A DNA stretch of 63,918 bases, the filler included. It is 4 parts of 4 records of this genome, joined end to end, with 100 filler letters (N's around TTAATTAATTAA, not from the genome) between each part and the next. Parts side by side here need not be neighbours in the genome. Positions count along the whole stretch, not along the records: positions 1 to 25,960 come from SRR31156797_186; 3 more parts are not named here. One strand, written 5' to 3'. Within the stretch, counting starts at the first letter, position 1; each line of letters begins with the position of its first letter. Shown one piece after another: positions 1 to 63,918 of this stretch. The notes under the pieces were generated by a model. The model ran no database searches. It saw only the letters and a program-made list of their open reading frames with translations, and was not told where the DNA came from. A program made the position numbers and the translations under genes.

Positions 1-65
1 CTGTACTCGAAACTAATTAAAACTTATATAAGTGTGGTGAAGTAAAAAAAGGAGGGAAGAGGAAC

Positions 66-1304
66 ATGAAAAGAGTTTTGTGGTTAATATCTATTCTGAT
101 GCTTTTTTTGTTTAGTATGAGCTATTCTGAAACGCAAGAACTTCAGGAAGCAACACCTTTTCAAATAATTGAAATAATGATTGAAGAGGGAGCTTATACT
201 CAGGCAGAAGAGATGTTTCAATTACTAAGTTCGTCAGAACAAGATAGCTTTAAGTACTATTATTTAATGGGGAAACTGGAAAAAGAGAAGGGCAACAATC
301 AGGAAGCTTTGAATTTTTATATGCAGGCGAGTGAAAAAGAACCTGCAAATATTGCTGTAAGGGTAGCAATATTAAAACTAAAAATTCAAAATAATGAAAA
401 ACCTAGTGAAATCAGAAAAGAGATTAAGTCAATTTTGGTTCTAGATCTTAAGACAGAAGACAGAGAAGCTATTGAGGAAATAGCAAAAGTTTATGAAGAA
501 AGCATTCAACAGAAAAATTATCTTCTTAGTTTTTCAACTGGTCTCGGAACAACAGATAATGTTTATGAAACAAAAGATGATAAAAAATCAGATGTATATG
601 CAGATACAAGATTAACAGTTGCGCATAAAATGTCGTTAGCAAATGAAATTAATCTGACTAGTTTTGCTTCATATGGAAATAAACTTTATTTTAGTGAATC
701 TGAAAAAACAAGTCATAATATCTATATTGGAACTGAGCCGGAAAAAGAGATATCTGACTGGGTATTATCGACACCTTTAACTTATAACACTAATTCAGAA
801 GATGGAGAGACAGTTTCAAGTGGTTTTTCTTTAGGACTAAAAGGAAAGCGAAAAATTTATGAAGATATGTTATTAACGACAGGATTAGATTTAATTAGTA
901 CTCAAAATGATCTAAGCGATTATGAGGGAACTTCTGTATTTCTATTTGCAAATGTAAATCTTAATGTAATGCAGGGAATTAATATAACTCCTGAGCTTAG
1001 CTTGGAAACTACAAGTTATGATGAGGATAGTGAAAATTACACGGCATTTGCAGCTAAAATCGGTGGAAAAAAACTTATTAGAGAAAAATATATGGTAAAT
1101 GCTTCATATAAAATTACATCAAAATCATACGATGATAGAAGTGATCTTAATCATAATCTAAACGCAAATATGGAAGCCGGACTTCTGGCGACTAAATGGA
1201 AATATATAGTTGGGTATAATATCAGAATGAATGATTCAGACTCAAGTTCAAATGAATATACTGTAAATAATTTGTCACTAAAAGTTAAAAGAGAATTTAA
1301 TTAG
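66..1304 (+). CDS. TPR + C-terminal outer-membrane beta-barrel protein (Slam/DUF560-like architecture), cassette 1
   Basis: Signal peptide; TPR-like helices (YYYLMGKLEKEKGNNQEALNFYMQA); about 260 aa of alternating amphipathic strands ending LSLKVKREFN; paralog of 4708 and 14294. Confidence 0.75.
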   Translation: MKRVLWLISILMLFLFSMSYSETQELQEATPFQIIEIMIEEGAYTQAEEMFQLLSSSEQDSFKYYYLMGKLEKEKGNNQEALNFYMQASEKEPANIAVRVAILKLKIQNNEKPSEIRKEIKSILVLDLKTEDREAIEEIAKVYEESIQQKNYLLSFSTGLGTTDNVYETKDDKKSDVYADTRLTVAHKMSLANEINLTSFASYGNKLYFSESEKTSHNIYIGTEPEKEISDWVLSTPLTYNTNSEDGETVSSGFSLGLKGKRKIYEDMLLTTGLDLISTQNDLSDYEGTSVFLFANVNLNVMQGINITPELSLETTSYDEDSENYTAFAAKIGGKKLIREKYMVNASYKITSKSYDDRSDLNHNLNANMEAGLLATKWKYIVGYNIRMNDSDSSSNEYTVNNLSLKVKREFN

Positions 1305-1316
1305 GAGGTGTGATTA

Positions 1317-2294
1317 ATGAAAAAACTAGTATTATTGATGCTTATATTGATATTTACTTTATCATCATTTGCAGCCTCTGAATTGGATTCGTTATTAAAA
1401 GATGATTCAGAAGCTTTTGATGAACTGTTATTAGATGAAAATGGTAATGCTGCAAAGGATGTTTTGGTTGAAGAGTTAATAGGTCAGGCATTTTTGCAAC
1501 ACGATAGTTCAGATAAGTGGCTTCAAATAATTGAAAAAACTATAATTAAAGAAAAAGATACTGTAATAACAATGGAAAATTCATCAATGAGAGTCAGAAT
1601 GGAAGACGAAACATTTATAAATGTAGGTTCAAGAACTAAACTTTACTTTGAAACTCTTAGAGGAAAACCGGAAGAGGAGCTTATAAGTGAAACGGGACTT
1701 AAGCTTGCTTGGGGAAAAGTATTTTCTAATGTAAGAAAAAAACTTGAAAGTGGTGGAAAATATGAAGTAGAAGCCGGAGGTATAGTTGCCGGTGTAAGAG
1801 GGACACAGTACTTAACTTCATTAACAAAAGTAGGAGAAGTAAGTGTTAAAGTTTATGAAGGGAATGTATTTGTTGTACCTGTAGAAGTGCATAGAGCCAG
1901 AGAAGCTGCAAAGAAAAAAGCTGCATCAGAGTCAACAACAGAAACGACAACAACAGAGACTGAAACAGAAGTAGTAGAGACAACTGAAGAAGTTGTTGTA
2001 GAAGCTAATGAGGAAATAAGTGTTTCTGAGACAGGTATAATAAGTGAGATAACAATTCATAATGAAACTGCTCCTGTTAGTCTGGAAACAGGAAATGACA
2101 TTACTGAAGAGATAAAAGAGATAAAAGAGGAAACAAAAGATAAAGAGGTTTCAACAGAAGAGAAGAAAGAAAGTTCGACTGAAGATAATGAATTATTAGA
2201 AACAGTAACAGATGTAGAGCAGCAAGCAACTTCAACTGTCGAAGAGGTTGATACATCAAGTTCAGGTGTAGATGTGAAAGTAAATATAAGATAA
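1317..2294 (+). CDS. Secreted FecR-domain protein with acidic linkers, cassette 1
   Basis: Signal peptide ending SSFA; FecR motifs (DTVITMENS, AGVRGT, VKVYEGNV); E/T-rich linkers; C-terminus GVDVKVNIR; RBS AGGAGG. Confidence 0.85.
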   Translation: MKKLVLLMLILIFTLSSFAASELDSLLKDDSEAFDELLLDENGNAAKDVLVEELIGQAFLQHDSSDKWLQIIEKTIIKEKDTVITMENSSMRVRMEDETFINVGSRTKLYFETLRGKPEEELISETGLKLAWGKVFSNVRKKLESGGKYEVEAGGIVAGVRGTQYLTSLTKVGEVSVKVYEGNVFVVPVEVHRAREAAKKKAASESTTETTTTETETEVVETTEEVVVEANEEISVSETGIISEITIHNETAPVSLETGNDITEEIKEIKEETKDKEVSTEEKKESSTEDNELLETVTDVEQQATSTVEEVDTSSSGVDVKVNIR

Positions 2295-2345
2295 TATCAA
2301 ATAGTTTTTAACTATAATCGTAAAAAATTAAGGGGTGAATAATAA

Positions 2346-3668
2346 ATGTTTAAGAGAGTTAAGGCAATAATAATTTTAACTACCTTAGTGTTTTTACTAA
2401 CGTCTTGTTTTACTGAGCACATAGCAAACACTAAGGATAATATAGGAAGTTTAGTTGTAGCAGGAAAATGGCCTGCCAGTACAAGTTCTGTATCAAGCTC
2501 TGTTAGTAAGGGTATTCATGCTGACACAGCTACAATAGTACTTTCAATGGAACAAGTAGACGGTTCAGGATCAGTTAGTGAAACAATAACTAAAAGTTCC
2601 GGTGATGAAACTTTTGAAGTAGTAATAGAGGGACTTGCGGTAGGAGAGTGGAAAGTAACTCTTACAGCTAAAGATTCCGGAGGAACTACACTCACTACTG
2701 CATCAAAAACAGTCACAATAACTGCTGAAACTACGGCGTTTAATGCAGTATTTGGACCTGCAACATATGCAGAACTGTTTTTGCCTGCTTCATACGCAAG
2801 TATGGCGGGAGATTATACAGAATACTATGAAGTGTTAGCTTCTTTAGGGATTTCGCAGCGTGTAATTACCGGATATTTTAGTGTATCAGATCCTTTAGGC
2901 TGTTATTACGAATGGGATAATACTCATCAATGTGTTAATAATGCTGGGGCAGGAACTCATACTTATGTGTATAACACAAACAACAAAGTTGCTTCAAGTT
3001 CGAAAGATGGATCAGATGTTTACGAGTTAGGATATAATTCAGATTCAAGAGTAGCTTCGTATAATGATTTGACTGGAAATTATGTAAGTAATACAGCAAC
3101 AGTTTTATATACTGATGAAGGACTTTTGGAACAAATAACAAAAAGTAATAGCTATGAATCAGGGTCTTCTTCTTCAACAGGAACAGATGTTTATAGTTAT
3201 ACATATCAAGACGGAAATCTAATTAAATTAGTCAAAACACAAACATCAACTTCTACTTATGAAGGGGAAACAACGACATATCAATATAGAGATGAATATA
3301 CTTACACTTGGTCAAATGGGGAAGTTGTTGAAATGACAGGAAAAAAATATCAAATCAGTGGCGGTGAAGAAACATTAACAACGTCATTTAAAAGAGCATT
3401 TGTATCAAACACTGGAGGAGTACTTACTTGGCAGGAAACTCAATATAACACATCTGATGATAGTGTTTATAATCAATGGAATTTGGTATACACAGATAGT
3501 GGTGAAGATGGTACTATTGATTCACTTGTAAGAACACAAACGACTAGTGCAGGAACAGAAATAACTGCTACAACAGTATATCAAATTGATTTTACATATG
3601 AAGATGGAAAAGTATCGCAGGTATCATATAACTCTGGTTCTTGTACAGAAGCTCTAACGTATAGATAA
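2346..3668 (+). CDS. Lipoprotein Lp1: N-terminal Ig/pilin-like domain + YD-like beta-rich domain
   Basis: Lipobox LTSC; GKWP...SKGIH; GPATYAELFLP motif shared with paralogs; YxY repeats. Confidence 0.8.
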   Translation: MFKRVKAIIILTTLVFLLTSCFTEHIANTKDNIGSLVVAGKWPASTSSVSSSVSKGIHADTATIVLSMEQVDGSGSVSETITKSSGDETFEVVIEGLAVGEWKVTLTAKDSGGTTLTTASKTVTITAETTAFNAVFGPATYAELFLPASYASMAGDYTEYYEVLASLGISQRVITGYFSVSDPLGCYYEWDNTHQCVNNAGAGTHTYVYNTNNKVASSSKDGSDVYELGYNSDSRVASYNDLTGNYVSNTATVLYTDEGLLEQITKSNSYESGSSSSTGTDVYSYTYQDGNLIKLVKTQTSTSTYEGETTTYQYRDEYTYTWSNGEVVEMTGKKYQISGGEETLTTSFKRAFVSNTGGVLTWQETQYNTSDDSVYNQWNLVYTDSGEDGTIDSLVRTQTTSAGTEITATTVYQIDFTYEDGKVSQVSYNSGSCTEALTYR

Positions 3669-3702
3669 AAAATAAAAAGGAATCTAATTCGAGGTGTTTA
3701 CT

Positions 3703-4458
3703 ATGAGGAAATTAGTAATAATATTGTTTTTAATATGTTTTTCGATTTTTTCATTTTCAGCTTCAGAATTAGATTCCTTATTACAGGATGATAATGAAAC
3801 TTTTGATGAACTGACAGCAGAAAAAGAAGCTTTAGTACCCAAAGAGGTATTTGTAGAGGAGTTAAGCGGAGAGGCCTTTGTCCAAAGAGAGGGCAGTACA
3901 AAATGGTTGCAGTTGATAGAAAAATCTTCGATTCAAGAAAAAGATACAGTTATTACTATGGAAAAAAGCAGTTTGAAAATTAGAATGGAAAAAGAGGTAT
4001 ATATAAATATTGGTGAAAAAACCAAACTTTATTTTGACACTTTGAAGGGAAAACCTGAGAGTGAAGTATTGATAGAGACTGGTTTGAAGCTTGCTTTTGG
4101 GAAAGTTTTTTCTAATGTAAGAAAAAAGCTGGAAATAGGCGGTAGATATGAGATAGAAGCCGGAAGTATAGTTGCCGGTGTAAGAGGCACACAATATTTG
4201 GCTCGTTTAAACAAAGAGGGCGAGATAAATGTAAAAGTGTATGAAGGAAGAGTATATTGTAGATTTATAGATGAAAAAGGGGAGACGATTAAAAAGAAAA
4301 AAACAGAAGATGCAGAAGAAGTTTCAGAGGTTGTATTGGGAGCAAATGAAGAGTTTACTATCGTAGAGGGAGATACAGGTTGGCTTAAAATCCCGCATAG
4401 TGAAACGGCACCAATTGATCATAATAAAATAAACAAAACTTCTGATGAGCTTTATTAA
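3703..4458 (+). CDS. Short secreted FecR-domain protein lacking the C-terminal acidic tail
   Basis: ATG 3703 follows RBS GAGGTG (ORF track starts at GTG 3694); ASELDSLL, AGVRGT and VKVYEGRV motifs. Confidence 0.85.
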   Translation: MRKLVIILFLICFSIFSFSASELDSLLQDDNETFDELTAEKEALVPKEVFVEELSGEAFVQREGSTKWLQLIEKSSIQEKDTVITMEKSSLKIRMEKEVYINIGEKTKLYFDTLKGKPESEVLIETGLKLAFGKVFSNVRKKLEIGGRYEIEAGSIVAGVRGTQYLARLNKEGEINVKVYEGRVYCRFIDEKGETIKKKKTEDAEEVSEVVLGANEEFTIVEGDTGWLKIPHSETAPIDHNKINKTSDELY

Positions 4459-4558
4459 AATATTAAGTAAAAGAGAATTATAAATAAGAAAAAGCTGATA
4501 TTAACAAAATAGTGTAAATATTAATTACAACTAATAGTGAAAGAGCAGCGATATGGAG

Positions 4559-4588
4559 ATGCTGGAATATAATTTCCAGTATTTTTTT
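4559..4588 (+). terminator. Rho-independent terminator after cassette 1
   Basis: ATGCTGGAA-TATAAT-TTCCAGTAT hairpin followed by a T run. Confidence 0.7.
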
Positions 4589-4707
4589 GTTTTTTATGAT
4601 ATTAAAATTTTTTTTAATATTTTTTACGCAAAGTCAAATTAAGGGATTTTTTAGAACAAATCAAAATACTCTGTTTTCTTTGACTTAAAAAATATACAAG
4701 GAGGTAA

Positions 4708-5955
4708 ATGATGAAAAAGAAAAAGATACTTCTAATGTTTCTAGTATCTTTGTGCATAAGCTCGTTTTTTAATTTGCTTTATGCAGAAGATGGCTTGAAA
4801 GAAGCTACTCCAATGCAATTCATTGCAATTTTAATTGAAAATGATGCATTGGATACAGCTGAGGAATTACTGGATTCTTTGACCAGAAAGGAAAAAAAGA
4901 CTTATGAATATTTTTATCTTTCGGCCAAATTAGAAGAGGGAAGAGAGGATAATGATAAAGCAATTAAATTTTATCAAAAAGCTTGGGAAAAGGATAAGGA
5001 GAATTTAGTTCCAAGGTTAAATATTCTTTCAATTTATATCAGGGATAAAAAATACAAGAAAAAGATAAAAAAAGAGTTGAAAACAATTTCCAAATTAGAC
5101 ATGACAGAGGATGAGAGAAAAGAGTTTGAAACATTAAAAGAATTATTTGAAGAAGAAAAACAAAAAAATTATATGTTAAGTTTAGTTATTGGAGCAACTG
5201 CTACAGATAATGTAAATAGTACTAAGGAAGATCTGGAATCAGACACAATAGCAAATTTAAACTTAGCTTTTGCACATCAAAAAATAACAGAAAATAAATT
5301 AGTGCTAATAAGTTTTGTATCATATTCAAACTCTACTTATAGTACATTTTCTGAGAATAGTTCAAATACATTTGTTGCTGGATTTGAACCTGGAAAGAAT
5401 TTTAAATCTTGGCAGGTATCAGCTCCTTTGGTAGTAAACTATACTTTAGAAGATGGTGAAGAAAGCTCAAAAGGTTATTCGTTTGGCTTAGGACTAAATA
5501 AAATATTTAAAAACCAAGCAAATATTGGTTTAGGAACTGATATTATTTATACTGACAATGTAGCTTCAGAATATAAGGGGAACTTATTAGCTTATTATTT
5601 AGAATTTGGTTTTAAGGCCAAATCGGGCAGAGGGTATAGCCTGATTGTAGATGCTGAATCAACGGATTATGATTTGGAAAGTGAAAATTATTCCGGACTT
5701 GGTGGAACTATTTCAACAGACAAATTATATGCTGAAAAATACTTAACTTCTCTTAGTTATAGTGTACTTCAAAAGGATTATGATATTGATAGAGAGGATT
5801 TGAATCATATAATTGATGCAGATTTAAAGGCAAATGTATTTAAAACTAAATGGAAATATATTTTAGCTTATAGTTATATAATGAATGATTCAAATTCAGA
5901 AGATTATGAATATACAACAAATGAGATATCACTAAAACTTAAAAGAGATTTCTAA
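4708..5955 (+). CDS. TPR + outer-membrane beta-barrel protein, cassette 2
   Basis: Signal peptide ending LYA; TPR helices; amphipathic strands; terminal Phe (SLKLKRDF); start may be ATG 4711 given AGGAGG spacing. Confidence 0.78.
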   Translation: MMKKKKILLMFLVSLCISSFFNLLYAEDGLKEATPMQFIAILIENDALDTAEELLDSLTRKEKKTYEYFYLSAKLEEGREDNDKAIKFYQKAWEKDKENLVPRLNILSIYIRDKKYKKKIKKELKTISKLDMTEDERKEFETLKELFEEEKQKNYMLSLVIGATATDNVNSTKEDLESDTIANLNLAFAHQKITENKLVLISFVSYSNSTYSTFSENSSNTFVAGFEPGKNFKSWQVSAPLVVNYTLEDGEESSKGYSFGLGLNKIFKNQANIGLGTDIIYTDNVASEYKGNLLAYYLEFGFKAKSGRGYSLIVDAESTDYDLESENYSGLGGTISTDKLYAEKYLTSLSYSVLQKDYDIDREDLNHIIDADLKANVFKTKWKYILAYSYIMNDSNSEDYEYTTNEISLKLKRDF

Positions 5956-5967
5956 GGAGGTGGAAAA

Positions 5968-7290
5968 ATGAAAAAAATATTTTTAATACTTTTAATAATA
6001 ATTTTAAATCTAACTTCATTTGCAGCCTCTGAATTAGATAGTTTATTACAAGATGACGAGGATGTATTTAGTGAATTAGTAAGTGATGATGATTCCTTGG
6101 AAGCAAAAGAAGCGTATGTAGAGGAACTAATAGGTCAGGCTTTCGTACAACGAGAAGAGGCAGAGAAATGGTTTCAGATAGTAAAAGATACTGCGATAAA
6201 AGAAAAAGATACAGTGCTGACGATGGAAAATTCAAGTATGAAAATCAGAATGGAAGATGAAACATATATTAATGTAGGTGCTAAATCAAAACTTTATTTT
6301 GCAACTATGAGAGGTAAACCGGAAACAGAGCTTATGACAGAGACGGGACTTAAGCTTGCTTTTGGAAAAGTGTTCTCCAATGTAAGAAAGAAACTTGAAA
6401 AAGGTGGACGTTATGAAATAGAAGTCGGAAGTGTGGTTGCCGGTGTAAGAGGAACGCAGTATGATGTTAGTATAGATAAAAAAAAGGAAGTAAAAATTAA
6501 GGTATATGAAGGAAAAGTAATTGTATTACCAACAGAAATATATATTCAACAACGAGAAGCTGAAAAGAAAAAAGAAGAAGAGGAGAAGCAAGAAGAGGCA
6601 GCAGCTGAGGACAGCGACGATGATACAAGTGAAGATGATGGAGAAAATGCGGCAACTGATGAGAGCGAAGAAGATACTGACGAATCTGTAGAAGAAGACA
6701 CTTCGGAAGAAACAGATGAACAAACTACTGAAGAACAAGCCTCAGCAGAGGAAGCTAAAGCAGAAGAAACACCTGAGGAAAAACTTCCCGAGGAACAACC
6801 AATCCTGATAGAGGAAACTGTAGCAAATGAGGAAGCTGTGGAAATAGCTGTAGAGACTCAGTCTGAAACTCTTGCATTTGAAACAGAGGGTATAGTAGTA
6901 AATGCTAATGAGGAAATAAATGTCGAAATATCAGGTTCAATTGGAGATATAGTTGTGCATAATGATGTTGCTCCAACTCAAATAGTTCAAAAAACTGCGG
7001 TTCAAGAGCAGATAGAAGTGATAAAAGAGGAAGCAGCTGAAGTTTTAAAGATAACGCCGGAAGAACTTAAAAAGAAAAAAGAAGAAGCTTCTGCGGAAGA
7101 AGAAAGTGAAGAAGAACAAACTGAAGAGGAAAAACAGGATGAAGAAACTCAGGCAGTTTCAGAAGAGACTTTAATAGACCAACAACTTGATCTTGAAACA
7201 GTAATTGAGGATCTGGTGACTCCTCAAGATATACCTGAAACTGTGGTTACTGAAACACCAAGAGGAAATATATCAGTTAAAGTTAAATAG
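5968..7290 (+). CDS. Secreted FecR-domain protein with long acidic linkers, cassette 2
   Basis: Signal peptide ending TSFA; ASELDSLL; AGVRGT; E/D-rich insert; C-terminus RGNISVKVK. Confidence 0.85.
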   Translation: MKKIFLILLIIILNLTSFAASELDSLLQDDEDVFSELVSDDDSLEAKEAYVEELIGQAFVQREEAEKWFQIVKDTAIKEKDTVLTMENSSMKIRMEDETYINVGAKSKLYFATMRGKPETELMTETGLKLAFGKVFSNVRKKLEKGGRYEIEVGSVVAGVRGTQYDVSIDKKKEVKIKVYEGKVIVLPTEIYIQQREAEKKKEEEEKQEEAAAEDSDDDTSEDDGENAATDESEEDTDESVEEDTSEETDEQTTEEQASAEEAKAEETPEEKLPEEQPILIEETVANEEAVEIAVETQSETLAFETEGIVVNANEEINVEISGSIGDIVVHNDVAPTQIVQKTAVQEQIEVIKEEAAEVLKITPEELKKKKEEASAEEESEEEQTEEEKQDEETQAVSEETLIDQQLDLETVIEDLVTPQDIPETVVTETPRGNISVKVK

Positions 7291-7314
7291 AGGGATGAAC
7301 GGAGGTGTAGATAA

Positions 7315-8844
7315 ATGAAGCGAGTATTTACATTGCTACTAACATTATTAATATTAGTAATGTTACTCCCGGGTTGTATAGGGGAGAAGATAGCAAATAC
7401 AGATAAAAGTGTTGGAATGGTTAGTTTTTCCGGAACTTGGCCGGAAAACACCTGGAATGAAGATAGTGAAGATTCAGAAGTTTCAAAATCCATTTACTCT
7501 GAAACAGGATCAATAACTTTGATTTTGACTAATGGAACAGTTACCAGAACTAAAACAGTTTCAAGGAGTTCGTCTCAAGAAGAGTTTACTATTAGTTTTT
7601 TAGAAGTGCTGGTGGGAGCGTGGACTCTGACACTTGAAATATATGACCTGACAGGAGAAAAAGTTGGCTCAAAATCACAAACTATTAATGTAATAGAGGG
7701 TGATAATTCTGTTAGTATAGTTATGCTGCCGACGGATTACACTATAGGCCCGGCTAACTATGCGGAACTATTTTTACCGGATTCATTCCCAAGATGGATT
7801 GGCTCGATATCATATCATTATGAGATGATGGGATATCTTGATGTGGATGAGATAGAAGTAGGATTAGCTGACGCATATGTTGATACAGATAATAACAGCT
7901 ATTTTTATAAAGGACAAGTGTACTATTGGGGTTGGGTTAATAATCTAAGTGAAGGTGACTCTAGCTCATCGGAAAGTTCTATATATGTTGGAGATGTAGC
8001 AACAGGATCCGGAATAGTTGCTACAATGGATTATACTTACACGGGAGAAATGGTTACATCAGCTGCATATGAGAATACTGCAAGTTTTACTCAAACAGCT
8101 TCAATTACTTATACTGATGCAGGAAGAATAGATACAATGACCGAAACAGTTGGTACTACATCTTCATCGATTACTTTTGCTTATTCCGGAGGAAATGTTT
8201 CATCAGTTTATTTTGAAGGATCTGATGAGCCCTATAGCTTAAACTATTGGTCTGAATCAGTTAGTAAGCTTGAATCAGATACTGAAGCAGATAATAATGG
8301 AAATGTTCAGAGAGAGAATTCTTATACATGGAATAGTTCAAATTCAGAGCAACTTCAGCAATCAGTAATGACCGAATATGATGTAAATGATGAAGACGGA
8401 GATAACAATATTACAGAGAAGCGTTATGAATATGTGACTGATTGTACATATAATTCGAGTGATCAACTTACTCAGGCTGTTAGAACAGGAACATCTTATT
8501 TGGACGATTCTTCTGATTGGCAGCATACTTTTGAATATGTTTATGATTCAACAACAGGTGTAATTGACTACTTTACAATGTCAGAAGAAGAAGAGGAACC
8601 GGACAGTTCATCTGACTATAATAATAATGACACTCAAGATAAGTATACAACTAAAAAAGTTACAGTAGATTTTGAATATGATTCATCGAACAGGGTAGTA
8701 AGAGTGGATTATATATTAGATGACTATTCATATGCATATAATGAAGGAGAATATGATTTAACAACGAGCAGTGAAACAATGTTTTATGAATTAATTAGTT
8801 ATGTAGAAGATGCTGCAACTGAAGTAGTCGTTGAAATCAAATAG
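7315..8844 (+). CDS. Lipoprotein Lp2 (Ig/pilin-like + YD-like beta domain)
   Basis: Lipobox LPGC; GTWP...SKSIY; GPANYAELFLP; ends ATEVVVEIK. Confidence 0.8.
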   Translation: MKRVFTLLLTLLILVMLLPGCIGEKIANTDKSVGMVSFSGTWPENTWNEDSEDSEVSKSIYSETGSITLILTNGTVTRTKTVSRSSSQEEFTISFLEVLVGAWTLTLEIYDLTGEKVGSKSQTINVIEGDNSVSIVMLPTDYTIGPANYAELFLPDSFPRWIGSISYHYEMMGYLDVDEIEVGLADAYVDTDNNSYFYKGQVYYWGWVNNLSEGDSSSSESSIYVGDVATGSGIVATMDYTYTGEMVTSAAYENTASFTQTASITYTDAGRIDTMTETVGTTSSSITFAYSGGNVSSVYFEGSDEPYSLNYWSESVSKLESDTEADNNGNVQRENSYTWNSSNSEQLQQSVMTEYDVNDEDGDNNITEKRYEYVTDCTYNSSDQLTQAVRTGTSYLDDSSDWQHTFEYVYDSTTGVIDYFTMSEEEEEPDSSSDYNNNDTQDKYTTKKVTVDFEYDSSNRVVRVDYILDDYSYAYNEGEYDLTTSSETMFYELISYVEDAATEVVVEIK

Positions 8845-8857
8845 GGAGGTGATTTGA

Positions 8858-10312
8858 ATGAAGAGAGTTATAATATTAATATCGTTACTATTATTAATGC
8901 TAATAGGATGTATAAAAAATGATAATGTGTCGGAAATATCTGATAATAGCACTCAAACAGGAGAAGCATTCTTTTCAGGCAAATGGCCTGCTGATGGGAT
9001 AGTAAATGGAGAGAGTAATTCTAAATTTATACATTATGAAACAATAGAAATGAACGTTATATTCACAAAAGGTGATGAGAAAAGAACGATATCATTTAAA
9101 AAATACTCAACAGAGACTACATTTAGTGGTTCACTAAAAGGTCTGGCAGTTGGAACCTGGGGTGTGGAAGTTGTACTGAGTAGTTCAGATGAAACTCTCG
9201 GGACTAAAACTCAGAGTATAAGTATAGTTGAGGGAGTTAATAATGTTACTTTCCTATTTTCACAGCATGATTATGATATAGGGCCTAAAAATTTTGCTGA
9301 GTATTTTAAAGAAAATTATATTCCTAAATATGCAGTCGGTTTCTTAAGAGCATTAGGGATTGCATACCTAAAAATAGAGAAAATAGAGGTTGGATTAAGT
9401 GACGGCTTAAAATCTTATGAAACTTTCTTACCAATGATAGTAATGCCTGAACTGAAAGAAACAGATTCAGGTGTTGCTACAGGAAGCGCAATAATTGGAA
9501 CGCTGACATATACATATGATACAGGTAATCAGATAACGGGAGTTAATTATGTAAATGATACCGGTTTTACATCAAACACAGTGATAACTTATGATTCTGA
9601 TTATGCTATCCAAGGTGAAGAAACAACAGTAAATACAACTAGTTCAGCATTTAATATGACTTATTCTTATACAAATGGGATGATAACAGAGATTGAAACT
9701 CCGGGAGATACAATTAATTTAGAATATACTGACGGAAAGATTACTACAATTACGGAAAAATCAGATGGTAATTCAGTAACTACATCTGAACAAGTTTATA
9801 CTTATGATAGCTCAAGTGGTGAAGTAGCTGGATTAGTTGAAACAAGATATGATTCCAATGACGACGATAGTGATACTGATACAACGGAACTAGCGTACAT
9901 TAGAACATATACTTTTGATAATTCAACAGCAACTCCTTCTGCTATTCAGGTAGTTGAGGCAGATCATCTGTTTAATTCAGGTGCTAGCCAAACTGCTGAA
10001 AATTATAATTATAGATATTCCAGCTCAACAGGTTATCTTGAGGAGATAACATACGAGCATTATTCTAGTGAAAGCGGAACAGACTATGATAATGATACGA
10101 ATAGTAACGGAGTGTATGTTGATAAAGGAGAGAGGATAGTTTTCCATTACTCTGGAGAAAATGTTATACAAGTTGATTTTTATAAGTTAACTTATGACTA
10201 TGTTTATGCTTCTACAAATTATGAACAGTATATATTTGAGGAACTGGTTTCCTATATGAAATTATCTTATAGTGAAGAAACAACAACTGATATTGTTGTT
10301 GAAATAAGGTAG
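8858..10312 (+). CDS. Lipoprotein Lp3 (Ig/pilin-like + YD-like beta domain)
   Basis: Lipobox LIGC; GKWP...SKFIHYET; GPKNFAEYF; ends TTDIVVEIR. Confidence 0.8.
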   Translation: MKRVIILISLLLLMLIGCIKNDNVSEISDNSTQTGEAFFSGKWPADGIVNGESNSKFIHYETIEMNVIFTKGDEKRTISFKKYSTETTFSGSLKGLAVGTWGVEVVLSSSDETLGTKTQSISIVEGVNNVTFLFSQHDYDIGPKNFAEYFKENYIPKYAVGFLRALGIAYLKIEKIEVGLSDGLKSYETFLPMIVMPELKETDSGVATGSAIIGTLTYTYDTGNQITGVNYVNDTGFTSNTVITYDSDYAIQGEETTVNTTSSAFNMTYSYTNGMITEIETPGDTINLEYTDGKITTITEKSDGNSVTTSEQVYTYDSSSGEVAGLVETRYDSNDDDSDTDTTELAYIRTYTFDNSTATPSAIQVVEADHLFNSGASQTAENYNYRYSSSTGYLEEITYEHYSSESGTDYDNDTNSNGVYVDKGERIVFHYSGENVIQVDFYKLTYDYVYASTNYEQYIFEELVSYMKLSYSEETTTDIVVEIR

Positions 10313-10321
10313 GTGATGACA

Positions 10322-11734
10322 ATGAAAAAAATAATTTTACTACTCTCTTTGACACTGTTGTTACTAAGTTGTATGGGAGAGAATAATTCAATTTCAGAAT
10401 TGACTTCTACTGGTCAAACAATACAAGATGATATTGGAACAGGGTCATTAACTATCTCAGGTAAATGGCCTGGTAATTCAACAGAAAGTAGTAATCTAAT
10501 ATCAAAGTCAATTCCAAATGATACTGCTAAGATGGTTATTAATATATCAAATGGAACAATAGATCAATCAACTAATGTTACTGATACCGGAAGTCAAACA
10601 TTTAATATAACATTTCAAGATTTGACTCCTGGAACATGGACTGTAAATGTTAGCTCAGAAGATTCAGATGGAAATGTATTATCTAAAATAAAAACAAAAA
10701 CAGTATTAATTACAAGTAACAATAATTCTATTGCAGCGATTTTTCCACCACAAAATTATGCAGAACTATTTTTAACCAGTACAATGTTTCATTTGGCAAA
10801 TGATTATCAAAGATGGTTTGATGTACTTGCGGCACTAGATGTTTCAAGTGTAGAAATGTACAAAAGAGATGCTTATCAAGGTAGTACGAGCTTGGATAGA
10901 TTTGAATATGCCAGATGGATGACAAATAGTTTCTTCACTTATTCGGGTGAAACGGTAGCTTCAAGTACAACAGCGAGTGGAATAATTGTTGATGGTTACA
11001 CTGATACAGATAAAATTGGCGAACTTGTTTTAGGGTCCTCTGATGCAAATGGAAATATAGAGTCAGCAACATACTCTAACATTCAGAACTTTAAAATTGA
11101 TTTTGGGATGACATATGGAACTGCTAGCAGACTTGATACATTATCAATTAGTGGAAAAGTTGATGATGTCGAGAAATATAGTGAATCAGAAACATTTGAT
11201 TATTCAGATGGAAGATATAATTCATCTAGTATAACAGTAAATAGTTCAGAATGGGGAGGAAGCTCAGGAACTTATGCAAATAGAGAGTTAGTACACTTTT
11301 TATTTGGATCAGATAGTTCAAGCTCAGGTATTGAATATTCATTGATTTGGGAAGGTGGAAGGATAGTAACGCTGAATAGTAGTGATAATCTCTCATCAAA
11401 CCCAAGATACGAAACAAGAAACATTAACTATGATTCAACTGATACAGGTAAAGCAATAACTGAAGAAGCGGTAATTAAAGAAGAAATCGGGACAGAGACT
11501 TACAACTATTATAAAGAATCAGTAACATACTCATATGATTCTACTAAAACTCATTTATTAATTGGAAAAACTGTATCATATTTTGATTCTTATGGAATAG
11601 AGCAAGAGAATAGAAGAGTTGCATTTACTTATGGCTCTTTTGATAGAGTAGATACTATAAATTATTATTACACTGAATACGGTGGAAGTGAAGAACTGAT
11701 ATTCTCAGAAAAGCTAAATTATAATACTAATTAA
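10322..11734 (+). CDS. Lipoprotein Lp4 (Ig/pilin-like + beta-rich domain)
   Basis: ATG 10322 after AGGTG (ORF track 10313); lipobox LLSC; GKWP...SKSIP; PPQNYAELFL; ends EKLNYNTN. Confidence 0.8.
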   Translation: MKKIILLLSLTLLLLSCMGENNSISELTSTGQTIQDDIGTGSLTISGKWPGNSTESSNLISKSIPNDTAKMVINISNGTIDQSTNVTDTGSQTFNITFQDLTPGTWTVNVSSEDSDGNVLSKIKTKTVLITSNNNSIAAIFPPQNYAELFLTSTMFHLANDYQRWFDVLAALDVSSVEMYKRDAYQGSTSLDRFEYARWMTNSFFTYSGETVASSTTASGIIVDGYTDTDKIGELVLGSSDANGNIESATYSNIQNFKIDFGMTYGTASRLDTLSISGKVDDVEKYSESETFDYSDGRYNSSSITVNSSEWGGSSGTYANRELVHFLFGSDSSSSGIEYSLIWEGGRIVTLNSSDNLSSNPRYETRNINYDSTDTGKAITEEAVIKEEIGTETYNYYKESVTYSYDSTKTHLLIGKTVSYFDSYGIEQENRRVAFTYGSFDRVDTINYYYTEYGGSEELIFSEKLNYNTN

Positions 11735-11750
11735 AAAGGAGAAATAGTCT

Positions 11751-14090
11751 ATGTTTAGAAAAAGGATACTTGCAATAGGAATGGCTTTAAGTTTATTTTT
11801 TAGTATAGGCTATTTCCTATATGTGAATTTAAATCTTACTTTTTTTGAATTCTTTGAGTTAAAAACTTATGATATGAGATATAAGTTTAGAGAAATAGTA
11901 AAAGATAAAACTGAACGGGATTATGATGTTATAATCGTCGGAGTTGATGAAAGAAGTTTAATCAAGATTGGTAAATGGCCTTGGAGTAGAGACATTCACG
12001 GTAAACTAATTAAAATTTTAAAAGAATACGGTATTAAAAGTGTAGGTTTTGACGTTTCTTTTAGTGAAGCCGGAGCATCGTCAGAGTTTCAAGGCTATAA
12101 AAAAGATCTAAAAACTATTGTAGCTCAAGGTTATAAAGGTGGAGAAATAAGTGAAGAAAAAGCTGTAGATCTGTTAAAGAAGATAAATACTCTGAAAACA
12201 GATGAGGATTATCAATTTGCAGCAGCTCTGAAGGAAACCGGAAATACAGTAATTGGAACATATAATGTAATGAGTGAAGAGGAAGCTATCGATGAGAGTG
12301 TTTTCGAAAACGATCATTATCAAAAAACAAGGTTTGTAGCTGTTGAAGGAATAATGGATGAAATAATCGAAGTTGGAAGAACCGGCGAGAGAAGAGTGAA
12401 ACCTTTTGAAATTTATAAAATTATTCCTCCGATAGATTTAATAGGAAAATTTGCATTTGGGATAGCTCCATTTGAAGTTGGGGAGCCAGATCCTGATGGA
12501 GTATTGAGAGGAGTTGTTTTAGTAACAAAGGAATCTCTTACCAATCTATATTTTCCACCCCTTTATTTAGTAACGTATCTAAAAGCTATGGGGTTATCAA
12601 TGGCTGAGAATGTTTCATTTAATATGAGAGATTCTAAAATTGAAATCTATAACGGTCCTATGAATGATGATAATTTGTTCAAAGTAATTCCAACAAATAA
12701 GAATGGTTATCAAAGGTTGTTTTTCTATGGGAAAGGACATACATTTAAATATATATCATATTATGATATATTAAATGGTTTAGCTGACCCGGAGGATTTT
12801 AAGGATAAAATTGCATTGGTAGGTTATACGGATTCAGCAAAAGGTCTGTATGACTTGAGAGCAACGCCTCTTGACCCTAATACGCCGGGAGTTGAACTTC
12901 ATGCAACGGCTATTCAAAATGTAATTGATGATAAATTTATGACCAGAGCAGAAGTATTACCAACTATGCTTGCAATATTTGTTTTTGCAGCTTTTATTAC
13001 ACTGTCTACCGGTGCTAAACAGATGAATACTGTAGCGGCTAGTGGAATATCAATCTTGGTAATTATACTGTATGTAGTATTTTCATATATGTTATTTGAG
13101 AATGGTGTTTGGATTGAGACATTTTACCCTATATTTGCGTTTATTATTCTTTTTTCAGCTTTGGAAGCATTTAATTATCTTTTTGAAGAGGGAGAGAAGA
13201 GATATATTAAAAATGTATTTGGTCACTATATCAGTCCTGATTTGGTTCAAGATTTAATCAAATCACCTGAAATGCTTAAGCTTGGAGGAGAAAAAAAGGA
13301 GTTGACGGCATTTTTCTCAGATATTCAAGGATTTACATCGATCTCTGAAGCTCTTGATCCGGAAGAATTGGTAGAATTTTTAAATGAGTATTTGTCCTTA
13401 ATGACTGAAATTATCCTAAAACACAATGGAACTATTGATAAATATATCGGTGATGCAATTATGGCAATATTTGGGGCTCCGGTTAATCTCGAAAATAATG
13501 CTTTAAGTTGCTGTTATGCAGCTCTTGAATATCAAGAAAGATTAGAACAACTTCGGGAAAAAAATGAAAAAGAAGGAAAACAAATTTTTTATGCAAGAAT
13601 TGGTATAAATACCGGAGATATGGTTGTTGGAAATATGGGTTGTGAAGTTGGAGAGATAAAAAAATTCAACTATACAATCATTGGAGATGAAGTAAACCTG
13701 GCTGCTCGTCTTGAGGGTGCTAATAAAATGTATGGAACTTTTATCATGATAAGTGAGAATACATATCAAAGAGTAAAAGACTACTTTGAAGTACGAATTT
13801 TAGATAGAGCGAAAGTAAAAGGTAAGAAAAAAGCTGTACAAACTTATGAATTAATGGGTAAAAAAGGTGAAGTTGTAGAGAAACTAATGAAAGTGAAAGA
13901 GTTATATGATCATGGAATGGAGTGTTATTTTGCTCAAAACTGGGACGAAGCAGATGAAGCATTCAAGGCAGCGCTTGATGTAAACCCTGCTGACGGGCCT
14001 TCAAAACTTTATATTAAAAGAATTGAAGAATATAAGGAAACTCCGCCACCTGAAAACTGGGATGGAAGTTATACATTCACTTCAAAATAA
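11751..14090 (+). CDS. CHASE2-domain class III adenylate cyclase with C-terminal TPR-like tail
   Basis: N-terminal TM; CHASE2 motifs (IIIVGVDERSL, GKWPWSR, DPDGVLR, PGVELHA); three TMs; FSDIQGFT, DKYIGDAIMAIFG (Lys points to ATP specificity), NYTIIGDEVNLAARLEGANK; PPENWDG tail. Confidence 0.93.
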   Translation: MFRKRILAIGMALSLFFSIGYFLYVNLNLTFFEFFELKTYDMRYKFREIVKDKTERDYDVIIVGVDERSLIKIGKWPWSRDIHGKLIKILKEYGIKSVGFDVSFSEAGASSEFQGYKKDLKTIVAQGYKGGEISEEKAVDLLKKINTLKTDEDYQFAAALKETGNTVIGTYNVMSEEEAIDESVFENDHYQKTRFVAVEGIMDEIIEVGRTGERRVKPFEIYKIIPPIDLIGKFAFGIAPFEVGEPDPDGVLRGVVLVTKESLTNLYFPPLYLVTYLKAMGLSMAENVSFNMRDSKIEIYNGPMNDDNLFKVIPTNKNGYQRLFFYGKGHTFKYISYYDILNGLADPEDFKDKIALVGYTDSAKGLYDLRATPLDPNTPGVELHATAIQNVIDDKFMTRAEVLPTMLAIFVFAAFITLSTGAKQMNTVAASGISILVIILYVVFSYMLFENGVWIETFYPIFAFIILFSALEAFNYLFEEGEKRYIKNVFGHYISPDLVQDLIKSPEMLKLGGEKKELTAFFSDIQGFTSISEALDPEELVEFLNEYLSLMTEIILKHNGTIDKYIGDAIMAIFGAPVNLENNALSCCYAALEYQERLEQLREKNEKEGKQIFYARIGINTGDMVVGNMGCEVGEIKKFNYTIIGDEVNLAARLEGANKMYGTFIMISENTYQRVKDYFEVRILDRAKVKGKKKAVQTYELMGKKGEVVEKLMKVKELYDHGMECYFAQNWDEADEAFKAALDVNPADGPSKLYIKRIEEYKETPPPENWDGSYTFTSK

Positions 14091-14121
14091 TAATATGATT
14101 TCTTATATAAAAATTAAGCAA

Positions 14122-14164
14122 AAGGGCTACAGTGTATCTTACACTTAGCCCTTATTTTGTTTTG
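14122..14164 (+). terminator. Rho-independent terminator after the cyclase
   Basis: AAGGGCTA(C)AGTGTA-TCT-TACACTTAGCCCTT hairpin plus T-rich tail. Confidence 0.7.
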
Positions 14165-14214
14165 TTTGAAAAAAGATTCAAAGATCAATATATTGTGCAA
14201 ATTGAATATAAATA

Positions 14215-14223
14215 TGTTATAAT
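14215..14223 (+). promoter_or_regulatory. Extended -10 promoter element for cassette 3
   Basis: TGTTATAAT (TGn-TATAAT) about 70 bp upstream of the 14294 start. Confidence 0.5.
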
Positions 14224-14293
14224 AGTGATGACTATTTTGGTTTTTTGAATGGAATATGGGATGATTTTGAAATATAATTAAGGGGTTTTTAGC

Positions 14294-15940
14294 ATGGCAA
14301 AAAAGGGATTAGCAATTTTAATAATGATTCTAATAAGTATAACAGGTATTTTTTATGTTGCTTATAGAAACTCTACCAGCATTGAAGAAAAATCTAGCGA
14401 ACAAGTATCTGTAAAAGAAGATAACAAAAAAATACTTGAAGAATTCAACGAAGTGAAGACTCGTGTAATAGAGAAAGCTGAAAAAAAACCTGAAAAAATT
14501 GAAATTGAAGATAAAAAAGCAGTAATAACTAAGATAGCAAAAGAAAAAGGAAATGAAAATAAGAGCATAATTATTAAGAAAATAGTTGAAAAACCAATAA
14601 AAAAACAAGAAATCAAACAAAAAGAGTTTGAAGATAAAAAAACTGAAGATCAAGTTGAATTTGAAATTATTGAAAAGGAAAAAATAATTGAAGTAGAGAA
14701 ATTAGCTAAAATTCCTGTTAAAACTACTATAGAATTAGAAAATGAGAAATTTATAGTAAAAGAAAAAATAGAGATAAAAGAAGCTGAAGAAGTTGATCAA
14801 GCACAATTAATTGGAATTATGATTGAGCTTGATAACTATAGTGTTGCAGAAGAGATGTTAGGCGAAATGTCTGACAAAGATTCTTATGATTATTATTTTC
14901 TTTCTGCAAAGCTTGCTGAAGGACAGGGAGAAACTAAAGAAGCCTTGGAACTGTATGAAAAAGCTTATGAAAAAGATGAAACAAATCCCATTCCTAGATT
15001 AAGAATATTAAGAGTTTATATTAGAAATAAAAAATATAGAAGAAGAATAAAAAGAGAATTAAAATTAATATCAGAACTTGAAATGACTGAAAGTGAAAGA
15101 AAAGAGTTTGAAGTTCTTAAAAAATTACTAAATAAAGACGAGAGATTTAAGCATCTTTTTAGAATTTCAACAGGAGTGACTGTAACAGATAATGTTGAAA
15201 GTGATTATGAAAATGAACAGTCAGATTTTAAATCAACACTTAGCTTAACCTACTTAAATCTATTTAAGATAAATGATAAATACTCTTTAACGAGTTTTGC
15301 TTCATATTATAATGAGATGTATGCTGAAACAAATGAGAAAAGCTCTCACAGTATATTTGTCGGGACGGAGTTAAACAGAACTTTTGATAAATGGAAAATA
15401 TCTGTTCCCTTAATGTTAAGTTATAGTATGGTTGATAATGAAGAAGCTGTTAGAAGTACTTCGCTTGGATTAGAAGCAACAAAATTAGTAAATGATAGCT
15501 TAAGTACATCTTTTGGAGTAAATGTTGAACCAATGGTTAATACTCTATATGATTTTGATGGAAATGAATACTTTTCATTTGCGAATTTAGAATGGCAAAA
15601 AGATAAATCAACAAACTATAAATTTGAAATAACTGCTGAACAGGCATCTTACTCTGAAGAGAGTGAGAATTATAACGGATATGGAGCTGAGATATCCAGA
15701 CAGAAGCTTTATAAGGAAAAGTATGACTTAGAATTAAAGTATAATGTGATATTTGAAAATTATACAGAAGATAATAGAGATGATTTAGTTCATCTCTTTG
15801 ATATAAGTTTAAAATCAAATCTATTTAATACTAAATGGGAGTATATTTTAGCTTATGGGCTTGAAATTGCTGACTCAAATTATACTGAATATGAGTATCA
15901 AAAAAATGAATTATCTATTAAATTGAGAAGAGATTTTTAG
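14294..15940 (+). CDS. TPR + outer-membrane beta-barrel protein with N-terminal hydrophobic segment and K/E-rich extension, cassette 3
   Basis: C-terminal ~380 aa align by eye with 4708 (YYFLSAKL, PRLRIL, TDNV, KWEYILAY, IKLRRDF); about 140 extra K/E/I-rich residues. Confidence 0.75.
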   Translation: MAKKGLAILIMILISITGIFYVAYRNSTSIEEKSSEQVSVKEDNKKILEEFNEVKTRVIEKAEKKPEKIEIEDKKAVITKIAKEKGNENKSIIIKKIVEKPIKKQEIKQKEFEDKKTEDQVEFEIIEKEKIIEVEKLAKIPVKTTIELENEKFIVKEKIEIKEAEEVDQAQLIGIMIELDNYSVAEEMLGEMSDKDSYDYYFLSAKLAEGQGETKEALELYEKAYEKDETNPIPRLRILRVYIRNKKYRRRIKRELKLISELEMTESERKEFEVLKKLLNKDERFKHLFRISTGVTVTDNVESDYENEQSDFKSTLSLTYLNLFKINDKYSLTSFASYYNEMYAETNEKSSHSIFVGTELNRTFDKWKISVPLMLSYSMVDNEEAVRSTSLGLEATKLVNDSLSTSFGVNVEPMVNTLYDFDGNEYFSFANLEWQKDKSTNYKFEITAEQASYSEESENYNGYGAEISRQKLYKEKYDLELKYNVIFENYTEDNRDDLVHLFDISLKSNLFNTKWEYILAYGLEIADSNYTEYEYQKNELSIKLRRDF

Positions 15941-15949
15941 GAGGCTGAA

Positions 15950-17287
15950 ATGTTGAAAAAAATAATATTACTTATATTTTTATCTGTTTTTTCAATTACT
16001 TGTTTTTCAGCTTCTGAATTAGATAGTTTATTGAAAGATGATGACGATTTATTTAGTGACCTTATTTCTGAAGAAGACACTTTAGTTCCCAAAGATGCTT
16101 TTGTTGAGGAGTTGTTTGGACAGGTGTTTCTTCAACACGAAGGAAGTAGCAAATGGCTGCAAGTGATAGAAAATTCAGTTGTTAAGGAGAAGGACACTGT
16201 TTTAACAATGGAAAATTCTGGTGTTAAGATCAGAATGGAAGAGGAAACATATATAAATTTGGGTTCAAGATCAAAAATTTATTTTGAGACCTTACTTGGA
16301 AAACCTGATGTAGAACTGATGACAGAAACGGGGCTTAAATTAGCATGGGGAAAAGTTTACTCAAATGTTAGAAAAAAGCTTGAAAAAGGTGGAAGGTATG
16401 AAATAGAAGCCGGAGGAGTTGTAGCCGGAGTAAGAGGAACTAAGTTTGAAGTTGAAGCCGAAAAAACCGGAGAAGTAAAAGTAAAGGTGTTTGAAGGAAA
16501 AGTATTTGTACTTCCATTAGAAGTTTATAATCAAAAAAAAGAGGAAGCTAAAAAAGCTTCAGAAGAGGATGGCGAAAACTCTCAAGAACAAACTGATGAA
16601 GAAAATGAGTCAGAAGAGAACTCAGAAGAAAATGAAAATTCTCAAGATGATTCTTCTGAAGAAAATGAAGATAATAATGAACAGGAAGAAGAAAACTCAG
16701 AAGCGAATAAAGAAGTAAATGAAGAGGCTAAAACTTCAGAAAACGAAGAAAACATAGTTGAACAAGCAAGCGAGCAAGCTAAAATAGAAATTGAGACAGA
16801 AATTGAACAGGAATTAGATGAGAAAAAAGAGATTCAAATGGATAATCTCTTAGATGAAATAATTTTAGGTTCTGATGATGAGCTTAATATAGATCAAGAT
16901 GGCTTAGTTGCTGAACTAAGTAAACATGATGATGAAGCACCTGTGGAACTAGCTAAATCAAGTGAAGTAAGTGCTGAAATTCAACAAGTTACAGAAGATG
17001 CTAAAGAAGAGGAAGATGAAAAACAATTAAATCAGAATGTTTCTAATAAAAATGAAGCTGATGATGAAGAAAGTGAAGAAGAAGAGACAACTGAAGAGGA
17101 AGAAGAAACAACTGTTGCAGAGGAAATCCCGGAAGAGCTAGAAGAAGAAACATTATCAGAGGAGATAATCCCTGATAAAATTCCTGAGGAAGAGATAGAT
17201 GAAATAGAGCAAACAGTAAAAGAAACAGTAGAAGAAGTTGTTGAGGAAAATACTTCTGTAGGGAAATTAATAATTGAGATTAAATAA
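15950..17287 (+). CDS. Secreted FecR-domain protein with long acidic linkers, cassette 3
   Basis: Signal peptide; ASELDSLL; AGVRGT; E/N-rich insert; ends VGKLIIEIK. Confidence 0.85.
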   Translation: MLKKIILLIFLSVFSITCFSASELDSLLKDDDDLFSDLISEEDTLVPKDAFVEELFGQVFLQHEGSSKWLQVIENSVVKEKDTVLTMENSGVKIRMEEETYINLGSRSKIYFETLLGKPDVELMTETGLKLAWGKVYSNVRKKLEKGGRYEIEAGGVVAGVRGTKFEVEAEKTGEVKVKVFEGKVFVLPLEVYNQKKEEAKKASEEDGENSQEQTDEENESEENSEENENSQDDSSEENEDNNEQEEENSEANKEVNEEAKTSENEENIVEQASEQAKIEIETEIEQELDEKKEIQMDNLLDEIILGSDDELNIDQDGLVAELSKHDDEAPVELAKSSEVSAEIQQVTEDAKEEEDEKQLNQNVSNKNEADDEESEEEETTEEEEETTVAEEIPEELEEETLSEEIIPDKIPEEEIDEIEQTVKETVEEVVEENTSVGKLIIEIK

Positions 17288-17313
17288 TTTCGAAGTATTG
17301 GGGGTGAAGGAGA

Positions 17314-18831
17314 TTGAAAAATAATTTACAAATATTAATAGTCTTGCTAATAACGCTTCTGTTATCAGCGTGCATTGGTGATAATATTGCTAACATAGAT
17401 GAAGGTGTAGGAAGCATAATCATTTCAGGAAGATGGTCTGGGGAAATGAGTAATAAATCAAGCAGTATTTCACGGACAATTTACTCAGAAGCCGGCTCAA
17501 TAGAGGTTACGCTAACAAAAGATTCGCAGGAAATAAGTCAAACTGAAACAAGAACATCTGATTCAACATCATTTTATATTGTTATGGATGATGTAGAGAT
17601 AGGTGATTGGACAATGACTCTGATTATATATGATTATGATGGTCAGGAAGTTGGAAGGACAAGTGAGAGTGTAAGCGTAAATTCAGGAGATAACCCGGTG
17701 GATTTACTTGTAACTCCTAATGACTACTCCATAGGCCCTGCAAATTATGCTGAATTATTTTTACCTGATAAATCTGCTGAAAATTATAGTTTGTTTTCTT
17801 GTCAATATGAAATCATGTCTTATTTAGATATTGAGGAGATTGATCTTTATACTGCTGATGCATATGTGAGATCAGATGTTTATAATAATCATACTGATTT
17901 TTTTAGTAAAAATCAAATTTTTTGCTGGAATTGGCCCAATATAACTGGATATGAAGAGGGAAGAGAAGATGTTGACAGCACTTATATCTCCTCTAATAGT
18001 GATGTGGCAGCAACGATGAAATATACTTATTCAGATGAGTATATTGTAGCGGCAACATATAGTAATGAAGCTGATTTTACTGAAAATGTAATTGTGACCT
18101 ATAATGATTCCGGAAAAATAAGCCAAGTTGAAAGTCTCACAGAAAAAGGAACTAGCACTTCAAATGAAAAACTGACATATTCATATGAAAACGGGATTTT
18201 AACCGTAGTAGAATCAGAAGTGGGAAACGGAACTCCTAAAACTCTAGAATATAATGATGGGTATCTCACTTCAAATATTGAGAAAGACTCAGATGGAAAT
18301 AAAGTAAGTGAACAAACATATACTTGGAACTCTTCTGAATTAAGCACTTTTAGTCATATAGAATATGATGTTAATGATTATGACGGAGATAGCAATACAA
18401 GCGAAATCAGATGGCAGAGAGATGCTACATATACTTATGATGAAGGTAAATTAAAAGAAGTTATGAATACAGATAAAATTCTATTAAGCGGTTATGAAAC
18501 AGATGAAAAAAAGGTTATTACATACAGCTATAATTCTAATGATGGCTTATCATCTATTTCGATAGTTAAGTATTATTATGAAGATAGTTTGAGTGATTAT
18601 AACGAAGATGATGAACAAGGGTTTTATGAGTCTAATAAAGTTGATATTAACTTTACCTATGATGATGACAACTTAGTTAGGAAAGTGAGCTACAATTATA
18701 CAACATATGATTATATTTATAACTCAGGAACTTTGGAATATGAAAGAACTGATACTGAAAATGAGATCTTCTATGAAAAAATTTATTATACATCTGATAG
18801 TGGCAGTGATGTTACAATCGGAGTTCAGTAG
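17314..18831 (+). CDS. Lipoprotein Lp5 (closest to Lp2)
   Basis: TTG start; lipobox LSAC; GRWS...SRTIYSE; GPANYAELFLP; ends GSDVTIGVQ. Confidence 0.8.
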   Translation: MKNNLQILIVLLITLLLSACIGDNIANIDEGVGSIIISGRWSGEMSNKSSSISRTIYSEAGSIEVTLTKDSQEISQTETRTSDSTSFYIVMDDVEIGDWTMTLIIYDYDGQEVGRTSESVSVNSGDNPVDLLVTPNDYSIGPANYAELFLPDKSAENYSLFSCQYEIMSYLDIEEIDLYTADAYVRSDVYNNHTDFFSKNQIFCWNWPNITGYEEGREDVDSTYISSNSDVAATMKYTYSDEYIVAATYSNEADFTENVIVTYNDSGKISQVESLTEKGTSTSNEKLTYSYENGILTVVESEVGNGTPKTLEYNDGYLTSNIEKDSDGNKVSEQTYTWNSSELSTFSHIEYDVNDYDGDSNTSEIRWQRDATYTYDEGKLKEVMNTDKILLSGYETDEKKVITYSYNSNDGLSSISIVKYYYEDSLSDYNEDDEQGFYESNKVDINFTYDDDNLVRKVSYNYTTYDYIYNSGTLEYERTDTENEIFYEKIYYTSDSGSDVTIGVQ

Positions 18832-18843
18832 GGAGGTGCTAAC

Positions 18844-20133
18844 TTGAAGAAAATAATATTAATTATGACTCTCAGTATATTTATGCTTTCAGCTTGTATC
18901 TCAAATATAAGCGGAGATGGAAATGTAGATCAAAATATCGAAGAATTAGAAAGCAATGTTACTTTAAATGTAAAATGGTCAGGGGAAAGTGAGACTCTTT
19001 CTACTTCGAAATTTATACATTATGATACCACTGAGATTCAAGTAGTGCTAACTAAAGGAGATTTAAAAGAGAGAGTTACTTTTGTAAGAGAAAGTGATGA
19101 AACAGAGGTTTCAAAAACTCTTAAAAATATAGAAACCGGAATTTGGACCGTAAATGTAGCATTAGATGATTCAAGTGGAGAAATTGCAACTAAACAGGAA
19201 ACAGTAATTATAGTTGAAGGAACAAATGAGATCACTATCGTTATGGATAGAGGAAATTATAGTAATAATCCTAAACTGTGGGAAGCTTTTTATCCAAATT
19301 ATGAATATAACTATCTGGGAAGTTTCTTTGGTATTCATGCAGTTGCTGCATTAGGGATTGAGACTATAGAAATTACTCTGACAGATAAACTGGGAGAGTA
19401 TGAAACTTTTTTACCTGTAAATATGTATTTGCCGCATTTTGATGATGATACTGACTCTAATTGGCTGGCAAGTGGAACTGGAGTTGTAGGAACTCTAACT
19501 TTTACATATGATAGTGATGATCAAATAACACAGGCTGTATATTCAAATGATTCAAATTACATAAGTACAACTACATTTACATATGATAGTGTGGGTGAGT
19601 TGACAACAGAGCAAACAGTAGTAACTTATAATGGAACGGAACAGTCAAATATTACGAAAACATTTGCATATGAAGACGGACTTCTAAGCGCAGTGAATTC
19701 TGATGATGGTGAAGTGATCTCTATAAGCTATAGTGACGGAAAACTATCAACTTTTAGTATAAGTGAGAACAGTGTGATAGTTTACTCAGAAAGCTATTCC
19801 TTATCAGGAGATGAAATAAGCAGAATAAATTATGATATTGTAACAGATAAATATGAGACATTTACTATAGATATTTCAACAAGTGGAGAACTTCATAGTA
19901 ATGTTAATACCTATACTTCGTCAAGTTCACCGAGTGCATTTGCCAGTGCAAGTTATTATGATGAGACTAAAATCGAGTATTCATTCTCTTTAGTTAATGA
20001 GGGAGAGAAAATAGTTTTTAACACTACAAATTCTCAAATTGATACAGTTGGGCTTTACTCTACAAGCTATTCAAGTGATACTCAGGTAGCTAGTCTAAAT
20101 ATTTCATATAAAACAACAGTAATTGATATTTAA
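18844..20133 (+). CDS. Lipoprotein Lp6 (closest to Lp3)
   Basis: TTG start after GGAGG; lipobox LSAC; VKWS...SKFIHYDT; YETFLP; ends SYKTTVIDI. Confidence 0.8.
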   Translation: MKKIILIMTLSIFMLSACISNISGDGNVDQNIEELESNVTLNVKWSGESETLSTSKFIHYDTTEIQVVLTKGDLKERVTFVRESDETEVSKTLKNIETGIWTVNVALDDSSGEIATKQETVIIVEGTNEITIVMDRGNYSNNPKLWEAFYPNYEYNYLGSFFGIHAVAALGIETIEITLTDKLGEYETFLPVNMYLPHFDDDTDSNWLASGTGVVGTLTFTYDSDDQITQAVYSNDSNYISTTTFTYDSVGELTTEQTVVTYNGTEQSNITKTFAYEDGLLSAVNSDDGEVISISYSDGKLSTFSISENSVIVYSESYSLSGDEISRINYDIVTDKYETFTIDISTSGELHSNVNTYTSSSSPSAFASASYYDETKIEYSFSLVNEGEKIVFNTTNSQIDTVGLYSTSYSSDTQVASLNISYKTTVIDI

Positions 20134-20147
20134 ATTTTTTAGTATTT

Positions 20148-20195
20148 AAAGGCTTCACCTATTTTAGATTTAATTTATAGGAGGGGCTTTTTTTT
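20148..20195 (+). terminator. Rho-independent terminator after cassette 3
   Basis: AAAGGCTTCACCTAT...ATAGGAGGGGCTTT imperfect hairpin followed by a T run. Confidence 0.55.
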
Positions 20196-20253
20196 CATAT
20201 TTTTTTCAAATATTTGTGTTAGAATATTATTATTAATAAAAAAAGGGGTTGTT

Positions 20254-20913
20254 GTGATGAAAAGAATTCTTTTAGCAGAAGATGAAAAGAGAATGAGATT
20301 TTTAATAAAAGATTATTTACTTGCAAGTAAGTACGAAGTAATAGAAGCAGAAAATGGAAAAGAAGCACTTGATAAATTTTATGAAGGGAAATTCGATCTT
20401 GTTATTACTGATATAATGATGCCTGAAATGGATGGAATTGAACTCTGTGAAGAGATTAGAATGTTGTCGAAAGTTCCGATTATTATGCTGACGGCCAAAA
20501 CGGCAGATGATGATGAAATAACGGGATTTAACTATGGAGCTGACGAGTATATCAAAAAGCCGTTTAATCCGAAGATATTAATGCTGAGAGTAGAAGCTTT
20601 GTTAAAAAGAGTATATACAGAATCAGAGGTATTAGAATTAGGAACTATAAAAGTAGATACCAATGCACATGAAGTTACAATTGATGGCGAGCATAATGAA
20701 TTAAGTAAAAGGGAATATGATCTGTTAGTATATTTTCTTGTTAATAAAGGGATTACACTTAGTAGAATGAAACTTCTGGATAATGTATGGGGATTTGATT
20801 TTGACGGTGATCCGAGAGTAGTAGATGCACATATTAAAAATTTAAGAAAAAAAGTCGGTAGTGTAATAAAAACAGTACATGGTGTAGGGTATAAGATAGA
20901 AGAAGCAAAATAG
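20254..20913 (+). CDS. OmpR/PhoB-family response regulator
   Basis: ILLAEDE, DIMMPEMDG, PIIMLTA, GADEYIKKPF receiver domain; winged helix VVDAHIKNLRKK...TVHGVGY. Confidence 0.95.
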   Translation: MMKRILLAEDEKRMRFLIKDYLLASKYEVIEAENGKEALDKFYEGKFDLVITDIMMPEMDGIELCEEIRMLSKVPIIMLTAKTADDDEITGFNYGADEYIKKPFNPKILMLRVEALLKRVYTESEVLELGTIKVDTNAHEVTIDGEHNELSKREYDLLVYFLVNKGITLSRMKLLDNVWGFDFDGDPRVVDAHIKNLRKKVGSVIKTVHGVGYKIEEAK

Positions 20914-20966
20914 AAGAAGCAAAATAGAAAAATTCAGATAAAATAATAAAAATGAGGTTGATGATA

Positions 20967-22391
20967 ATGAAAATAAGAGAGAAGTTAATAATCGGAGTAA
21001 ATTTAATATTATTTATTGTCTTCTTTTTGATTTTACTGTTAAATAAGGCGTATATCGGGAAACTCTATATAAAATTAAAACAGGTTCAGGTAAAAAGAGT
21101 TTTAACGCAGATAAACAAAGGTGAAGAGTTTAGTGAAATAGAAGAAGATTATGATGTTCGAATTGTTAATCTTGATGATATAAAAAAAATTGAGCAACAA
21201 ATGCTGAAGTTTGAAAATAATAAAAAACGAGGCAATGGTAATAATAGTAAAGGTTTACCAATGGATAATCCGCTTAGAAAAATAGCAAAGACTCTTTCAG
21301 GAAGAGCAGCAGAAAAATTGGAAAAGGGTAGGATAATTGTAGAGGTAGTAGAAAGTCATGGAAGACAACCTGAAGCTATTGTGCTGATTTTTAAAGATAA
21401 AAAGGATAAAAAAATTGCAGTAATTAGCCCTTTGACAAAAATAGATGAAGTATTGGAGATATTACAATATTATAGTTATCTTTTATTGATAATGTGCTTG
21501 TTAGCTTCGGGAATAGTATTATCTATTTTTTCTTACGGAATTGCGAAACCTTTGATAAAAATAAAAGGTGCTGCAAATAAAATGGCTAATTTAGATTTCA
21601 GTCAAAAAATAGATATAAAAAGCGGAGATGAGATTCAGGAACTGGGTGAAAGTATAAATAATTTATCAATTCAATTGGAAACTAATATTGAAAGATTGAA
21701 AGATGATATTAAAGAAAAAGAAAAGGCTAATGAGATACAAAGAAGATTTTTTAGCACTGTTAGTCATGAATTAAAAACTCCTCTTGCAATAATCCAAGGT
21801 TATGCTTCGGGTTTAAAAGATAATGTAGCTCCTGAAAAAGTTGATTTTTATTGCGAAGTAATAAATGATGAAGTTAAAGAGATGTCAGATCTGATCACAA
21901 CGCTTCTTAATAAAATGAAGTATGAAAGTGAGTCGATACAAAAAGAAAAAATTGAAATAAATAGGCTGTTGAATGAAATCATTCAGAAATATAAAATAGA
22001 TATGGAAGAAAAAAGTGTTAAATTAAATATTGATTCTAATCCAAATACAATAATAAATGCTGATCGTGAGGCTCTAAAATCAGTAATGGTTAATTTCCTA
22101 ACTAATGCAATATCTTTTGTATCTGATTATGGTCAAATTGAAATAGCAATCAAAGAAATTGATGATAAAATAAGAGTTTCAATTTTTAATAGTGGAAAAA
22201 ATATTCCTGAGGATAAATTGGATGATATATGGAAGCCGTTTTACAGAGTTGAAGCATCACAAAATAGAAAATTTGGCGGAACAGGTCTTGGTTTGTCAAT
22301 AGTTAAAGATATACTAGAGAAACACGAGGCTGAATATGGAGTTAAAAACCTGGAACAGGGAGTAGAGTTTTATTTTTTAATCAAAAATTAA
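20967..22391 (+). CDS. HAMP-domain sensor histidine kinase
   Basis: Two TMs, HAMP (DEIQELGESIN), H-box VSHELKTPL, N-box NFLTNAI, GGTGLGLSIV; ATG 20967 preferred over 20952 by RBS GAGGT. Confidence 0.95.
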   Translation: MKIREKLIIGVNLILFIVFFLILLLNKAYIGKLYIKLKQVQVKRVLTQINKGEEFSEIEEDYDVRIVNLDDIKKIEQQMLKFENNKKRGNGNNSKGLPMDNPLRKIAKTLSGRAAEKLEKGRIIVEVVESHGRQPEAIVLIFKDKKDKKIAVISPLTKIDEVLEILQYYSYLLLIMCLLASGIVLSIFSYGIAKPLIKIKGAANKMANLDFSQKIDIKSGDEIQELGESINNLSIQLETNIERLKDDIKEKEKANEIQRRFFSTVSHELKTPLAIIQGYASGLKDNVAPEKVDFYCEVINDEVKEMSDLITTLLNKMKYESESIQKEKIEINRLLNEIIQKYKIDMEEKSVKLNIDSNPNTIINADREALKSVMVNFLTNAISFVSDYGQIEIAIKEIDDKIRVSIFNSGKNIPEDKLDDIWKPFYRVEASQNRKFGGTGLGLSIVKDILEKHEAEYGVKNLEQGVEFYFLIKN

Positions 22392-22593
22392 TAAATACCA
22401 AAGATAGTGCTCAGTTTGAAAATAAAATAAGTTATTTTCATGTAAAAAAATGACCCCTCATATAAAAAGTCACAGAAAACATTTTATTTTTTTCTTATAT
22501 TATTATATAATAATCCTAGATGAAAAAGATGTATATGTATTATTTGAGCTTATAGAGTTAACTAACATAAAGAAATGTATGCGGGGGGCATAG

Positions 22594-24393
22594 ATGAAAG
22601 ATTTAAAGAGAGTTTTATTTAGCAGCAGATATCTGTATATTGTATTTTCTATGATTGCTTTATTTTTTTCTTCATATGTATATTTTCAGTATAAAAAGGA
22701 GATTAAAAAAAGTCATTTAAATCTTGAAAAAACTATCAATTTAACCGGTGATAGCCTAATGAAGAGGCTTAAAACAATCGATAAACTTTACTATCTTTTG
22801 GAAAAACAAATTGATATTGAAATGTATGATGTTTTGGATCAAATAGCTATTGAATATGAGCAAGAGGAAGAGTTAAAAAGTGATTATAGCCACTACATAC
22901 AAGATTTTCCGTTTATGGATATTTATGTTATTAATAGTGAAAACAGGATAATATATTCCACTGATTTGAATGAGATAGGTCTTGATTTTTCTAAAACTAA
23001 AAATTTCTATAAGAAATTAAATAAAATCAGAAATTCAGGATTTTACTTTTCTGATAGAATTAATTTAAGCACTTTAGCAGGCGAAATTACAAAATATTCA
23101 TACTATCCTTCTTCTGATAAAAAGTATATCTTTGAAGCAGGGTATAAAATGGATCGATTCGAAGAATTTCTTGATTATGATGCTTTGAAAAAACTGGGAG
23201 ATGTTGTAGAAAATAGTGATAAAAATGTTAAAAAAATTAATTTCTATAATTATCAGGGACTTAGTTTTGCAAAAGATGTTGATCTAAGAGATGTGAAAGA
23301 AAAAAGAAGATTGGTTTATCATAATTATGCAATTAAAACTAATTCAATTAAAAAATTTACTGTAGAAAATGGAGTTTATAAAACCTCTTATTTGTATTAT
23401 CCATATAAAGTTAAGGATGGATCAAGAACGGTACTAAACTGCACTTTGGAATTAGTTTACTCAAATCAGGAAATAGTAAAAGAATATACAATGGAGCTTA
23501 TTCATCAGTTAGCATTAATAATTGTATTTGCTAGTTTTTTACTTGCTATTAATTTTTTCTTTAGGAAGAGATTCATTCTTCCCTTGGAAAAAGTTTTGCA
23601 GGGTATTGACAGAGTTAGGGGCAATGACTTTAGTCAAAAAGTAAAAGTGGAAGTTAATAATGAAGTGAAGTTACTTGCAGATCATTTTAATAAAATGGTT
23701 GAAAGTATTGATAATTTACTGGAAGATAAAGAAGCAGTAAATAAAAAACTTTCAAAAGCTTTAACAGATAATGAAAAGGCATATTTGGAAACAGTAAAAG
23801 CTCTGGCAGCATCTCTGGAAGTAAAAGATGAATATACCGGAGGACACTGTGAGCGAGTAACTGCAATGTCTATGATTTTGGCTGAGCATTTGAAGCTGCC
23901 TGCAAAAACCAAAAGAGATTTGAAATTTGGAAGTTTATTGCACGACATAGGGAAAATAGGAATTGTAGACAGAGTATTAAATAAACCGGGAAGTTTTACA
24001 GATGAAGAGTATGCAATAATAAAACAACATCCTGAGATAGGATATGAAATAATAAAAAATATAGAGTTCTTAGAATCAGCCAATGAAATAGTACTAAATC
24101 ATCATGAGAGAATCGATGGTTTAGGTTACCCTAACGGCTTAAAAAAAGATGAGATACCTTATCTGGCAAGAATTTTGTCTATAACAGATGCCTTTGATGC
24201 CATGACTTCAAAAAGAGTTTATAAAGACAGAGTCATGACTGTTGATGAAGCATTTAATGAGATGAAAAGATGTAGAGGAACGCAATTTGATTCGGAACTT
24301 CTCCAAGAATTCATAAAAGCATATAAACAAAAATTTGGTACAGAATTAAAACAAAATGCTGAGAAAATTGAAGTGATTTCCAGAACCTCTTAA
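22594..24393 (+). CDS. Membrane-bound HAMP + HD-GYP phosphodiesterase with periplasmic Cache-like sensor
   Basis: TM-periplasmic-TM-HAMP; HCERV, LHDIGK, HHERIDGLGYP, DAFDAMTSKR. Confidence 0.92.
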   Translation: MKDLKRVLFSSRYLYIVFSMIALFFSSYVYFQYKKEIKKSHLNLEKTINLTGDSLMKRLKTIDKLYYLLEKQIDIEMYDVLDQIAIEYEQEEELKSDYSHYIQDFPFMDIYVINSENRIIYSTDLNEIGLDFSKTKNFYKKLNKIRNSGFYFSDRINLSTLAGEITKYSYYPSSDKKYIFEAGYKMDRFEEFLDYDALKKLGDVVENSDKNVKKINFYNYQGLSFAKDVDLRDVKEKRRLVYHNYAIKTNSIKKFTVENGVYKTSYLYYPYKVKDGSRTVLNCTLELVYSNQEIVKEYTMELIHQLALIIVFASFLLAINFFFRKRFILPLEKVLQGIDRVRGNDFSQKVKVEVNNEVKLLADHFNKMVESIDNLLEDKEAVNKKLSKALTDNEKAYLETVKALAASLEVKDEYTGGHCERVTAMSMILAEHLKLPAKTKRDLKFGSLLHDIGKIGIVDRVLNKPGSFTDEEYAIIKQHPEIGYEIIKNIEFLESANEIVLNHHERIDGLGYPNGLKKDEIPYLARILSITDAFDAMTSKRVYKDRVMTVDEAFNEMKRCRGTQFDSELLQEFIKAYKQKFGTELKQNAEKIEVISRTS

Positions 24394-24540
24394 CATAAAC
24401 TGGAACTGTGAACTGATTTATAGTATAATAAATTAGTTGAGAGTTCCTTTTTTATTAACTAAAAATTTGTTTATACTCTGGGAAAGTATAAACTTGTGTC
24501 ATCTGATATGAAAACTTGATATTATATAAATTAAGGAACA

Positions 24541-24569
24541 TTGTTTGAGAAAATTTGTTGATATATAAT
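24541..24569 (+). promoter_or_regulatory. Sigma70-type promoter for the tandem HD-GYP gene
   Basis: TTGTTT-17 bp-TATAAT. Confidence 0.45.
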
Positions 24570-24670
24570 GATTGTCTAAATTTAAAGCACATTATTCCGC
24601 AAGAATAGCTGTTAAATCATCAGCATATTCTGCTTAAATGTGCCAAGCTTTACAACATTCATTATAGTTT

Positions 24671-25804
24671 ATGAATGAAAGGGAAGTGAGAGTCGTGGAT
24701 CTAACAGCACTGGATATAATAGCTGCTCTAATCAATTCACTAAAATATTCAAATAAACGTGAATACAAATTTCTTCAAAAGTTTGTTGTTTTGGTTAATA
24801 ATTTAAGTAATGATTTAAACAAAGAGATGAGTTATACTGTATCAACAGCAGCTTTGCTTAAAGATATTGGAGTGATTGGTAAAACAGAAAAAGAGAGAAA
24901 ACGGAATATTTACAAATCGGCAGAAATAATTAGAATTATGCCGGAGATTTTACAATCTCAATATGTTATTGCAGATATTGTCTTGGAAGCAAACGAGAGA
25001 ATTGATGGAAGTGGAGCTTATAAAAAAACAGAGATATCCTACGAAGCCCAATTGATTGGAATAGTTGAAGATTATTTAACACTGGAGGATTCTGAAGTTT
25101 TATTAAATCATCGAAGATATAATCAGGAAATTGTAGATGGTTTAGCTGAAACACTTGAGAAGGTCGAAGAGAAACTAGATGATAAAGAGTGGTTGAATAA
25201 TAAATTTTTGGAAATATTAAAATCAAATAATGAACAAACTTATGAAATAAAAGGTGTTGAAGAGGAGCAATTTCTAACAACAATTGCATCTATAATAGAT
25301 ACTCAACATGAGTATACAGGAGGGCACACCAGGCGTGTCGCAACCTATACTTATGCTTTGGCAAAACATATGGGCTATAAGGGAAAAGAACTGTCTGAAA
25401 TCAGATATGCTGCATATCTACATGATATAGGAAAGTTAGCAGTTGATTTTGAGCTTTTGGATAAACCAAGCTCTCTTACACATGAAGAATTTGAAACAAT
25501 AAAAGCCCATGCGGAGTTATCTTATAAAATTTTAAAAGATTCTCCTACGCTTAAAACTCTATCATATGGAGCACTTCATCATGAGAGAATTGACGGGCGA
25601 GGTTATCCCTTTGGCCTAAAAGGAGAAGAGATACCTGAACAAGCGAAAATAATTGCAATTGCAGATGTTCTTGATGCACTTACATCCAACAGGCCCTATA
25701 GAAAACCTTCAACATTTAAACAAGCCCTTAAATTGATGGAAAAATCCATGGTTGGAACGGCACTTGATACAGAAATATTTAAAGTAGCTAAAAAAGTGTT
25801 TTAG
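24671..25804 (+). CDS. Tandem HD-GYP protein (N-terminal domain degenerate)
   Basis: C-domain HTRRV, LHDIGK, HHERIDGRGYP, DVLDALTSNRPYR; N-domain LLKDIG, ANERIDGSG; start may be GTG 24695. Confidence 0.9.
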   Translation: MNEREVRVVDLTALDIIAALINSLKYSNKREYKFLQKFVVLVNNLSNDLNKEMSYTVSTAALLKDIGVIGKTEKERKRNIYKSAEIIRIMPEILQSQYVIADIVLEANERIDGSGAYKKTEISYEAQLIGIVEDYLTLEDSEVLLNHRRYNQEIVDGLAETLEKVEEKLDDKEWLNNKFLEILKSNNEQTYEIKGVEEEQFLTTIASIIDTQHEYTGGHTRRVATYTYALAKHMGYKGKELSEIRYAAYLHDIGKLAVDFELLDKPSSLTHEEFETIKAHAELSYKILKDSPTLKTLSYGALHHERIDGRGYPFGLKGEEIPEQAKIIAIADVLDALTSNRPYRKPSTFKQALKLMEKSMVGTALDTEIFKVAKKVF

Positions 25805-25826
25805 AATAAAAATAATTTAATAATGC

Positions 25827-25868
25827 AAAATCAGTAGAAATAATTTAAATTTTCTGCTGATTTTTTTT
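25827..25868 (+). terminator. Rho-independent terminator
   Basis: AAAATCAGTAGAAA...TTTCTGCTGATTTT hairpin + T8. Confidence 0.7.
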
Positions 25869-25960
25869 GTAAAAAATATTAATATTAGATAAATTTTAGT
25901 TTCTTTATAATACATCTCTTCGCTAAAAATCCTTGAACCCCCTTGTTGGTATTTTAGAAA

Positions 25961-26060
25961 NNNNNNNNNNNNNNNNNNNNNNNNNNNNNNNNNNNNNNNN
26001 NNNNTTAATTAATTAANNNNNNNNNNNNNNNNNNNNNNNNNNNNNNNNNNNNNNNNNNNN
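25961..26060. other. Artificial contig spacer
   Basis: 44 N + TTAATTAATTAA (stops in all frames) + 44 N. Confidence 0.98.
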
Positions 26061-27720
26061 TTGAAGAGTATCATTGCCTCCTAAAGCTTCAATAGTATCA
26101 TCTGAATCATAAGCTATTATGATATCGTCACTTGAAGTTCCTCTAATATGAGTACCTAAATTATCTAATTCAGAAGTAGTTAGTGTAGTTCCATCATTAA
26201 ATTGAACTAGGTCTAATTTATTACCTAAATACCAACCTTCTATTGTAATGAAGTCACCTTCTGTAGGCATGTCAATTACTAAGCCAGAATCTTGTCTGTA
26301 AACTGTTAAGTTTGATTTAGCAATTCCTGCTCCCAGAGTTAAAGTATCTGTAGCTCCTGCAGAAACCCTTATTGTATCTGATCCATCTCCTACCTTGTAA
26401 ACATAGGTATTCATTCCAGATCCACCTTCGAGAATATCATCGCCTGTTCCACTAATTAGAGTATCATTCCCAGCAAGACCTTGTAGTGTATCGTTTCCTT
26501 CTAAAGCTTCTAAAGTGTCTGCTGTTTCAAATCCTGTCAGAATATCAGCATCGTTAGTTCCTCTAATATGAGTTCCTAAATCATCTAAGTCAGAAGTAGT
26601 TAGTGTAGTACCATTATTAAATTGAATCGAATTTAACTTATTTCCATTAAACCAATCTTCTACTGTAATAAAGTCACCTTCTGTTACCATATCTATTACT
26701 AAATTACTTCCTTGTCTGTAAATACTTAAATCTTCTTTAGTAATACTAACTCCTAGAGTTAAAGTATCTAATGCTCCTTCAGAAACTCTTATTGTATCTG
26801 ACCCTTCTCCTACATTGTAAACATAAGTGTTTGAGCCAATTCCACCTTCTAGAATATCATCGCCTGTTCCACCTATTAAAGTGTCATCTCCACCTAGGCC
26901 TTGTAGAGTATCATTTCCTTCTAATCCTTCAAGAATATCTGTTGTAGTGAAACCAGTTAATATATCATCGTTAGAAGTCCCAGTTATTTTAGCACCTACT
27001 ATATCTAAATCAGCAGTTGTTAATGTACTTCCATCTGCAAATTCAATTGAACTTAACTTATTGCCTGCATACCAACCTTCTACTTTAATCGAATCTCCTG
27101 CTGTTGACATGTCAATTATTAAGTCAGATCCTTGTCTGGAAATAGTTAAGTCCTCTTTAGTAATTCCTGCTCCCAGAGTTAATATATCTTTGGCTTCGGC
27201 TGAAACTCTTATTGTATCTGATCCCTCTCCTGTATTATACATATAAGTATTGGTTCCAATTCCACCCTCAAGAATATCATCACCAAGTCCACCAATCATA
27301 GTATCGTTCCCAGTACCACCAATTAGTAAATCATTTCCAGCTAGTCCTTCCAATGTGTCGTTGGTATCGTAAGCAGTTAAAATATCATCATTATCAGTTC
27401 CTTTTACATTGAGACCGATAGAATCAATTTCAGATGTTGATAGTGAAGTTCCATCATGAAATTGAATAGCGTTAAGCTTATTACCATCATACCAGTTATT
27501 GATTGTGATAGAATCATTAACATTTGGCATGTTAATAATTAAATTACTCTCTTGTCTGTAGAAAGTTAAATCATCACTAGTTAATCCTTCACCAAGGCTT
27601 AAAGAATCAATAGCTCCTGTTGCTATAGAAATATTATCATTTCCATCACCTATGTTATAGATGTATATGTTAGAACCATTCCCACCGATTAAGGTATCAT
27701 CCCCACTATCACCGACTAAG
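26061..27720 (-). repeat. Intragenic 420-bp (140-aa) tandem repeats of the RTX protein
   Basis: Similar blocks recur at 26341, 26761, 27181 and 27601. Confidence 0.85.
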
Positions 27721-30700
27721 GTATTCTCTCCATGGCCACCTTTAATCAAATCATTACCTAGCCCAGATATGATAGTATTATTATCTTCGTTTGAGAAAAT
27801 AAGGTTATCATTTTCATCCCCAGTAACTGTACTATTGCCATCTGATATAATGATTAAATTATTGGTATCTAACTTAGTTCCATCATAGAACTCAAAAAAT
27901 TCTATTTTAGATTTACTTTGCATGAAACCTTTTATTGTAATTTTATCAGAAAATTCCTCAAAAACTTTAAATTCTTCTTCAAGCCCAATGATTAAATCAT
28001 CTCCATTTATCTGCATAACTAAATCCTTAATATTGATACTTTTACCAAATTTAATAGTGTCGATTCCTGGGTTATCATACCTCGAATGTACTATATTTGA
28101 AGCTAAATCTGATATTATATCTTGACCGTCCCCTCTATTATATAAATATACATCATTTCCAAAACCACCTTCAAGAATATCACTCCCAAAACCACCTTCA
28201 AGAATATCATTATTATCACCAGTAATAATAATATTATCACCAGTATTACCAGATAAAAGTTCAAATTCTCGATAGTCTAAAACAGTTCCGTCGCTAAATT
28301 CGAATCTCTCAATTCGCCTTTTATCATTCATTTGATTTAGTATTGTTACTTTGTCTTTAAGGTTATCAAAATGAATGTTTTCTTCAACGATACCAATAAT
28401 CAAATTTTCATTGGAAATTTTAACAACTATATTTTCTTTTGTAATACCTTCACCAAATGAAAGTAAATCATTTCCCATGTCGTTATTTGATTTAAAGTAA
28501 CTAATGGAAGTATCATGAATTATATCAATTCCATCTCCTAAATTGAATATATATTTGTCATTATCTTCACCACCATATAAAATATCATTCCCTTTACCTC
28601 CATATAAAACATCATTTCCTTTGTACGCTACAAGAGTGTCATTATCATCATTTCCATTTAAGACATCATCTGAACTTGAGGCCTTTAATAAATCATCTCC
28701 CGAACCTCCATTGAGTATTCCTGGTTGGTATACTAAAATCACATCGTCTCCATTACCGCCATTGATTGTTGAAATCTCTCGAGGATTCCAATAACTAGAG
28801 ATAGTTAGTTTATCGTTTCCATCTTCTAAATTTAGGTTGACTGGTTCATGGAGATAAATATGATCATTATCATTTGTACATAATAGACTTAAAATATCTT
28901 CATATGAAAGAGAGTCTCCATTAGAAAATTCTAAACTTGCTTTACCTAAATAATTTATAATTATTTTATCAGATAAATCATCAAATGATTTTCCAGGTTC
29001 TTTTAAACCAATAATAATACTATAATCATTAGCTGAAGATAAGTTTCTTTGGGTTTTTACTATTAAGTTATCCTTCGTAATGTTTCCTGTAAAAATAATT
29101 TTACTTCCATCATGTAACCACTTTATTACATCTTTTCCATCGCCAGAACTGTATATAAAGGTGTTAGTTTTTCCATATACATCCAAAATATCATTTCCTT
29201 TTCCTCCTTCAATAGTAAGATTGTTATAATAATTTTCACCTGAGATATTATCATTTCCATTCCCACCATTGATTTGTTCGATATCATTATTTATTAGGAT
29301 TAAATCATCACTATCGGTTGGAGTAATAAACAATGTCTCTCCCCATAATAAAGAACTGTTGTTTTCTAACTTTAGCAATTCTGAAATACCAAGTCTAGTT
29401 CCTGATGCAAATTCAACAGTAAATGATTCAGGGTTAGATGAAAGGTTTATTAAAACTTTATCTGTAATATCTTCGAGAGTGAGAGAACTATTTTTAATAC
29501 CAATAAGTAGCTTTTTTTCTTCAAATAGGTTTATAATCAAATCATCAGGGGTAATTCCTTGTCCAAACTTTAAAGTATCTGAATCCCATGCATTCTTTAT
29601 TTCATCTCTTCCATCACCCTTGTTGAATAAATAAGTGTCATTTCCCCAGTTTCCTATTAAAATATCATTTCCTGCATCACCTTTTAAAATATCATTTCCT
29701 GCATCACCTTCTAAAATATCGTTTGATGTTGATCCAATTAAAAAATCATCATGACTAGTTCCAATAATTCTACCAGCTTTAGAGGCATCAAGAGCTAAAT
29801 CAGTGTTTTTGCCTAAGACATGAGGTAATTCCAATAGTTTTTTTAAACTAAGAATTTCATCATTGACAAATTCGAAAGATATAAATTCAGTGTTAGTTTC
29901 ATAGTATTTTGAGGTTTCTCTGAAAACAATAAAATCACTTAATTCTTGAATATGTTTATTTTCCTCTTTTAAATACACAATAATATCACGATTATGAAAA
30001 TCAACAATAATGTCATTTTTAGAAATATTTTCTCCAAATTTTAAAATATTTGTTCCCGAATCATCTTCCTCAATTATATTTTTACCATCACCACGATTAT
30101 AAATATGTGTTGTTGAAGCACTCACACTCACTATATAATCATTTCCTTTTCCCGAATTTATTATTGCATTCTCAACACCAGAATAATTAATACCGTGCAA
30201 TTGAATACTATCATCTCCAGCGCCAGTATTAACCTCTTGCCCTTCCTCTGCAGATTCAATAATTTTCCCAGATGAATAACGAGGGTAAAATTTAAAAAAA
30301 TCTGATCTATGAATTCTTTCACCCGACTCAAACTCTAAATATTCGACTGTATAATCAACCCAGCTTTTTTTGCAACTTATTTTGTCCAGAAGCCGTTCAA
30401 AACTCTTTCCATCTTCTTTTATTGCAAAAGTAAGAATATCGATTTCAGTTTCTTTTATCCAAATATCATCTGGAGATATTCCAATTCCAAATTTGATTGT
30501 ATCAAATTTGGAGTTACTAACTGGGTTTATGATGACATCTTGTCCATCACCACGATTAAAAATATAAATATCTTCAAAAGAGCTTCCATATAAGTAATCG
30601 TTTCCCTCTCCGCCAACAAAAATACTATTAGAAGAAGCTTTTAGAGTGTCATCACCAGCTTCGCCATAGATTTCATTATTACCTCTTGAGGCTGCTATAA

Positions 30701-33700
30701 TATCATTTCCGTCTCCACCTTTAATAATATCGTCTCCAAACCCTGTTTGAATGTAATTATCAAGAGCATTGGCTTCTAATAAAATATCATCCCACTCGTT
30801 TTCGAAAAAATAATAAATATCAGAAGGTGAACTGAATACTTGAGGTCTAAACTCTAATCCAGAATTCAGTTTATAATTAAAAGATAAATTTCTTCCATTA
30901 TTTTTATTAAAAATCATTCTGCTTTTAGTTTCAAGTAAAGGGATGTTTTTTTCTTTTAGTAAGATGGTAAAGGCATTTTCGTCTTCTAAAACATATATTT
31001 CATCTTTTGTAATTCCTTCACCAAATATTATTTCATTAAATGATGTATTATTTATTTCATCAATCCCATCTCCACGATTATAAATATAAACATTTGATTT
31101 AACCCCTCCATAAATAATATCATTTCCTTCACCACCTTCAATAATACTTCCATCTGCATAAATAATATCATTTCCTTTTTCTCCATGAATAGTGTTTGAA
31201 GAATAATTCTTCGAATAGATAGTATCCTCTCCTGTTCCAGCATAAACAATGGAGTTATTTTTATGAAGAATAATTGTATCATTTCCAGAAAGAGAATAGA
31301 TAGGATTATTAGTGATAATATCAAAAAAATCATTACTATCTGATAATTGCAAATTAACTATATCATCGTATTCAAGCTCTTGCCCGTCATTGAATGTAAA
31401 TACTTCAATTTTATCATGAGATTCGTTTTGAATAGTAATTTTTTGTGAAAGATTTTCAAAATCGACACCTTCCTCTTTAATTCCAAGCACTAGTTGCTTC
31501 CCTTCAGTCCTAGCGATAATATCATTTGGAGAAATATTTTCTCCAAATTGAATCACATCGTTGTCTCCGCCATAATCATAAATAAAATCTTTTCCATCAT
31601 CCTTATTGAAAATGTAAACATCATTGCCATATCCACCATAAAGGAAATCATTTTCTGTTCCACCAACCAAGATATCATTTCCATAAGAGCTTTCTAAAAC
31701 ATCATTTCCGCTACCAGCATCTATATAGTCATTTTTCTGTCCAGAACGTATTGAGTCATCACCACTACCGCTATTTATTGTGTACTCAGTATTCCCCCCA
31801 ACTAAAATTGTATCATTCCCCTCTAAAGTATTGATAGTAGAAATATTGCTGAATGAGAAATAATCATCGTTTTCTGTTTGATATAAATTTGCTAAATCAG
31901 AGTAAGTTAATTCCTGTCCATCATCAAATATGATTTTTTCAATTGAAGAGAGATTAACTTCAATTTTATCTGATAACTCTTCAAAGTTTTTCTCTTCTTC
32001 TTTTATAGCTAAAATCAATTTATGCTTGTTGTTATCAACTATGGCAATTATATCACTGACTCTAATGCCTTGACCAAATTTTATGATATCATTACTTCCG
32101 CCATGATCATCAATATAATCCTGCCCATCTCCTCTGTTAAATATATATGTATTATTTCCCCAATATGTTGTAATCTCATCAGAACCTAAGCCACTGTTAA
32201 TTATATTTTCTGAAGTTTTTGTAACTATAATGTCACCATTTTTTGTTCCTTGAATATTATAGTTGATTGAATCAAATATAATATTCTGTTTCTCATTTAA
32301 AATTTGGTAAATATCTTCTATAGTTAGATTTTTTCCATCATAAAATTCAATTCGTTCTATTTGATAATAAAAATTTATGAAATCGGATATGATAAGTTTG
32401 TCACTATAACTATTAAAATCTTTACTTTCTTCTATTAAAGCAATAATTAAGTCATCATTAATAAGTTTTAGTTCAATATCATTTGCTGATATTCCTGCTC
32501 CCAGTTGAATAAAACTTAAAGAGTTTGTACGAATAATATCCTGTCCATCTCCACGATTAAATAAAATTTTATTTGCACCAGAGACATCTATAATCGTGTC
32601 ATTTCCAAGGCCTCCAATGAAAGTATCATCACCATATTCTCCTTTAATCGTGTCATCACCGGCATAACCCAAAATAATATCATCATCACTAGAACCAACT
32701 AATGTGTCATCAGATGAAGTTCCTTCTAAAAGTAAACCTATTTCATCTAATTCTCTTTTTTGAATTCTACCTCCATCAGCAAATACAATTTCCTTGAGTT
32801 TATATCCTCTATACCAATTTTCAAACGTTATAGTTGAATTATTAGTTGAGATACTTAGAATTAAATTGTCTTCATTTCGTGTAAAGTTTACATCCTCTTT
32901 TAGAATTCCGGAACCAAAAGATAAAACATCTCGCCATATAGAAGATAATTTAATAATGTCATTTCCATCTCCTAAAATATAGATATAAGTATTATAGCCA
33001 TAATTTCCTTCAATGACATCATTACCTCTTCCACCTTTGATAATATTATCCTCATCTCCAGTTATAATGTGGTCATCTCCATCTAAACCTTGAATAATTT
33101 TTTCAGATTCAAATATTATTTCATCATTATTATTTGAATTAATATTTTCTAAAACGATTTTTTCCAAATCAATTTTAGTTCCATTAAAGAATTCTAAATA
33201 TTCTATTCTCATGCTTATAGTATTAAAATTTTCAATAATAATTTTATCTGTTAATTCATCAAACGTTTTTCCATTGTCCTTAATTCCAATTGTTAAATTA
33301 GGTGTTTCGTATTTAAATATAATATCTTCTTCTTTTATATTTTCGCCTAATCTAATTATATCACTTCCAGAATGTCTATAAATATTATTTCTCTCATCAT
33401 GAGAACCTTTTATGTACTTGGCATCATATATAGTATTTATTCCATCGCCTATATTAAAAATATAAGTATCATTACCCGAACCTCCTTCTAAGAAATCATT
33501 TCCACTTCCTCCTTCCAAAAGATCATTTCCTGAATTACCTTGTAATATGTCATCTCCTTCTAATCCATAAAGTTTATCGTCTTCGTAATCAACTCCGGAT
33601 ATAATATCATTCTCAAAAGTTCCTATCCGAGTTAAACCAATTTCATTTAACTCTTCTCTAGTAAATTCTTCTCCACTTTCAAAAATAATTTTACTTAATT

Positions 33701-36700
33701 TGTAACCCTCGTACCAATTCCCAATAATAACTTTATCATTCGAATTAGATAAATAAACAACTAAATTAGTGCCTTCACGAGCAATAGATATATTCTCCTT
33801 AACAATTCCTTCTCCAAATATTAATGTATCTTGCGCATCTCTTGCTACTCTGATTGTATCAGTACCATCTCCAAGATTATACACATATGTATTATTTCCA
33901 TTTCCTCCTTGAACTAGGTCATCTCCTAAACCTGCAATAATAGTATCATTTCCATTATTTCCATCAATAATGTCATCTCCATCAAACCCAAATATTTCCT
34001 CCGATTCATTTGTTCCAATCAATAGATTATCAGCATCAGTTCCTAAAATTGAATTGACAGAAAAATATTCAAATAAAAGTTTATCACTTTCCTTTAATGA
34101 ATTTTGTTGAACAAAAGAATTTAATCCTAATTTATAGAAATTATCCATAAATTGATCTAATTTTTTATTTCCTTCTATCTCATTAGTATTAATTAAATTT
34201 GTAATCTCTTTAGCTACATTAGATAAATCCATTTTAATTTCATCATCAACCATAGTAAATCTTACATTTTTGTATAGTTCTTTGAACTCTGTTTGCGAAA
34301 GTAATCTGTTATACACATATTTAGTTAATTCATCAAAAGTTTGTAATAAATATGGAGCTGCTTGCCCATGAGGATTTGGATCCTTCTCTCCCCAGCACCA
34401 TATTCCCATATAGTCTTCTCCAAAGAACTCCTCTAAAGCTTCTAATTTTCGAGCATCTCCTATAACATTTCCATATATCCTAGAAGCTTCTCTACTGTTT
34501 GGATCAATATCCTGTACCCCGGTCCAATGATAAACTATATCAGTAACAATATTCTTTTTGGTATATTCATTTGTTTCATTTTCAAATTGCATTACAAGAG
34601 CTTGCAATTCACCGGAAGAATCTCTTAACATTGCTTGACGTAAGCTATGAACATTTCCAAACCCTTTAATATCGGGAAGGCCTTTTATTTCTTCTGTTTC
34701 ATCTAAAGGAGAGGTTGATATTGTATCAAATTTATTTGAATCAAACCAAACATCGTGTATCTCGTTAACAGATCCATCACTTTTATTAAAAGTTGATATT
34801 TGTTTATGCGCATTTCCATTTTCATCTATTAATGAAGAGTTAGAATATGATGTTGATATTGATTTAACACCTGCTTCGCTTAGTGATATTAATTCATTGC
34901 CTTCATTTATTCCATTGTGATTAGTATCTTTCCACACTTTTAGCTGATTAAATTCAGTATCTTGAGAATCAATTACTCCATCGTTATTTGAATCTAAATC
35001 TTTAAGGGCTTCAAACCCATTTGAAGCTTTTTTTCCACTACTTAATAATGTATTATCTCCAAAAAGTTCCGTTCCATTATTAATTATTCCATCACCATTT
35101 CTATCATAAACCAATAGTCCATCTTCTTCGTTTATCCAAGCTGTTTTTTCAGCTAATCCATTATTATCGTGATCAAAGTATACTCCGTTATCAGCCGTTG
35201 AAGTCTTAACTCCATCTCCATTAAGGTCCAAAACAAGTGGAGATCTTTTTGTTTCTGCGGATTTAAATAAACTATAGAGTCTATCCATTAAATCTTTAAA
35301 TGAGTTGTCGGCAAGCATCTCTTGAGCTTTTTCATAGCTTATTAAAGTAATTCCTAAATTTGACGTTTTTTCATTTAATGAAACATTTAAGTTAAATCCA
35401 TTACCAGTAATTGTTCCAGCAGAGTATTTTATTTTATTTTCATTGTAATAAACTTTTTCATCTTTTTCTAACTGAACAAATTTTCCTCTCGCTCCTTCAA
35501 TTTTCCCCAAACCATCTGAATCAATAATTGTTCCTGTTTTCATTTTATAAGTATCAAAGTCACTACCTCCATAAGCTGTAGCGCCTTCAGTATTTACAAA
35601 AGTATCTTTTCCTTCTCCACCATATAAATTTCCACTACCTGATAACGTATCATTCCCATCTAGATACTCTATCCTTCCATCCTCTGATATTCCTGCATCA
35701 TCAGGATTTCCGTCACCATTAGGATCAGCGTTTTCATCCATTGTATAGTCACCATCACCATCATCATCAGAATCAAGATAATTTAAAAGTCCATCTCCAT
35801 CAGTATCTTCATTTAGTTCATATACATCAAATAGTCTGTCCCCATCAGAATCAATTTTTAGTTCGATACCAAGGTTACCATCTTTAAAATTTTCTATCGT
35901 AATTTGATCTCTACCATCAAAATTTAGAAGACTATGATCATAGTCGATAATCAAATCACCACTGTCTATATCGTACATATATGTATAACCATTTTCATCA
36001 TTATAAACAGTTTTAATACTATTACTATTTATTTTGTCATAAATTAGATTTTTACCGATAATACGACTATTTATTGATATTTGTCCATCGGTATCTTTAA
36101 TAGTATCTTGACCATCTCCATCATTAAATCTATAGATGTCATGTCCACCTTCACCAATTAAAACATCATTACCTTTTCCACCAATTAAAACATCACTTTC
36201 TTCGCCGGCTGAAATAGTATCTTGATCTTTTCCACCTAAGATTACGTCATTTCCATCTCCTGTATAAACTTCATTTACACCATCAAATCCAATTACAAAG
36301 TCATTTTGACTACTTGCGACTATTGTTTCATCATATTTTGTACCTAGCACAACTTCACTTGGTTTAATAAACACAGATTCATTATAATATTTATCAAAAG
36401 ATGCTTTTTGAATAATTATTTTTGCATCTGAAAGATCGCCATCGAACAAAGATGGGTTGTCATGATAAGTATCTTCAAAGTAGTTTTGTTGATTTTCTGT
36501 AAAAGTTTCACTTAATAAATCAATTTTTGATTCGCTTACAAATGAAACCGGAATAGAAATAACGTCTCCTTCTGTTAGTATTGAGTCAGCCAAATCAGCA
36601 AACGTGTAGTAGGCATTCTCATCAATAAGTAGTTTTGCTGCTAGATCAGAAGCAGTTTTTTCCCAATCCCCACAGTAGTAATTAAACACATTATCATTTA

Positions 36701-39700
36701 ATTTGATTCCACATACTCCATCAGTGAAATTTTCTATCAATATAGTATCTTCAGGTACACTGTTACTGTAGATAATTGTCAGTTGTTTAGTGCTCGCTTC
36801 ATAGGTATAGCTGTTTCTTTCAGCATCAATGTAGTATTTGTATTCACCAGGCATTGATTCGGATAGAGCCTTTAAATAGTAAATGTCTCCTTCAATAATA
36901 GTGTCGTTAATTGAAATTCTATCAACAATTTCAGCATCATGGATAGTATCTTGTCCATCTCCATCTTTAAAATAGAAGGTATCTTTTGCATTATCAGTAG
37001 TAGTACCCGTACCACCATATAGCTCATCGTTTCCTTTTCCACCAATCAGAATATCATTATTTTCTCCGGCGAAAATTGTATCTTTATCATCTCCACCAAG
37101 TATTACATCATTTCCAGCTCCGGCAGAGATTTCATTATTTACATTAAATGCAATAACTAAATCGTCTTTAACACTTCCATTAATTACTTCGTCAGATTTA
37201 GTTCCCAGAACAACAGAGCTAGGTGGTAAGGTAATATCTTCATCACAATATTTATCAAAGAATGCTTTTTGGATAATTATTTTGGCATTCCCATATCCAT
37301 CATTTTTATATTTATCAATATCTTCAAAATACATATTTTCAAAATATTCTATTTGTGAATCAGTAAGTTTGTTTTGTAAAGTATCAAATTTGTCAATACT
37401 AACTTCATTTAATAGAAAATATATAATATCTCCAGCTATTGGAGTTGTAGCTGAAGTTGATATTATTACAGGGTTAACAGGTAATAGAAAAGACTTTATA
37501 TCATTTTCCCAACCGCCGTATTTATAAGAAAATATATCTTTTTCTAATACAATTCCACCTTTTCCTGAGTCAAAGTTTTCAATTGTTATAAAATCTTGTG
37601 GTGTACTCTTACCATAAATAATATCTAATTGTTTTGTTGTAGTATTGTACGTATATTGACTTCCATTGATATCTTTATAATATTCAATATTAGGTGTTGA
37701 ATTTTTAGATTCTTCAACTAAATAGTAAGTAGTTCCAAGTTCAATATTATTAATTCGAATTCTATCTTTATTATCGATATCTTTAATGGTATCTTGTCCG
37801 TCGCCGTCTTTAAAATAGAAAATATCTTCTGCATTGTCAGCAGTTGTACCATCTCCACCATATAATGTATCATTACCTTTACCACCGAAGATATGGTCTT
37901 CTCCTGTACCACCATAAATAGTGTCCCCAGCGTCGGCATTTCCATGTGTTTCAGACCAAGTATTCACATCACCTGTTTGTTCATTTGCGTCTTGTCCCCA
38001 TCCAAAAATGTAGTCACTTCCTCCATTTCCTTCTAAGGTATCCGATGAATGTTTACCAAATAAAATATTGGAATTATCATTTCCTATTACTGGAAATAAG
38101 ATATCGTTAAGAGTCTCTTTTACATAGACCTCTCCTTCTTGTTCATAAAGGATTACAAAGCTTCCATCTGAAGCTATTCTACCTTTAAATTTATTTAGAT
38201 GTTCTTGTATATATGCAGAATCATAACCAATATTCTCAAATAAACTTTCACTCTCTGAAATCACATCATTACTTATTGCTAAATTTTTCATTCCTTTTAG
38301 TTCCATTAGCTCATCAAGAGAAACTTTCTCAACCCAATACTTTCTTTCAATTATCCCAGTATCAGTTGAAGGATGAATTAAAATGGAATTGGCAGATTCA
38401 TATAATACAGATAACTCTTCCTTGATAACATTAACATACTCAACTAATGTATCATTTGTTGTTTGGTTTATTTGATTAATATTGAGGTCTAATTTTAAAC
38501 TTAAGTCCTCAGCTGAATATGATAAAATCGGTGTTTCTGTATAAAAAGGATTCTCAGGCTTTTCAAAAGTCATATTTTCCTTTTTTAAGTCATTTTTATA
38601 TTTTTCAAACTTTTCCTCATTATAAAAAATGTAATAATTCAACTTTACATTATCTTCGTTAGAGTTTGCTAGCAAATATTCTTTAATATTTGATTTTGAT
38701 CCTATTACATGGTCTATCTTCGAAAATTCAGTCTTTTCTCGTACTTCTCGGCTAACTGGTTGCAAAGTCATAATGTCAGGTGTATCATAAATTAAGGCTT
38801 TTGCTCCACCAATTATACCTGGAGCATCAATACTTATTTGCAATATTACTTCATGATGTTCACTACTTATATAAAATTTTCTATACCCCATATATCTATT
38901 AGTCAAATCATAATTCGTTCGTAATTTTTTAGTTAAATCTTTACTTGAACTTTTGAAAATTTCTTCTGCCGTTTCCCCTTTAAGAAAATTTTCTTTTGTA
39001 ATCTTTACAAAGTTTTTTATATGGTCATATCTTGCTTCAACGTCTGAGTTTTCACTATATACCTCACTCCAATTCAACTCCATGTATTCGTTCAAAGCAT
39101 CTTTTAGTCTGTCGGTAAGTACACCTGCAATACTCTGAGCTGCCAAAATTAAACCAGTACCTGCTGCACTTTTTGCTTTACTTAATGATTTACAATTATC
39201 AATCCCAAGTTTCATAAGTTTTCCCATAAGTTCTGCTGATAACTTATTTATAGCCATGTATCCAACACGATAAACCATAATTTGATCTGCGGTTAATGGG
39301 GCTCCAGCTTCATTCTTCTCATCAATTCTCTCTTTTAACATATTATAAGTTGGAGCTGTTATAGAGAAAAAGGTTCCAGCAAATTCTAAAAACTTAGTCG
39401 CTATAGTACTGATATGATCAGACAGTCCCAGAGTAGTAAATGAAAGAACTTTTGACATTAAATGTTTTTCATTTGAGCTTGTTAAGCTAGTTATTGAAGA
39501 GATAAAAGTTAGTGCGAAATCAGCTGTATTTATTAAAGTTTCAATTGCGTACTCCTCAGCTTCTTTTTCGGCAACATTCATAATTGCTTCTTGTTCATCA
39601 ATGAAGGCTTGAACTTCTTCTGAACTAGTAAAACTATAAAGAAATTGATACCCTTCATCTTCCTCTCCTCCAACAAAAATCATAACTTCAAGCTTGTTAT

Positions 39701-39752
39701 ATGGATTTATTATATATAATGGTTTTGTTTCCTGTGGTATATTAGTTGTCAT
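26061..39752 (-). CDS. Giant RTX Ca2+-binding repeat protein with FrpC-like self-processing module; 3' end truncated by contig end
   Basis: 4564 sequenced codons open; dozens of GGxGxDxL nonapeptides with YxFNxGDGxDxI spacers; SPLVLDLNGDG...ELFGD module; no Sec signal, consistent with type I secretion. Confidence 0.92.
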
Positions 39753-40812
39753 TTAAAGCTCCTCCCTTAATTTTTATTTCTTTATATTTATAGTCACGGC
39801 TAAATTTAAAACCTTTTCCTGAATCATATATTTTTTTCCGCTCACTTGTACTGTCTGTAAATATTGCTCCTGAAAAAACATGGTCTAAATCTTTTGTAAG
39901 TAAACCATATTCATCATATTCATAAGTTAGCAAATGTTTAATAGAGTTATCTTCATTATGTATTTCTAATCTTATGATTCTATCAAACTCATCATAATTA
40001 ATAGTTCTTTTATTTTGAAATTTAATTTTACCATCACCATCTTTGTTTTCTGAAAAAATTAGATTCCCATGCTCATCATTAATTCCTTTCCAATAAGAAA
40101 TAATCTTTTCATCTTTGGAAGTGATATCAATTCTTTCATTTAATTTTGAATTATATTGACTTTCAATAATTAATGTTGAATTTTTCTTTTTGTTTTCAGA
40201 TATTACTTTTATTTCTCTTTTTTCACTATCGTAAAAATAATTAGTGTTGTTATGTTGAATAGCATTTTTTTTATAATGCTCAATTTTTAAACCTAAATTA
40301 TTATATTTATAACTTTCATATGAAACAGTTATGGTTTTTCCATTTTTTAATTTTTGATACTCTTTTTTTTCAAGTAAATTTGAATTTTCATCAAACTTTT
40401 GTTCTAAAAATTGTTCTTGAGTTAGTTTTTTCTTCTTATTGTAGTTTCTCACAATTTTTAATGTTTGATTCCCACTTTCATCATACTCATAGCTTGTCAT
40501 GGTTTTTACTCCATACTTTTCACTAACTTTCTCCTTCTTAACAAGTTGATTTTTTTTGTCATAGAAAAAATCAATTGTATACATTAATTTGTTATTTGGG
40601 AACCTTTTTACCTCTTTTATTTTTCTTCCATAGTCGTCATATTCAAATTTTGCTAATGCTGTTTTTTCATCATTCTCATATAAAGTTAATTCTGCTAATA
40701 CACGTTTTGTTATTAAATTAGCATTTTGACTTGCCTGTTCTTCTGAACCACAACCTGCTAATAGAAGTTGTAGTATTAATATCAGCAACAGTCCTTTAAT
40801 CCATTTTTTCAT
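39742..40812 (-). CDS. Basic lipoprotein with YD-like repeats, overlapping the RTX start
   Basis: ATG 40812 (MKKWIKG; ORF track 40839); lipobox LAGC; FEYDDYGR, YEYDESGN, YEYDEYG; 11-bp overlap with the RTX gene. Confidence 0.8.
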   Translation of the reverse strand: MKKWIKGLLLILILQLLLAGCGSEEQASQNANLITKRVLAELTLYENDEKTALAKFEYDDYGRKIKEVKRFPNNKLMYTIDFFYDKKNQLVKKEKVSEKYGVKTMTSYEYDESGNQTLKIVRNYNKKKKLTQEQFLEQKFDENSNLLEKKEYQKLKNGKTITVSYESYKYNNLGLKIEHYKKNAIQHNNTNYFYDSEKREIKVISENKKKNSTLIIESQYNSKLNERIDITSKDEKIISYWKGINDEHGNLIFSENKDGDGKIKFQNKRTINYDEFDRIIRLEIHNEDNSIKHLLTYEYDEYGLLTKDLDHVFSGAIFTDSTSERKKIYDSGKGFKFSRDYKYKEIKIKGGALNDN

Positions 40813-40955
40813 CTCTTTTATTTCTCCCTTCGTAGTCAATACTTTCTTAAATTATAACTTAATTTAAGGTATCACTTGTTTTTTTATGTTATAATTCCCT
40901 TTCAATTCCCCGCACCTCCTTTTAATTAAATTGAAAATTTATAATTGAAATTATT

Positions 40956-41687
40956 TTATGCAGATTCAATTACAGGTTCTTTTATTCTCTTATAAAAATA
41001 AAAGAATGTCAGTGTCCATATCATTAAGCCCAAGCTTTCAAAAGCAACATCATATAATTGAATAGTAAATGTTTTTTCAATCATGACTTCTGTAAGTATT
41101 TCATTTAAATAGTTTGTTTCATAATCAAAGATTAGTGATTTTAGCTTTAATTGTCCAAAATATCCAATTACAAAAAATATTTGCAAGCCCAAAGAGTTAT
41201 AGAATAGTTCCCATGCCTTTCCCTTTGTCATTTCAAAACTCTTTTTCAATGCTTCAATTGGATTTAGTTTCTCCTCAATCAGAATATAAATTGCCATTGA
41301 AGATTTAGTCGAAATGATGATAGTTAATATTATTCCGACAATAAGCCCTAAAATAGGAATTATCGCTAGGAATAACGGTACAAGTACGATTACTCCAATT
41401 ATTGCGTATAAAATAACTGCATAAATGAAAGTTTTAGGTGTAAAAAATTCTACAAAATAATCCAAATTAACTTTTTCATCTTCAAACCACTTTAGCGCAA
41501 ATACTATCAAAGTTAATCCTCCGATTGAACTTACAATAGCTGTTGAGATTATCGTAGGAAGACCCCAAAATTCTAGTAATGGTCCTAATGCTAGCTGTGA
41601 TAAAACAAATAATGCTAAAATCAACACTACTGCTCCATAGTTTTTAATTATTTTCTTAAACGTAAAAAATAATGCTTCAAATATCAT
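40956..41687 (-). CDS. Integral membrane protein (DUF975-like)
   Basis: About 5-6 hydrophobic segments; NPIEALKKSFEMTKGKAWELF motif. Confidence 0.7.
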   Translation of the reverse strand: MIFEALFFTFKKIIKNYGAVVLILALFVLSQLALGPLLEFWGLPTIISTAIVSSIGGLTLIVFALKWFEDEKVNLDYFVEFFTPKTFIYAVILYAIIGVIVLVPLFLAIIPILGLIVGIILTIIISTKSSMAIYILIEEKLNPIEALKKSFEMTKGKAWELFYNSLGLQIFFVIGYFGQLKLKSLIFDYETNYLNEILTEVMIEKTFTIQLYDVAFESLGLMIWTLTFFYFYKRIKEPVIESA

Positions 41688-41720
41688 ACTTTTTCCTCTC
41701 CCTTGTTTTTATATTTTTCT

Positions 41721-43493
41721 TTACTCTATTTCCAATATAACCACATCTAGAATATCAGTATCAATACTATTCTCTACCCCGTATTGATAGCCTATTTCTG
41801 AGTTTAATTCTGAATTAACACTAAGTTCATATTCACTGGTTGCCAGATCAGAATCAGGGTTAATAATTAATATACGAGAATCACTTCCATCAAGTGTAAT
41901 TGTTATATCTATTTCATTACTTGATGATATCTCAGTAAGAGTTATAATATCAGTATTTCTATTAGTTATCTCATCAAGTGTTGTTTGGCTGATCTCTTCG
42001 TTAAATGTCAGAGTTATATTATCTGATACAGCTAGTGTACTTTGGTTATATATTGATCCACTTGAGTTAACTGAGAAGAAGTTAGTTTCCTCAAGTTCAA
42101 ATATATAGTTTGGTTCGTTTTCATTTACTTTCATGTACAGTTCAATATTTGAGATATCAACATAAGATGTATTTGTAAGTGAAATTTTAGTTTTCAAACT
42201 GTCATTATCTCCATCTTCATAACCTTGAAAATTAATATATCCGTTACTGTCACTATCAAGATCATTTGCAGTTAGATAAACTTCCTCGATATTAATATTT
42301 GAAAATGTAAAATTACCGCTATCGTCTGTTGTTGTTTCTTCAATTAATCCATCTGCTGAATATAGTCCAATTACTCCATTTACAACTGCAATATCCTCTT
42401 TGTTTCCTACGTATAGAGTTCCCGATATAGAGTATTCACCTGTTTCTTCAAACCAAAGATTAACAGTTTTATCTCCTGATTCACTATCTTCTACCTCGAA
42501 TGATTGAAAGTCATCTTTTGCTGCATACTCATCTCTTCCGTCATTATCTGTATCAAGGGCTAACAGTGATAATTTATAATCTGTATTTGCTGAGATCTCT
42601 GTAAATATATATTCTCCGTTATTATCTGTTGTTGCTCTATCGATCTCTACATTATTTTGACTTAAAATAACTACTGCATCTTCAACAGTTGTTCTGCTTG
42701 TTTCAGCTTCACTTAGCTGACTCAGATCGGTATAAACAGAACCATTTATTGAATAAAGACCTTGCAATTCACACTCATCCAGATCAATAGTGTTGCCTGA
42801 ATCATTTCTTGTAATTGGATAATCAGTAACATCAAAGTTTTCCAGAGTGTATCTATATGAAGCTGTAGATGAATTATTAAGATAGAGAGTGATTATTAAC
42901 TCCTCTATCGCTGCAACTGTTGAACTATTGCTATCGGTAAATGTGCCATATCTCGGGATATTTTCCAGTGTAAAATTAAAATTACTGTCAATTGTTCCGC
43001 TGATTGATGTAGCTGTTATGCTTCCGGTGTATTCAGAGTTAAACTTCAGCTCTGTCTCTATAGCCAGTGTGTCATTTGAATCTATTGTTCTCCCGCTTGG
43101 AAGAGATAAAGTTCCTGTAACACTTACTAACTCTTCAAGTGTAATTGTTACACTTGCAACAGTGTCATTCAATGTAACTGTATCAGTACTTCCACTAATA
43201 GCTATTTCAGAATCAAATGGCACACTTTGAGTTGTAGTTGCGAAATTATCTTTTGTTACTCTTACCTGATATGTAGGATCACCTGATACATTTAGCTTGC
43301 TTATCGAGAAGTAACCAATACTGTCAGTTGTAGTAGTTTTATTTACAACTGTAACTGTTGCACCCTCTACAGCATTATTTGAACTATCTACTACTATTCC
43401 GTTTATTTCTCCTTTTATGTCTTCAATCAGCTCTTTCTCCATGCAGGCTGTTGCCAGAATTAGTGTAAGTATTAATAAGATTAAATTTTTCAT
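41721..43493 (-). CDS. Acidic lipoprotein with carboxypeptidase-regulatory-like / Ig-like domains
   Basis: Lipobox ATAC; repeated GxVxD...VEGATV...TTTDSxGYF modules; C-terminal ITLTFNEEI...LIINPDSDL (Big_5-like). Confidence 0.75.
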   Translation of the reverse strand: MKNLILLILTLILATACMEKELIEDIKGEINGIVVDSSNNAVEGATVTVVNKTTTTDSIGYFSISKLNVSGDPTYQVRVTKDNFATTTQSVPFDSEIAISGSTDTVTLNDTVASVTITLEELVSVTGTLSLPSGRTIDSNDTLAIETELKFNSEYTGSITATSISGTIDSNFNFTLENIPRYGTFTDSNSSTVAAIEELIITLYLNNSSTASYRYTLENFDVTDYPITRNDSGNTIDLDECELQGLYSINGSVYTDLSQLSEAETSRTTVEDAVVILSQNNVEIDRATTDNNGEYIFTEISANTDYKLSLLALDTDNDGRDEYAAKDDFQSFEVEDSESGDKTVNLWFEETGEYSISGTLYVGNKEDIAVVNGVIGLYSADGLIEETTTDDSGNFTFSNINIEEVYLTANDLDSDSNGYINFQGYEDGDNDSLKTKISLTNTSYVDISNIELYMKVNENEPNYIFELEETNFFSVNSSGSIYNQSTLAVSDNITLTFNEEISQTTLDEITNRNTDIITLTEISSSNEIDITITLDGSDSRILIINPDSDLATSEYELSVNSELNSEIGYQYGVENSIDTDILDVVILEIE

Positions 43494-43543
43494 AATTCAA
43501 TTTTCCTCCGTTTTTCTTATTTGAGTAGTTTTGGTATCCGTAT

Positions 43544-43566
43544 GTAGGGGCAATTCATGAATTGCC
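43544..43566 (+). repeat. GTAG-family REP palindrome, cut by the contig end
   Basis: GTAGGGGCAATTCATGAATTGCC: GTAG foot + perfect palindrome. Confidence 0.65.
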
Positions 43567-43666
43567 NNNNNNNNNNNNNNNNNNNNNNNNNNNNNNNNNN
43601 NNNNNNNNNNTTAATTAATTAANNNNNNNNNNNNNNNNNNNNNNNNNNNNNNNNNNNNNNNNNNNN
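43567..43666. other. Artificial contig spacer
   Basis: 44 N + TTAATTAATTAA + 44 N. Confidence 0.98.
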
Positions 43667-43669
43667 AAT

Positions 43670-43726
43670 TCTAAACTCTAAACTCTAAACTCTAAATTTC
43701 AAACTCAACGCTCATAACTCATCACG
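43670..43726 (+). repeat. Degenerating heptamer tandem repeat (TCTAAAC)n
   Basis: tctaaac x3, then decaying copies at the contig start. Confidence 0.7.
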
Positions 43727-43834
43727 CTTTTTTTCGTGTTAAAAATGCTGAATTATATGAACAAGCATAGCGATTTTATCATTGGCCCTGATAATTCAAT
43801 ATTTTTGTGATTCATAACTAAAACACACTTTGAA

Positions 43835-46800
43835 ATGAAAAATGTTTTACTTAAGCTACAAATGACTGTATTTCTGATGGTTTTCCCATTTATGATAACC
43901 ACAGCACAAACCGACACCCTCTTAACAGATAACACCTTTTCAGGCTTGAAATTCCGCAGTATTGGCCCGGCCATGATGTCGGGGCGGATTGCCGATATCG
44001 CCATTCACCCGGAAGATGATAATGTGTGGTATGTGGCTGTTGGCTCCGGCGGTGTTTGGAAAACCACCAACGCTGCAGTTACCTGGACGCCCATTTTTGA
44101 TGATCAGCCTTCCTATTCCATAGGCTGTGTAACGCTTGATCCGCAAAATCCCAATACCGTTTGGGTGGGAACCGGCGAAAATGTGGGTGGCCGCCATGTT
44201 GGATACGGTGATGGTATTTATCGCAGTAATGATGGTGGAAAGAGCTGGAAAAACATGGGGTTGAAAGATTCTGAGCATATTTCGAAGATCATAGTTCATC
44301 CTGAAAATTCTAATATCATATTTGTAGCTGCTCAGGGTCCACTTTGGTCTCCCGGAGGGGAACGTGGTTTTTTTCTATCTGTTGATGGTGGTCAAACCTG
44401 GTTGAATACCCTCGGCGACAAAGAATATACCGGTGTAACAGATATTTTAATCGATCCCCGAAATCCAAACAGACTTTATGCTGCCACCTGGCAACGGCAT
44501 CGCAATGTGGCTGCTTATATGGGAGGTGGACCCGAAACAGCAATTTACCGCTCAGAAGATGGTGGCTCTGAATGGGTAAAACTTTCCAACGGATTGCCAA
44601 ATGGCAGGATGGGGAAAATCGGACTGGCCATCTCACCACAAAATCCGGATGTGGTTTATGCCGCCATCGAACTGGAAAGGCGCTCTGGAGGCGTATACCG
44701 GACCGATGACAGGGGAGAATCCTGGACCATGATGTCAGACCAGGTTTCCGGCGGAACAGGCCCACATTACTACCAGGAACTGTATGCCAGCCCGCATGCC
44801 TTCGACAGGATATACCTGATGGATGTGCGGATAAGGGTTTCTGATGATGGTGGAAAAAAATTCACACGGTTGGATGAGCGATATAAGCATTCTGATAACC
44901 ATGCCATGGCTTTTCGTACTGATGATCCGGATTACCTCCTGATTGGTACTGATGGCGGTTTATACGAAAGTTTCGATTTGGCAGAAAACTGGCGCTACAT
45001 CGACAATTTACCCATAACTCAGTTCTATAAAGTGGCCGTTGATGATGCTGAGCCTTTTTATAATGTTTACGGCGGCACGCAGGATAACAATACCCAGGGA
45101 GGTCCTTCCCGCACGGATAACAGGCACGGCATCATGAACAATCACTGGAATATCGTCCTTGGAGGAGACGGCCATCAGCCTGCCACGGAGCCCGGAAATC
45201 CTGATATCGTTTACGGGCAATCACAGCAAGGCTACCTGAGCCGCATCGACAGAACGACAGGTGAGGTGATCAGTGTGCGTCCGCAGCCCGGCCCCGATGA
45301 ACCAATTGACCGCTGGAACTGGGATTCGCCGATTCTTGTGAGTCCGCATTCGCCCACAAGGTTGTATTTCGCCTCTCAACGTATCTGGAGATCCGACGAT
45401 CGTGGTGATAGCTGGACAACAATATCCGGCGACCTGACCAGGGACCAGAATCGAATTGAATTGCCTATAATGGGCAAACGACAAAGCTGGGATGCACACT
45501 GGGATTTTTATGCCATGTCGAACTACAACAGTATTACTTCACTGGCTGAATCTCCGGTTAAAGAGGACCTGATCTATGCCGGCACGGATGATGGGCTGAT
45601 ACAGGTGACCGAAGATGGTGGTGGAAGCTGGACGAAAATTGAAGTGGGGTCGTTACCGGGTGTTCCGGAAACCGCGTTTGTAAATGATATTAAAGCAGAT
45701 CTGTATGATGAAAATACGGTATATGTCGTATTGGACAATCATAAATTCGGAGACCTGAATCCTTATCTCCTGAAAAGCAACAACCGGGGAAAAAGCTGGA
45801 CATCTATGGTCGGGAATATTCCGGAGAGAACTCTTGTATGGCGCATTGTACAGGATCATGTAAAACCTGAATTGTTTTTCCTGGCTACCGAATTTGGCAT
45901 ATACTTCACCATTGATGCAGGAGAAAAATGGATGAAATTAAAAGGCGGGCTCCCAACCATCAGCTTCCGCGACCTGACCATCCAAAAACGTGAAAATGAC
46001 CTTGTTGGAGCTTCTTTTGGCCGAAGCTTTTATATCCTGGATGATTACAGTGCATTGCGTGAGGTTTCAAAAGAACAATTGCAGGAAGAGGCTACGCTTT
46101 TCCCGGCAAGAAAAGCATGGTGGTATGTGCCACGTCCTGAAATCAGTTTTGGACAGCGGGGCTCAAAAGGCGCAGATCTGTACCAGGCTCCAAATCCACC
46201 GTATGGTGCCGTATTTACCTATTATCTTGCCGAAGGCCTGACGACACTGGAACAGGATCGCAAGAAACAGGAAAAGGAACTCAAAGATCAGGATGTGCCA
46301 TTCCCGGGATGGGATGCACTGGACAATGAGAAACTTCAGGATAAGCCGGAAATACTGCTGGTCATCCGGGATAGTGACGGAAACTTTGTAAGGGAGATTT
46401 CATGTCCTGCGTCAAAAGGGTTTAATCGCATAAGCTGGGATTTGCGGGAAACATCTACCAGCGCCATCGATATCGACAGGGTTTCGAAAGAAGCACCCGC
46501 AGGCTTATGGGCCGGGCCGGGAACTTATACCGCCACTTTGCAAAAACGAGTGGATGGTGTGGTTACAAAGCTTTCCGGGCCGGTAACATTTGAAGTTGAA
46601 AAATTGTATGATGGTGCATTGAAGGGTGCTTCAAAGCAAGAACTGGCTGAATTCTGGTCGTATTACGGTGAATTGCGGGGCGCCTATTCGGCATTGGGAT
46701 TGGCGCTTAATGATGCCAGGGAAAAAACAAATGCCATGATTGCTGCACTGAATCGTACACCCGAATATCCTGAGGGCTTATATGAGGATTTGCATGCATT

Positions 46801-47098
46801 GAAACATGAACTGTACGAAATTGATGCGCAATTAAATGGCCGGCCTTCAAAACGTGAGGTTGGTGAAAAAACAAGAATTTCGATAAACAACAGGCTGGGC
46901 ATGACATGGTCAGGTGCAAGTTCCACTTATGGTCCTACAGCAAATCACAGGAAAAGCCTGGAAATAGCTGCGGAGGAATTTGAAGATATCCGGACAACCT
47001 TTGAATTGATCAGAACAGAGACGATCCCAAATCTGGAACAGTCGCTTATGGAATCCGGTGCTCCCTGGATGCAGGGACAACCCTTACCAAAGAGATAA
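43835..47098 (+). CDS. VPS10/sortilin-like BNR-repeat beta-propeller protein (putative glycosyl hydrolase)
   Basis: Signal peptide; FRSIGPAMMSGRIAD; many SxDGGxxW Asp-boxes; GGTQDN; C-terminal helical domain. Confidence 0.85.
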   Translation: MKNVLLKLQMTVFLMVFPFMITTAQTDTLLTDNTFSGLKFRSIGPAMMSGRIADIAIHPEDDNVWYVAVGSGGVWKTTNAAVTWTPIFDDQPSYSIGCVTLDPQNPNTVWVGTGENVGGRHVGYGDGIYRSNDGGKSWKNMGLKDSEHISKIIVHPENSNIIFVAAQGPLWSPGGERGFFLSVDGGQTWLNTLGDKEYTGVTDILIDPRNPNRLYAATWQRHRNVAAYMGGGPETAIYRSEDGGSEWVKLSNGLPNGRMGKIGLAISPQNPDVVYAAIELERRSGGVYRTDDRGESWTMMSDQVSGGTGPHYYQELYASPHAFDRIYLMDVRIRVSDDGGKKFTRLDERYKHSDNHAMAFRTDDPDYLLIGTDGGLYESFDLAENWRYIDNLPITQFYKVAVDDAEPFYNVYGGTQDNNTQGGPSRTDNRHGIMNNHWNIVLGGDGHQPATEPGNPDIVYGQSQQGYLSRIDRTTGEVISVRPQPGPDEPIDRWNWDSPILVSPHSPTRLYFASQRIWRSDDRGDSWTTISGDLTRDQNRIELPIMGKRQSWDAHWDFYAMSNYNSITSLAESPVKEDLIYAGTDDGLIQVTEDGGGSWTKIEVGSLPGVPETAFVNDIKADLYDENTVYVVLDNHKFGDLNPYLLKSNNRGKSWTSMVGNIPERTLVWRIVQDHVKPELFFLATEFGIYFTIDAGEKWMKLKGGLPTISFRDLTIQKRENDLVGASFGRSFYILDDYSALREVSKEQLQEEATLFPARKAWWYVPRPEISFGQRGSKGADLYQAPNPPYGAVFTYYLAEGLTTLEQDRKKQEKELKDQDVPFPGWDALDNEKLQDKPEILLVIRDSDGNFVREISCPASKGFNRISWDLRETSTSAIDIDRVSKEAPAGLWAGPGTYTATLQKRVDGVVTKLSGPVTFEVEKLYDGALKGASKQELAEFWSYYGELRGAYSALGLALNDAREKTNAMIAALNRTPEYPEGLYEDLHALKHELYEIDAQLNGRPSKREVGEKTRISINNRLGMTWSGASSTYGPTANHRKSLEIAAEEFEDIRTTFELIRTETIPNLEQSLMESGAPWMQGQPLPKR

Positions 47099-47337
47099 GT
47101 GATAAGTAACGATAGCCTGAAACAACATGCTGTATTTTGAATTGACATTGAACGTGTTACAACTATCTTCTTACTTTGGAAGATTGGAAGGATGGAGTAG
47201 TGGAGTCTATTTTCGTTTTTATCGTCCATTTTTCCAATTTCCATTTCGTAGGATTTTCTTATAACACGTATTATTTTTATGAGGTATTCAAATCCTTATT
47301 TCGAATTCAGGTAAATAGTACTATTGAATTATATGAA

Positions 47338-47371
47338 GGCCGAAATTCCAACAGGAATTTCGGCCCTCTTT
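47338..47371 (+). terminator. Strong hairpin, probable terminator
   Basis: GGCCGAAATTCC-AACA-GGAATTTCGGCC perfect 12-bp stem with weak T tail. Confidence 0.5.
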
Positions 47372-47417
47372 CATCACTGCGTTATCTCTCCCGCTTGTAA
47401 TTCAACCTTCAATTGGT

Positions 47418-47425
47418 TACATTTG
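47418..47425 (+). promoter_or_regulatory. Bacteroidota -7 promoter element
   Basis: TACATTTG matches TAnnTTTG about 40 bp upstream of 47466. Confidence 0.35.
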
Positions 47426-47465
47426 GCATCGCAAACCAATTCAAGTGCAATAAATATTTGCCACC

Positions 47466-49148
47466 ATGAAAAAAATGAAAGCTTCCGCAAGGAAGAAACC
47501 AGCCCGTAAAAAGGCTGGGAAAAATCAGTATTTCACGCAGAAATACCTGTTTATCCTGGCCTTAATTCTGGTTCTTATTCTTATATCCGTGATCCGGCTC
47601 AGGCTCCTGAATATTCCACTCGAACGTGATGAAGGCGAATATGCTTACTTTGGGCAACTATTGCTTGAAGGTATTCCACCTTATGAAATGGCCTATAGCA
47701 TGAAGTTTCCTGGTGTATATTTCATCTATGCCTTTTTTATGCTCGTGTTTGGGCAAAGTGTGGTCGCAATTCACCTGGGTCTGCTCATAGCAGTCATCAT
47801 CACCATGGTATTTCTTTACTTGATGGTTCGGGAACTGATCGGTGATTTTACAGGCCTTGTTGCAGCTGTAACTTATGGAACCCTCACCCTGAACGATGCC
47901 ATGTTGGGGTTTGCAGCCCATGCCACACACTTTGTTGTCATGGCTGCTATTCCGGGCTTATATTATTTACTGAGGGGGTTTAAATCCTTTAAGCCAAAGT
48001 ATTTTCTGATTTCGGGATTACTGCTTGGGCTGGCCCCGATATTTAAACAATCCGGTGTTTTCTTTGGTGTTTTGGGGCTGGCTGCATTTTTTACCTTTTG
48101 GCCGGCAAGTGAAAAACAGCCATTAAAAAATTTATTGAGGTTTTTTGGATGGTTCATAGCCGGTGGATTAATACCTTCAGGAACCTTAGTTATTTATCTG
48201 CTTGCTAACGGCGTTTGGGATAATTTCTGGTATTGGACCATCCAGTATCCATTTACTTATGGCGGCCAGGTTTCCTTCGATCGTGGCATGGATTACCTCG
48301 CCGAGCATTTCGGCGGAATTCTTAGTGGATTTGGTTTATTATGGGTTTTGATAGGTGCCGGCATACCATTGATGTTTTTCTCCGCCTATAAATCTAACCG
48401 GAAGCCGGCAATTTTCTTCCTGCTTGCCTTTTTTATTTTATCCGTGTTAACCATTGTTCCCGGTTTTTACTTCCGGCATCACTATTTTGTGAGCCTGATG
48501 CCGGTAATGGCTGTTTTTGCTGCGCTTTCCCTGAACTATCTCGCTGATATTAAGTTGGTGCCGATGAAATCCGCATTGAAAAGGGTGCTCTTATTTTTTT
48601 TGCTGATAGTGGCTGTTGGCTGGGGGATGGCCCAAAACAAAGCGTACTATTTTTCTGAGGAACCCGATGACGTTTCGAGAAGGATATATGGACTCAATCC
48701 GTTTGTTGAGTCAGAGGCCATTGGCGATTTTATCCGTCGTAAAACCAAACCGGATGACAGGATTGTTGTATTTGGCTCGGAGCCTCAAATTTACTTTTTT
48801 GCCAAAAGGCAATCGGCAACCGGTTTTATATACATGTATCCGATGATGGAGCTCCATGAGTTTAACCTCGACATGCAGGAACAGATGATTCAGGAGATTG
48901 AAGCGGCTGATCCGGAAATCCTGGTTTTTATCGATATCAATTCATCATGGTTAAAAAAGTCAAAATCGCCAACCAAAATATTTTCATGGTCGATACAAAA
49001 ATCGAAAAGTGAGGATTACAAGCTTATAGGAACTGTGGAGCTTTTTTCGGACGCGACCTTATATAAATTCACAGCGGTTGCCATGAAAAACCAGCCGGAA
49101 TCAAAATACCGGGTGAGGATTTATCGGAAGATTCCTGAAAAATTGTGA
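47466..49148 (+). CDS. GT-C fold membrane glycosyltransferase (ArnT/PMT_2-like)
   Basis: PLERDEGEYAY loop after TM1; many TMs; FKQ motif; C-terminal soluble domain. Confidence 0.85.
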   Translation: MKKMKASARKKPARKKAGKNQYFTQKYLFILALILVLILISVIRLRLLNIPLERDEGEYAYFGQLLLEGIPPYEMAYSMKFPGVYFIYAFFMLVFGQSVVAIHLGLLIAVIITMVFLYLMVRELIGDFTGLVAAVTYGTLTLNDAMLGFAAHATHFVVMAAIPGLYYLLRGFKSFKPKYFLISGLLLGLAPIFKQSGVFFGVLGLAAFFTFWPASEKQPLKNLLRFFGWFIAGGLIPSGTLVIYLLANGVWDNFWYWTIQYPFTYGGQVSFDRGMDYLAEHFGGILSGFGLLWVLIGAGIPLMFFSAYKSNRKPAIFFLLAFFILSVLTIVPGFYFRHHYFVSLMPVMAVFAALSLNYLADIKLVPMKSALKRVLLFFLLIVAVGWGMAQNKAYYFSEEPDDVSRRIYGLNPFVESEAIGDFIRRKTKPDDRIVVFGSEPQIYFFAKRQSATGFIYMYPMMELHEFNLDMQEQMIQEIEAADPEILVFIDINSSWLKKSKSPTKIFSWSIQKSKSEDYKLIGTVELFSDATLYKFTAVAMKNQPESKYRVRIYRKIPEKL

Positions 49149-49170
49149 GTAAGCTTAATACATAACAAGC

Positions 49171-50133
49171 CTAATCGCTGGTATAAACACCGCTACCAAT
49201 CAGATAATCCATCCCGGGTACCTGATTAACGTAGGCTGACTTGAGTTTTTCCTGGCCCGATTCATAATCAATCCAGTAGTATGAATAAAAACCTCCACCA
49301 TTTTGCGCTGTTTCAACCAGGCCACGGACGAGGTAATTACCTCTCGAATCCTGAATATCCCACTCATAGGTCCCCTGAATAGAAGGGTCTGGTGGTTGAA
49401 CTACATTGTAGCCATTAAAATCAATCACATAAAAATAACCGGATTGATCGTCGAAAAAGCGGATGTGATGAAGAAAGTCGCGCATCAGTTCCACGCCTTG
49501 CAGAGAATCTGTTGCATACATTTCGAGAACACTCCCCAGGCCTCCCGCCATCGATTCAACAGCCTGCTTCACGATCTCCTCATTCATTTCGATTGGAGTA
49601 ATAAGCCCTCCATCCTGATGATAAAATCCTGATCCCAAATACCAGCTTGCAGCCGGGATTGATTTCACAAAAGTTGTTTTATTCTCAATAGTATTTGTGG
49701 CGGGGTTTTCGATAATATATGCTAAAAATCCAAATCCGGTGTGGTTAATCATGTCAATCATCTCCTGTACGATCAGCTTTCCATTTGCATCGGTTTGATT
49801 GATTGTGGAGGTCCCAACAAGTTGTGGTTTCTCAGGATGAGCAATATTATAACCGTGGGTACTTTCAACAAAAAGATACCCACTGTTGTCATTCATGAAT
49901 TTTGCAGCCTGTGTAAATGCCTGGCAGAAGCCGGCGCGTGAAGCGGAATCAGTATACCTGTCGATAAATAAATCATTGAATCCTGTTCCGGTGTTGGTTG
50001 CAACGGTTTGAACAATCATTTTTGAGGCATCATTCTGCGTATATAAAGCAATTTTCGGATTATCATCCTTTTCGCACGAAATGATTGTTATTGTAATCAA
50101 AGTTAAAATTAGAAGTTTGACGAAAATTTTCAT
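49171..50133 (-). CDS. Lipoprotein of two tandem single-Cache (Cache_2-like) domains
   Basis: Lipobox IISC; two copies of SGYxxV...HP/QP...G...DxxGxxxV...GxGFxxY...KxxxV...W/YxxGSGxY. Confidence 0.8.
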   Translation of the reverse strand: MKIFVKLLILTLITITIISCEKDDNPKIALYTQNDASKMIVQTVATNTGTGFNDLFIDRYTDSASRAGFCQAFTQAAKFMNDNSGYLFVESTHGYNIAHPEKPQLVGTSTINQTDANGKLIVQEMIDMINHTGFGFLAYIIENPATNTIENKTTFVKSIPAASWYLGSGFYHQDGGLITPIEMNEEIVKQAVESMAGGLGSVLEMYATDSLQGVELMRDFLHHIRFFDDQSGYFYVIDFNGYNVVQPPDPSIQGTYEWDIQDSRGNYLVRGLVETAQNGGGFYSYYWIDYESGQEKLKSAYVNQVPGMDYLIGSGVYTSD

Positions 50134-50396
50134 AGTTCATAAATTTTTGATTTACACAAAAATATAAATAATCATGAAATAAATTTACAATAATCCTGTA
50201 TAGTTCGATCCGGGAAACTTCAGGATTTTCCTTTGGTTAATCTTTTGTGCAATATAAGGACCCTTTGTAGCTGATGTTTTATGCATTTTTATAATTCCCT
50301 GATTTACAATTAACAGTTCCTTAACAGAACCCCGCGTTGTTAATAGCCATATTTGAGGATTAAAATCAATTATTATTCATTAAACATCATACACAT

Positions 50397-53300
50397 ATGA
50401 AAGTCAGATATTTACATTTACTTCTATTCTTATTCTGTATAGGCGTGGTACACAGCCAGACCATAAATTTTCAAAGTTCAAAGGAGGAACTGTTGGATTA
50501 TCATTTATCCAACTTTGAAAGCTTTGATTTTATACCGGACCAGTTGATCGTAAAACTCAATCATGAACTAGAACTGAGCGATGGCGTTTACACCTCACCG
50601 CATCAACAGGTTAATACAACATTTGAAGCATTGGAGGTTTATGATGTACAAAAACTTTTCAATAAAAATCTGGATGTGAACAGAGTCCAAAAAGAATCTT
50701 TTGGTTTAACAAGGTTTTATATTATTGACTTCCCGAAAGGAACAGATCTTAAAGCGGCGCTGACAAAACTCGCTGCCCTGGAAGAGATTGAGGTTGTTGA
50801 ACCGAATTATCTGGCATTCACCACCGCAGTGCCAAACGACCCCTTGTATGATGAACAATGGGCATTGAATAATACAGGCCAGGCCGTTCAGTATAACACC
50901 AATAACCCGGTTGGAACACCAGGGGTTGATTTAGCCATGCAGGAAGCCTGGGACATCACAACCGGAAGTAGTGATGTTATCGTAAGTATAATTGATGGCG
51001 GTGTTGATTTAAGTCACCCGGAATTTGCCGGCCGGCTGGTTGCCGGATATGATTTTGTTTATGACGATAATGATCCGAACCCGGGTGACGGTGATGCCCA
51101 TGGTACTGCATGTGCCGGAATTGTGGGCGCCTCCGGAAATAATGGAATTGGTGTTGCAGGAATTGGCTGGGATGTGAGTATCATGCCCATTAAGGCCATG
51201 GATGGAGGTTCAGGTTCTTGGGCCGATATTTCATCTGGAATTACCTGGTCGGCAGATAATGATGCAGATATCATCAGCATGAGCCTAAGTGGCTCCGGGT
51301 ATTCAACAACACTGGAAACTGCGGTTAATTACGCTTTTGGACTGGGCTGTATTATTTTTGCATCAGCCGGAAACAATAATGAAGATCTCACTATCAATCC
51401 ACGGTCACCGGCAGTATTTCCTAACACGGTTTGTATTGGCGCTTTAAGCCCTTGTGATGAACGTAAAAGCCCTGTCAGTTGCGATAATGAAACCTGGTGG
51501 GGAAGTAATTATGGCAGCGACCTGGATTTTATGGCACCGGGAACCCGTAATTATACCACCGATATCTCAGGTAGCGCTGGGTATACTTCTGGTGATTATG
51601 CCCCGTTTTTTAATGGTACCTCCTCAGCATGTCCGCATGCAGCAGGAGTAGCGGCCCTGATATTATCTGTTGATCCCGGCCTGACTAATACCGAAGTAAG
51701 AACAATAATGCAAAATTCATGTGTTGACATGGGCGCATTTGGCTTCGATAATCAAACAGGATATGGCAGGGTTAATGCATATAATGCCCTATCTGGTTTG
51801 CAGCCGGCAACGTGCGACATAATTTTTAATCCAGGGTTTCAAAATGCAGTTCCCGGACAAGAGTTTTCCATTGAGATCTGGGTGGAGGACGTGGAAAATC
51901 TGGCCGGTTACGAATTTAATATCAGCTATGAGCCGGATTATATCGACTGGATGGGTTATGAACTGGGTGACTTTATTTATTCAACAGGAAGGACCCAGCT
52001 GCCGTTTTGGGTTGAACCGGATCCTGAAAATGGTTTCTTTTACTTCAGGCAGGGAACAGTGGGAGATTCCCCACCGGGACCAGATGGTGACGGCAGGTTG
52101 TTTACTGCAAACTTTAAGGTTAAAGATGACCCTTTAGCCCTGGAAACAATCCAGTTTAATGTTTCTGAATATGAAATGACGATGCCTGACGGCAGTAATA
52201 TAACGGCAAATCTTGGTAATTCCGTTTTGTCCCTTGCAGGTTATTGTGAAGAAGGCTTGTTTGTATCAGGTTGTATCGAAGGCGACCGGTTGACTTATGT
52301 CGGCATGGCCGATATGGAAAATGTTAGTTTGGAGTGCAGCCCGGATGCTTATGCTGATTTTACAGATATTTTTATCAACGTTTTACAGGGTGTAAATTAT
52401 GACCTCTTTTTGGAAGTTGGCTTTGGTGATCAGTACGTGAGTGCCTGGATTGACCTGAATGACAATGTGGAATTTGAGGAAAGTGAAAAAGTGCTGGATG
52501 GATTCTATATTGATACGGAAGGTGTTCGTGAGCAAACGATGATCTCCATTTTGAATGATTTTACGCCGGGCGAACACAGATTCAGGTTGCGAACCGTTTG
52601 GGATAACAGCCTGGTTGAGCCTTGCGCAGTATACGGCTATGGAGAAACACAGGATTATACAATTAATATTCATCCTAATGACCAGTTTGCTCAAATCGAG
52701 GGATTTGTTTTTGATGCAGAAACCGGTGACCCCATTTTGAATGCCCTTCCACAGGTAAATGATACCGGTGTGCAGGATGAGCCTTCCCAGAACGGATTTT
52801 ATAGTTTTATTGTGGAAGCAGGATACCTTAGCCTTAGTTGTTCGGCCCCAGGATATGCAACAGTTAGCGCTGACCCCGCTACAATTGGACCGGGTGAAGT
52901 ACTTGTCAATGATTTTTTCCTGGAACATGCCACCTGCTCAGAAGATCTTTTTGAAGCAGGGTGTCTTGAAGGCGACGGGATCAACGACTTTTTCCTGAAC
53001 CACATCCAGCATCCGGCATCGGGTTGTAGTGAAGGCGGTTTTGGTGACTTTACGGATATGAAAACCATTCTGGCCTGCGGGGCAACCTATTCCTGTGAAG
53101 TCTCAACAGGTTATGATGAGCAGTATTTAAGTATCTGGATAGATATGAACGACAACTATGTGTTTGATCCGGAGGAATTGGTCCTCGAGAATGCGTTCCT
53201 TGAATTAGCGGGTGTTTTGTATCCATTTGATGTTATAATTCCTGAGGTTTGTCCACCTGGAGAGCATATCATGCGTGCCAGGATGAATTATTATGACCCA

Positions 53301-54776
53301 ATTAGCGATCCTTGCGAACTGGTTAATTATGGTGAAGTGCATGAATATACTGTAGAGATATTTGATACAGACGACATGGGATCGCTGCAGGGCACTGTTT
53401 TCAACTGGGACAATGATTTCCCCCAGCCTGGAGTTGCAATATTTATTCCGGAACATGGCATTGCAACGATGAGCGATTTTGAAGGTAATTATGACTTCGG
53501 ATTGCTTCCTGGTGGAGGAATTATCAATCTTATTGTGGAGCAGGAGGGATATTTCGAGGAAAGTGTTGCATCTGAAGTCACGCCTCCCGGTCAAACCATC
53601 CAGGATATAACCGTTAAGCCAGTTCACCAGAATTATTTTGATTTTCCTGAAGGGTGGAGTGGGTTGTCAAGCTTATTTTTTATCAACAGAAATGTGGAAG
53701 AGGTCATGTTTCCATTTGAGGATCAGCTTGTCATTGTGTCATCCCAGAACGGGTTTTACTATCCCGGCGAAAATGTGAATACACTCAACCATTGGGAGGA
53801 TAGCCCCGGCTACATAATCAAAACAAACGAAGCTTTCAACTTTGAATATCCCGGTTGGACCCGTAAACCGGCTGAGTTGGTACTACCGGCAGGCTGGAGT
53901 ATTTTGCCAGGCTGGAATGACTGCCCTGTGGCAATTACTGAGGTATTTAATGCAGGCGGTAGTCCACAACCGGAGTTGGTTAAAGAAATAGGTGGTTCAG
54001 GTGTTTATTGGCCTGATATGGGTGTTTATTCCCTCAACGATCTTGAACCCAATAAAGCCTACCATGTGCTAACAGCAGCTGAAAGTTTGGTTAATTATCC
54101 GGGCTGCGGAACGAAATCCGGCTCAATGGATAACAAAGCTGTATTTGAGAATAATACGACATGGTCAACACCCGTGTCAACATCAAGTTCGCATATCATC
54201 CATATTGCTGAAGAGTTTGTGAATGGTGCAGGATTATCTACCGGTGATTACCTGGGTGCATTTGATGCCGAGGGGAATTGCTATGGAATAATCCAACTGA
54301 CCGGGCAAAATAATTTCGCCATTTCAGCTTTTGCTGATGACCCGACCACTGTAGGCAAGGATGGTTTTGTTGCTGATGAGATCATGTATATCAAAGCATA
54401 TGTTGCAGAAAACCGGGAAACCAGGGAACTCAATGTAGAGTTTAATCCTGACATGCCTAACCAAAAATTGTTTGCCCATGAGGGGTTGTCTTCGGTATTG
54501 TTGAAAAGCACCGGTACAGCGATGGATGCTGGCGCAGTTTCATCTGCCAGGGTTTTTCCAAATCCGGCAACCACATGGGTAACGATATCAGCTGTTGATA
54601 TTTCTTCGGTAAGCATTTACGATATTCATGGTCAATTGATCGGGAAACAAGAGCAATCTACGGCAGTTAATGATGGTTGGATTCAGTTTGATATTGCTGG
54701 ATTCTCACCCGGAATTTATACCGTAAAAACCGTAGCCCGGGGAAATATATATGAAGAAAAACTCATAATCCAATAA
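50397..54776 (+). CDS. S8 subtilisin-family protease with cohesin-like, two GEVED and Ig-like domains and a T9SS C-terminal sorting domain
   Basis: Triad IIDGG / HGTACAG / GTSSACP; GETQDYT and GEVHEYT; VFPNPA...PGIYTV...KLIIQ. Confidence 0.92.
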   Translation: MKVRYLHLLLFLFCIGVVHSQTINFQSSKEELLDYHLSNFESFDFIPDQLIVKLNHELELSDGVYTSPHQQVNTTFEALEVYDVQKLFNKNLDVNRVQKESFGLTRFYIIDFPKGTDLKAALTKLAALEEIEVVEPNYLAFTTAVPNDPLYDEQWALNNTGQAVQYNTNNPVGTPGVDLAMQEAWDITTGSSDVIVSIIDGGVDLSHPEFAGRLVAGYDFVYDDNDPNPGDGDAHGTACAGIVGASGNNGIGVAGIGWDVSIMPIKAMDGGSGSWADISSGITWSADNDADIISMSLSGSGYSTTLETAVNYAFGLGCIIFASAGNNNEDLTINPRSPAVFPNTVCIGALSPCDERKSPVSCDNETWWGSNYGSDLDFMAPGTRNYTTDISGSAGYTSGDYAPFFNGTSSACPHAAGVAALILSVDPGLTNTEVRTIMQNSCVDMGAFGFDNQTGYGRVNAYNALSGLQPATCDIIFNPGFQNAVPGQEFSIEIWVEDVENLAGYEFNISYEPDYIDWMGYELGDFIYSTGRTQLPFWVEPDPENGFFYFRQGTVGDSPPGPDGDGRLFTANFKVKDDPLALETIQFNVSEYEMTMPDGSNITANLGNSVLSLAGYCEEGLFVSGCIEGDRLTYVGMADMENVSLECSPDAYADFTDIFINVLQGVNYDLFLEVGFGDQYVSAWIDLNDNVEFEESEKVLDGFYIDTEGVREQTMISILNDFTPGEHRFRLRTVWDNSLVEPCAVYGYGETQDYTINIHPNDQFAQIEGFVFDAETGDPILNALPQVNDTGVQDEPSQNGFYSFIVEAGYLSLSCSAPGYATVSADPATIGPGEVLVNDFFLEHATCSEDLFEAGCLEGDGINDFFLNHIQHPASGCSEGGFGDFTDMKTILACGATYSCEVSTGYDEQYLSIWIDMNDNYVFDPEELVLENAFLELAGVLYPFDVIIPEVCPPGEHIMRARMNYYDPISDPCELVNYGEVHEYTVEIFDTDDMGSLQGTVFNWDNDFPQPGVAIFIPEHGIATMSDFEGNYDFGLLPGGGIINLIVEQEGYFEESVASEVTPPGQTIQDITVKPVHQNYFDFPEGWSGLSSLFFINRNVEEVMFPFEDQLVIVSSQNGFYYPGENVNTLNHWEDSPGYIIKTNEAFNFEYPGWTRKPAELVLPAGWSILPGWNDCPVAITEVFNAGGSPQPELVKEIGGSGVYWPDMGVYSLNDLEPNKAYHVLTAAESLVNYPGCGTKSGSMDNKAVFENNTTWSTPVSTSSSHIIHIAEEFVNGAGLSTGDYLGAFDAEGNCYGIIQLTGQNNFAISAFADDPTTVGKDGFVADEIMYIKAYVAENRETRELNVEFNPDMPNQKLFAHEGLSSVLLKSTGTAMDAGAVSSARVFPNPATTWVTISAVDISSVSIYDIHGQLIGKQEQSTAVNDGWIQFDIAGFSPGIYTVKTVARGNIYEEKLIIQ

Positions 54777-54799
54777 CCTCCAATATTTCCAATTATGTT

Positions 54800-54843
54800 A
54801 ATGAGGCTGCCTGGAAGTTTTCCGGACAGCCTCATTTATTTTG
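54800..54843. terminator. Terminator between convergent genes
   Basis: AATGAGGCTG-CCTGGAA...TTCCGGA-CAGCCTCATT hairpin + TATTTTT. Confidence 0.75.
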
Positions 54844-54885
54844 TGGTAGTGCCTGAGTGGTACTGGCATATCCGGGATAGTATGG

Positions 54886-55287
54886 TTAAAAATCCATATT
54901 ATCAAGGATAATGGTCGTTAGCGATATCATACCTATATATTGCTTGTTTTCCTCAATGGGTGCAATATGGAGCCCCGCCTTCATAAAGAGTCGCGCCACA
55001 TAGCGGACGTCCATATCGGCAGGTACGCTTATTATCGGTTTGGTCATGATCTCGAATACGTTTACCTCGTCTGAAGTCCTTTCGGGGATGATCACGCCGT
55101 TAATCAGGTCCTTCAGGGTTACTATCCCGTAAGCATCCTGGTCATCACGTTTTTTCACAATCAGGGTGTTTACTTTTTCCTTGCGCATGAGCAATACGGC
55201 TTCGTGCGCTGTTGCCATGCCATCGATAAAAACAATCTTTTTATCCATGGCAGTTTTGGCGCTTTGATATTCTCTTCTTTTGGTCAT
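54886..55287 (-). CDS. CBS-domain pair protein
   Basis: AKTAM...GIVTLKDL and VFEIMTKP...IGMISLT. Confidence 0.9.
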   Translation of the reverse strand: MTKRREYQSAKTAMDKKIVFIDGMATAHEAVLLMRKEKVNTLIVKKRDDQDAYGIVTLKDLINGVIIPERTSDEVNVFEIMTKPIISVPADMDVRYVARLFMKAGLHIAPIEENKQYIGMISLTTIILDNMDF

Positions 55288-55305
55288 CTGAAAGGTTTTT
55301 ATAGT

Positions 55306-55653
55306 TTAAAAATACTCGCCCCTGGCCTGGCTTTTAAATTTTTTCATCTGGCTTTCAAGCCCGATGGCATGCTCGATAGGCAATACGAATGCGATACCTG
55401 TACCGGGTTTTTTAAATTCTCCGGCTTCTTCTATCACTTCAAGAAGCTTGTCTATAACATGTTCTTCCACCAGGAAGGTAACGATGTCGGTTTGGTCTTC
55501 GATGCTTAACCCGAAAAAAGTTTTGGCTTCGTGGATGCCTGTACCCCTGGCCTGTATTACACTTGCCCCGGTGGCTCCGGCTTTTTTCATGGCATCTACC
55601 AGTTTGTCGGTGATGGTGGGCTTAACATAAGCCATGATCAGTTTAAACTTCAT
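55306..55653 (-). CDS. P-II family (PII-like) regulator
   Basis: KLIMAYV, GATGASVIQARGTG, PGTGIAFVLPIEHAIG. Confidence 0.9.
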   Translation of the reverse strand: MKFKLIMAYVKPTITDKLVDAMKKAGATGASVIQARGTGIHEAKTFFGLSIEDQTDIVTFLVEEHVIDKLLEVIEEAGEFKKPGTGIAFVLPIEHAIGLESQMKKFKSQARGEYF

Positions 55654-55659
55654 TGTTGT

Positions 55660-56427
55660 TTATTTTTTCTTTTTAGAATTCAACTTGTTCTTCAAATGCA
55701 TAAATTGTGCGTATCCAAGTACGGATATGATGGGGAAAACGCTTGCAAAAGCGATCAGCCCGAATCCATCAATCGCCGGGTTGCTGCCTGGTACTTGCGC
55801 CGATAAGCCCAAACCGAGTGCTGCAACCAGCGGGACAGTTACAGTGGAAGTGGTAACACCGCCGGAGTCGTAAGCCAGTGCCAATAGTTTCCTGGGTGCG
55901 AAAACCGATTGAATCACCACAATTACATATCCGGCGAGTATGTAATATTGTAAAGGAGTGCCCGTAACAATACGGAACGAGCCCAGGGCAAGCGCAAACG
56001 AAACGCCAATTGCAACTGTGATCCGTAACCCCCGGTGGCTAATGGTTCCCGCCGAAATTTCGCTTGCCTTTAGCGAAACGGCAATCAATGCAGGCTCGGC
56101 AACGGTGGTGGCAAATCCGATCATGGCAGCAAAAATATAAATCCAGTAGTAAGAACGCCAGTCGGTGCTCTGTAAGGTATCCGAAACGGCCATGGCGGAC
56201 AACTGAGTAGCCATGATGTCGCCGAGTGGAAACAATGCTTTTTGCAGCCCCAGTAAAAACAGGGCCAGCCCTAAAACCACATACAGACCGCCTACAATAA
56301 GTTTCCTGAGATGCGGCAACGGCTGCCTGACCACCACGAGCTGAAAAAACAGGATCAGCACCAGGATAGGCGTCACGTCGCGAAGGGTAAGCAATAATAT
56401 TTCTATAAACGCTTTAAGCATGTTCAT
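55660..56427 (-). CDS. DUF1538 family membrane protein
   Basis: [41 protein letters not shown]. Confidence 0.88.
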   Translation of the reverse strand: MNMLKAFIEILLLTLRDVTPILVLILFFQLVVVRQPLPHLRKLIVGGLYVVLGLALFLLGLQKALFPLGDIMATQLSAMAVSDTLQSTDWRSYYWIYIFAAMIGFATTVAEPALIAVSLKASEISAGTISHRGLRITVAIGVSFALALGSFRIVTGTPLQYYILAGYVIVVIQSVFAPRKLLALAYDSGGVTTSTVTVPLVAALGLGLSAQVPGSNPAIDGFGLIAFASVFPIISVLGYAQFMHLKNKLNSKKKK

Positions 56428-56438
56428 ATCAAAGATTA

Positions 56439-57203
56439 CTATTTAAACCAGAATGCACCGTAACCCATTACAAATATCATGGGCATAAGCGAGGCCAGTG
56501 CAATCAGCCCAAAACCATCTACTAGCGGGCTACGTCCTTTAATGGTACTGGAAAGGCCCACTCCAAGTGCAGTAACCAGCGGAACGGTGATGGTTGAGGT
56601 GGTTACCCCACCGGCGTCGTACGCCAGGCCGATGATCTCTCCGGGGGCAAACACCGTCATCAACATCACGATCAGGTAGCCACCAATGATGAGGTAATGC
56701 AGTGGCCAGCCTTTTAATATCCGCAGCACGCCAATCACAATGGCAAACCCGACTGAAAAGGCTACGGAAATCCGCAACCCCAGCGCATAGTTTTTCACAT
56801 TCACCGGGTTGATGTCAATCAGGCCGGCCATAGAGGTGATCCTTGCAGCTTCATTGGATATGGCAATCAGGGCCGGCTCCGCAATGGTGGTTGAAAACCC
56901 AAGTGCAAAAGCAAATGCCAGCAACCAGAACAAACTGCCCTTTTTGGTAAGTGCATAAGCCATGGACTCCCCCAGTGGAAAGAGGCTGGTCTCCAACCCT
57001 TCAATAAAAAGCGCCAGGCCTGCCACCACAAAAAGGCTTCCAATCAGAATTTCTGCAAGGTCAGGGAACGGCTGACGAATCACCACCAATTGGAAAAACG
57101 CAATCACCAGGATGATTGGAACCAGGTCGTAAACCGCACTTGCGAGTTTCCTCAACACTTTGCCTGCCCAAAGTTTAATGATTCCTTTACCGTTACCATT
57201 CAT
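56439..57203 (-). CDS. DUF1538 family membrane protein (paralog)
   Basis: [41 protein letters not shown]. Confidence 0.88.
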
Positions 57204-57407
57204 ATGGTTAGCCTTAATGCATTTAATACCGTGAGTGGAAATAACTTACAGTTGATCCTGAAAATTAACGCCCTGACGAAAATATAAAAGTTTTTTAATG
57301 TTGCCATCAACCGTTTAGGAGTGAGTGACAGTGAATCGAAGATATAAAAGAGGAATATTGAGCTTATAGTATCCCGGAAAAATGTGTGATCTCCATTACT
57401 GAAGTTG

Positions 57408-57877
57408 CTATTCGGATGTCGTTGTGTTTTTGATTTCGTCGATCAGGCTGGTGAAAATTTTGACCTTAATGCTGCGTCGCAATTGGTAATCTACAATATA
57501 GCGCAACTTGAAAGTAATAAAATTTTCATCAAATGTCAGGGTTTCATATTGGTAAATCTGTTTATTCAGATATTGCAAAACAAGCTGGTCTTTACTTTCA
57601 AATCCCGGTTGGATTCCTGCAAAGAAAGATCCCATTTTTTCAAATGCGTTGCAAAGTATTGCTGTATCCGGTTTATTGGTGGGAAGGTTAAGGTATATTG
57701 TTTCTACCTTTACCATATTCAGCGATTTAAGCAAGTAAGATTCTTTAGGGCTGCATCATCTCCATGTTTTATGATGAAAATTATTGAACTGAGATAACTA
57801 TCCGTTTTGACTTTCAGGGTGGTATGCTGATCAGTGGATTTCTTAAGTTTATTGTTACAATCTGCATGAGAAATCAT
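57408..57877 (-). pseudogene. Frameshifted C-terminal remnant of a GNAT-like protein
   Basis: ETIYLNLP...FEKMGSFFAGIQPG...LVLQYLN in 57408-57734; apparent preceding segment TTLKVKTDSYLSSIIFIIKHGDDA lies in another frame; N-terminal part absent. Confidence 0.5.
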
Positions 57878-57920
57878 ATAACAGATGTGGCAGATTTTCC
57901 CTGGTGAATATCACGCACCT

Positions 57921-58335
57921 GATGGTGCTACCAATATTTAATCCCTGACAGGACAATACGTGTTTTTGACGTGGCAAATTTTCCTGATGATTACCTTGGA
58001 TCACGTCTGCGGATTTTTATGGATACATTTTTATGGGGCATATGTTGCTTTAATATATTTTAATCGGACCATAAGAATAGAAATGAAACAACATTTCAGA
58101 AACAGATTACGATCCGGTGGCGATAGAGACAAAATATCGGTAAAAACAGAATAACGTATAAAACCAGTCCCGGTAGGGACGATATATTGGTAGAATTGTA
58201 TCATTGAATCTACAACAAGTCCCGTGAGGGACGAAATAAAAAATTAAATTATGGCAAACACCTACACAGAGATTCATGTTCAGGCAGATGGTGCTACCAA
58301 TATTTAGTCCCTGATGGGACAATACATGTTTTTGA
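57921..58335. repeat. Cluster of REP-like palindromic repeats (CTACCAATAT..GTCCCnnnnGGGAC)
   Basis: 49-bp direct repeats at 57921-57969 and 58287-58335 (4 mismatches); inverted copy at 58167-58195; partial hairpin at 58219-58232. Confidence 0.8.
58251..58287 (+). mobile_element. tnpA: 5' remnant of an IS200/IS605-type (TnpA/RAYT) transposase gene
   Basis: Translates MANTYTEIHVQA, matching the MANTYTQIHIQ-type N-terminus of Bacteroidota IS200-like TnpA; flanked by REP-like hairpins. Confidence 0.6.
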
Positions 58336-58419
58336 ATTGGATACATTTTTCCTGGTGGTATTCAAATTTTTCAAAGGTTTGAATGGTCATTTTTCAAAGC
58401 TAAAAGAACTAAGGCTGAG

Positions 58420-58519
58420 NNNNNNNNNNNNNNNNNNNNNNNNNNNNNNNNNNNNNNNNNNNNTTAATTAATTAANNNNNNNNNNNNNNNNNNNNNNNNN
58501 NNNNNNNNNNNNNNNNNNN
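58420..58519. other. Artificial contig spacer
   Basis: 44 N + TTAATTAATTAA + 44 N. Confidence 0.98.
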
Positions 58520-60633
58520 TGTCCCTCGGGAGGGGAGAGGAGGGGCAGTGTTTCCAGGATCTGCCGGATCAGATCTGCCGGGGGGGCTTTCTCCCCGTGA
58601 GACAGGGCCCTTTCCAGGGCTTCGCAGAGATCTTCCATAAACCCCTCGGGCAGGGGGATATCTCTCAGAAACTCAGTGGAGAGGAGGGCTCTGAAGCCGG
58701 ACCAGGCCCGGAGGTCGCCATTTCCCATCAGGATAAGCAGCTCCTTCAGGGCGCTGTGGGCCGCGGCTGTGATGGAGGGGGAGGGTAAACCGAAGCGTCT
58801 GAGCAACCTGGGAAAGGCCGCGGGGTCGGGCTGCCCAAGCTCTCCCGCAAGCCTTCCGAGTTGGGCCCTCCGTTCCCTGTCGTCAAGATCGCGCAGAGAG
58901 AATCTGCGGCTCCTTCCGCCCATGGCGAGGGTGATGTCCGTAAAGGAGATCTCGTCCTCTCTGAGTACGAAGGAGAGGGATCGGCCCGGTCCTCCCAGGC
59001 CGTCATCCAGTTCCGCCGTCCCTGTTCGGACTCCCTTTTCCCCCCGCTCTGAACCGTTCCGGGATGTCCTTGCCCTTAAGCGCAGGGTGCCCCGTGTCGC
59101 CACCTGTCCGTAAAGGTCGGCCAGCAGGAGGGCGGCGGCTCTGGCGAGCAGTCCGTCGTCCTTTCTGGAAAGGCTTTTTTGATAGATCTCAGCTCCGCTG
59201 CCCCTGTCCGGAAGATTGCTCTGCGCCTCTGCGAGGGTCTCATGGAACTCCCGAATCGCCTCAGGAGGGAAGATCTCGCCGTAGAGCTCCAGGAGCCTGG
59301 CGGCGTAGAGGAGGTTCTGCACGGGTTCCACTCCCGAGATGTCGGCGAAGAACCAGCCGCAGGAAGTGAAACAGTACATGGCGTACTTCTGCCCTTCCAG
59401 AAGGCACAGGATTTTTTTCTGGATTGTCGGACTTTCGATTCCCCGGGCACTCAGGAAGTCTGCGGCTCCGCTGCGGCCGGTGAGGACGGAGGCGTAGGCG
59501 TTCCGCAGATCGTCGGGATCCTCATGGGGCATCAGTTTACTGAGCTCTCCTCTGTAGATCCCCTCCGCCCGGCGGCTCAGGTTTTCGAAGGCATTCCGGA
59601 GGGGCGTCCTCCAGCTCTGGTTCCATCCCCCCGATGATCCGGTGGCGCATCCGCAGTCTTTGTACCAGCGCGACACGCCGTGGGAACAGCTCCAGGAGCT
59701 GCCCCGTCCGTCTTCCCCTCTCTTCAGGACGACCTGCCCGGCCGGAGGCAGCCTGTCTGTGAGTTGGGAGAAATTCATACATTCCAGCCCGGGATCGGCC
59801 TCTATCTTCGCCAGGAGCGCCGACAGGCCCATATTCCCGAGGGCCTCGTGGTGGCCGTAGATCTCGCCGTCCGTGGCCACCGCCAGCATCTCGCTCTCCT
59901 CCAGCTCGCTGCGTATGACGGCGTAGAGGCTGTCTGCGTCTCTGAGGAGATGGTTGAAGGAGATGCCGGAAGAGAGGCCGGGATGGTAAAAGTAGATCCT
60001 CAGTCCGCCGGACGGGCAGTCCAGGGTCCAGGGGTGGCGCCAGAGCTGCTCGGGGTCTTCCGTTTTTCCATTCAGGGGAGGGGAGAAGAGGAAGCGCTCC
60101 GCCTGATGGGGGGACAGGATGGTGTATTCTATGCCGCTGCGGACCATCTCTTCCGCCGTTCCGGGACAGATGGCCGTTTCAGACAGCCACAGCCCCCGGG
60201 AATCCCTGCCGAAGCGCCCCTTGAAGTCTTCCAGGCTCCAGGCTATCTGGGTCTTGCGGTCCCTTTCGGATGCCAGAGGGAGGATCATGTGATTGTAGAC
60301 CTGGGCAATGGCGTTGCCATCGCCCCTGCTCCGTCGGCTCAGGCTGTCTCCCTCCAGGATTTTGGCGTAGACATGGGGCTCCTCCTGCTCCAGCCAGGAG
60401 AGGAGGGTCGGGCCTATGTTGAAGGAGATGTGCTCGTAGTTGTTGAAAAAACGTTGGATCCTGCCGGAACCGTCCAGCAGGGGGGAATAGGCGTTGGCCT
60501 CGTAGCATTCGCGGCATATGCGCCTGTTCCAGTCGGCATAGGGCGCCGCCTCCTTCTGTTGCTCCAGGACTCCCGTCCAGGGATTCTCGCGGGGAGGCTG
60601 GTAGAAGTGGCCGTGAATGATAATTTTTTTCAT
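58520..60633 (-). CDS. GH57-family protein with DUF3536; 3' end truncated
   Basis: Likely start MKKIIIHGHFYQPPRENPW at 60633 (ORF track 60807); GLWLSETA, ATDGEIYGHH, SWSCSHGVSRW, FTSCGWFFADISG. Confidence 0.88.
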
Positions 60634-60829
60634 CCCTGGTTCATATTGTCCCCAAAAGGGGAGCTTTGTAAAGCGGGGATGGATTCTACCCGCTCCAGAG
60701 GAGGAGCCCGCAGGGCGATCCTCCCGGAAACCTGAGGAAATCCTGTGCTTTTGGTCCGCCGGGGCCCCTTGACATGATCCTTTCATTTTTCCTACGATTA
60801 AAATCATTTTTTAACATATCGGGTGGTTA

Positions 60830-61579
60830 ATGACTGAGGAACGTCTTTATTCTTTTTCATATGAGCAGCTGCTTGAGATTTCGAACCGCGGGAATATTCC
60901 TGTCACACCTGGTGTCGATAAGAGCACGCTGGTATCCCTGATCCTCGACGCCTTCGAGGAAGACAAGAATGAGCGGGAAGAGCTGAACAATCTGGCCATA
61001 CAGATGGAAGCGCGCAAATTCTCCATCTCTCAGGATGAAGAGCTTGATCTGGGGCAGGACGATGACCTGGAGCTCCCTCTCCGATACAACGAGACCGGAG
61101 CGACCCTGTTGCTTCGCGATCCCTCCTGGGTGTTCTGCTACTGGGATCTGGAAGACAAGAAGGTGGATGAGATCCGCAATACCCCCGGCTTTCAGGGGCT
61201 TCTTCTTCGGGTGGTGGAGCTGAACACGAAGGATTACCACAAGGATAACGTCCTTGATTACTTCGATATCCCCATCAAATTCAGCGATTACCGCCGCTAC
61301 GTCAACCTTCCCGCCGAGGACACCTTCTACTGCGTGGAGATCCGCGCCGTGGTGGAAGAGAAGGACTACCTCGTCACCCGCTCGAACAGCATCGAGACGA
61401 CCAGGGAGTACGTAACCGCTCCCCATGACAACGACATGACCCATACGGATGAACTGATACGCCTCTCCGGTTTTACAGCCGAGTTCGGGGAGACCCGCGG
61501 CGTATCGGGATATCAGGAGATTCCGCAGAGAATCATACCGATCCATGAATTGCTGGACGAGGAACAGTTTAATGATTAA
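60830..61579 (+). CDS. DUF4912 domain protein
   Basis: LPLRYNET..LLLRDPSWVFCYWD, RSN motif; short N-terminal helical segment; translationally coupled to GH57. Confidence 0.85.
   Translation: MTEERLYSFSYEQLLEISNRGNIPVTPGVDKSTLVSLILDAFEEDKNEREELNNLAIQMEARKFSISQDEELDLGQDDDLELPLRYNETGATLLLRDPSWVFCYWDLEDKKVDEIRNTPGFQGLLLRVVELNTKDYHKDNVLDYFDIPIKFSDYRRYVNLPAEDTFYCVEIRAVVEEKDYLVTRSNSIETTREYVTAPHDNDMTHTDELIRLSGFTAEFGETRGVSGYQEIPQRIIPIHELLDEEQFND

Positions 61580-63918: not shown

What the first reader, a model, noticed from the sequence alone, without database searches (positions are those of the whole stretch)
66..20133. Triplicated barrel-FecR-lipoprotein cassette around one CHASE2 adenylate cyclase: candidate trans-envelope surface antenna system
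Seen: the order [TPR+beta-barrel]-[secreted FecR]-[lipoprotein(s)] occurs three times (66-3668, 4708-11734, 14294-20133) with tight spacing, and the cyclase follows cassette 2 by 16 bp before a terminator. Known: TPR+barrel Slam/T11SS proteins export lipoproteins, and FecR/TPR/barrel genes occur next to CHASE2 cyclases (from memory, Sinorhizobium NsrA-CyaK). Inference: each barrel exports its own lipoproteins and the FecR tail, the lipoproteins form a surface sensor, and the periplasmic FecR domain relays to CHASE2 to control cAMP. I know of no description of this combination with pilin-like lipoproteins.
Basis: partly seen in the sequence, partly recalled or inferred. Interest (0 to 1): 0.9.

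Follow-up and report, generated by a model that had tools for sequence, protein, structure and literature searches.

The report
Triplicated outer-membrane input cassettes, CHASE2 cyclase
Three diverged copies of a gene set for an outer-membrane barrel, a secreted FecR-type protein and acidic lipoproteins surround one membrane-bound cAMP-making sensor in a Fusobacteria-like genome, and they look like a split, multiplied version of the one studied system in which an outer-membrane protein passes outside signals to such a sensor.

Summary
Three paralogous cassettes of TPR plus 14-strand outer-membrane barrel, secreted FecR-domain protein and 1-3 lipoproteins lie at 66-4458, 4708-11734 and 14294-20133. 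A CHASE2 class III adenylate cyclase follows cassette 2 by 16 bp. Each of the three units ends in a terminator-like hairpin.

The barrels are distant Slam/DUF560 (type 11 secretion) relatives: hhalign gives 99.5%, and the AlphaFold model has 14 strands at pLDDT 92.6. The lipoproteins are not pilin-like. They are acidic orphans with an Ig-like domain and a YD-repeat/porin-like beta domain.

FecR next to CHASE2 recurs in Burkholderiaceae replicons. Barrel-FecR recurs in all 3 metagenome loci found, and one of these repeats barrel-FecR-lipoprotein twice before a CHASE2 cyclase. In Sinorhizobium meliloti the ORF upstream of a CHASE2 cyclase fuses FecR, TPR and a C-terminal half, so this locus is a split, multiplied NsrA-CyaK-type device.

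Lipoprotein export and threading of the FecR tail remain untested, and the usual Slam cargo domain is absent. This scan has noted barrel-FecR-CHASE2 modules on other DNA many times (8 of 19 matching notes shown for one query); none of its notes mentions Fusobacteriota.

Verdict: a new variant of a known kind, interest 0.55.

The parts
66..1304 (+). B1: signal peptide, TPR arm, 14-strand Slam-like outer-membrane barrel (412 aa)
   Evidence: Pfam TPR_19 28.4 bits, TPR_Slam 23.3 bits (below the cut-off of 35.2). 39% identical to B2. 66% ortholog P0001. Ends in ...KREFN.
1317..2294 (+). F1: secreted FecR-domain protein with an acidic tail (325 aa)
   Evidence: FecR 43.5 bits. Signal peptide. Tail is 27% Asp/Glu. 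Ends in VDVKVNIR.
2346..3668 (+). L1: acidic lipoprotein (lipobox LTSC), paralog of L2a-c and L3a-b
3694..4458 (+).
   Evidence: FecR 43.1 bits. 53-65% identical to F1 and F2.
4555..4596 (+). Terminator-like hairpin plus T-run ending unit 1
   Evidence: 13-pair stem. (-17.1 kcal/mol, z -4.07).
4708..5955 (+). B2: TPR plus 14-strand Slam-like barrel (415 aa); this is the modelled copy
   Evidence: AF2 pLDDT 92.6, helices 35-152, 14 strands 155-414. CymA Z 22.8 and OmpG Z 20.5. hhalign 99.5% to SlipAM-positive proteins.
5968..7290 (+). F2: secreted FecR-domain protein with a 250-aa tail that is 34% acidic (440 aa)
   Evidence: FecR 51.2 bits. Composition. Ends in NISVKVK. Head used in the complex test.
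7315..8844 (+). L2a: acidic lipoprotein (LPGC) with an Ig-like sandwich and a YD-repeat/porin-like beta domain; this is the modelled copy
   Evidence: AF2 pLDDT 71.2, pTM 0.71. Foldseek Rhs/teneurin E 4e-9. VIA-align large barrels Z 9.5-12.5. 40% identical to L3a.
8858..10312 (+). L2b: acidic lipoprotein (LIGC), counterpart of L3b
   Evidence: 38% identical to L3b.
10313..11734 (+). L2c: acidic lipoprotein (LLSC)
   Evidence: Weak Big_13 hit at 24 bits, below the cut-off of 27.
11751..14090 (+). CHASE2 class III adenylate cyclase (779 aa). TM 6-24, periplasmic CHASE2 25-401, three TM 402-478, cyclase domain 515-702, C-terminal TPR-like end.
   Evidence: Pfam. Hydropathy. 27-sequence alignment with invariant D524, K564, D568, T642, N649, R653. 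Relatives in Fusobacteriota.
14124..14168 (+). Terminator-like hairpin plus T-run ending unit 2
   Evidence: -22.2 kcal/mol, z -5.19.
14294..15940 (+). B3: as B1 and B2, but with a ~140-aa Lys/Glu-rich insert between the signal peptide and the TPR arm (548 aa)
   Evidence: Orthologs P0002 and P0003 keep the insert.
15950..17287 (+). F3: secreted FecR-domain protein with a tail that is 40% acidic (445 aa)
   Evidence: FecR 50.3 bits..
17314..18831 (+). L3a: acidic lipoprotein (LSAC), counterpart of L2a
18844..20133 (+). L3b: acidic lipoprotein (LSAC), counterpart of L2b
20148..20196 (+). Hairpin followed by a U-run after L3b; probable end of unit 3
   Evidence: The stem is present, but the z-score over the whole 120 nt is not significant.

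Best explanation
The locus encodes one inner-membrane CHASE2 adenylate cyclase and three diverged copies of an outer-envelope input module. Each module holds three kinds of protein:
- a Slam/DUF560-family 14-strand outer-membrane barrel with a periplasmic TPR arm;
- a Sec-exported FecR-domain protein;
- one to three acidic outer-membrane lipoproteins.

Together a module is the split equivalent of the fused FecR-TPR-barrel protein encoded upstream of a CHASE2 cyclase in Sinorhizobium meliloti (NsrA-CyaK type).

Proposed mechanism:
1. The barrel-lipoprotein assembly at the outer membrane meets an external or envelope cue.
2. The FecR head in the periplasm contacts the CHASE2 domain.
3. cAMP synthesis changes.

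The four conserved FecR heads would let several alternative antennae, which differ in lipoproteins and tails, converge on one cyclase.

Shown here: gene content, paralogy, protein folds, Slam-superfamily homology, recurrence of barrel-FecR and FecR-CHASE2 adjacency, and intact cyclase residues.

Inferred: physical contacts, the direction of signalling, surface exposure of the lipoproteins, and the ligand. Given the strongly acidic tails and lipoproteins, the ligand may be cationic.
For: **Anatomy and paralogy:**

**Three transcription units:** tight spacing and hairpins.

**Barrel:**
- AF2 pLDDT 92.6 with 14 strands.
- Best structural matches are 14-strand barrels: CymA Z 22.8 (263 aligned, rmsd 3.8) and OmpG Z 20.5.
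- A profile of the three window barrels alone found 144 proteins at E<=1e-3 among 1.84 billion representatives.
- I examined 25 of these, chosen because the match ran through the barrel. Four pass Pfam SlipAM at 1e-9 to 1e-24.
- hhalign gives 99.5%, E 6e-23 over 369 columns.

**Barrel-FecR link:**
- A FecR-head search of metagenome contigs confirmed 3 loci (of 335 pattern matches). All 3 have a ~437-aa TPR ORF directly upstream of the FecR gene; in L002 it passes Pfam SlipAM, and the L001 copies align with the window barrels (A4).
- L001 has barrel-FecR-lipoprotein twice, followed by a CHASE2 cyclase.
- P0006 fuses a FecR head to this barrel type.

**FecR-CHASE2 link:**
- tblastn of the F2 head against plasmids hit 7 Burkholderia/Paraburkholderia records. 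I inspected 2 of the 7, and both read regulator-FecR-CHASE2.
- On S. meliloti pSymB a 1219-aa ORF carries FecR (85-179), TPR (397-606) and a C-terminal half. It abuts a CHASE2 cyclase.
- NsrA is required for signal perception by CyaK, and its barrel portion is given as residues 600-1200 (PMC7529298: abstract, introduction, S7 legend passages).
- A CHASE2 cyclase/phosphodiesterase/FecR/TPR-protein cluster is reported in Campylobacterota (PMC9239204, passage).

**Complex prediction, CHASE2 25-401 with F2 20-200:**
- Verdict: weak support. Median 0.45 (runs 0.62, 0.45, 0.43); best of 3 controls 0.16.
- The mark was reached by 51 of 78 solved complexes and 2 of 108 mismatched pairs.
- At 0.60 or under it was reached by only 5 of the 78 solved complexes, and by all 4 mismatches that passed (of 180).
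- The runs agree in at least 80% of contacts and the partner's pLDDT is at least 75.

**Cyclase:** the residues I recall as catalytic and adenine-specifying for class III cyclases are invariant in 27 sequences.

**Relatives:**
- Orthologs specific to B1 (66%) and B3 (50%, 40%) exist, so the duplication is old.
- A barrel relative and a cyclase relative share the contig lengths 17,996 and 11,941. They probably lie on the same contigs; this is inference.

**RNA:** contigs from two estuary metatranscriptome runs lie on B1, F1, L1, F1b, B2, L2b/L2c and the cyclase. DNA carry-over in those libraries is not excluded.
Against: - None of B1-B3 reaches Pfam SlipAM even at E 0.01. TPR_Slam is below its cut-off.
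- The hallmark of known Slam cargo, a C-terminal TbpB-type 8-strand barrel, is absent from the window's FecR proteins and lipoproteins. It is present only in the distant locus L002.
- The C-terminal half of the S. meliloti fused protein shows no detectable homology to this barrel. hhalign matched the TPR only, at 24%.
- The complex score is in the weak band, where passes are more often wrong than right without a good prior. My alignments were not used.
- No whole genome is held, and both scans of species genomes found nothing. I could not count how often the parts co-occur, nor whether further CHASE2 genes exist in this organism.
- The lipoproteins have no detectable relatives, so their conservation next to the module in this lineage is unknown. 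The third gene in L001 is an unrelated beta-helix lipoprotein.
- No cAMP receptor gene lies in the window.
Confidence: 0.55

Rival explanations
1. Surface-display cassettes only. Each Slam-family barrel is a type 11 secretion pore that puts its own lipoproteins, and perhaps the FecR protein, on the cell surface as adhesins or binding proteins. The cyclase is a neighbour that at most regulates them and receives no signal from them.
For: Slam-superfamily homology and fold. In L002 a SlipAM barrel is followed by a FecR protein ending in a TbpB_B_D cargo barrel. Cassettes 1 and 3 stand in their own transcription units without a cyclase. The lipoproteins are variable, acidic and rich in Ser/Thr, like surface proteins.
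Against: FecR-CHASE2 adjacency also occurs where no barrel is present, and in fused form in S. meliloti. The FecR heads are the most conserved part of the cassettes, at 53-65%, which fits a shared periplasmic partner better than diversifying surface cargo. No TbpB-type cargo domain is present in the window.
Confidence: 0.2
2. Envelope-stress sensor without export. The lipoproteins stay on the periplasmic face or plug the barrels, in the manner of RcsF with outer-membrane proteins or LptE with LptD (comparison recalled). The module would report outer-membrane damage or assembly state to the cyclase through FecR, with no external ligand.
For: The same adjacency and fold evidence as the main reading. 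The lipoprotein C-terminal domain models as a large barrel-like sheet. The known cargo domain is absent. A two-component system and two HD-GYP genes follow directly, pointing to a signalling neighbourhood.
Against: The homology is to a translocon family, not to a sensor scaffold. Three diverged lipoprotein sets suggest ligand diversity rather than one housekeeping stress signal. No test made here separates this reading from the main one.
Confidence: 0.15
3. FecA/FecR-type nutrient (iron) uptake regulation. The barrels would be uptake receptors and the FecR proteins anti-sigma regulators.
For: Only the FecR domain name, and the co-occurrence of FecR regulators with hemophilin type 11 loci in print (10.1101/2023.03.15.532718, passages).
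Against: The FecR proteins have a cleavable signal peptide and no cytoplasmic anti-sigma part or membrane span. No ECF sigma factor, TonB-dependent receptor or plug domain was found among the window's ORFs. The barrels have 14 strands, not 22.
Confidence: 0.03

Closest known systems
NsrA with the CHASE2 adenylate cyclases CyaK/CyaD1/CyaD2 of Sinorhizobium meliloti
   Same: A FecR domain, TPR repeats and an outer-membrane barrel are encoded directly upstream of a CHASE2 class III cyclase. I tested this on pSymB: a 1219-aa ORF with FecR 85-179 and TPR 397-606 abuts the cyclase. NsrA is an outer-membrane-associated receptor needed for signal perception by CyaK, and acidic surface parts are proposed to bind a basic protein signal (PMC7529298 passages).
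   Different: Here the FecR part and the TPR-barrel part are separate proteins. The barrel is a 14-strand Slam-type barrel, with no detectable homology to the ~600-aa C-terminal half of the S. meliloti protein. Lipoprotein genes are added. The module is present three times for one cyclase. That the pSymB ORF is NsrA is my inference from its size and position; I could not read the NsrA paper itself (PMC5952392 not held).
Slam / type 11 secretion system outer-membrane proteins (Pfam SlipAM PF04575, DUF560; Slam1/2, NilB, HrpB)
   Same: N-terminal periplasmic TPR arm plus 14-strand C-terminal barrel. Profile-level homology. Lipoprotein genes lie next to the barrel gene.
   Different: The window barrels fall below Pfam's own thresholds. 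They come from a Fusobacteriota-like genome, while the family is described as proteobacterial (PMC12282271 and PMC8406197 abstracts). The neighbours lack the TbpBBD or lipoprotein C cargo barrel. FecR, CHASE2 and cyclase are not mentioned in PMC12282271 (0 occurrences each).
CHASE2 adenylate cyclase clusters of Campylobacterota (PMC9239204)
   Same: A CHASE2 cyclase clustered with a FecR-domain protein and a TPR-domain protein (passage).
   Different: That cluster includes a cAMP phosphodiesterase, and the paper does not recognise the TPR protein as a Slam-type barrel. It reports no lipoprotein family and no multiplication.
Regulator / LysM-FecR / CHASE2 histidine kinase / DUF4136 operon of Burkholderiales ('BiofilmReg', PMC5192318)
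   Same: A secreted FecR-domain protein directly upstream of a CHASE2 sensor. These are the nearest plasmid-borne relatives of the window's FecR head.
   Different: The output is a histidine kinase, not a cyclase. There is no outer-membrane barrel. A LysM domain takes the place of the acidic tail.

Membership tests
Slam / T11SS outer-membrane protein (SlipAM, DUF560) | C-terminal 14-stranded outer-membrane beta-barrel | tested here: met
   AF2 model of B2 at pLDDT 92.6 with 14 strands, 155-414. Best matches are the 14-strand barrels CymA (Z 22.8) and OmpG (Z 20.5). B2 and B3 end in Phe; B1 ends ...KREFN.
Slam / T11SS outer-membrane protein (SlipAM, DUF560) | N-terminal periplasmic TPR domain | tested here: met
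   TPR_19 at 25.4-28.4 bits against a cut-off of 25 in B1-B3. Helical repeats at 35-152 in the model.
Slam / T11SS outer-membrane protein (SlipAM, DUF560) | Match to the family's Pfam model above its curated cut-off | tested here: not met
   No SlipAM hit at E<=0.01 for B1-B3, and TPR_Slam at 23.3 bits is below the cut-off of 35.2. Homology shows only at profile level: 4 of 25 examined hits of the window-only profile pass SlipAM, and hhalign gives 99.5%. I file these as a distant branch of the superfamily.
Slam / T11SS outer-membrane protein (SlipAM, DUF560) | Adjacent cargo with a C-terminal 8-strand TbpBBD or lipoprotein C barrel | tested here: not met
   No TbpB_B_D hit in any FecR protein or lipoprotein of the window. 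It is present in the FecR protein of the distant locus L002. L2a's C-terminal domain models as a much larger sheet or barrel.
Slam / T11SS outer-membrane protein (SlipAM, DUF560) | Barrel-dependent translocation of cargo to the cell surface | not testable with these tools
   Needs surface labelling or protease shaving with and without the barrel.
NsrA-CyaK type outer-membrane-to-CHASE2 signalling | FecR, TPR and outer-membrane barrel encoded directly upstream of a CHASE2 cyclase | tested here: met
   Window cassette 2. The S. meliloti pSymB ORF has FecR and TPR and abuts a CHASE2 cyclase.
NsrA-CyaK type outer-membrane-to-CHASE2 signalling | All three parts in one polypeptide, with an NsrA-type barrel | tested here: not met
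   The parts are split into two proteins here. hhalign of the barrel alignment against the C-terminal two thirds of the pSymB ORF matched the TPR only, at 24%. This used a single target sequence, so barrel homology is not excluded.
NsrA-CyaK type outer-membrane-to-CHASE2 signalling | The outer-membrane part is required for signal perception by the cyclase | not testable with these tools
   Shown genetically for NsrA and CyaK (PMC7529298 passages).
CHASE2 class III adenylate cyclase | TM, periplasmic CHASE2, three TM, cyclase domain with intact metal-binding, substrate and transition-state residues | tested here: met
   CHASE2 163 bits and Guanylate_cyc 96 bits. TM at 6-24 and 402-478. D524, D568, K564, T642, N649 and R653 are invariant in 27 sequences. 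The roles of these residues are recalled from the class III cyclase literature.
FecR anti-sigma factor (FecI-FecR-FecA) | Cytoplasmic anti-sigma domain, one membrane span, and neighbouring ECF sigma factor and TonB-dependent transducer | tested here: not met
   Only an N-terminal signal peptide. No sigma factor or TonB-dependent receptor among the scanned window ORFs.
Rhs / YD-repeat proteins (for the lipoproteins) | YD-repeat beta-hairpin array; Pfam RHS_repeat | tested here: inconclusive
   Foldseek's top hits are Rhs, teneurin and TcC shells at E 4e-9 to 1e-5, but TM is only 0.1-0.26. No RHS_repeat hit at E<=0.01. The model's pLDDT is 71 from six sequences.

The most novel reading that the evidence does not exclude
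A modular multi-antenna receptor.
- Each Slam-type barrel places its own acidic Ig/YD-barrel lipoproteins on the cell surface.
- Each barrel also holds the long acidic tail of its cognate FecR protein.
- The short C-terminal strand shared by FecR tails and lipoproteins (hydrophobic-x-hydrophobic-x-hydrophobic-Lys/Arg/Gln at the very end) is a new targeting or strand-pairing signal. It replaces the TbpB-type cargo barrel and ties tail, lipoprotein and pore together.
- The four interchangeable FecR heads then compete for the single CHASE2 domain, so several surface inputs are summed into one cAMP output.
Probability: 0.2. Interest if true: 0.8.

Novelty: new variant of a known kind. Interest (0 to 1): 0.55.

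Why it matters
What CHASE2 domains sense has been open since the family was defined. The only worked case is NsrA-CyaK of Sinorhizobium.

This locus shows the same logic taken apart into separate genes, in a different phylum, with a type 11 secretion-family barrel. One cyclase is served by three diverged input sets. That makes the parts separately testable: FecR head with CHASE2, barrel with lipoprotein, tail with barrel.

It also extends the Slam superfamily beyond Proteobacteria and suggests a non-canonical cargo signal.

Hypnocyclicus thermotrophus is named in the records as carrying a related barrel, and Haliovirga abyssi as carrying a related cyclase. Either could serve as an experimental host.

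Tried and rejected
**Searches that found nothing or could not run**
- Word-indexed protein searches with B2 and with the six-lipoprotein alignment returned nothing. The Lys/Glu- and Ser/Thr-rich words probably swamped the candidate lists, so this is no evidence of absence.
- Two scans of species genomes, with the cyclase and with the FecR alignment, confirmed no relative.
- No whole genome is held. The genome search could not be centred on a metagenome locus or on a taxon name, and a plasmid locus gave only a W handle. No neighbourhood census was therefore possible.
- The Protein Atlas search with L2a gave only low scores, 0.82 or less, to unnamed clusters.
- PDB sequence searches gave only designed TPR proteins for the barrel profile, and nothing for the lipoproteins.

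**Comparisons that misled or added nothing**
- BLASTP of B2 against the L002 SlipAM barrel was not significant. Against an L001 barrel it gave E 0.001. The homology shows only at profile level.
- Protein comparison missed the L2b-L3b similarity. A Smith-Waterman run with shuffles shows it.
- The NsrA paper PMC5952392 is not held.

**Readings rejected**
- 'Pilin-like lipoproteins': no pilin-type hit in any search.
- FecIRA-type iron regulation: see rivals.
- The DUF481 hit in B1 (19.3 bits, below the cut-off of 21.1) and the BBP2_2 and DUF2860 hits in relatives are generic barrel resemblance.

**Other limits**
- RNA cover is missing over parts of cassette 3. This proves nothing, because only contigs were laid.
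- The C-terminal motif was defined after I had looked at the sequences, so its statistics are descriptive only.

Full report
**1. What is in the sequence**

Bases 66-20133 carry 14 co-oriented ORFs on the + strand in DNA of about 31% G+C. Pfam and the translations sort them into four kinds.

- Three proteins have a signal peptide, TPR repeats and a C-terminal half without a family hit: B1 66-1304, B2 4708-5955 and B3 14294-15940.
- Four are signal-peptide proteins with a FecR domain at 43-51 bits against a cut-off of 24. F1 1317-2294, F2 5968-7290 and F3 15950-17287 have tails of 135-255 residues that are 27-40% Asp/Glu.
- Six have a signal peptide ending in a lipobox cysteine: L1, L2a, L2b, L2c, L3a and L3b.
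- One is a 779-aa CHASE2 plus class III cyclase protein at 11751-14090.

The repetition is paralogy.
- Barrels are 34-41% identical (E 1e-68 to 1e-95) and FecR heads 53-65%.
- Lipoproteins are 29-40% identical, with z 12-75 against shuffles.
- L2a pairs best with L3a (40%) and L2b with L3b (38%), so cassettes 2 and 3 are colinear.

Gaps inside the units are 0-51 bp. The cyclase starts 16 bp after L2c. Hairpin plus U-run structures follow F1b, the cyclase and L3b. The locus therefore reads as three units:
- B1-F1-L1-F1b
- B2-F2-L2a-L2b-L2c-cyclase
- B3-F3-L3a-L3b

An OmpR-type regulator, a HAMP histidine kinase and two HD-GYP proteins follow.

**2. The barrels**

I built a 30-sequence alignment from the three window copies, 25 hits of the profile search and the two L001 barrels (A4). 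With it, AlphaFold2 models B2 at pLDDT 92.6. Helical repeats span 35-152 and 14 strands span 155-414.

- Foldseek returns outer-membrane barrels only, including the TPR-barrel proteins BcsC and PelB.
- VIA-align against 48,161 chains puts the 14-strand barrels first: CymA at Z 22.8 (263 aligned, rmsd 3.8) and OmpG at Z 20.5.
- B2 and B3 end in Phe, as outer-membrane barrels often do.

On sequence, none of B1-B3 reaches Pfam SlipAM even at E 0.01, and TPR_Slam is sub-threshold.

A profile built from the three window copies alone was scored against 1.84 billion representatives. It found 144 proteins at E<=1e-3, 16 at E<=1e-10 and 8 at E<=1e-30.
- I kept the 25 whose match ran through the barrel and dropped the other 119. 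By their matched columns, almost all of these are TPR-only hits.
- Of the 25, four pass SlipAM at 1e-9 to 1e-24.
- In the 30-row alignment, 6 rows hit SlipAM and 9 hit TPR_Slam at E<=0.01.
- hhalign of the window profile against five SlipAM-positive proteins gives 99.5%, E 6e-23, over 369 columns. One of the five (L002) was found independently through its FecR neighbour.

The barrels are therefore a distant branch of the Slam/DUF560 superfamily.

P0001 is a 66% ortholog of B1. P0002 and P0003 are 50% and 40% orthologs of B3 and keep its Lys/Glu-rich insert. The duplication therefore predates the split of these organisms.

**3. The lipoproteins**

They have no detectable relatives by word-indexed search, Atlas or PDB sequence search.

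The AlphaFold2 model of L2a was built from six paralogs (pLDDT 71.2, pTM 0.71). It shows an Ig-like sandwich (33-133), a short helical part, and about 18 long beta strands (177-496). Its last ten residues are unplaced.

- Foldseek matches the strand array locally to Rhs, teneurin and TcC YD-repeat shells at E 4e-9 and weaker, with low TM.
- VIA-align lays residues about 150-498 on large barrels: Wzi at Z 12.5, VDAC at Z 11.6, and the soluble 'porin-like' Bacteroides lipoprotein 4ghb at Z 9.5.

I read this as a YD-like hairpin array that curls into a barrel-like shell. Whether it closes is not settled at this confidence. Nothing supports 'pilin-like'. All six are strongly acidic, with 51-93 Asp+Glu against 21-32 Lys+Arg.

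**4. Do the parts travel together elsewhere?**

No genome is held for the window, and two scans of species genomes found nothing. No census was possible.

A FecR-head scan of metagenome contigs confirmed 3 loci out of 335 pattern matches. In all 3 a ~437-aa TPR ORF lies directly upstream of the FecR gene.

- **L001** is a distant, high-G+C contig. It reads barrel-FecR-lipoprotein, barrel-FecR-lipoprotein, CHASE2 cyclase. This is the same grammar with unrelated beta-helix lipoproteins.
- **L002** has a barrel that passes SlipAM (27.4 bits against 22), and its FecR protein ends in a TbpB_B_D domain, the mark of Slam cargo.
- **L002 and L003** both end at or inside the FecR gene, so what follows is unknown.

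P0006, from the profile search, fuses a FecR head directly to this barrel type.

tblastn of the F2 head against 72,556 plasmids hit 7 records, all Burkholderia or Paraburkholderia. I inspected two, and both read regulator-FecR-CHASE2 protein. This is the operon described in PMC5192318 (passages read).

For Campylobacterota, PMC9239204 states that CHASE2 cyclases mostly sit with a phosphodiesterase, a FecR-domain protein and a TPR-domain protein (passage read).

On S. meliloti pSymB, the 1219-aa ORF that abuts a CHASE2 cyclase carries FecR (85-179) and TPR (397-606), followed by about 600 further residues. By size and position I take it to be NsrA. PMC7529298 places the barrel portion of NsrA at residues 600-1200 and reports that NsrA is required for signal perception through CyaK (abstract, introduction and S7 legend read). 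hhalign found no similarity between that C-terminal part and the window barrels beyond the TPR (24%).

**5. Organism and expression**

The nearest named cyclase relatives are:
- a Fusobacteriaceae MAG, 61%
- Haliovirga abyssi, 52%
- a Fusobacteriia MAG, 49%
- Thermotogota, from 34% down (Marinitoga and relatives)

A barrel relative, P0007, is from Hypnocyclicus thermotrophus, also Fusobacteriota. The window is therefore most likely from a marine Fusobacteriota lineage.

Two barrel relatives share their longest-contig length with two cyclase relatives: 17,996 for P0265 and P0149, and 11,941 for P0010 and P0166. They probably lie on the same contigs, but I could not check this.

Contigs of two metatranscriptome runs labelled 'estuary metagenome' (X2, X3) lie on B1, F1, L1, F1b, B2, L2b/L2c and the cyclase. 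Several of them cross gene junctions. This is a hint of expression only, because DNA can be present in such libraries and contigs show no single transcript. X1 holds the whole stretch and is probably the source of this DNA. Its contig starts at window base 1, so further cassettes upstream cannot be excluded.

**6. The cyclase**

- Topology is TM 6-24, periplasmic CHASE2 25-401 and three TM at 402-478.
- In a 27-sequence alignment, D524, D568, K564, T642, N649 and R653 are invariant.
- By my recollection of class III cyclases, these are the two metal-binding aspartates, the Lys/Thr adenine-specifying pair, and the transition-state Asn and Arg. I expect an active adenylate cyclase.

**7. FecR head with CHASE2**

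One controlled complex prediction was run, with CHASE2 25-401 and F2 20-200 as the partner. The verdict was weak support.

- Scores were 0.62, 0.45 and 0.43 (median 0.45). The best of 3 controls scored 0.16.
- The mark was reached by 51 of 78 solved complexes and 2 of 108 mismatched pairs.
- At 0.60 or under it was reached by only 5 of the 78 solved complexes, and by all 4 mismatches that passed (of 180).
- The runs agree in at least 80% of contacts and the partner's pLDDT is at least 75. My alignments were not used.

On its own this is weak. Combined with the conserved adjacency it raises my odds modestly.

**8. A shared C-terminal strand**

F1, F2, F3, L2a, L2b and L3a end in hydrophobic-x-hydrophobic-x-hydrophobic-Lys/Arg/Gln. 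That is 6 of the 10 FecR and lipoprotein products.

The pattern ends none of the following:
- the 20 other window ORFs tested;
- the 268 fetched proteins;
- the other 73 of the 79 stop-to-stop frames of at least 100 aa.

The L001 FecR proteins also end in alternating strands. In the L2a model this end is unplaced.

I defined the pattern after seeing the sequences, so this is a lead. It could be a targeting or strand-pairing signal that stands in for the missing TbpB-type barrel.

**9. Interpretation**

Best reading (0.55): three diverged outer-envelope input modules serve one CHASE2 adenylate cyclase. Together they are a split and multiplied NsrA-CyaK-type device, built on a Slam-family barrel. 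The conserved FecR heads act as the periplasmic link and the variable acidic lipoproteins and tails as the input side.

Rivals:
- surface display only (0.2);
- an envelope-state sensor without export (0.15);
- Fec-type iron regulation (0.03).

What is shown and what is inferred is listed under Best explanation.

**10. Novelty**

In print:
- the fused NsrA system;
- the Campylobacterota gene cluster;
- the Burkholderia FecR-CHASE2 operon.

Not found in print:
- Searches of the held library for DUF560 with FecR returned 0 papers.
- CHASE2 with Slam returned only three unrelated congress volumes.
- A two-of-five-terms search over CHASE2, DUF560, Slam, T11SS and 'surface lipoprotein assembly modulator' listed 15 of 46 papers, and none of the 15 holds CHASE2.
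- FecR with Slam and lipoprotein returned 5 papers. In the one I opened, FecR is the iron regulator; the other four I saw only in the listing.
- PMC12282271 mentions none of FecR, CHASE2 or cyclase.

The library lacks most subscription journals.

This scan's own earlier notes, which are AI notes, describe Slam-like barrel, FecR and CHASE2 modules in Omnitrophota, Binatia and others. 19 notes hold the query words, and 8 of them were shown. No note holds the word Fusobacteriota together with CHASE2 and FecR.

New here:
- the phylum;
- the three-for-one layout with four FecR heads;
- the orphan acidic Ig/YD-barrel lipoprotein family;
- the shared terminal strand.

I rate it a new variant of a known kind, interest 0.55.

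Noticed in passing
window 50397-54776 (+): A 1459-aa S8 subtilase with GEVED, cohesin and CarboxypepD_reg domains ends in a Por_Secre_tail (type 9 secretion sorting domain, 44.3 bits against a cut-off of 27). That is unexpected if the genome is Fusobacteriota, as the cyclase and barrel relatives suggest.
   Followed up: no
window 26013-39752 (-) and 39742-40839 (-): A 4579-aa RTX-repeat giant protein (HemolysinCabind 363 bits, HCBP_related, weak BapA_N). The ORF encoded directly upstream of it on the minus strand has a weak RHS_repeat hit. Probably an adhesin-type surface protein.
   Followed up: partly
protein P0006: A 455-aa protein from another assembly joins a FecR head (49% identical to F1b and F2) directly to a barrel of the B1 type, with no TPR arm. 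It is either a natural fusion or a deletion between neighbouring cassette genes.
   Followed up: partly
window: C-termini of 1317-2294, 5968-7290, 15950-17287, 7315-8844, 8858-10312, 17314-18831: FecR tails and lipoproteins, two unrelated families, share a terminal hydrophobic-x-hydrophobic-x-hydrophobic-K/R/Q strand. It is found on no other tested ORF of the window.
   Followed up: partly
window 14294-14800 (N-terminal part of B3): A ~140-residue Lys/Glu-rich insert lies between the signal peptide and the TPR arm of B3. It is conserved in orthologs P0002 and P0003. Its positive and negative charges contrast with the purely acidic FecR tails.
   Followed up: no
window 20254-25804 (+): An OmpR-type regulator, a HAMP histidine kinase, a HAMP-HD-GYP protein and a second HD-GYP protein follow cassette 3 on the same strand. 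The cAMP module thus sits beside probable c-di-GMP phosphodiesterases.
   Followed up: no
L001 8601-19012: A distant high-G+C metagenome contig repeats barrel-FecR-lipoprotein twice before a CHASE2 cyclase. Its lipoproteins are Big_5/NosD/DUF1565 beta-helix proteins, so the third position of the cassette is filled by unrelated lipoproteins in different lineages.
   Followed up: partly
L002 6936-10641 and L003 1468-3120: In two contigs a Na+/H+ antiporter gene precedes a TPR barrel followed by a FecR protein. In L002 the barrel passes SlipAM and the 792-aa FecR protein ends in a TbpB_B_D cargo barrel.
   Followed up: partly

Follow-up and report, generated by a model that had tools for sequence, protein, structure and literature searches.

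What could be the purpose of the short, strand-like tails in which the FecR-domain proteins and several lipoproteins of this locus end? The window, i.e. the whole analysed stretch of 63,918 nucleotides, contains a CHASE2 class III cyclase gene set among three paralogous envelope cassettes, each composed of a Slam-like outer-membrane protein, a secreted FecR-domain protein and one to three lipoproteins (Table 1). Spacers are alike across the cassettes, with 24 and 26 nt from FecR to lipoprotein gene and 13 and 12 nt between lipoprotein genes, and Pfam profile searches revealed no protease gene within the cassettes. The short orphan FecR protein lacks the second linker and the tail and has no lipoprotein downstream. 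The first-pass annotation had read the tails as donor strands of an ordered chain in the manner of type V pili; the tails and their link to gene position are real, while the fold, the proposed cleavage site and FecR as anchor do not support the analogy.

Table 1. Features of the three cassettes, their C-terminal tails and the cyclase gene, in window positions.
Feature	Position	Strand	Description	Evidence or context
OMP1	66..1304	+	signal peptide, TPR arm, predicted 14-strand outer-membrane barrel, end ...KREFN	cassette 1
FecR1	1317..2294	+	secreted FecR-domain protein, acidic linkers	PF04773 4.6e-11
FecR1 tail	2265..2291	+	GVDVKVNIR	translation, motif scan
Lp1	2346..3668	+	clade C lipoprotein, sole and last in cassette 1	without tail, end ...EALTYR
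Orphan FecR	3694..4458	+	short, 254 aa, end ...SDELY	PF04773 5.9e-11
Terminator-like hairpin	4555..4586	+	13 pairs and T run, closes cassette 1	consensus scan only
OMP2	4708..5955	+	TPR and barrel, end ...KRDF	cassette 2
FecR2	5968..7290	+	FecR domain, two long acidic linkers	PF04773 1.8e-13
FecR2 tail	7264..7287	+	GNISVKVK (protein end ...RGNISVKVK)	translation, motif scan
Lp2	7315..8844	+	Ig/FN3-like domain, short helical part, polar YD-repeat barrel (predicted)	AF2, Foldseek, VIA-align
Lp2 tail	8815..8841	+	ATEVVVEIK, unfolded in model	translation, motif scan, AF2
Lp3	8858..10312	+	clade B lipoprotein	cassette 2
Lp3 tail	10283..10309	+	TTDIVVEIR	translation, motif scan
Lp4	10313..11734	+	clade C lipoprotein, last of cassette 2	without tail, end ...EKLNYNTN
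Cyclase	11751..14090	+	CHASE2 sensor fused to class III nucleotide cyclase	CHASE2 1.1e-47, Guanylate_cyc 2e-27
OMP3	14294..15940	+	TPR and barrel, Lys/Glu-rich N-terminal extension	cassette 3
FecR3	15950..17287	+		PF04773 3.4e-13, cassette 3
FecR3 tail	17258..17284	+	VGKLIIEIK	translation, motif scan
Lp5	17314..18831	+	clade A lipoprotein	cassette 3
Lp5 tail	18802..18828	+	GSDVTIGVQ	translation, motif scan
Lp6	18844..20133	+	clade B lipoprotein, last of cassette 3	short tail
Lp6 short tail	20110..20130	+	KTTVIDI	translation; relative P0001 ends ETVIDI

Translation of the reading frames bore out all ten C-termini quoted or checked. Each full tail is an amphipathic strand of 7-9 residues with one face made up purely of V, I or L, the other polar, and K, R or Q at the end. 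The terminal motif [VIL]x[VIL]x[VIL][KRQ] was found in 6/10 cassette FecR and lipoprotein ORFs, compared with 0/27 of the other window ORFs of at least 150 aa (two of which end in masked X), while its frequency per position over all 37 ORFs is 0.0019 (40 in 20,790). Owing to paralogy, the six cases count as at least two independent ones, in the unrelated FecR and lipoprotein families to which the tails are common. The Lp2 and Lp3 tails share 4/9 residues and differ by four conservative changes (BLOSUM62 score 24 over the last 7 residues), compared with 30% identity between the whole proteins, which suggests that the tail sequence has been kept at least as well as the remaining protein. The annotated likeness of the tails to the first lipoprotein strand is likewise genuine but not specific, as only six of the 72 best internal 7-mer matches lie at that strand, five of them in Lp6, with the others scattered across many strands.

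The annotated coupling of tail and gene position was also recovered: the long FecR proteins and all lipoproteins followed by another lipoprotein (Lp2, Lp3 and Lp5) end in a full tail, and the last lipoproteins of cassettes 1 and 2 end without one. Tails and lipoproteins number 1:1 in cassette 1, 3:3 in cassette 2, and two plus a short one to two in cassette 3. Within the clade of Lp3, Lp6 and the relative P0001 (support 100/100), a full tail occurs in Lp3 alone, the member known to precede another lipoprotein; Lp6 has only the short version, which is conserved in P0001 (62% identical to Lp6) even though Lp6 is last of its cassette. This pattern is drawn from three paralogous cassettes of one genome, and a rough count puts the chance of a tail-less member being last at about 1 in 8. 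A search of 1.8 billion representatives returned four full-length relatives (P0001-P0004), none of which carries a full tail; P0003 bears the name YD repeat-containing protein in one source.

An AlphaFold2 model of Lp2 (mean pLDDT 77.7, pTM 0.76) leaves residues 480-489 below a pLDDT of 50 and without secondary structure, so that the tail, said earlier to be free, indeed appears so in this one lipoprotein. The tail itself reaches a pLDDT of 35, on a shallow alignment; the strand just before it is confidently modelled, and the 4-6 residues that link the tail to the final strand of the barrel would suffice for a hairpin in cis. Foldseek matched the C-terminal two thirds of the model to YD-repeat sheets (E 2.8e-9 to 1e-5), the matches shown being Rhs, teneurin and Tc YD shells or other non-pilin folds, and VIA-align returned closed 16-19-strand barrels, among them VDAC1 (Z 11.5, rmsd 3.9 over 228 residues), and FN3-like domains. 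The Lp2 model shows no evident open sheet edge that could act as acceptor and no Ig fold left incomplete by the lack of a strand. The predicted lipoprotein barrel of about 18-19 strands is small and, judged from the model, polar and soluble: the more hydrophobic strand face has a mean Kyte-Doolittle value of 0.28 in Lp2, compared with 1.06 in the membrane strands of OMP1. By our reading of the tail sequences, the aliphatic tail face, with V and I only, is far more hydrophobic than the strands of the YD barrel. Compared with the YD shells of T6SS Rhs effectors, Tc toxin BC components and teneurins, Lp2 would form a small polar barrel of only ~18 strands rather than a large cocoon, and Pfam and NCBIfam searches of the lipoproteins gave no toxin domain, autoprotease or Rhs core motif match.

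By our reading of their sequences, the FecR proteins carry a leader of the signal-peptidase-I type and no membrane anchor; they are soluble secreted proteins and thus cannot be the chain anchor that the first-pass annotation had made of them. Their long acidic linkers, seen in the FecR alignment, are probably disordered. The nearest named NCBIfam families are the Leptospira FecR-domain envelope proteins LipL45/Lsa33 (FecR1 5e-9, FecR2 1e-9), with matches that span the linker into the second beta region. Their scores of 36-38 bits are far under the cut-off of 350, and the proteins described here differ in not being lipoproteins and in their long acidic linkers and tail.

In donor-strand complementation, a short amphipathic terminal strand with alternating aliphatics completes the sheet of a neighbour. 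Along similar lines, we tentatively favour the reading that the tails act as connector strands in trans, through which the FecR head would be tethered to a lipid-anchored assembly that signals to the CHASE2 cyclase. Each tail would join a beta-sheet in a different component of the cassette, most probably a lipoprotein, with one connector strand per lipoprotein; the acidic tether would link the periplasmic FecR head to the lipid-anchored outer-membrane assembly, the state of which may be relayed to the cyclase. The shared strand probably ties FecR sensors and lipoproteins into an outer-membrane complex that feeds the cyclic-nucleotide cyclase. What the analysis shows are the sequences, the enriched motif, its coupling to gene position, the predicted folds and the surrounding module; the binding of the tails, their acceptor site, order and topology, and their part in signalling are inferred. 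A linear FecR->Lp->Lp->Lp chain is one possible arrangement; the counts are fitted equally well if Lp2, Lp3 and Lp5 are self-capped and FecR binds the single tail-less lipoprotein.

Arguing for connector strands in trans are the motif enrichment, the presence of tails in two unrelated families, their conservation, the 1:1 counts and the clade contrast, as well as an Lp2 tail that stays unfolded in the model although the turn permits a cis hairpin, the aliphatic tail face, the module context (CHASE2 cyclase, TPR and barrel protein, and the barrel-FecR pair in L001 described below) and the RNA contigs. The closed barrels matched by Lp2, the relatives without a full tail, the short tail of Lp6 and the origin of the pattern in one genome count against it. 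So does the FecR2 tail, whose top match points to a barrel rather than a lipoprotein as partner, and an unrelated lipoprotein (41721-43493, minus strand) that ends in DVVILEIE, so that the motif may serve this organism as a signal more generally. Chaperone-usher pili and archaeal cannulae likewise use a terminal amphipathic alternating strand; here, in contrast, a chaperone and an usher are lacking, the strand sits at the C-terminus, and the Lp2 model has no Ig fold missing a strand.

In the main rival reading, the Slam-like barrel of each cassette would receive the tails as docking or targeting strands, at its seam or TPR arm. This would serve surface export or hold FecR at the outer membrane, as a reduced equivalent of the C-terminal barrel by which type 11 secretion cargo is targeted. 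We regard this reading as unlikely, although several observations fit. OMP1 is modelled (pLDDT 83.8) with helices at residues 31-148 and, from 152 to 411, 15 strand elements that we merge into 14 strands, and Foldseek matched it to BcsC and OmpG; a TPR arm followed by a 14-strand barrel is the Slam architecture, according to one report (PMC5449769), and another places the targeting information of type 11 cargo (e.g. TbpB, fHbp and hemophilin) in a C-terminal domain (PMC8406197). As in Slam loci, the barrel gene lies directly upstream of a secreted protein and lipoproteins. In L001, a FecR protein comes directly after a true SlipAM barrel (27.4 bits against a cut-off of 22) and closes with two TbpB_B_D barrels; their last strand, ...GVYQVSR, stands at the C-terminus in the same style as GVDVKVNIR. 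A comparison of the FecR2 tail NISVKVK with 6,320 cassette 7-mers ranked NLSLKVK and EISLKLK highest, which form the final strands of the OMP1 and OMP2 barrels, and an aliphatic face would suit a lipid-facing strand. The match to OMP1 (score 27) is weak, being reached by 6/300 full and 20/300 face-preserving shuffles in a trial of six tails, of which the other five score 8-15. The last lipoproteins and 4/4 relatives have no full tail, which precludes a general export signal for the lipoprotein family, and docking leaves the count of one tail per lipoprotein without a reason. OMP1 was assigned TPR_19 (2.2e-6), with TPR_Slam (8.7e-5) and DUF481 (1.3e-3) below cut-off; unlike the barrel of L001, none of the window barrels matched PF04575 (DUF560, SlipAM) at E 0.1 or better, nor did BLASTP or hhalign show significant similarity between them and the barrel of L001. 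An eight-strand cargo barrel of the TbpB type occurs in no protein here; FecR bears only a strand, and the lipoproteins a YD barrel. The main text of a 2025 survey of type 11 cargo mentions FecR, CHASE2 and Rhs zero times each.

Action of the tails in cis, or without any partner, is improbable; Lp2, Lp3 and Lp5 would then cap their own YD barrel, the FecR tail would fold back on the FecR domain, where it may be auto-inhibitory, and the position pattern would be a relic of the offset tandem duplication of a unit of tail, spacer and lipoprotein. The short link before the tail permits a hairpin, and the conserved middle region of FecR contains tail-like strands, of which EVVVEAN in FecR1 is the top internal match to the Lp2 tail (score 21). 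Offset duplication would also agree with the recurrence of FecR-Lp and Lp-Lp spacer lengths between cassettes and with an upstream tail kept by every copy except the last. AlphaFold2, in contrast, leaves the tail off Lp2, albeit on a shallow alignment, and a neutral relic would be expected to decay, whereas the lipoprotein clades are old (22-37% identity between clades) and have kept the tail pattern, which argues that the tails are under selection.

In the chain first proposed, lipoproteins would be cut after S-K/R and lose their first strand, and the C-terminal strand of the preceding subunit would fill the groove, from FecR through successive lipoproteins to a tip. A lipobox is indeed present in 6/6 lipoproteins, and in each the first strand leads into a loop of 12-20 residues with S-[KR] at its end; in the Lp2 model this loop has low confidence. 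One protein encoded in the window bears a C-terminal sorting domain of the T9SS. T9SS is typical of Bacteroidota-related phyla, where type V pili occur. As described in a report on type V pili (Bacteroidia; Porphyromonas gingivalis FimA/Mfa1), these consist of lipoprotein-precursor subunits of one operon with a basic residue in the loop after the first strand; donor strands at the C-terminus belong to the base and stalk subunits and are missing from tip and adaptor pilins (PMC13655056), as the tails are from the last lipoproteins of cassettes 1 and 2. The same text has the pilin donor strand folded back in the monomer (PMC13655056), whereas the Lp2 tail is free in its model. Of 95 N-domain-only relatives, seven were read; S-[KR]-x-[IL] and a WP motif each occur in 6/7 of them. 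The C-terminal parts of these relatives are FN3-like or of another kind and have no tails, so that the annotated cleavage site rather belongs to the conserved structure of a wide family of domains. W42, S54 and I57 are invariant across the six lipoproteins, and a discarded strand would not be expected to hold the invariant Trp of the domain. Altogether, a protease-triggered chain is highly improbable for lipoproteins with an Ig/FN3-like domain and a YD-repeat barrel instead of two transthyretin-like sandwiches, in cassettes whose first chain member is a soluble FecR sensor and whose genes and models give no anchor pilin, protease or sign of cleavage.

For the signalling side of connector strands in trans, the closest parallel is NsrA of Sinorhizobium meliloti, an outer-membrane receptor required for signal perception by the CHASE2 adenylate cyclases CyaK, CyaD1 and CyaD2, and for which acidic surface regions were proposed to meet basic protein signals (PMC7529298). 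The window similarly has outer-membrane partners beside its CHASE2 cyclase, and its FecR linkers are strongly acidic. By its description there, NsrA is one large protein with a barrel portion at residues 600-1200 (PMC7529298), whereas the parts found here are separate genes, tripled, with YD lipoproteins and tails in addition. In an estuary RNA library, near-identical contigs span portions of both cassette 1 and cassette 2, which suggests, DNA carry-over being possible, that these portions are transcribed, and one contig runs across the FecR1 tail and the start of Lp1.

Three cassettes of like build lie on the plus strand at bases 66-20133, each consisting of a Slam-like outer-membrane protein (OMP1-3), a secreted FecR-domain protein (FecR1-3, with an additional short FecR in cassette 1) and one to three lipoproteins (Lp1-Lp6). 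Pfam searches recovered the FecR domain PF04773 in all four FecR proteins (4.6e-11 to 1.8e-13), TPR repeats in OMP1, OMP2 and OMP3, and both CHASE2 (1.1e-47) and Guanylate_cyc (2e-27) in the cyclase gene product; no Pfam family above threshold was assigned to Lp1-Lp6, and an Rfam search of the window gave no match. A CHASE2 sensor with cyclase output, four FecR proteins and three TPR barrels are encoded on one strand within 20 kb, which is the composition of a CHASE2/FecR/outer-membrane-protein module. Directly 3' of cassette 3, bases 20254-25804 (+) encode a response regulator, a histidine kinase and two HD-GYP-like HDxGK-motif proteins, as read from the translations.

Coordinates of the cassette genes, neighboring features and the distant metagenome locus
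Feature	Position	Strand	Location or remark
OMP1	66-1304	+	cassette 1
FecR1	1317-2294	+	cassette 1
Lp1	2346-3668	+	cassette 1
short FecR	3694-4458	+	cassette 1
terminator-like hairpin	4555-4586		after cassette 1; consensus scan only
OMP2	4708-5955	+	cassette 2
FecR2	5968-7290	+	cassette 2
Lp2	7315-8844	+	cassette 2
Lp3	8858-10312	+	cassette 2
Lp4	10313-11734	+	cassette 2
CHASE2 / class III cyclase	11751-14090	+	directly 3' of cassette 2
OMP3	14294-15940	+	cassette 3
FecR3	15950-17287	+	cassette 3
Lp5	17314-18831	+	cassette 3
Lp6	18844-20133	+	cassette 3
SlipAM (PF04575) TPR barrel + 792-aa FecR/TbpB_B_D protein	L001:6936-10641		metagenome contig

Every C-terminus quoted in the first-pass annotation, which had proposed a type V pilus-like chain of donor strands ordered FecR, lipoprotein, lipoprotein, tip, proved correct in the translations. 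The motif [VIL]x[VIL]x[VIL][KRQ] forms the extreme C-terminus of FecR1, FecR2, FecR3, Lp2, Lp3 and Lp5, hence of six of the ten FecR and lipoprotein ORFs, and of none of the 27 other window ORFs of at least 150 aa; counted at any place in these ORFs, it occurs at 40 of 20,790 positions. As the FecR proteins are mutually paralogous and the lipoproteins likewise, the six tails amount to at least two independent cases. The tail observation is real and non-random, and a C-terminal motif common to two unrelated families of one operon is far from chance. In the alignments, the lipoprotein tails constitute an extra segment of ~12 residues past the common domain end ...[LI]xY, built from a polar turn of 4-6 residues followed by the strand, and the FecR strands are preceded by a second long Glu/Asp-rich linker. 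The tails of Lp2 and Lp3 reach a BLOSUM62 score of 24 of a possible 30-odd over 7 residues, with the whole proteins being 30% identical; the tail thus seems to be kept at least as well as the remainder of the protein.

The occurrence of tails also depends on gene position. Cassette 1 has one tail for one lipoprotein, cassette 2 three for three, and cassette 3 two and a short one for two, while the short FecR has neither a tail nor a lipoprotein gene after it. The proposal that tails are missing on the last lipoprotein of a cassette holds for cassettes 1 and 2, but not fully for cassette 3, whose last lipoprotein, Lp6, keeps a short tail. A maximum-likelihood tree of ten lipoprotein sequences resolved three clades. 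Clade C (95/96) contains Lp1, P0003, Lp4 and P0002, all without a tail, Lp1 and Lp4 being last in their cassettes; clade A consists of Lp5 and P0004 (96/96) with Lp2 nearby (83/88, weak), and here Lp2 and Lp5 are tailed and not last. In clade B (100/100), made up of Lp3, Lp6 and P0001, Lp3 is followed by Lp4 and carries a full tail, whereas Lp6, the last, retains only TVIDI, and therefore tail state tracks position and not clade in the sole contrast available. Both the tail motif and its position dependence are new. Elsewhere in the window (41721-43493, minus strand), a 590-aa lipoprotein with lipobox LATAC and CarboxypepD_reg domains, unrelated to the cassettes, ends in DILDVVILEIE; given this similar amphipathic aliphatic/acidic end, the tag may have wider use in the organism.

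A profile of the six lipoproteins matched 99 proteins at E<=1e-3 among 1.84 billion representatives, only four of which are full length; the remaining 95 have only the N-terminal domain in common. The full tail was found in none of these four relatives, which end in ETVIDI (P0001, 62% identical to Lp6), KITYVGYE (P0002), ETLSYR (P0003, a fragment 67% identical to Lp1) and TETISY (P0004). A relative of OMP1 (P0102, 52% identical) and P0002 each lie on a 10,713-bp contig, probably one and the same. Word-index searches with Lp2 and OMP2 gave no match and species-genome scans with FecR2 and the FecR alignment found no relatives; the lineage is barely sampled. Sequencing run X1 additionally contains diverged sister contigs with ~80% identity to window 1548-14090, and in an 11.7-kb member of this set ~3.5 kb separate the CHASE2 cyclase from a FecR gene, from which we conclude that related strains carry shorter cassette versions.

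The AlphaFold2 model of mature Lp2, built on a 16-row alignment (mean pLDDT 77.7, pTM 0.76), comprises a beta-sandwich (13-112), a short helical part with one lone strand (129-190), eighteen strands (214-476) and an unfolded tail. Residues 13-112 are predicted to form an Ig/FN3-like sandwich, with VIA-align Z scores of 7.4-8.7 to FN3-like domains. The strand-rich part resembles the YD-repeat shells of Rhs proteins, teneurins and Tc toxins (60 Foldseek matches at E<=1e-3, best 2.8e-9), and the best 13 matches were all Rhs or teneurin-like, consistent with a predicted sheet of YD-repeat beta-hairpins; the Pfam RHS_repeat family matched weakly and below its cut-off, in Lp6 at 0.01. VIA-align, which is independent of Foldseek, matched Lp2 130-479 to closed barrels with 16-19 strands, among them VDAC1 (Z 11.5, rmsd 3.9 A over 228 residues), and to two soluble 'porin-like' Bacteroides proteins (Z 9.1). 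The Lp2 strands are polar: the mean Kyte-Doolittle value of the more hydrophobic strand face is 0.28 in Lp2 versus 1.06 in the membrane strands of OMP1, and the domain was therefore read as a small soluble YD barrel rather than a membrane barrel. In the model, mature residues 130-489 (window 7735-8841) make up a polar barrel that is closed, has ~18-19 strands and is preceded by helices (VDAC/Tom40 Z 11.5 to 10.5). As modeled, this polar barrel would be an unusual miniature YD shell. Matches of Lp2 in the ESM Atlas all scored below 0.9 and serve as leads only. Mimicry by the tails of either the first strand of the lipoproteins or the lone strand at 157-163 was considered and dropped, the best internal matches being scattered.

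In the AlphaFold2 model of OMP1 (7-row alignment, pLDDT 83.8), helices lie within 31-148 and are followed by 15 strand elements within 152-411, or 14 strands when two elements two residues apart are merged. Foldseek returned the TPR-bearing exporters BcsC (1.2e-14), PelBC and PgaA together with the 14-strand OmpG (TM 0.65-0.71, normalized to target), and in the ESM Atlas OMP1 falls into TPR and 'beta-barrel porin 2' clusters, none bearing a Slam name. This predicted combination of a TPR arm in the periplasm with a barrel of 14 strands is the one published for Slam (PMC5449769). By sequence, OMP1, OMP2 and OMP3 fall outside PF04575 (SlipAM/DUF560; no match at E<=0.1), and TPR_Slam matched window barrels at 23.3 and 15.9 bits, below the cut-off of 35.2. 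In the PDB, sequence searches with the barrels hit nothing but designed TPR proteins, and those with FecR gave no match. OMP3 differs at its N-terminus (14294-14800), where a ~130-residue Lys/Glu/Ile-rich stretch lies between signal sequence and TPR arm, which OMP1 and OMP2 do not have.

The Slam/type 11 comparison extends to one distant metagenome locus, L001, in which the gene directly after that of a true SlipAM barrel (27.4 bits against a cut-off of 22) encodes a FecR protein of 792 aa. Its FecR domain lies N-terminally and is accompanied by two TbpB_B_D barrels (PF01298 at 2e-13); TbpB_B_D is the mark of type 11 secretion cargo (PMC8406197). The window barrels showed no significant similarity to the L001 SlipAM protein in BLASTP (E 1.1) or hhalign (probability 0.1). 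The cassette proteins differ from such cargo in that none matches PF01298, the TbpB/fHbp-type eight-strand cargo barrel, and none carries such a barrel C-terminally. In its main text, supplementary files apart, the 2025 survey of type 11 cargo (PMC12282271) mentions neither the FecR cargo architecture of L001 nor FecR, CHASE2 or Rhs at all. We found no paper combining DUF560 with FecR, and none of the papers searched describes the Slam-like/FecR/lipoprotein/CHASE2 module.

Our preferred reading takes the tails for connector strands of an envelope signaling module of the Slam-like/FecR/lipoprotein/CHASE2 type. We tentatively favor docking in trans, most likely on a lipoprotein, at somewhat below an even chance. 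The counts of tails and lipoproteins are consistent with a linear chain, and equally so with self-capping of Lp2, Lp3 and Lp5 and docking of the FecR tail on the single tail-less lipoprotein of a cassette. Co-folding of mature untruncated Lp1 with FecR1 281-325 in ESMFold2 run without the alignment gave ipSAE values of 0.00 and 0.00, which speaks neither for nor against the pairing.

That the tails are instead a barrel-docking signal is rather unlikely, albeit with several points in its favor: one face of the tails is made up of aliphatic residues only, much as in a membrane strand, the C-terminus of the L001 FecR protein (...GVYQVSR) is the final strand of its cargo barrel, and the best match of the FecR2 tail NISVKVK among 6,320 cassette 7-mers is NLSLKVK, the last strand of OMP1. 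However, 6 of 300 full shuffles and 20 of 300 that preserve the faces attain this score, and six tails were tried, so that the resemblance may be called suggestive, is not significant after six tests and serves as a lead only. Furthermore, the other five tails are unlike barrel strands, and barrel docking leaves the absence of tails on the last lipoproteins and on all four relatives unexplained. Action of the tails in cis, or without any partner, appears improbable. AlphaFold2 did not fold the Lp2 tail back even though a hairpin is sterically open, and assigned its last decapeptide AATEVVVEIK a pLDDT under 50 and no secondary structure.

Donor-strand assembly of a non-pilus kind would be a long shot: a FecR sensor head in the periplasm, linked via its long acidic tether, which might pass through the Slam-like barrel, to a row of surface YD-barrel lipoproteins in genetic order, each locked to the next by its C-terminal strand, with the state of the row setting CHASE2 cyclase activity. 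If true, this arrangement would add a new class to the trans-envelope receptors and be the first example of a signaling protein and lipoproteins joined by strand donation; were the tags donor strands, assembly by strand exchange would no longer be confined to pili but include a signaling complex.

The protease-triggered, pilus-like ordered chain of the first-pass annotation is the least probable reading and very unlikely, given the different fold, the tail left free in the monomer model, the missing anchor pilin and a soluble FecR protein as first member. According to PMC13655056, type V pilins consist of N- and C-terminal domains that are each a transthyretin-like beta-sandwich, are made as lipoprotein precursors with a cleavable loop after the anchor strand, rely on an anchor pilin and are self-complemented in the monomer, their C-terminal donor strands being present on base and stalk subunits and absent from tip and adaptor subunits. 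Like them, all six cassette lipoproteins are made as lipoproteins, their signal peptides closing at a Cys that is invariant among the six (C21, Lp1 numbering); the FecR proteins are not. In contrast, the Lp2 model combines an Ig/FN3-like sandwich with a YD-repeat barrel instead of two transthyretin-like sandwiches, which argues against pilin-like subunits, and its tail is not self-complemented. The first member, FecR, appears from its leader, ending ...SFA/ASELD, to be soluble and secreted, and the cassettes encode no lipidated base anchor pilin. The presumed processing site S-[KR] occurs in all six lipoproteins within WP...S[KR]x[IL] (W42, S54 and I57 invariant in the alignment). Seven of the 95 N-domain-only relatives were read; they run on into unrelated domains without tails, and the basic residue and WP are each kept in six. 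The motif thus seems to be a structural feature of the common lipoprotein N-domain, with no sign of processing, and Pfam revealed no protease gene within the cassettes. No type V pilin appeared among the Foldseek and VIA-align matches listed, an absence that is not evidence since whole-model searches barely test the N-domain.

Irrespective of how the tails dock, what CHASE2 domains perceive, and how, is still unsettled, and the cassettes give concrete handles on it; the one CHASE2 case studied requires the outer-membrane partner NsrA (PMC7529298). The tag of 7-9 residues, common to FecR and its lipoproteins, lends itself to deletion, exchange and bait experiments that would define binding partners. 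Contigs from an estuary RNA library cover 451-1391, 1415-1843, 2179-2870, 3038-3707, 4027-4380, 9725-10665 and 11060-11371 with 0-16 differing letters each; parts of cassette 3 are without such cover. The contig at 2179-2870 bridges the FecR1 tail and the start of Lp1, which hints at transcription, although DNA carry-over is possible; among the differences listed in its span, 2264 A to G beside the tail is synonymous (TCA to TCG), and none falls within the tail (2265-2291).

The G+C content amounts to 27-37% over 1-44000 and 41-55% over 44001-62000, and the sign of the GC skew flips near 26 kb. The step at ~44000 may stem from surface-protein genes forming an island of low G+C or from a join in the assembly; bases 1-20000, which end well before it, are covered by one X1 contig without difference. 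Within the low-GC part, 26013-40839 (minus strand) encodes a partly masked 4579-aa RTX/HCBP-repeat protein (HemolysinCabind 3.4e-111) that adjoins a 365-aa YD-repeat lipoprotein. Beyond the step, a 1459-aa subtilase (50397-54776, plus strand) with GEVED, cohesin and CarboxypepD_reg domains ends in ...EEKLIIQ and bears the C-terminal T9SS sorting domain Por_Secre_tail (2.3e-11), so that the host genome should encode a type 9 secretion system.
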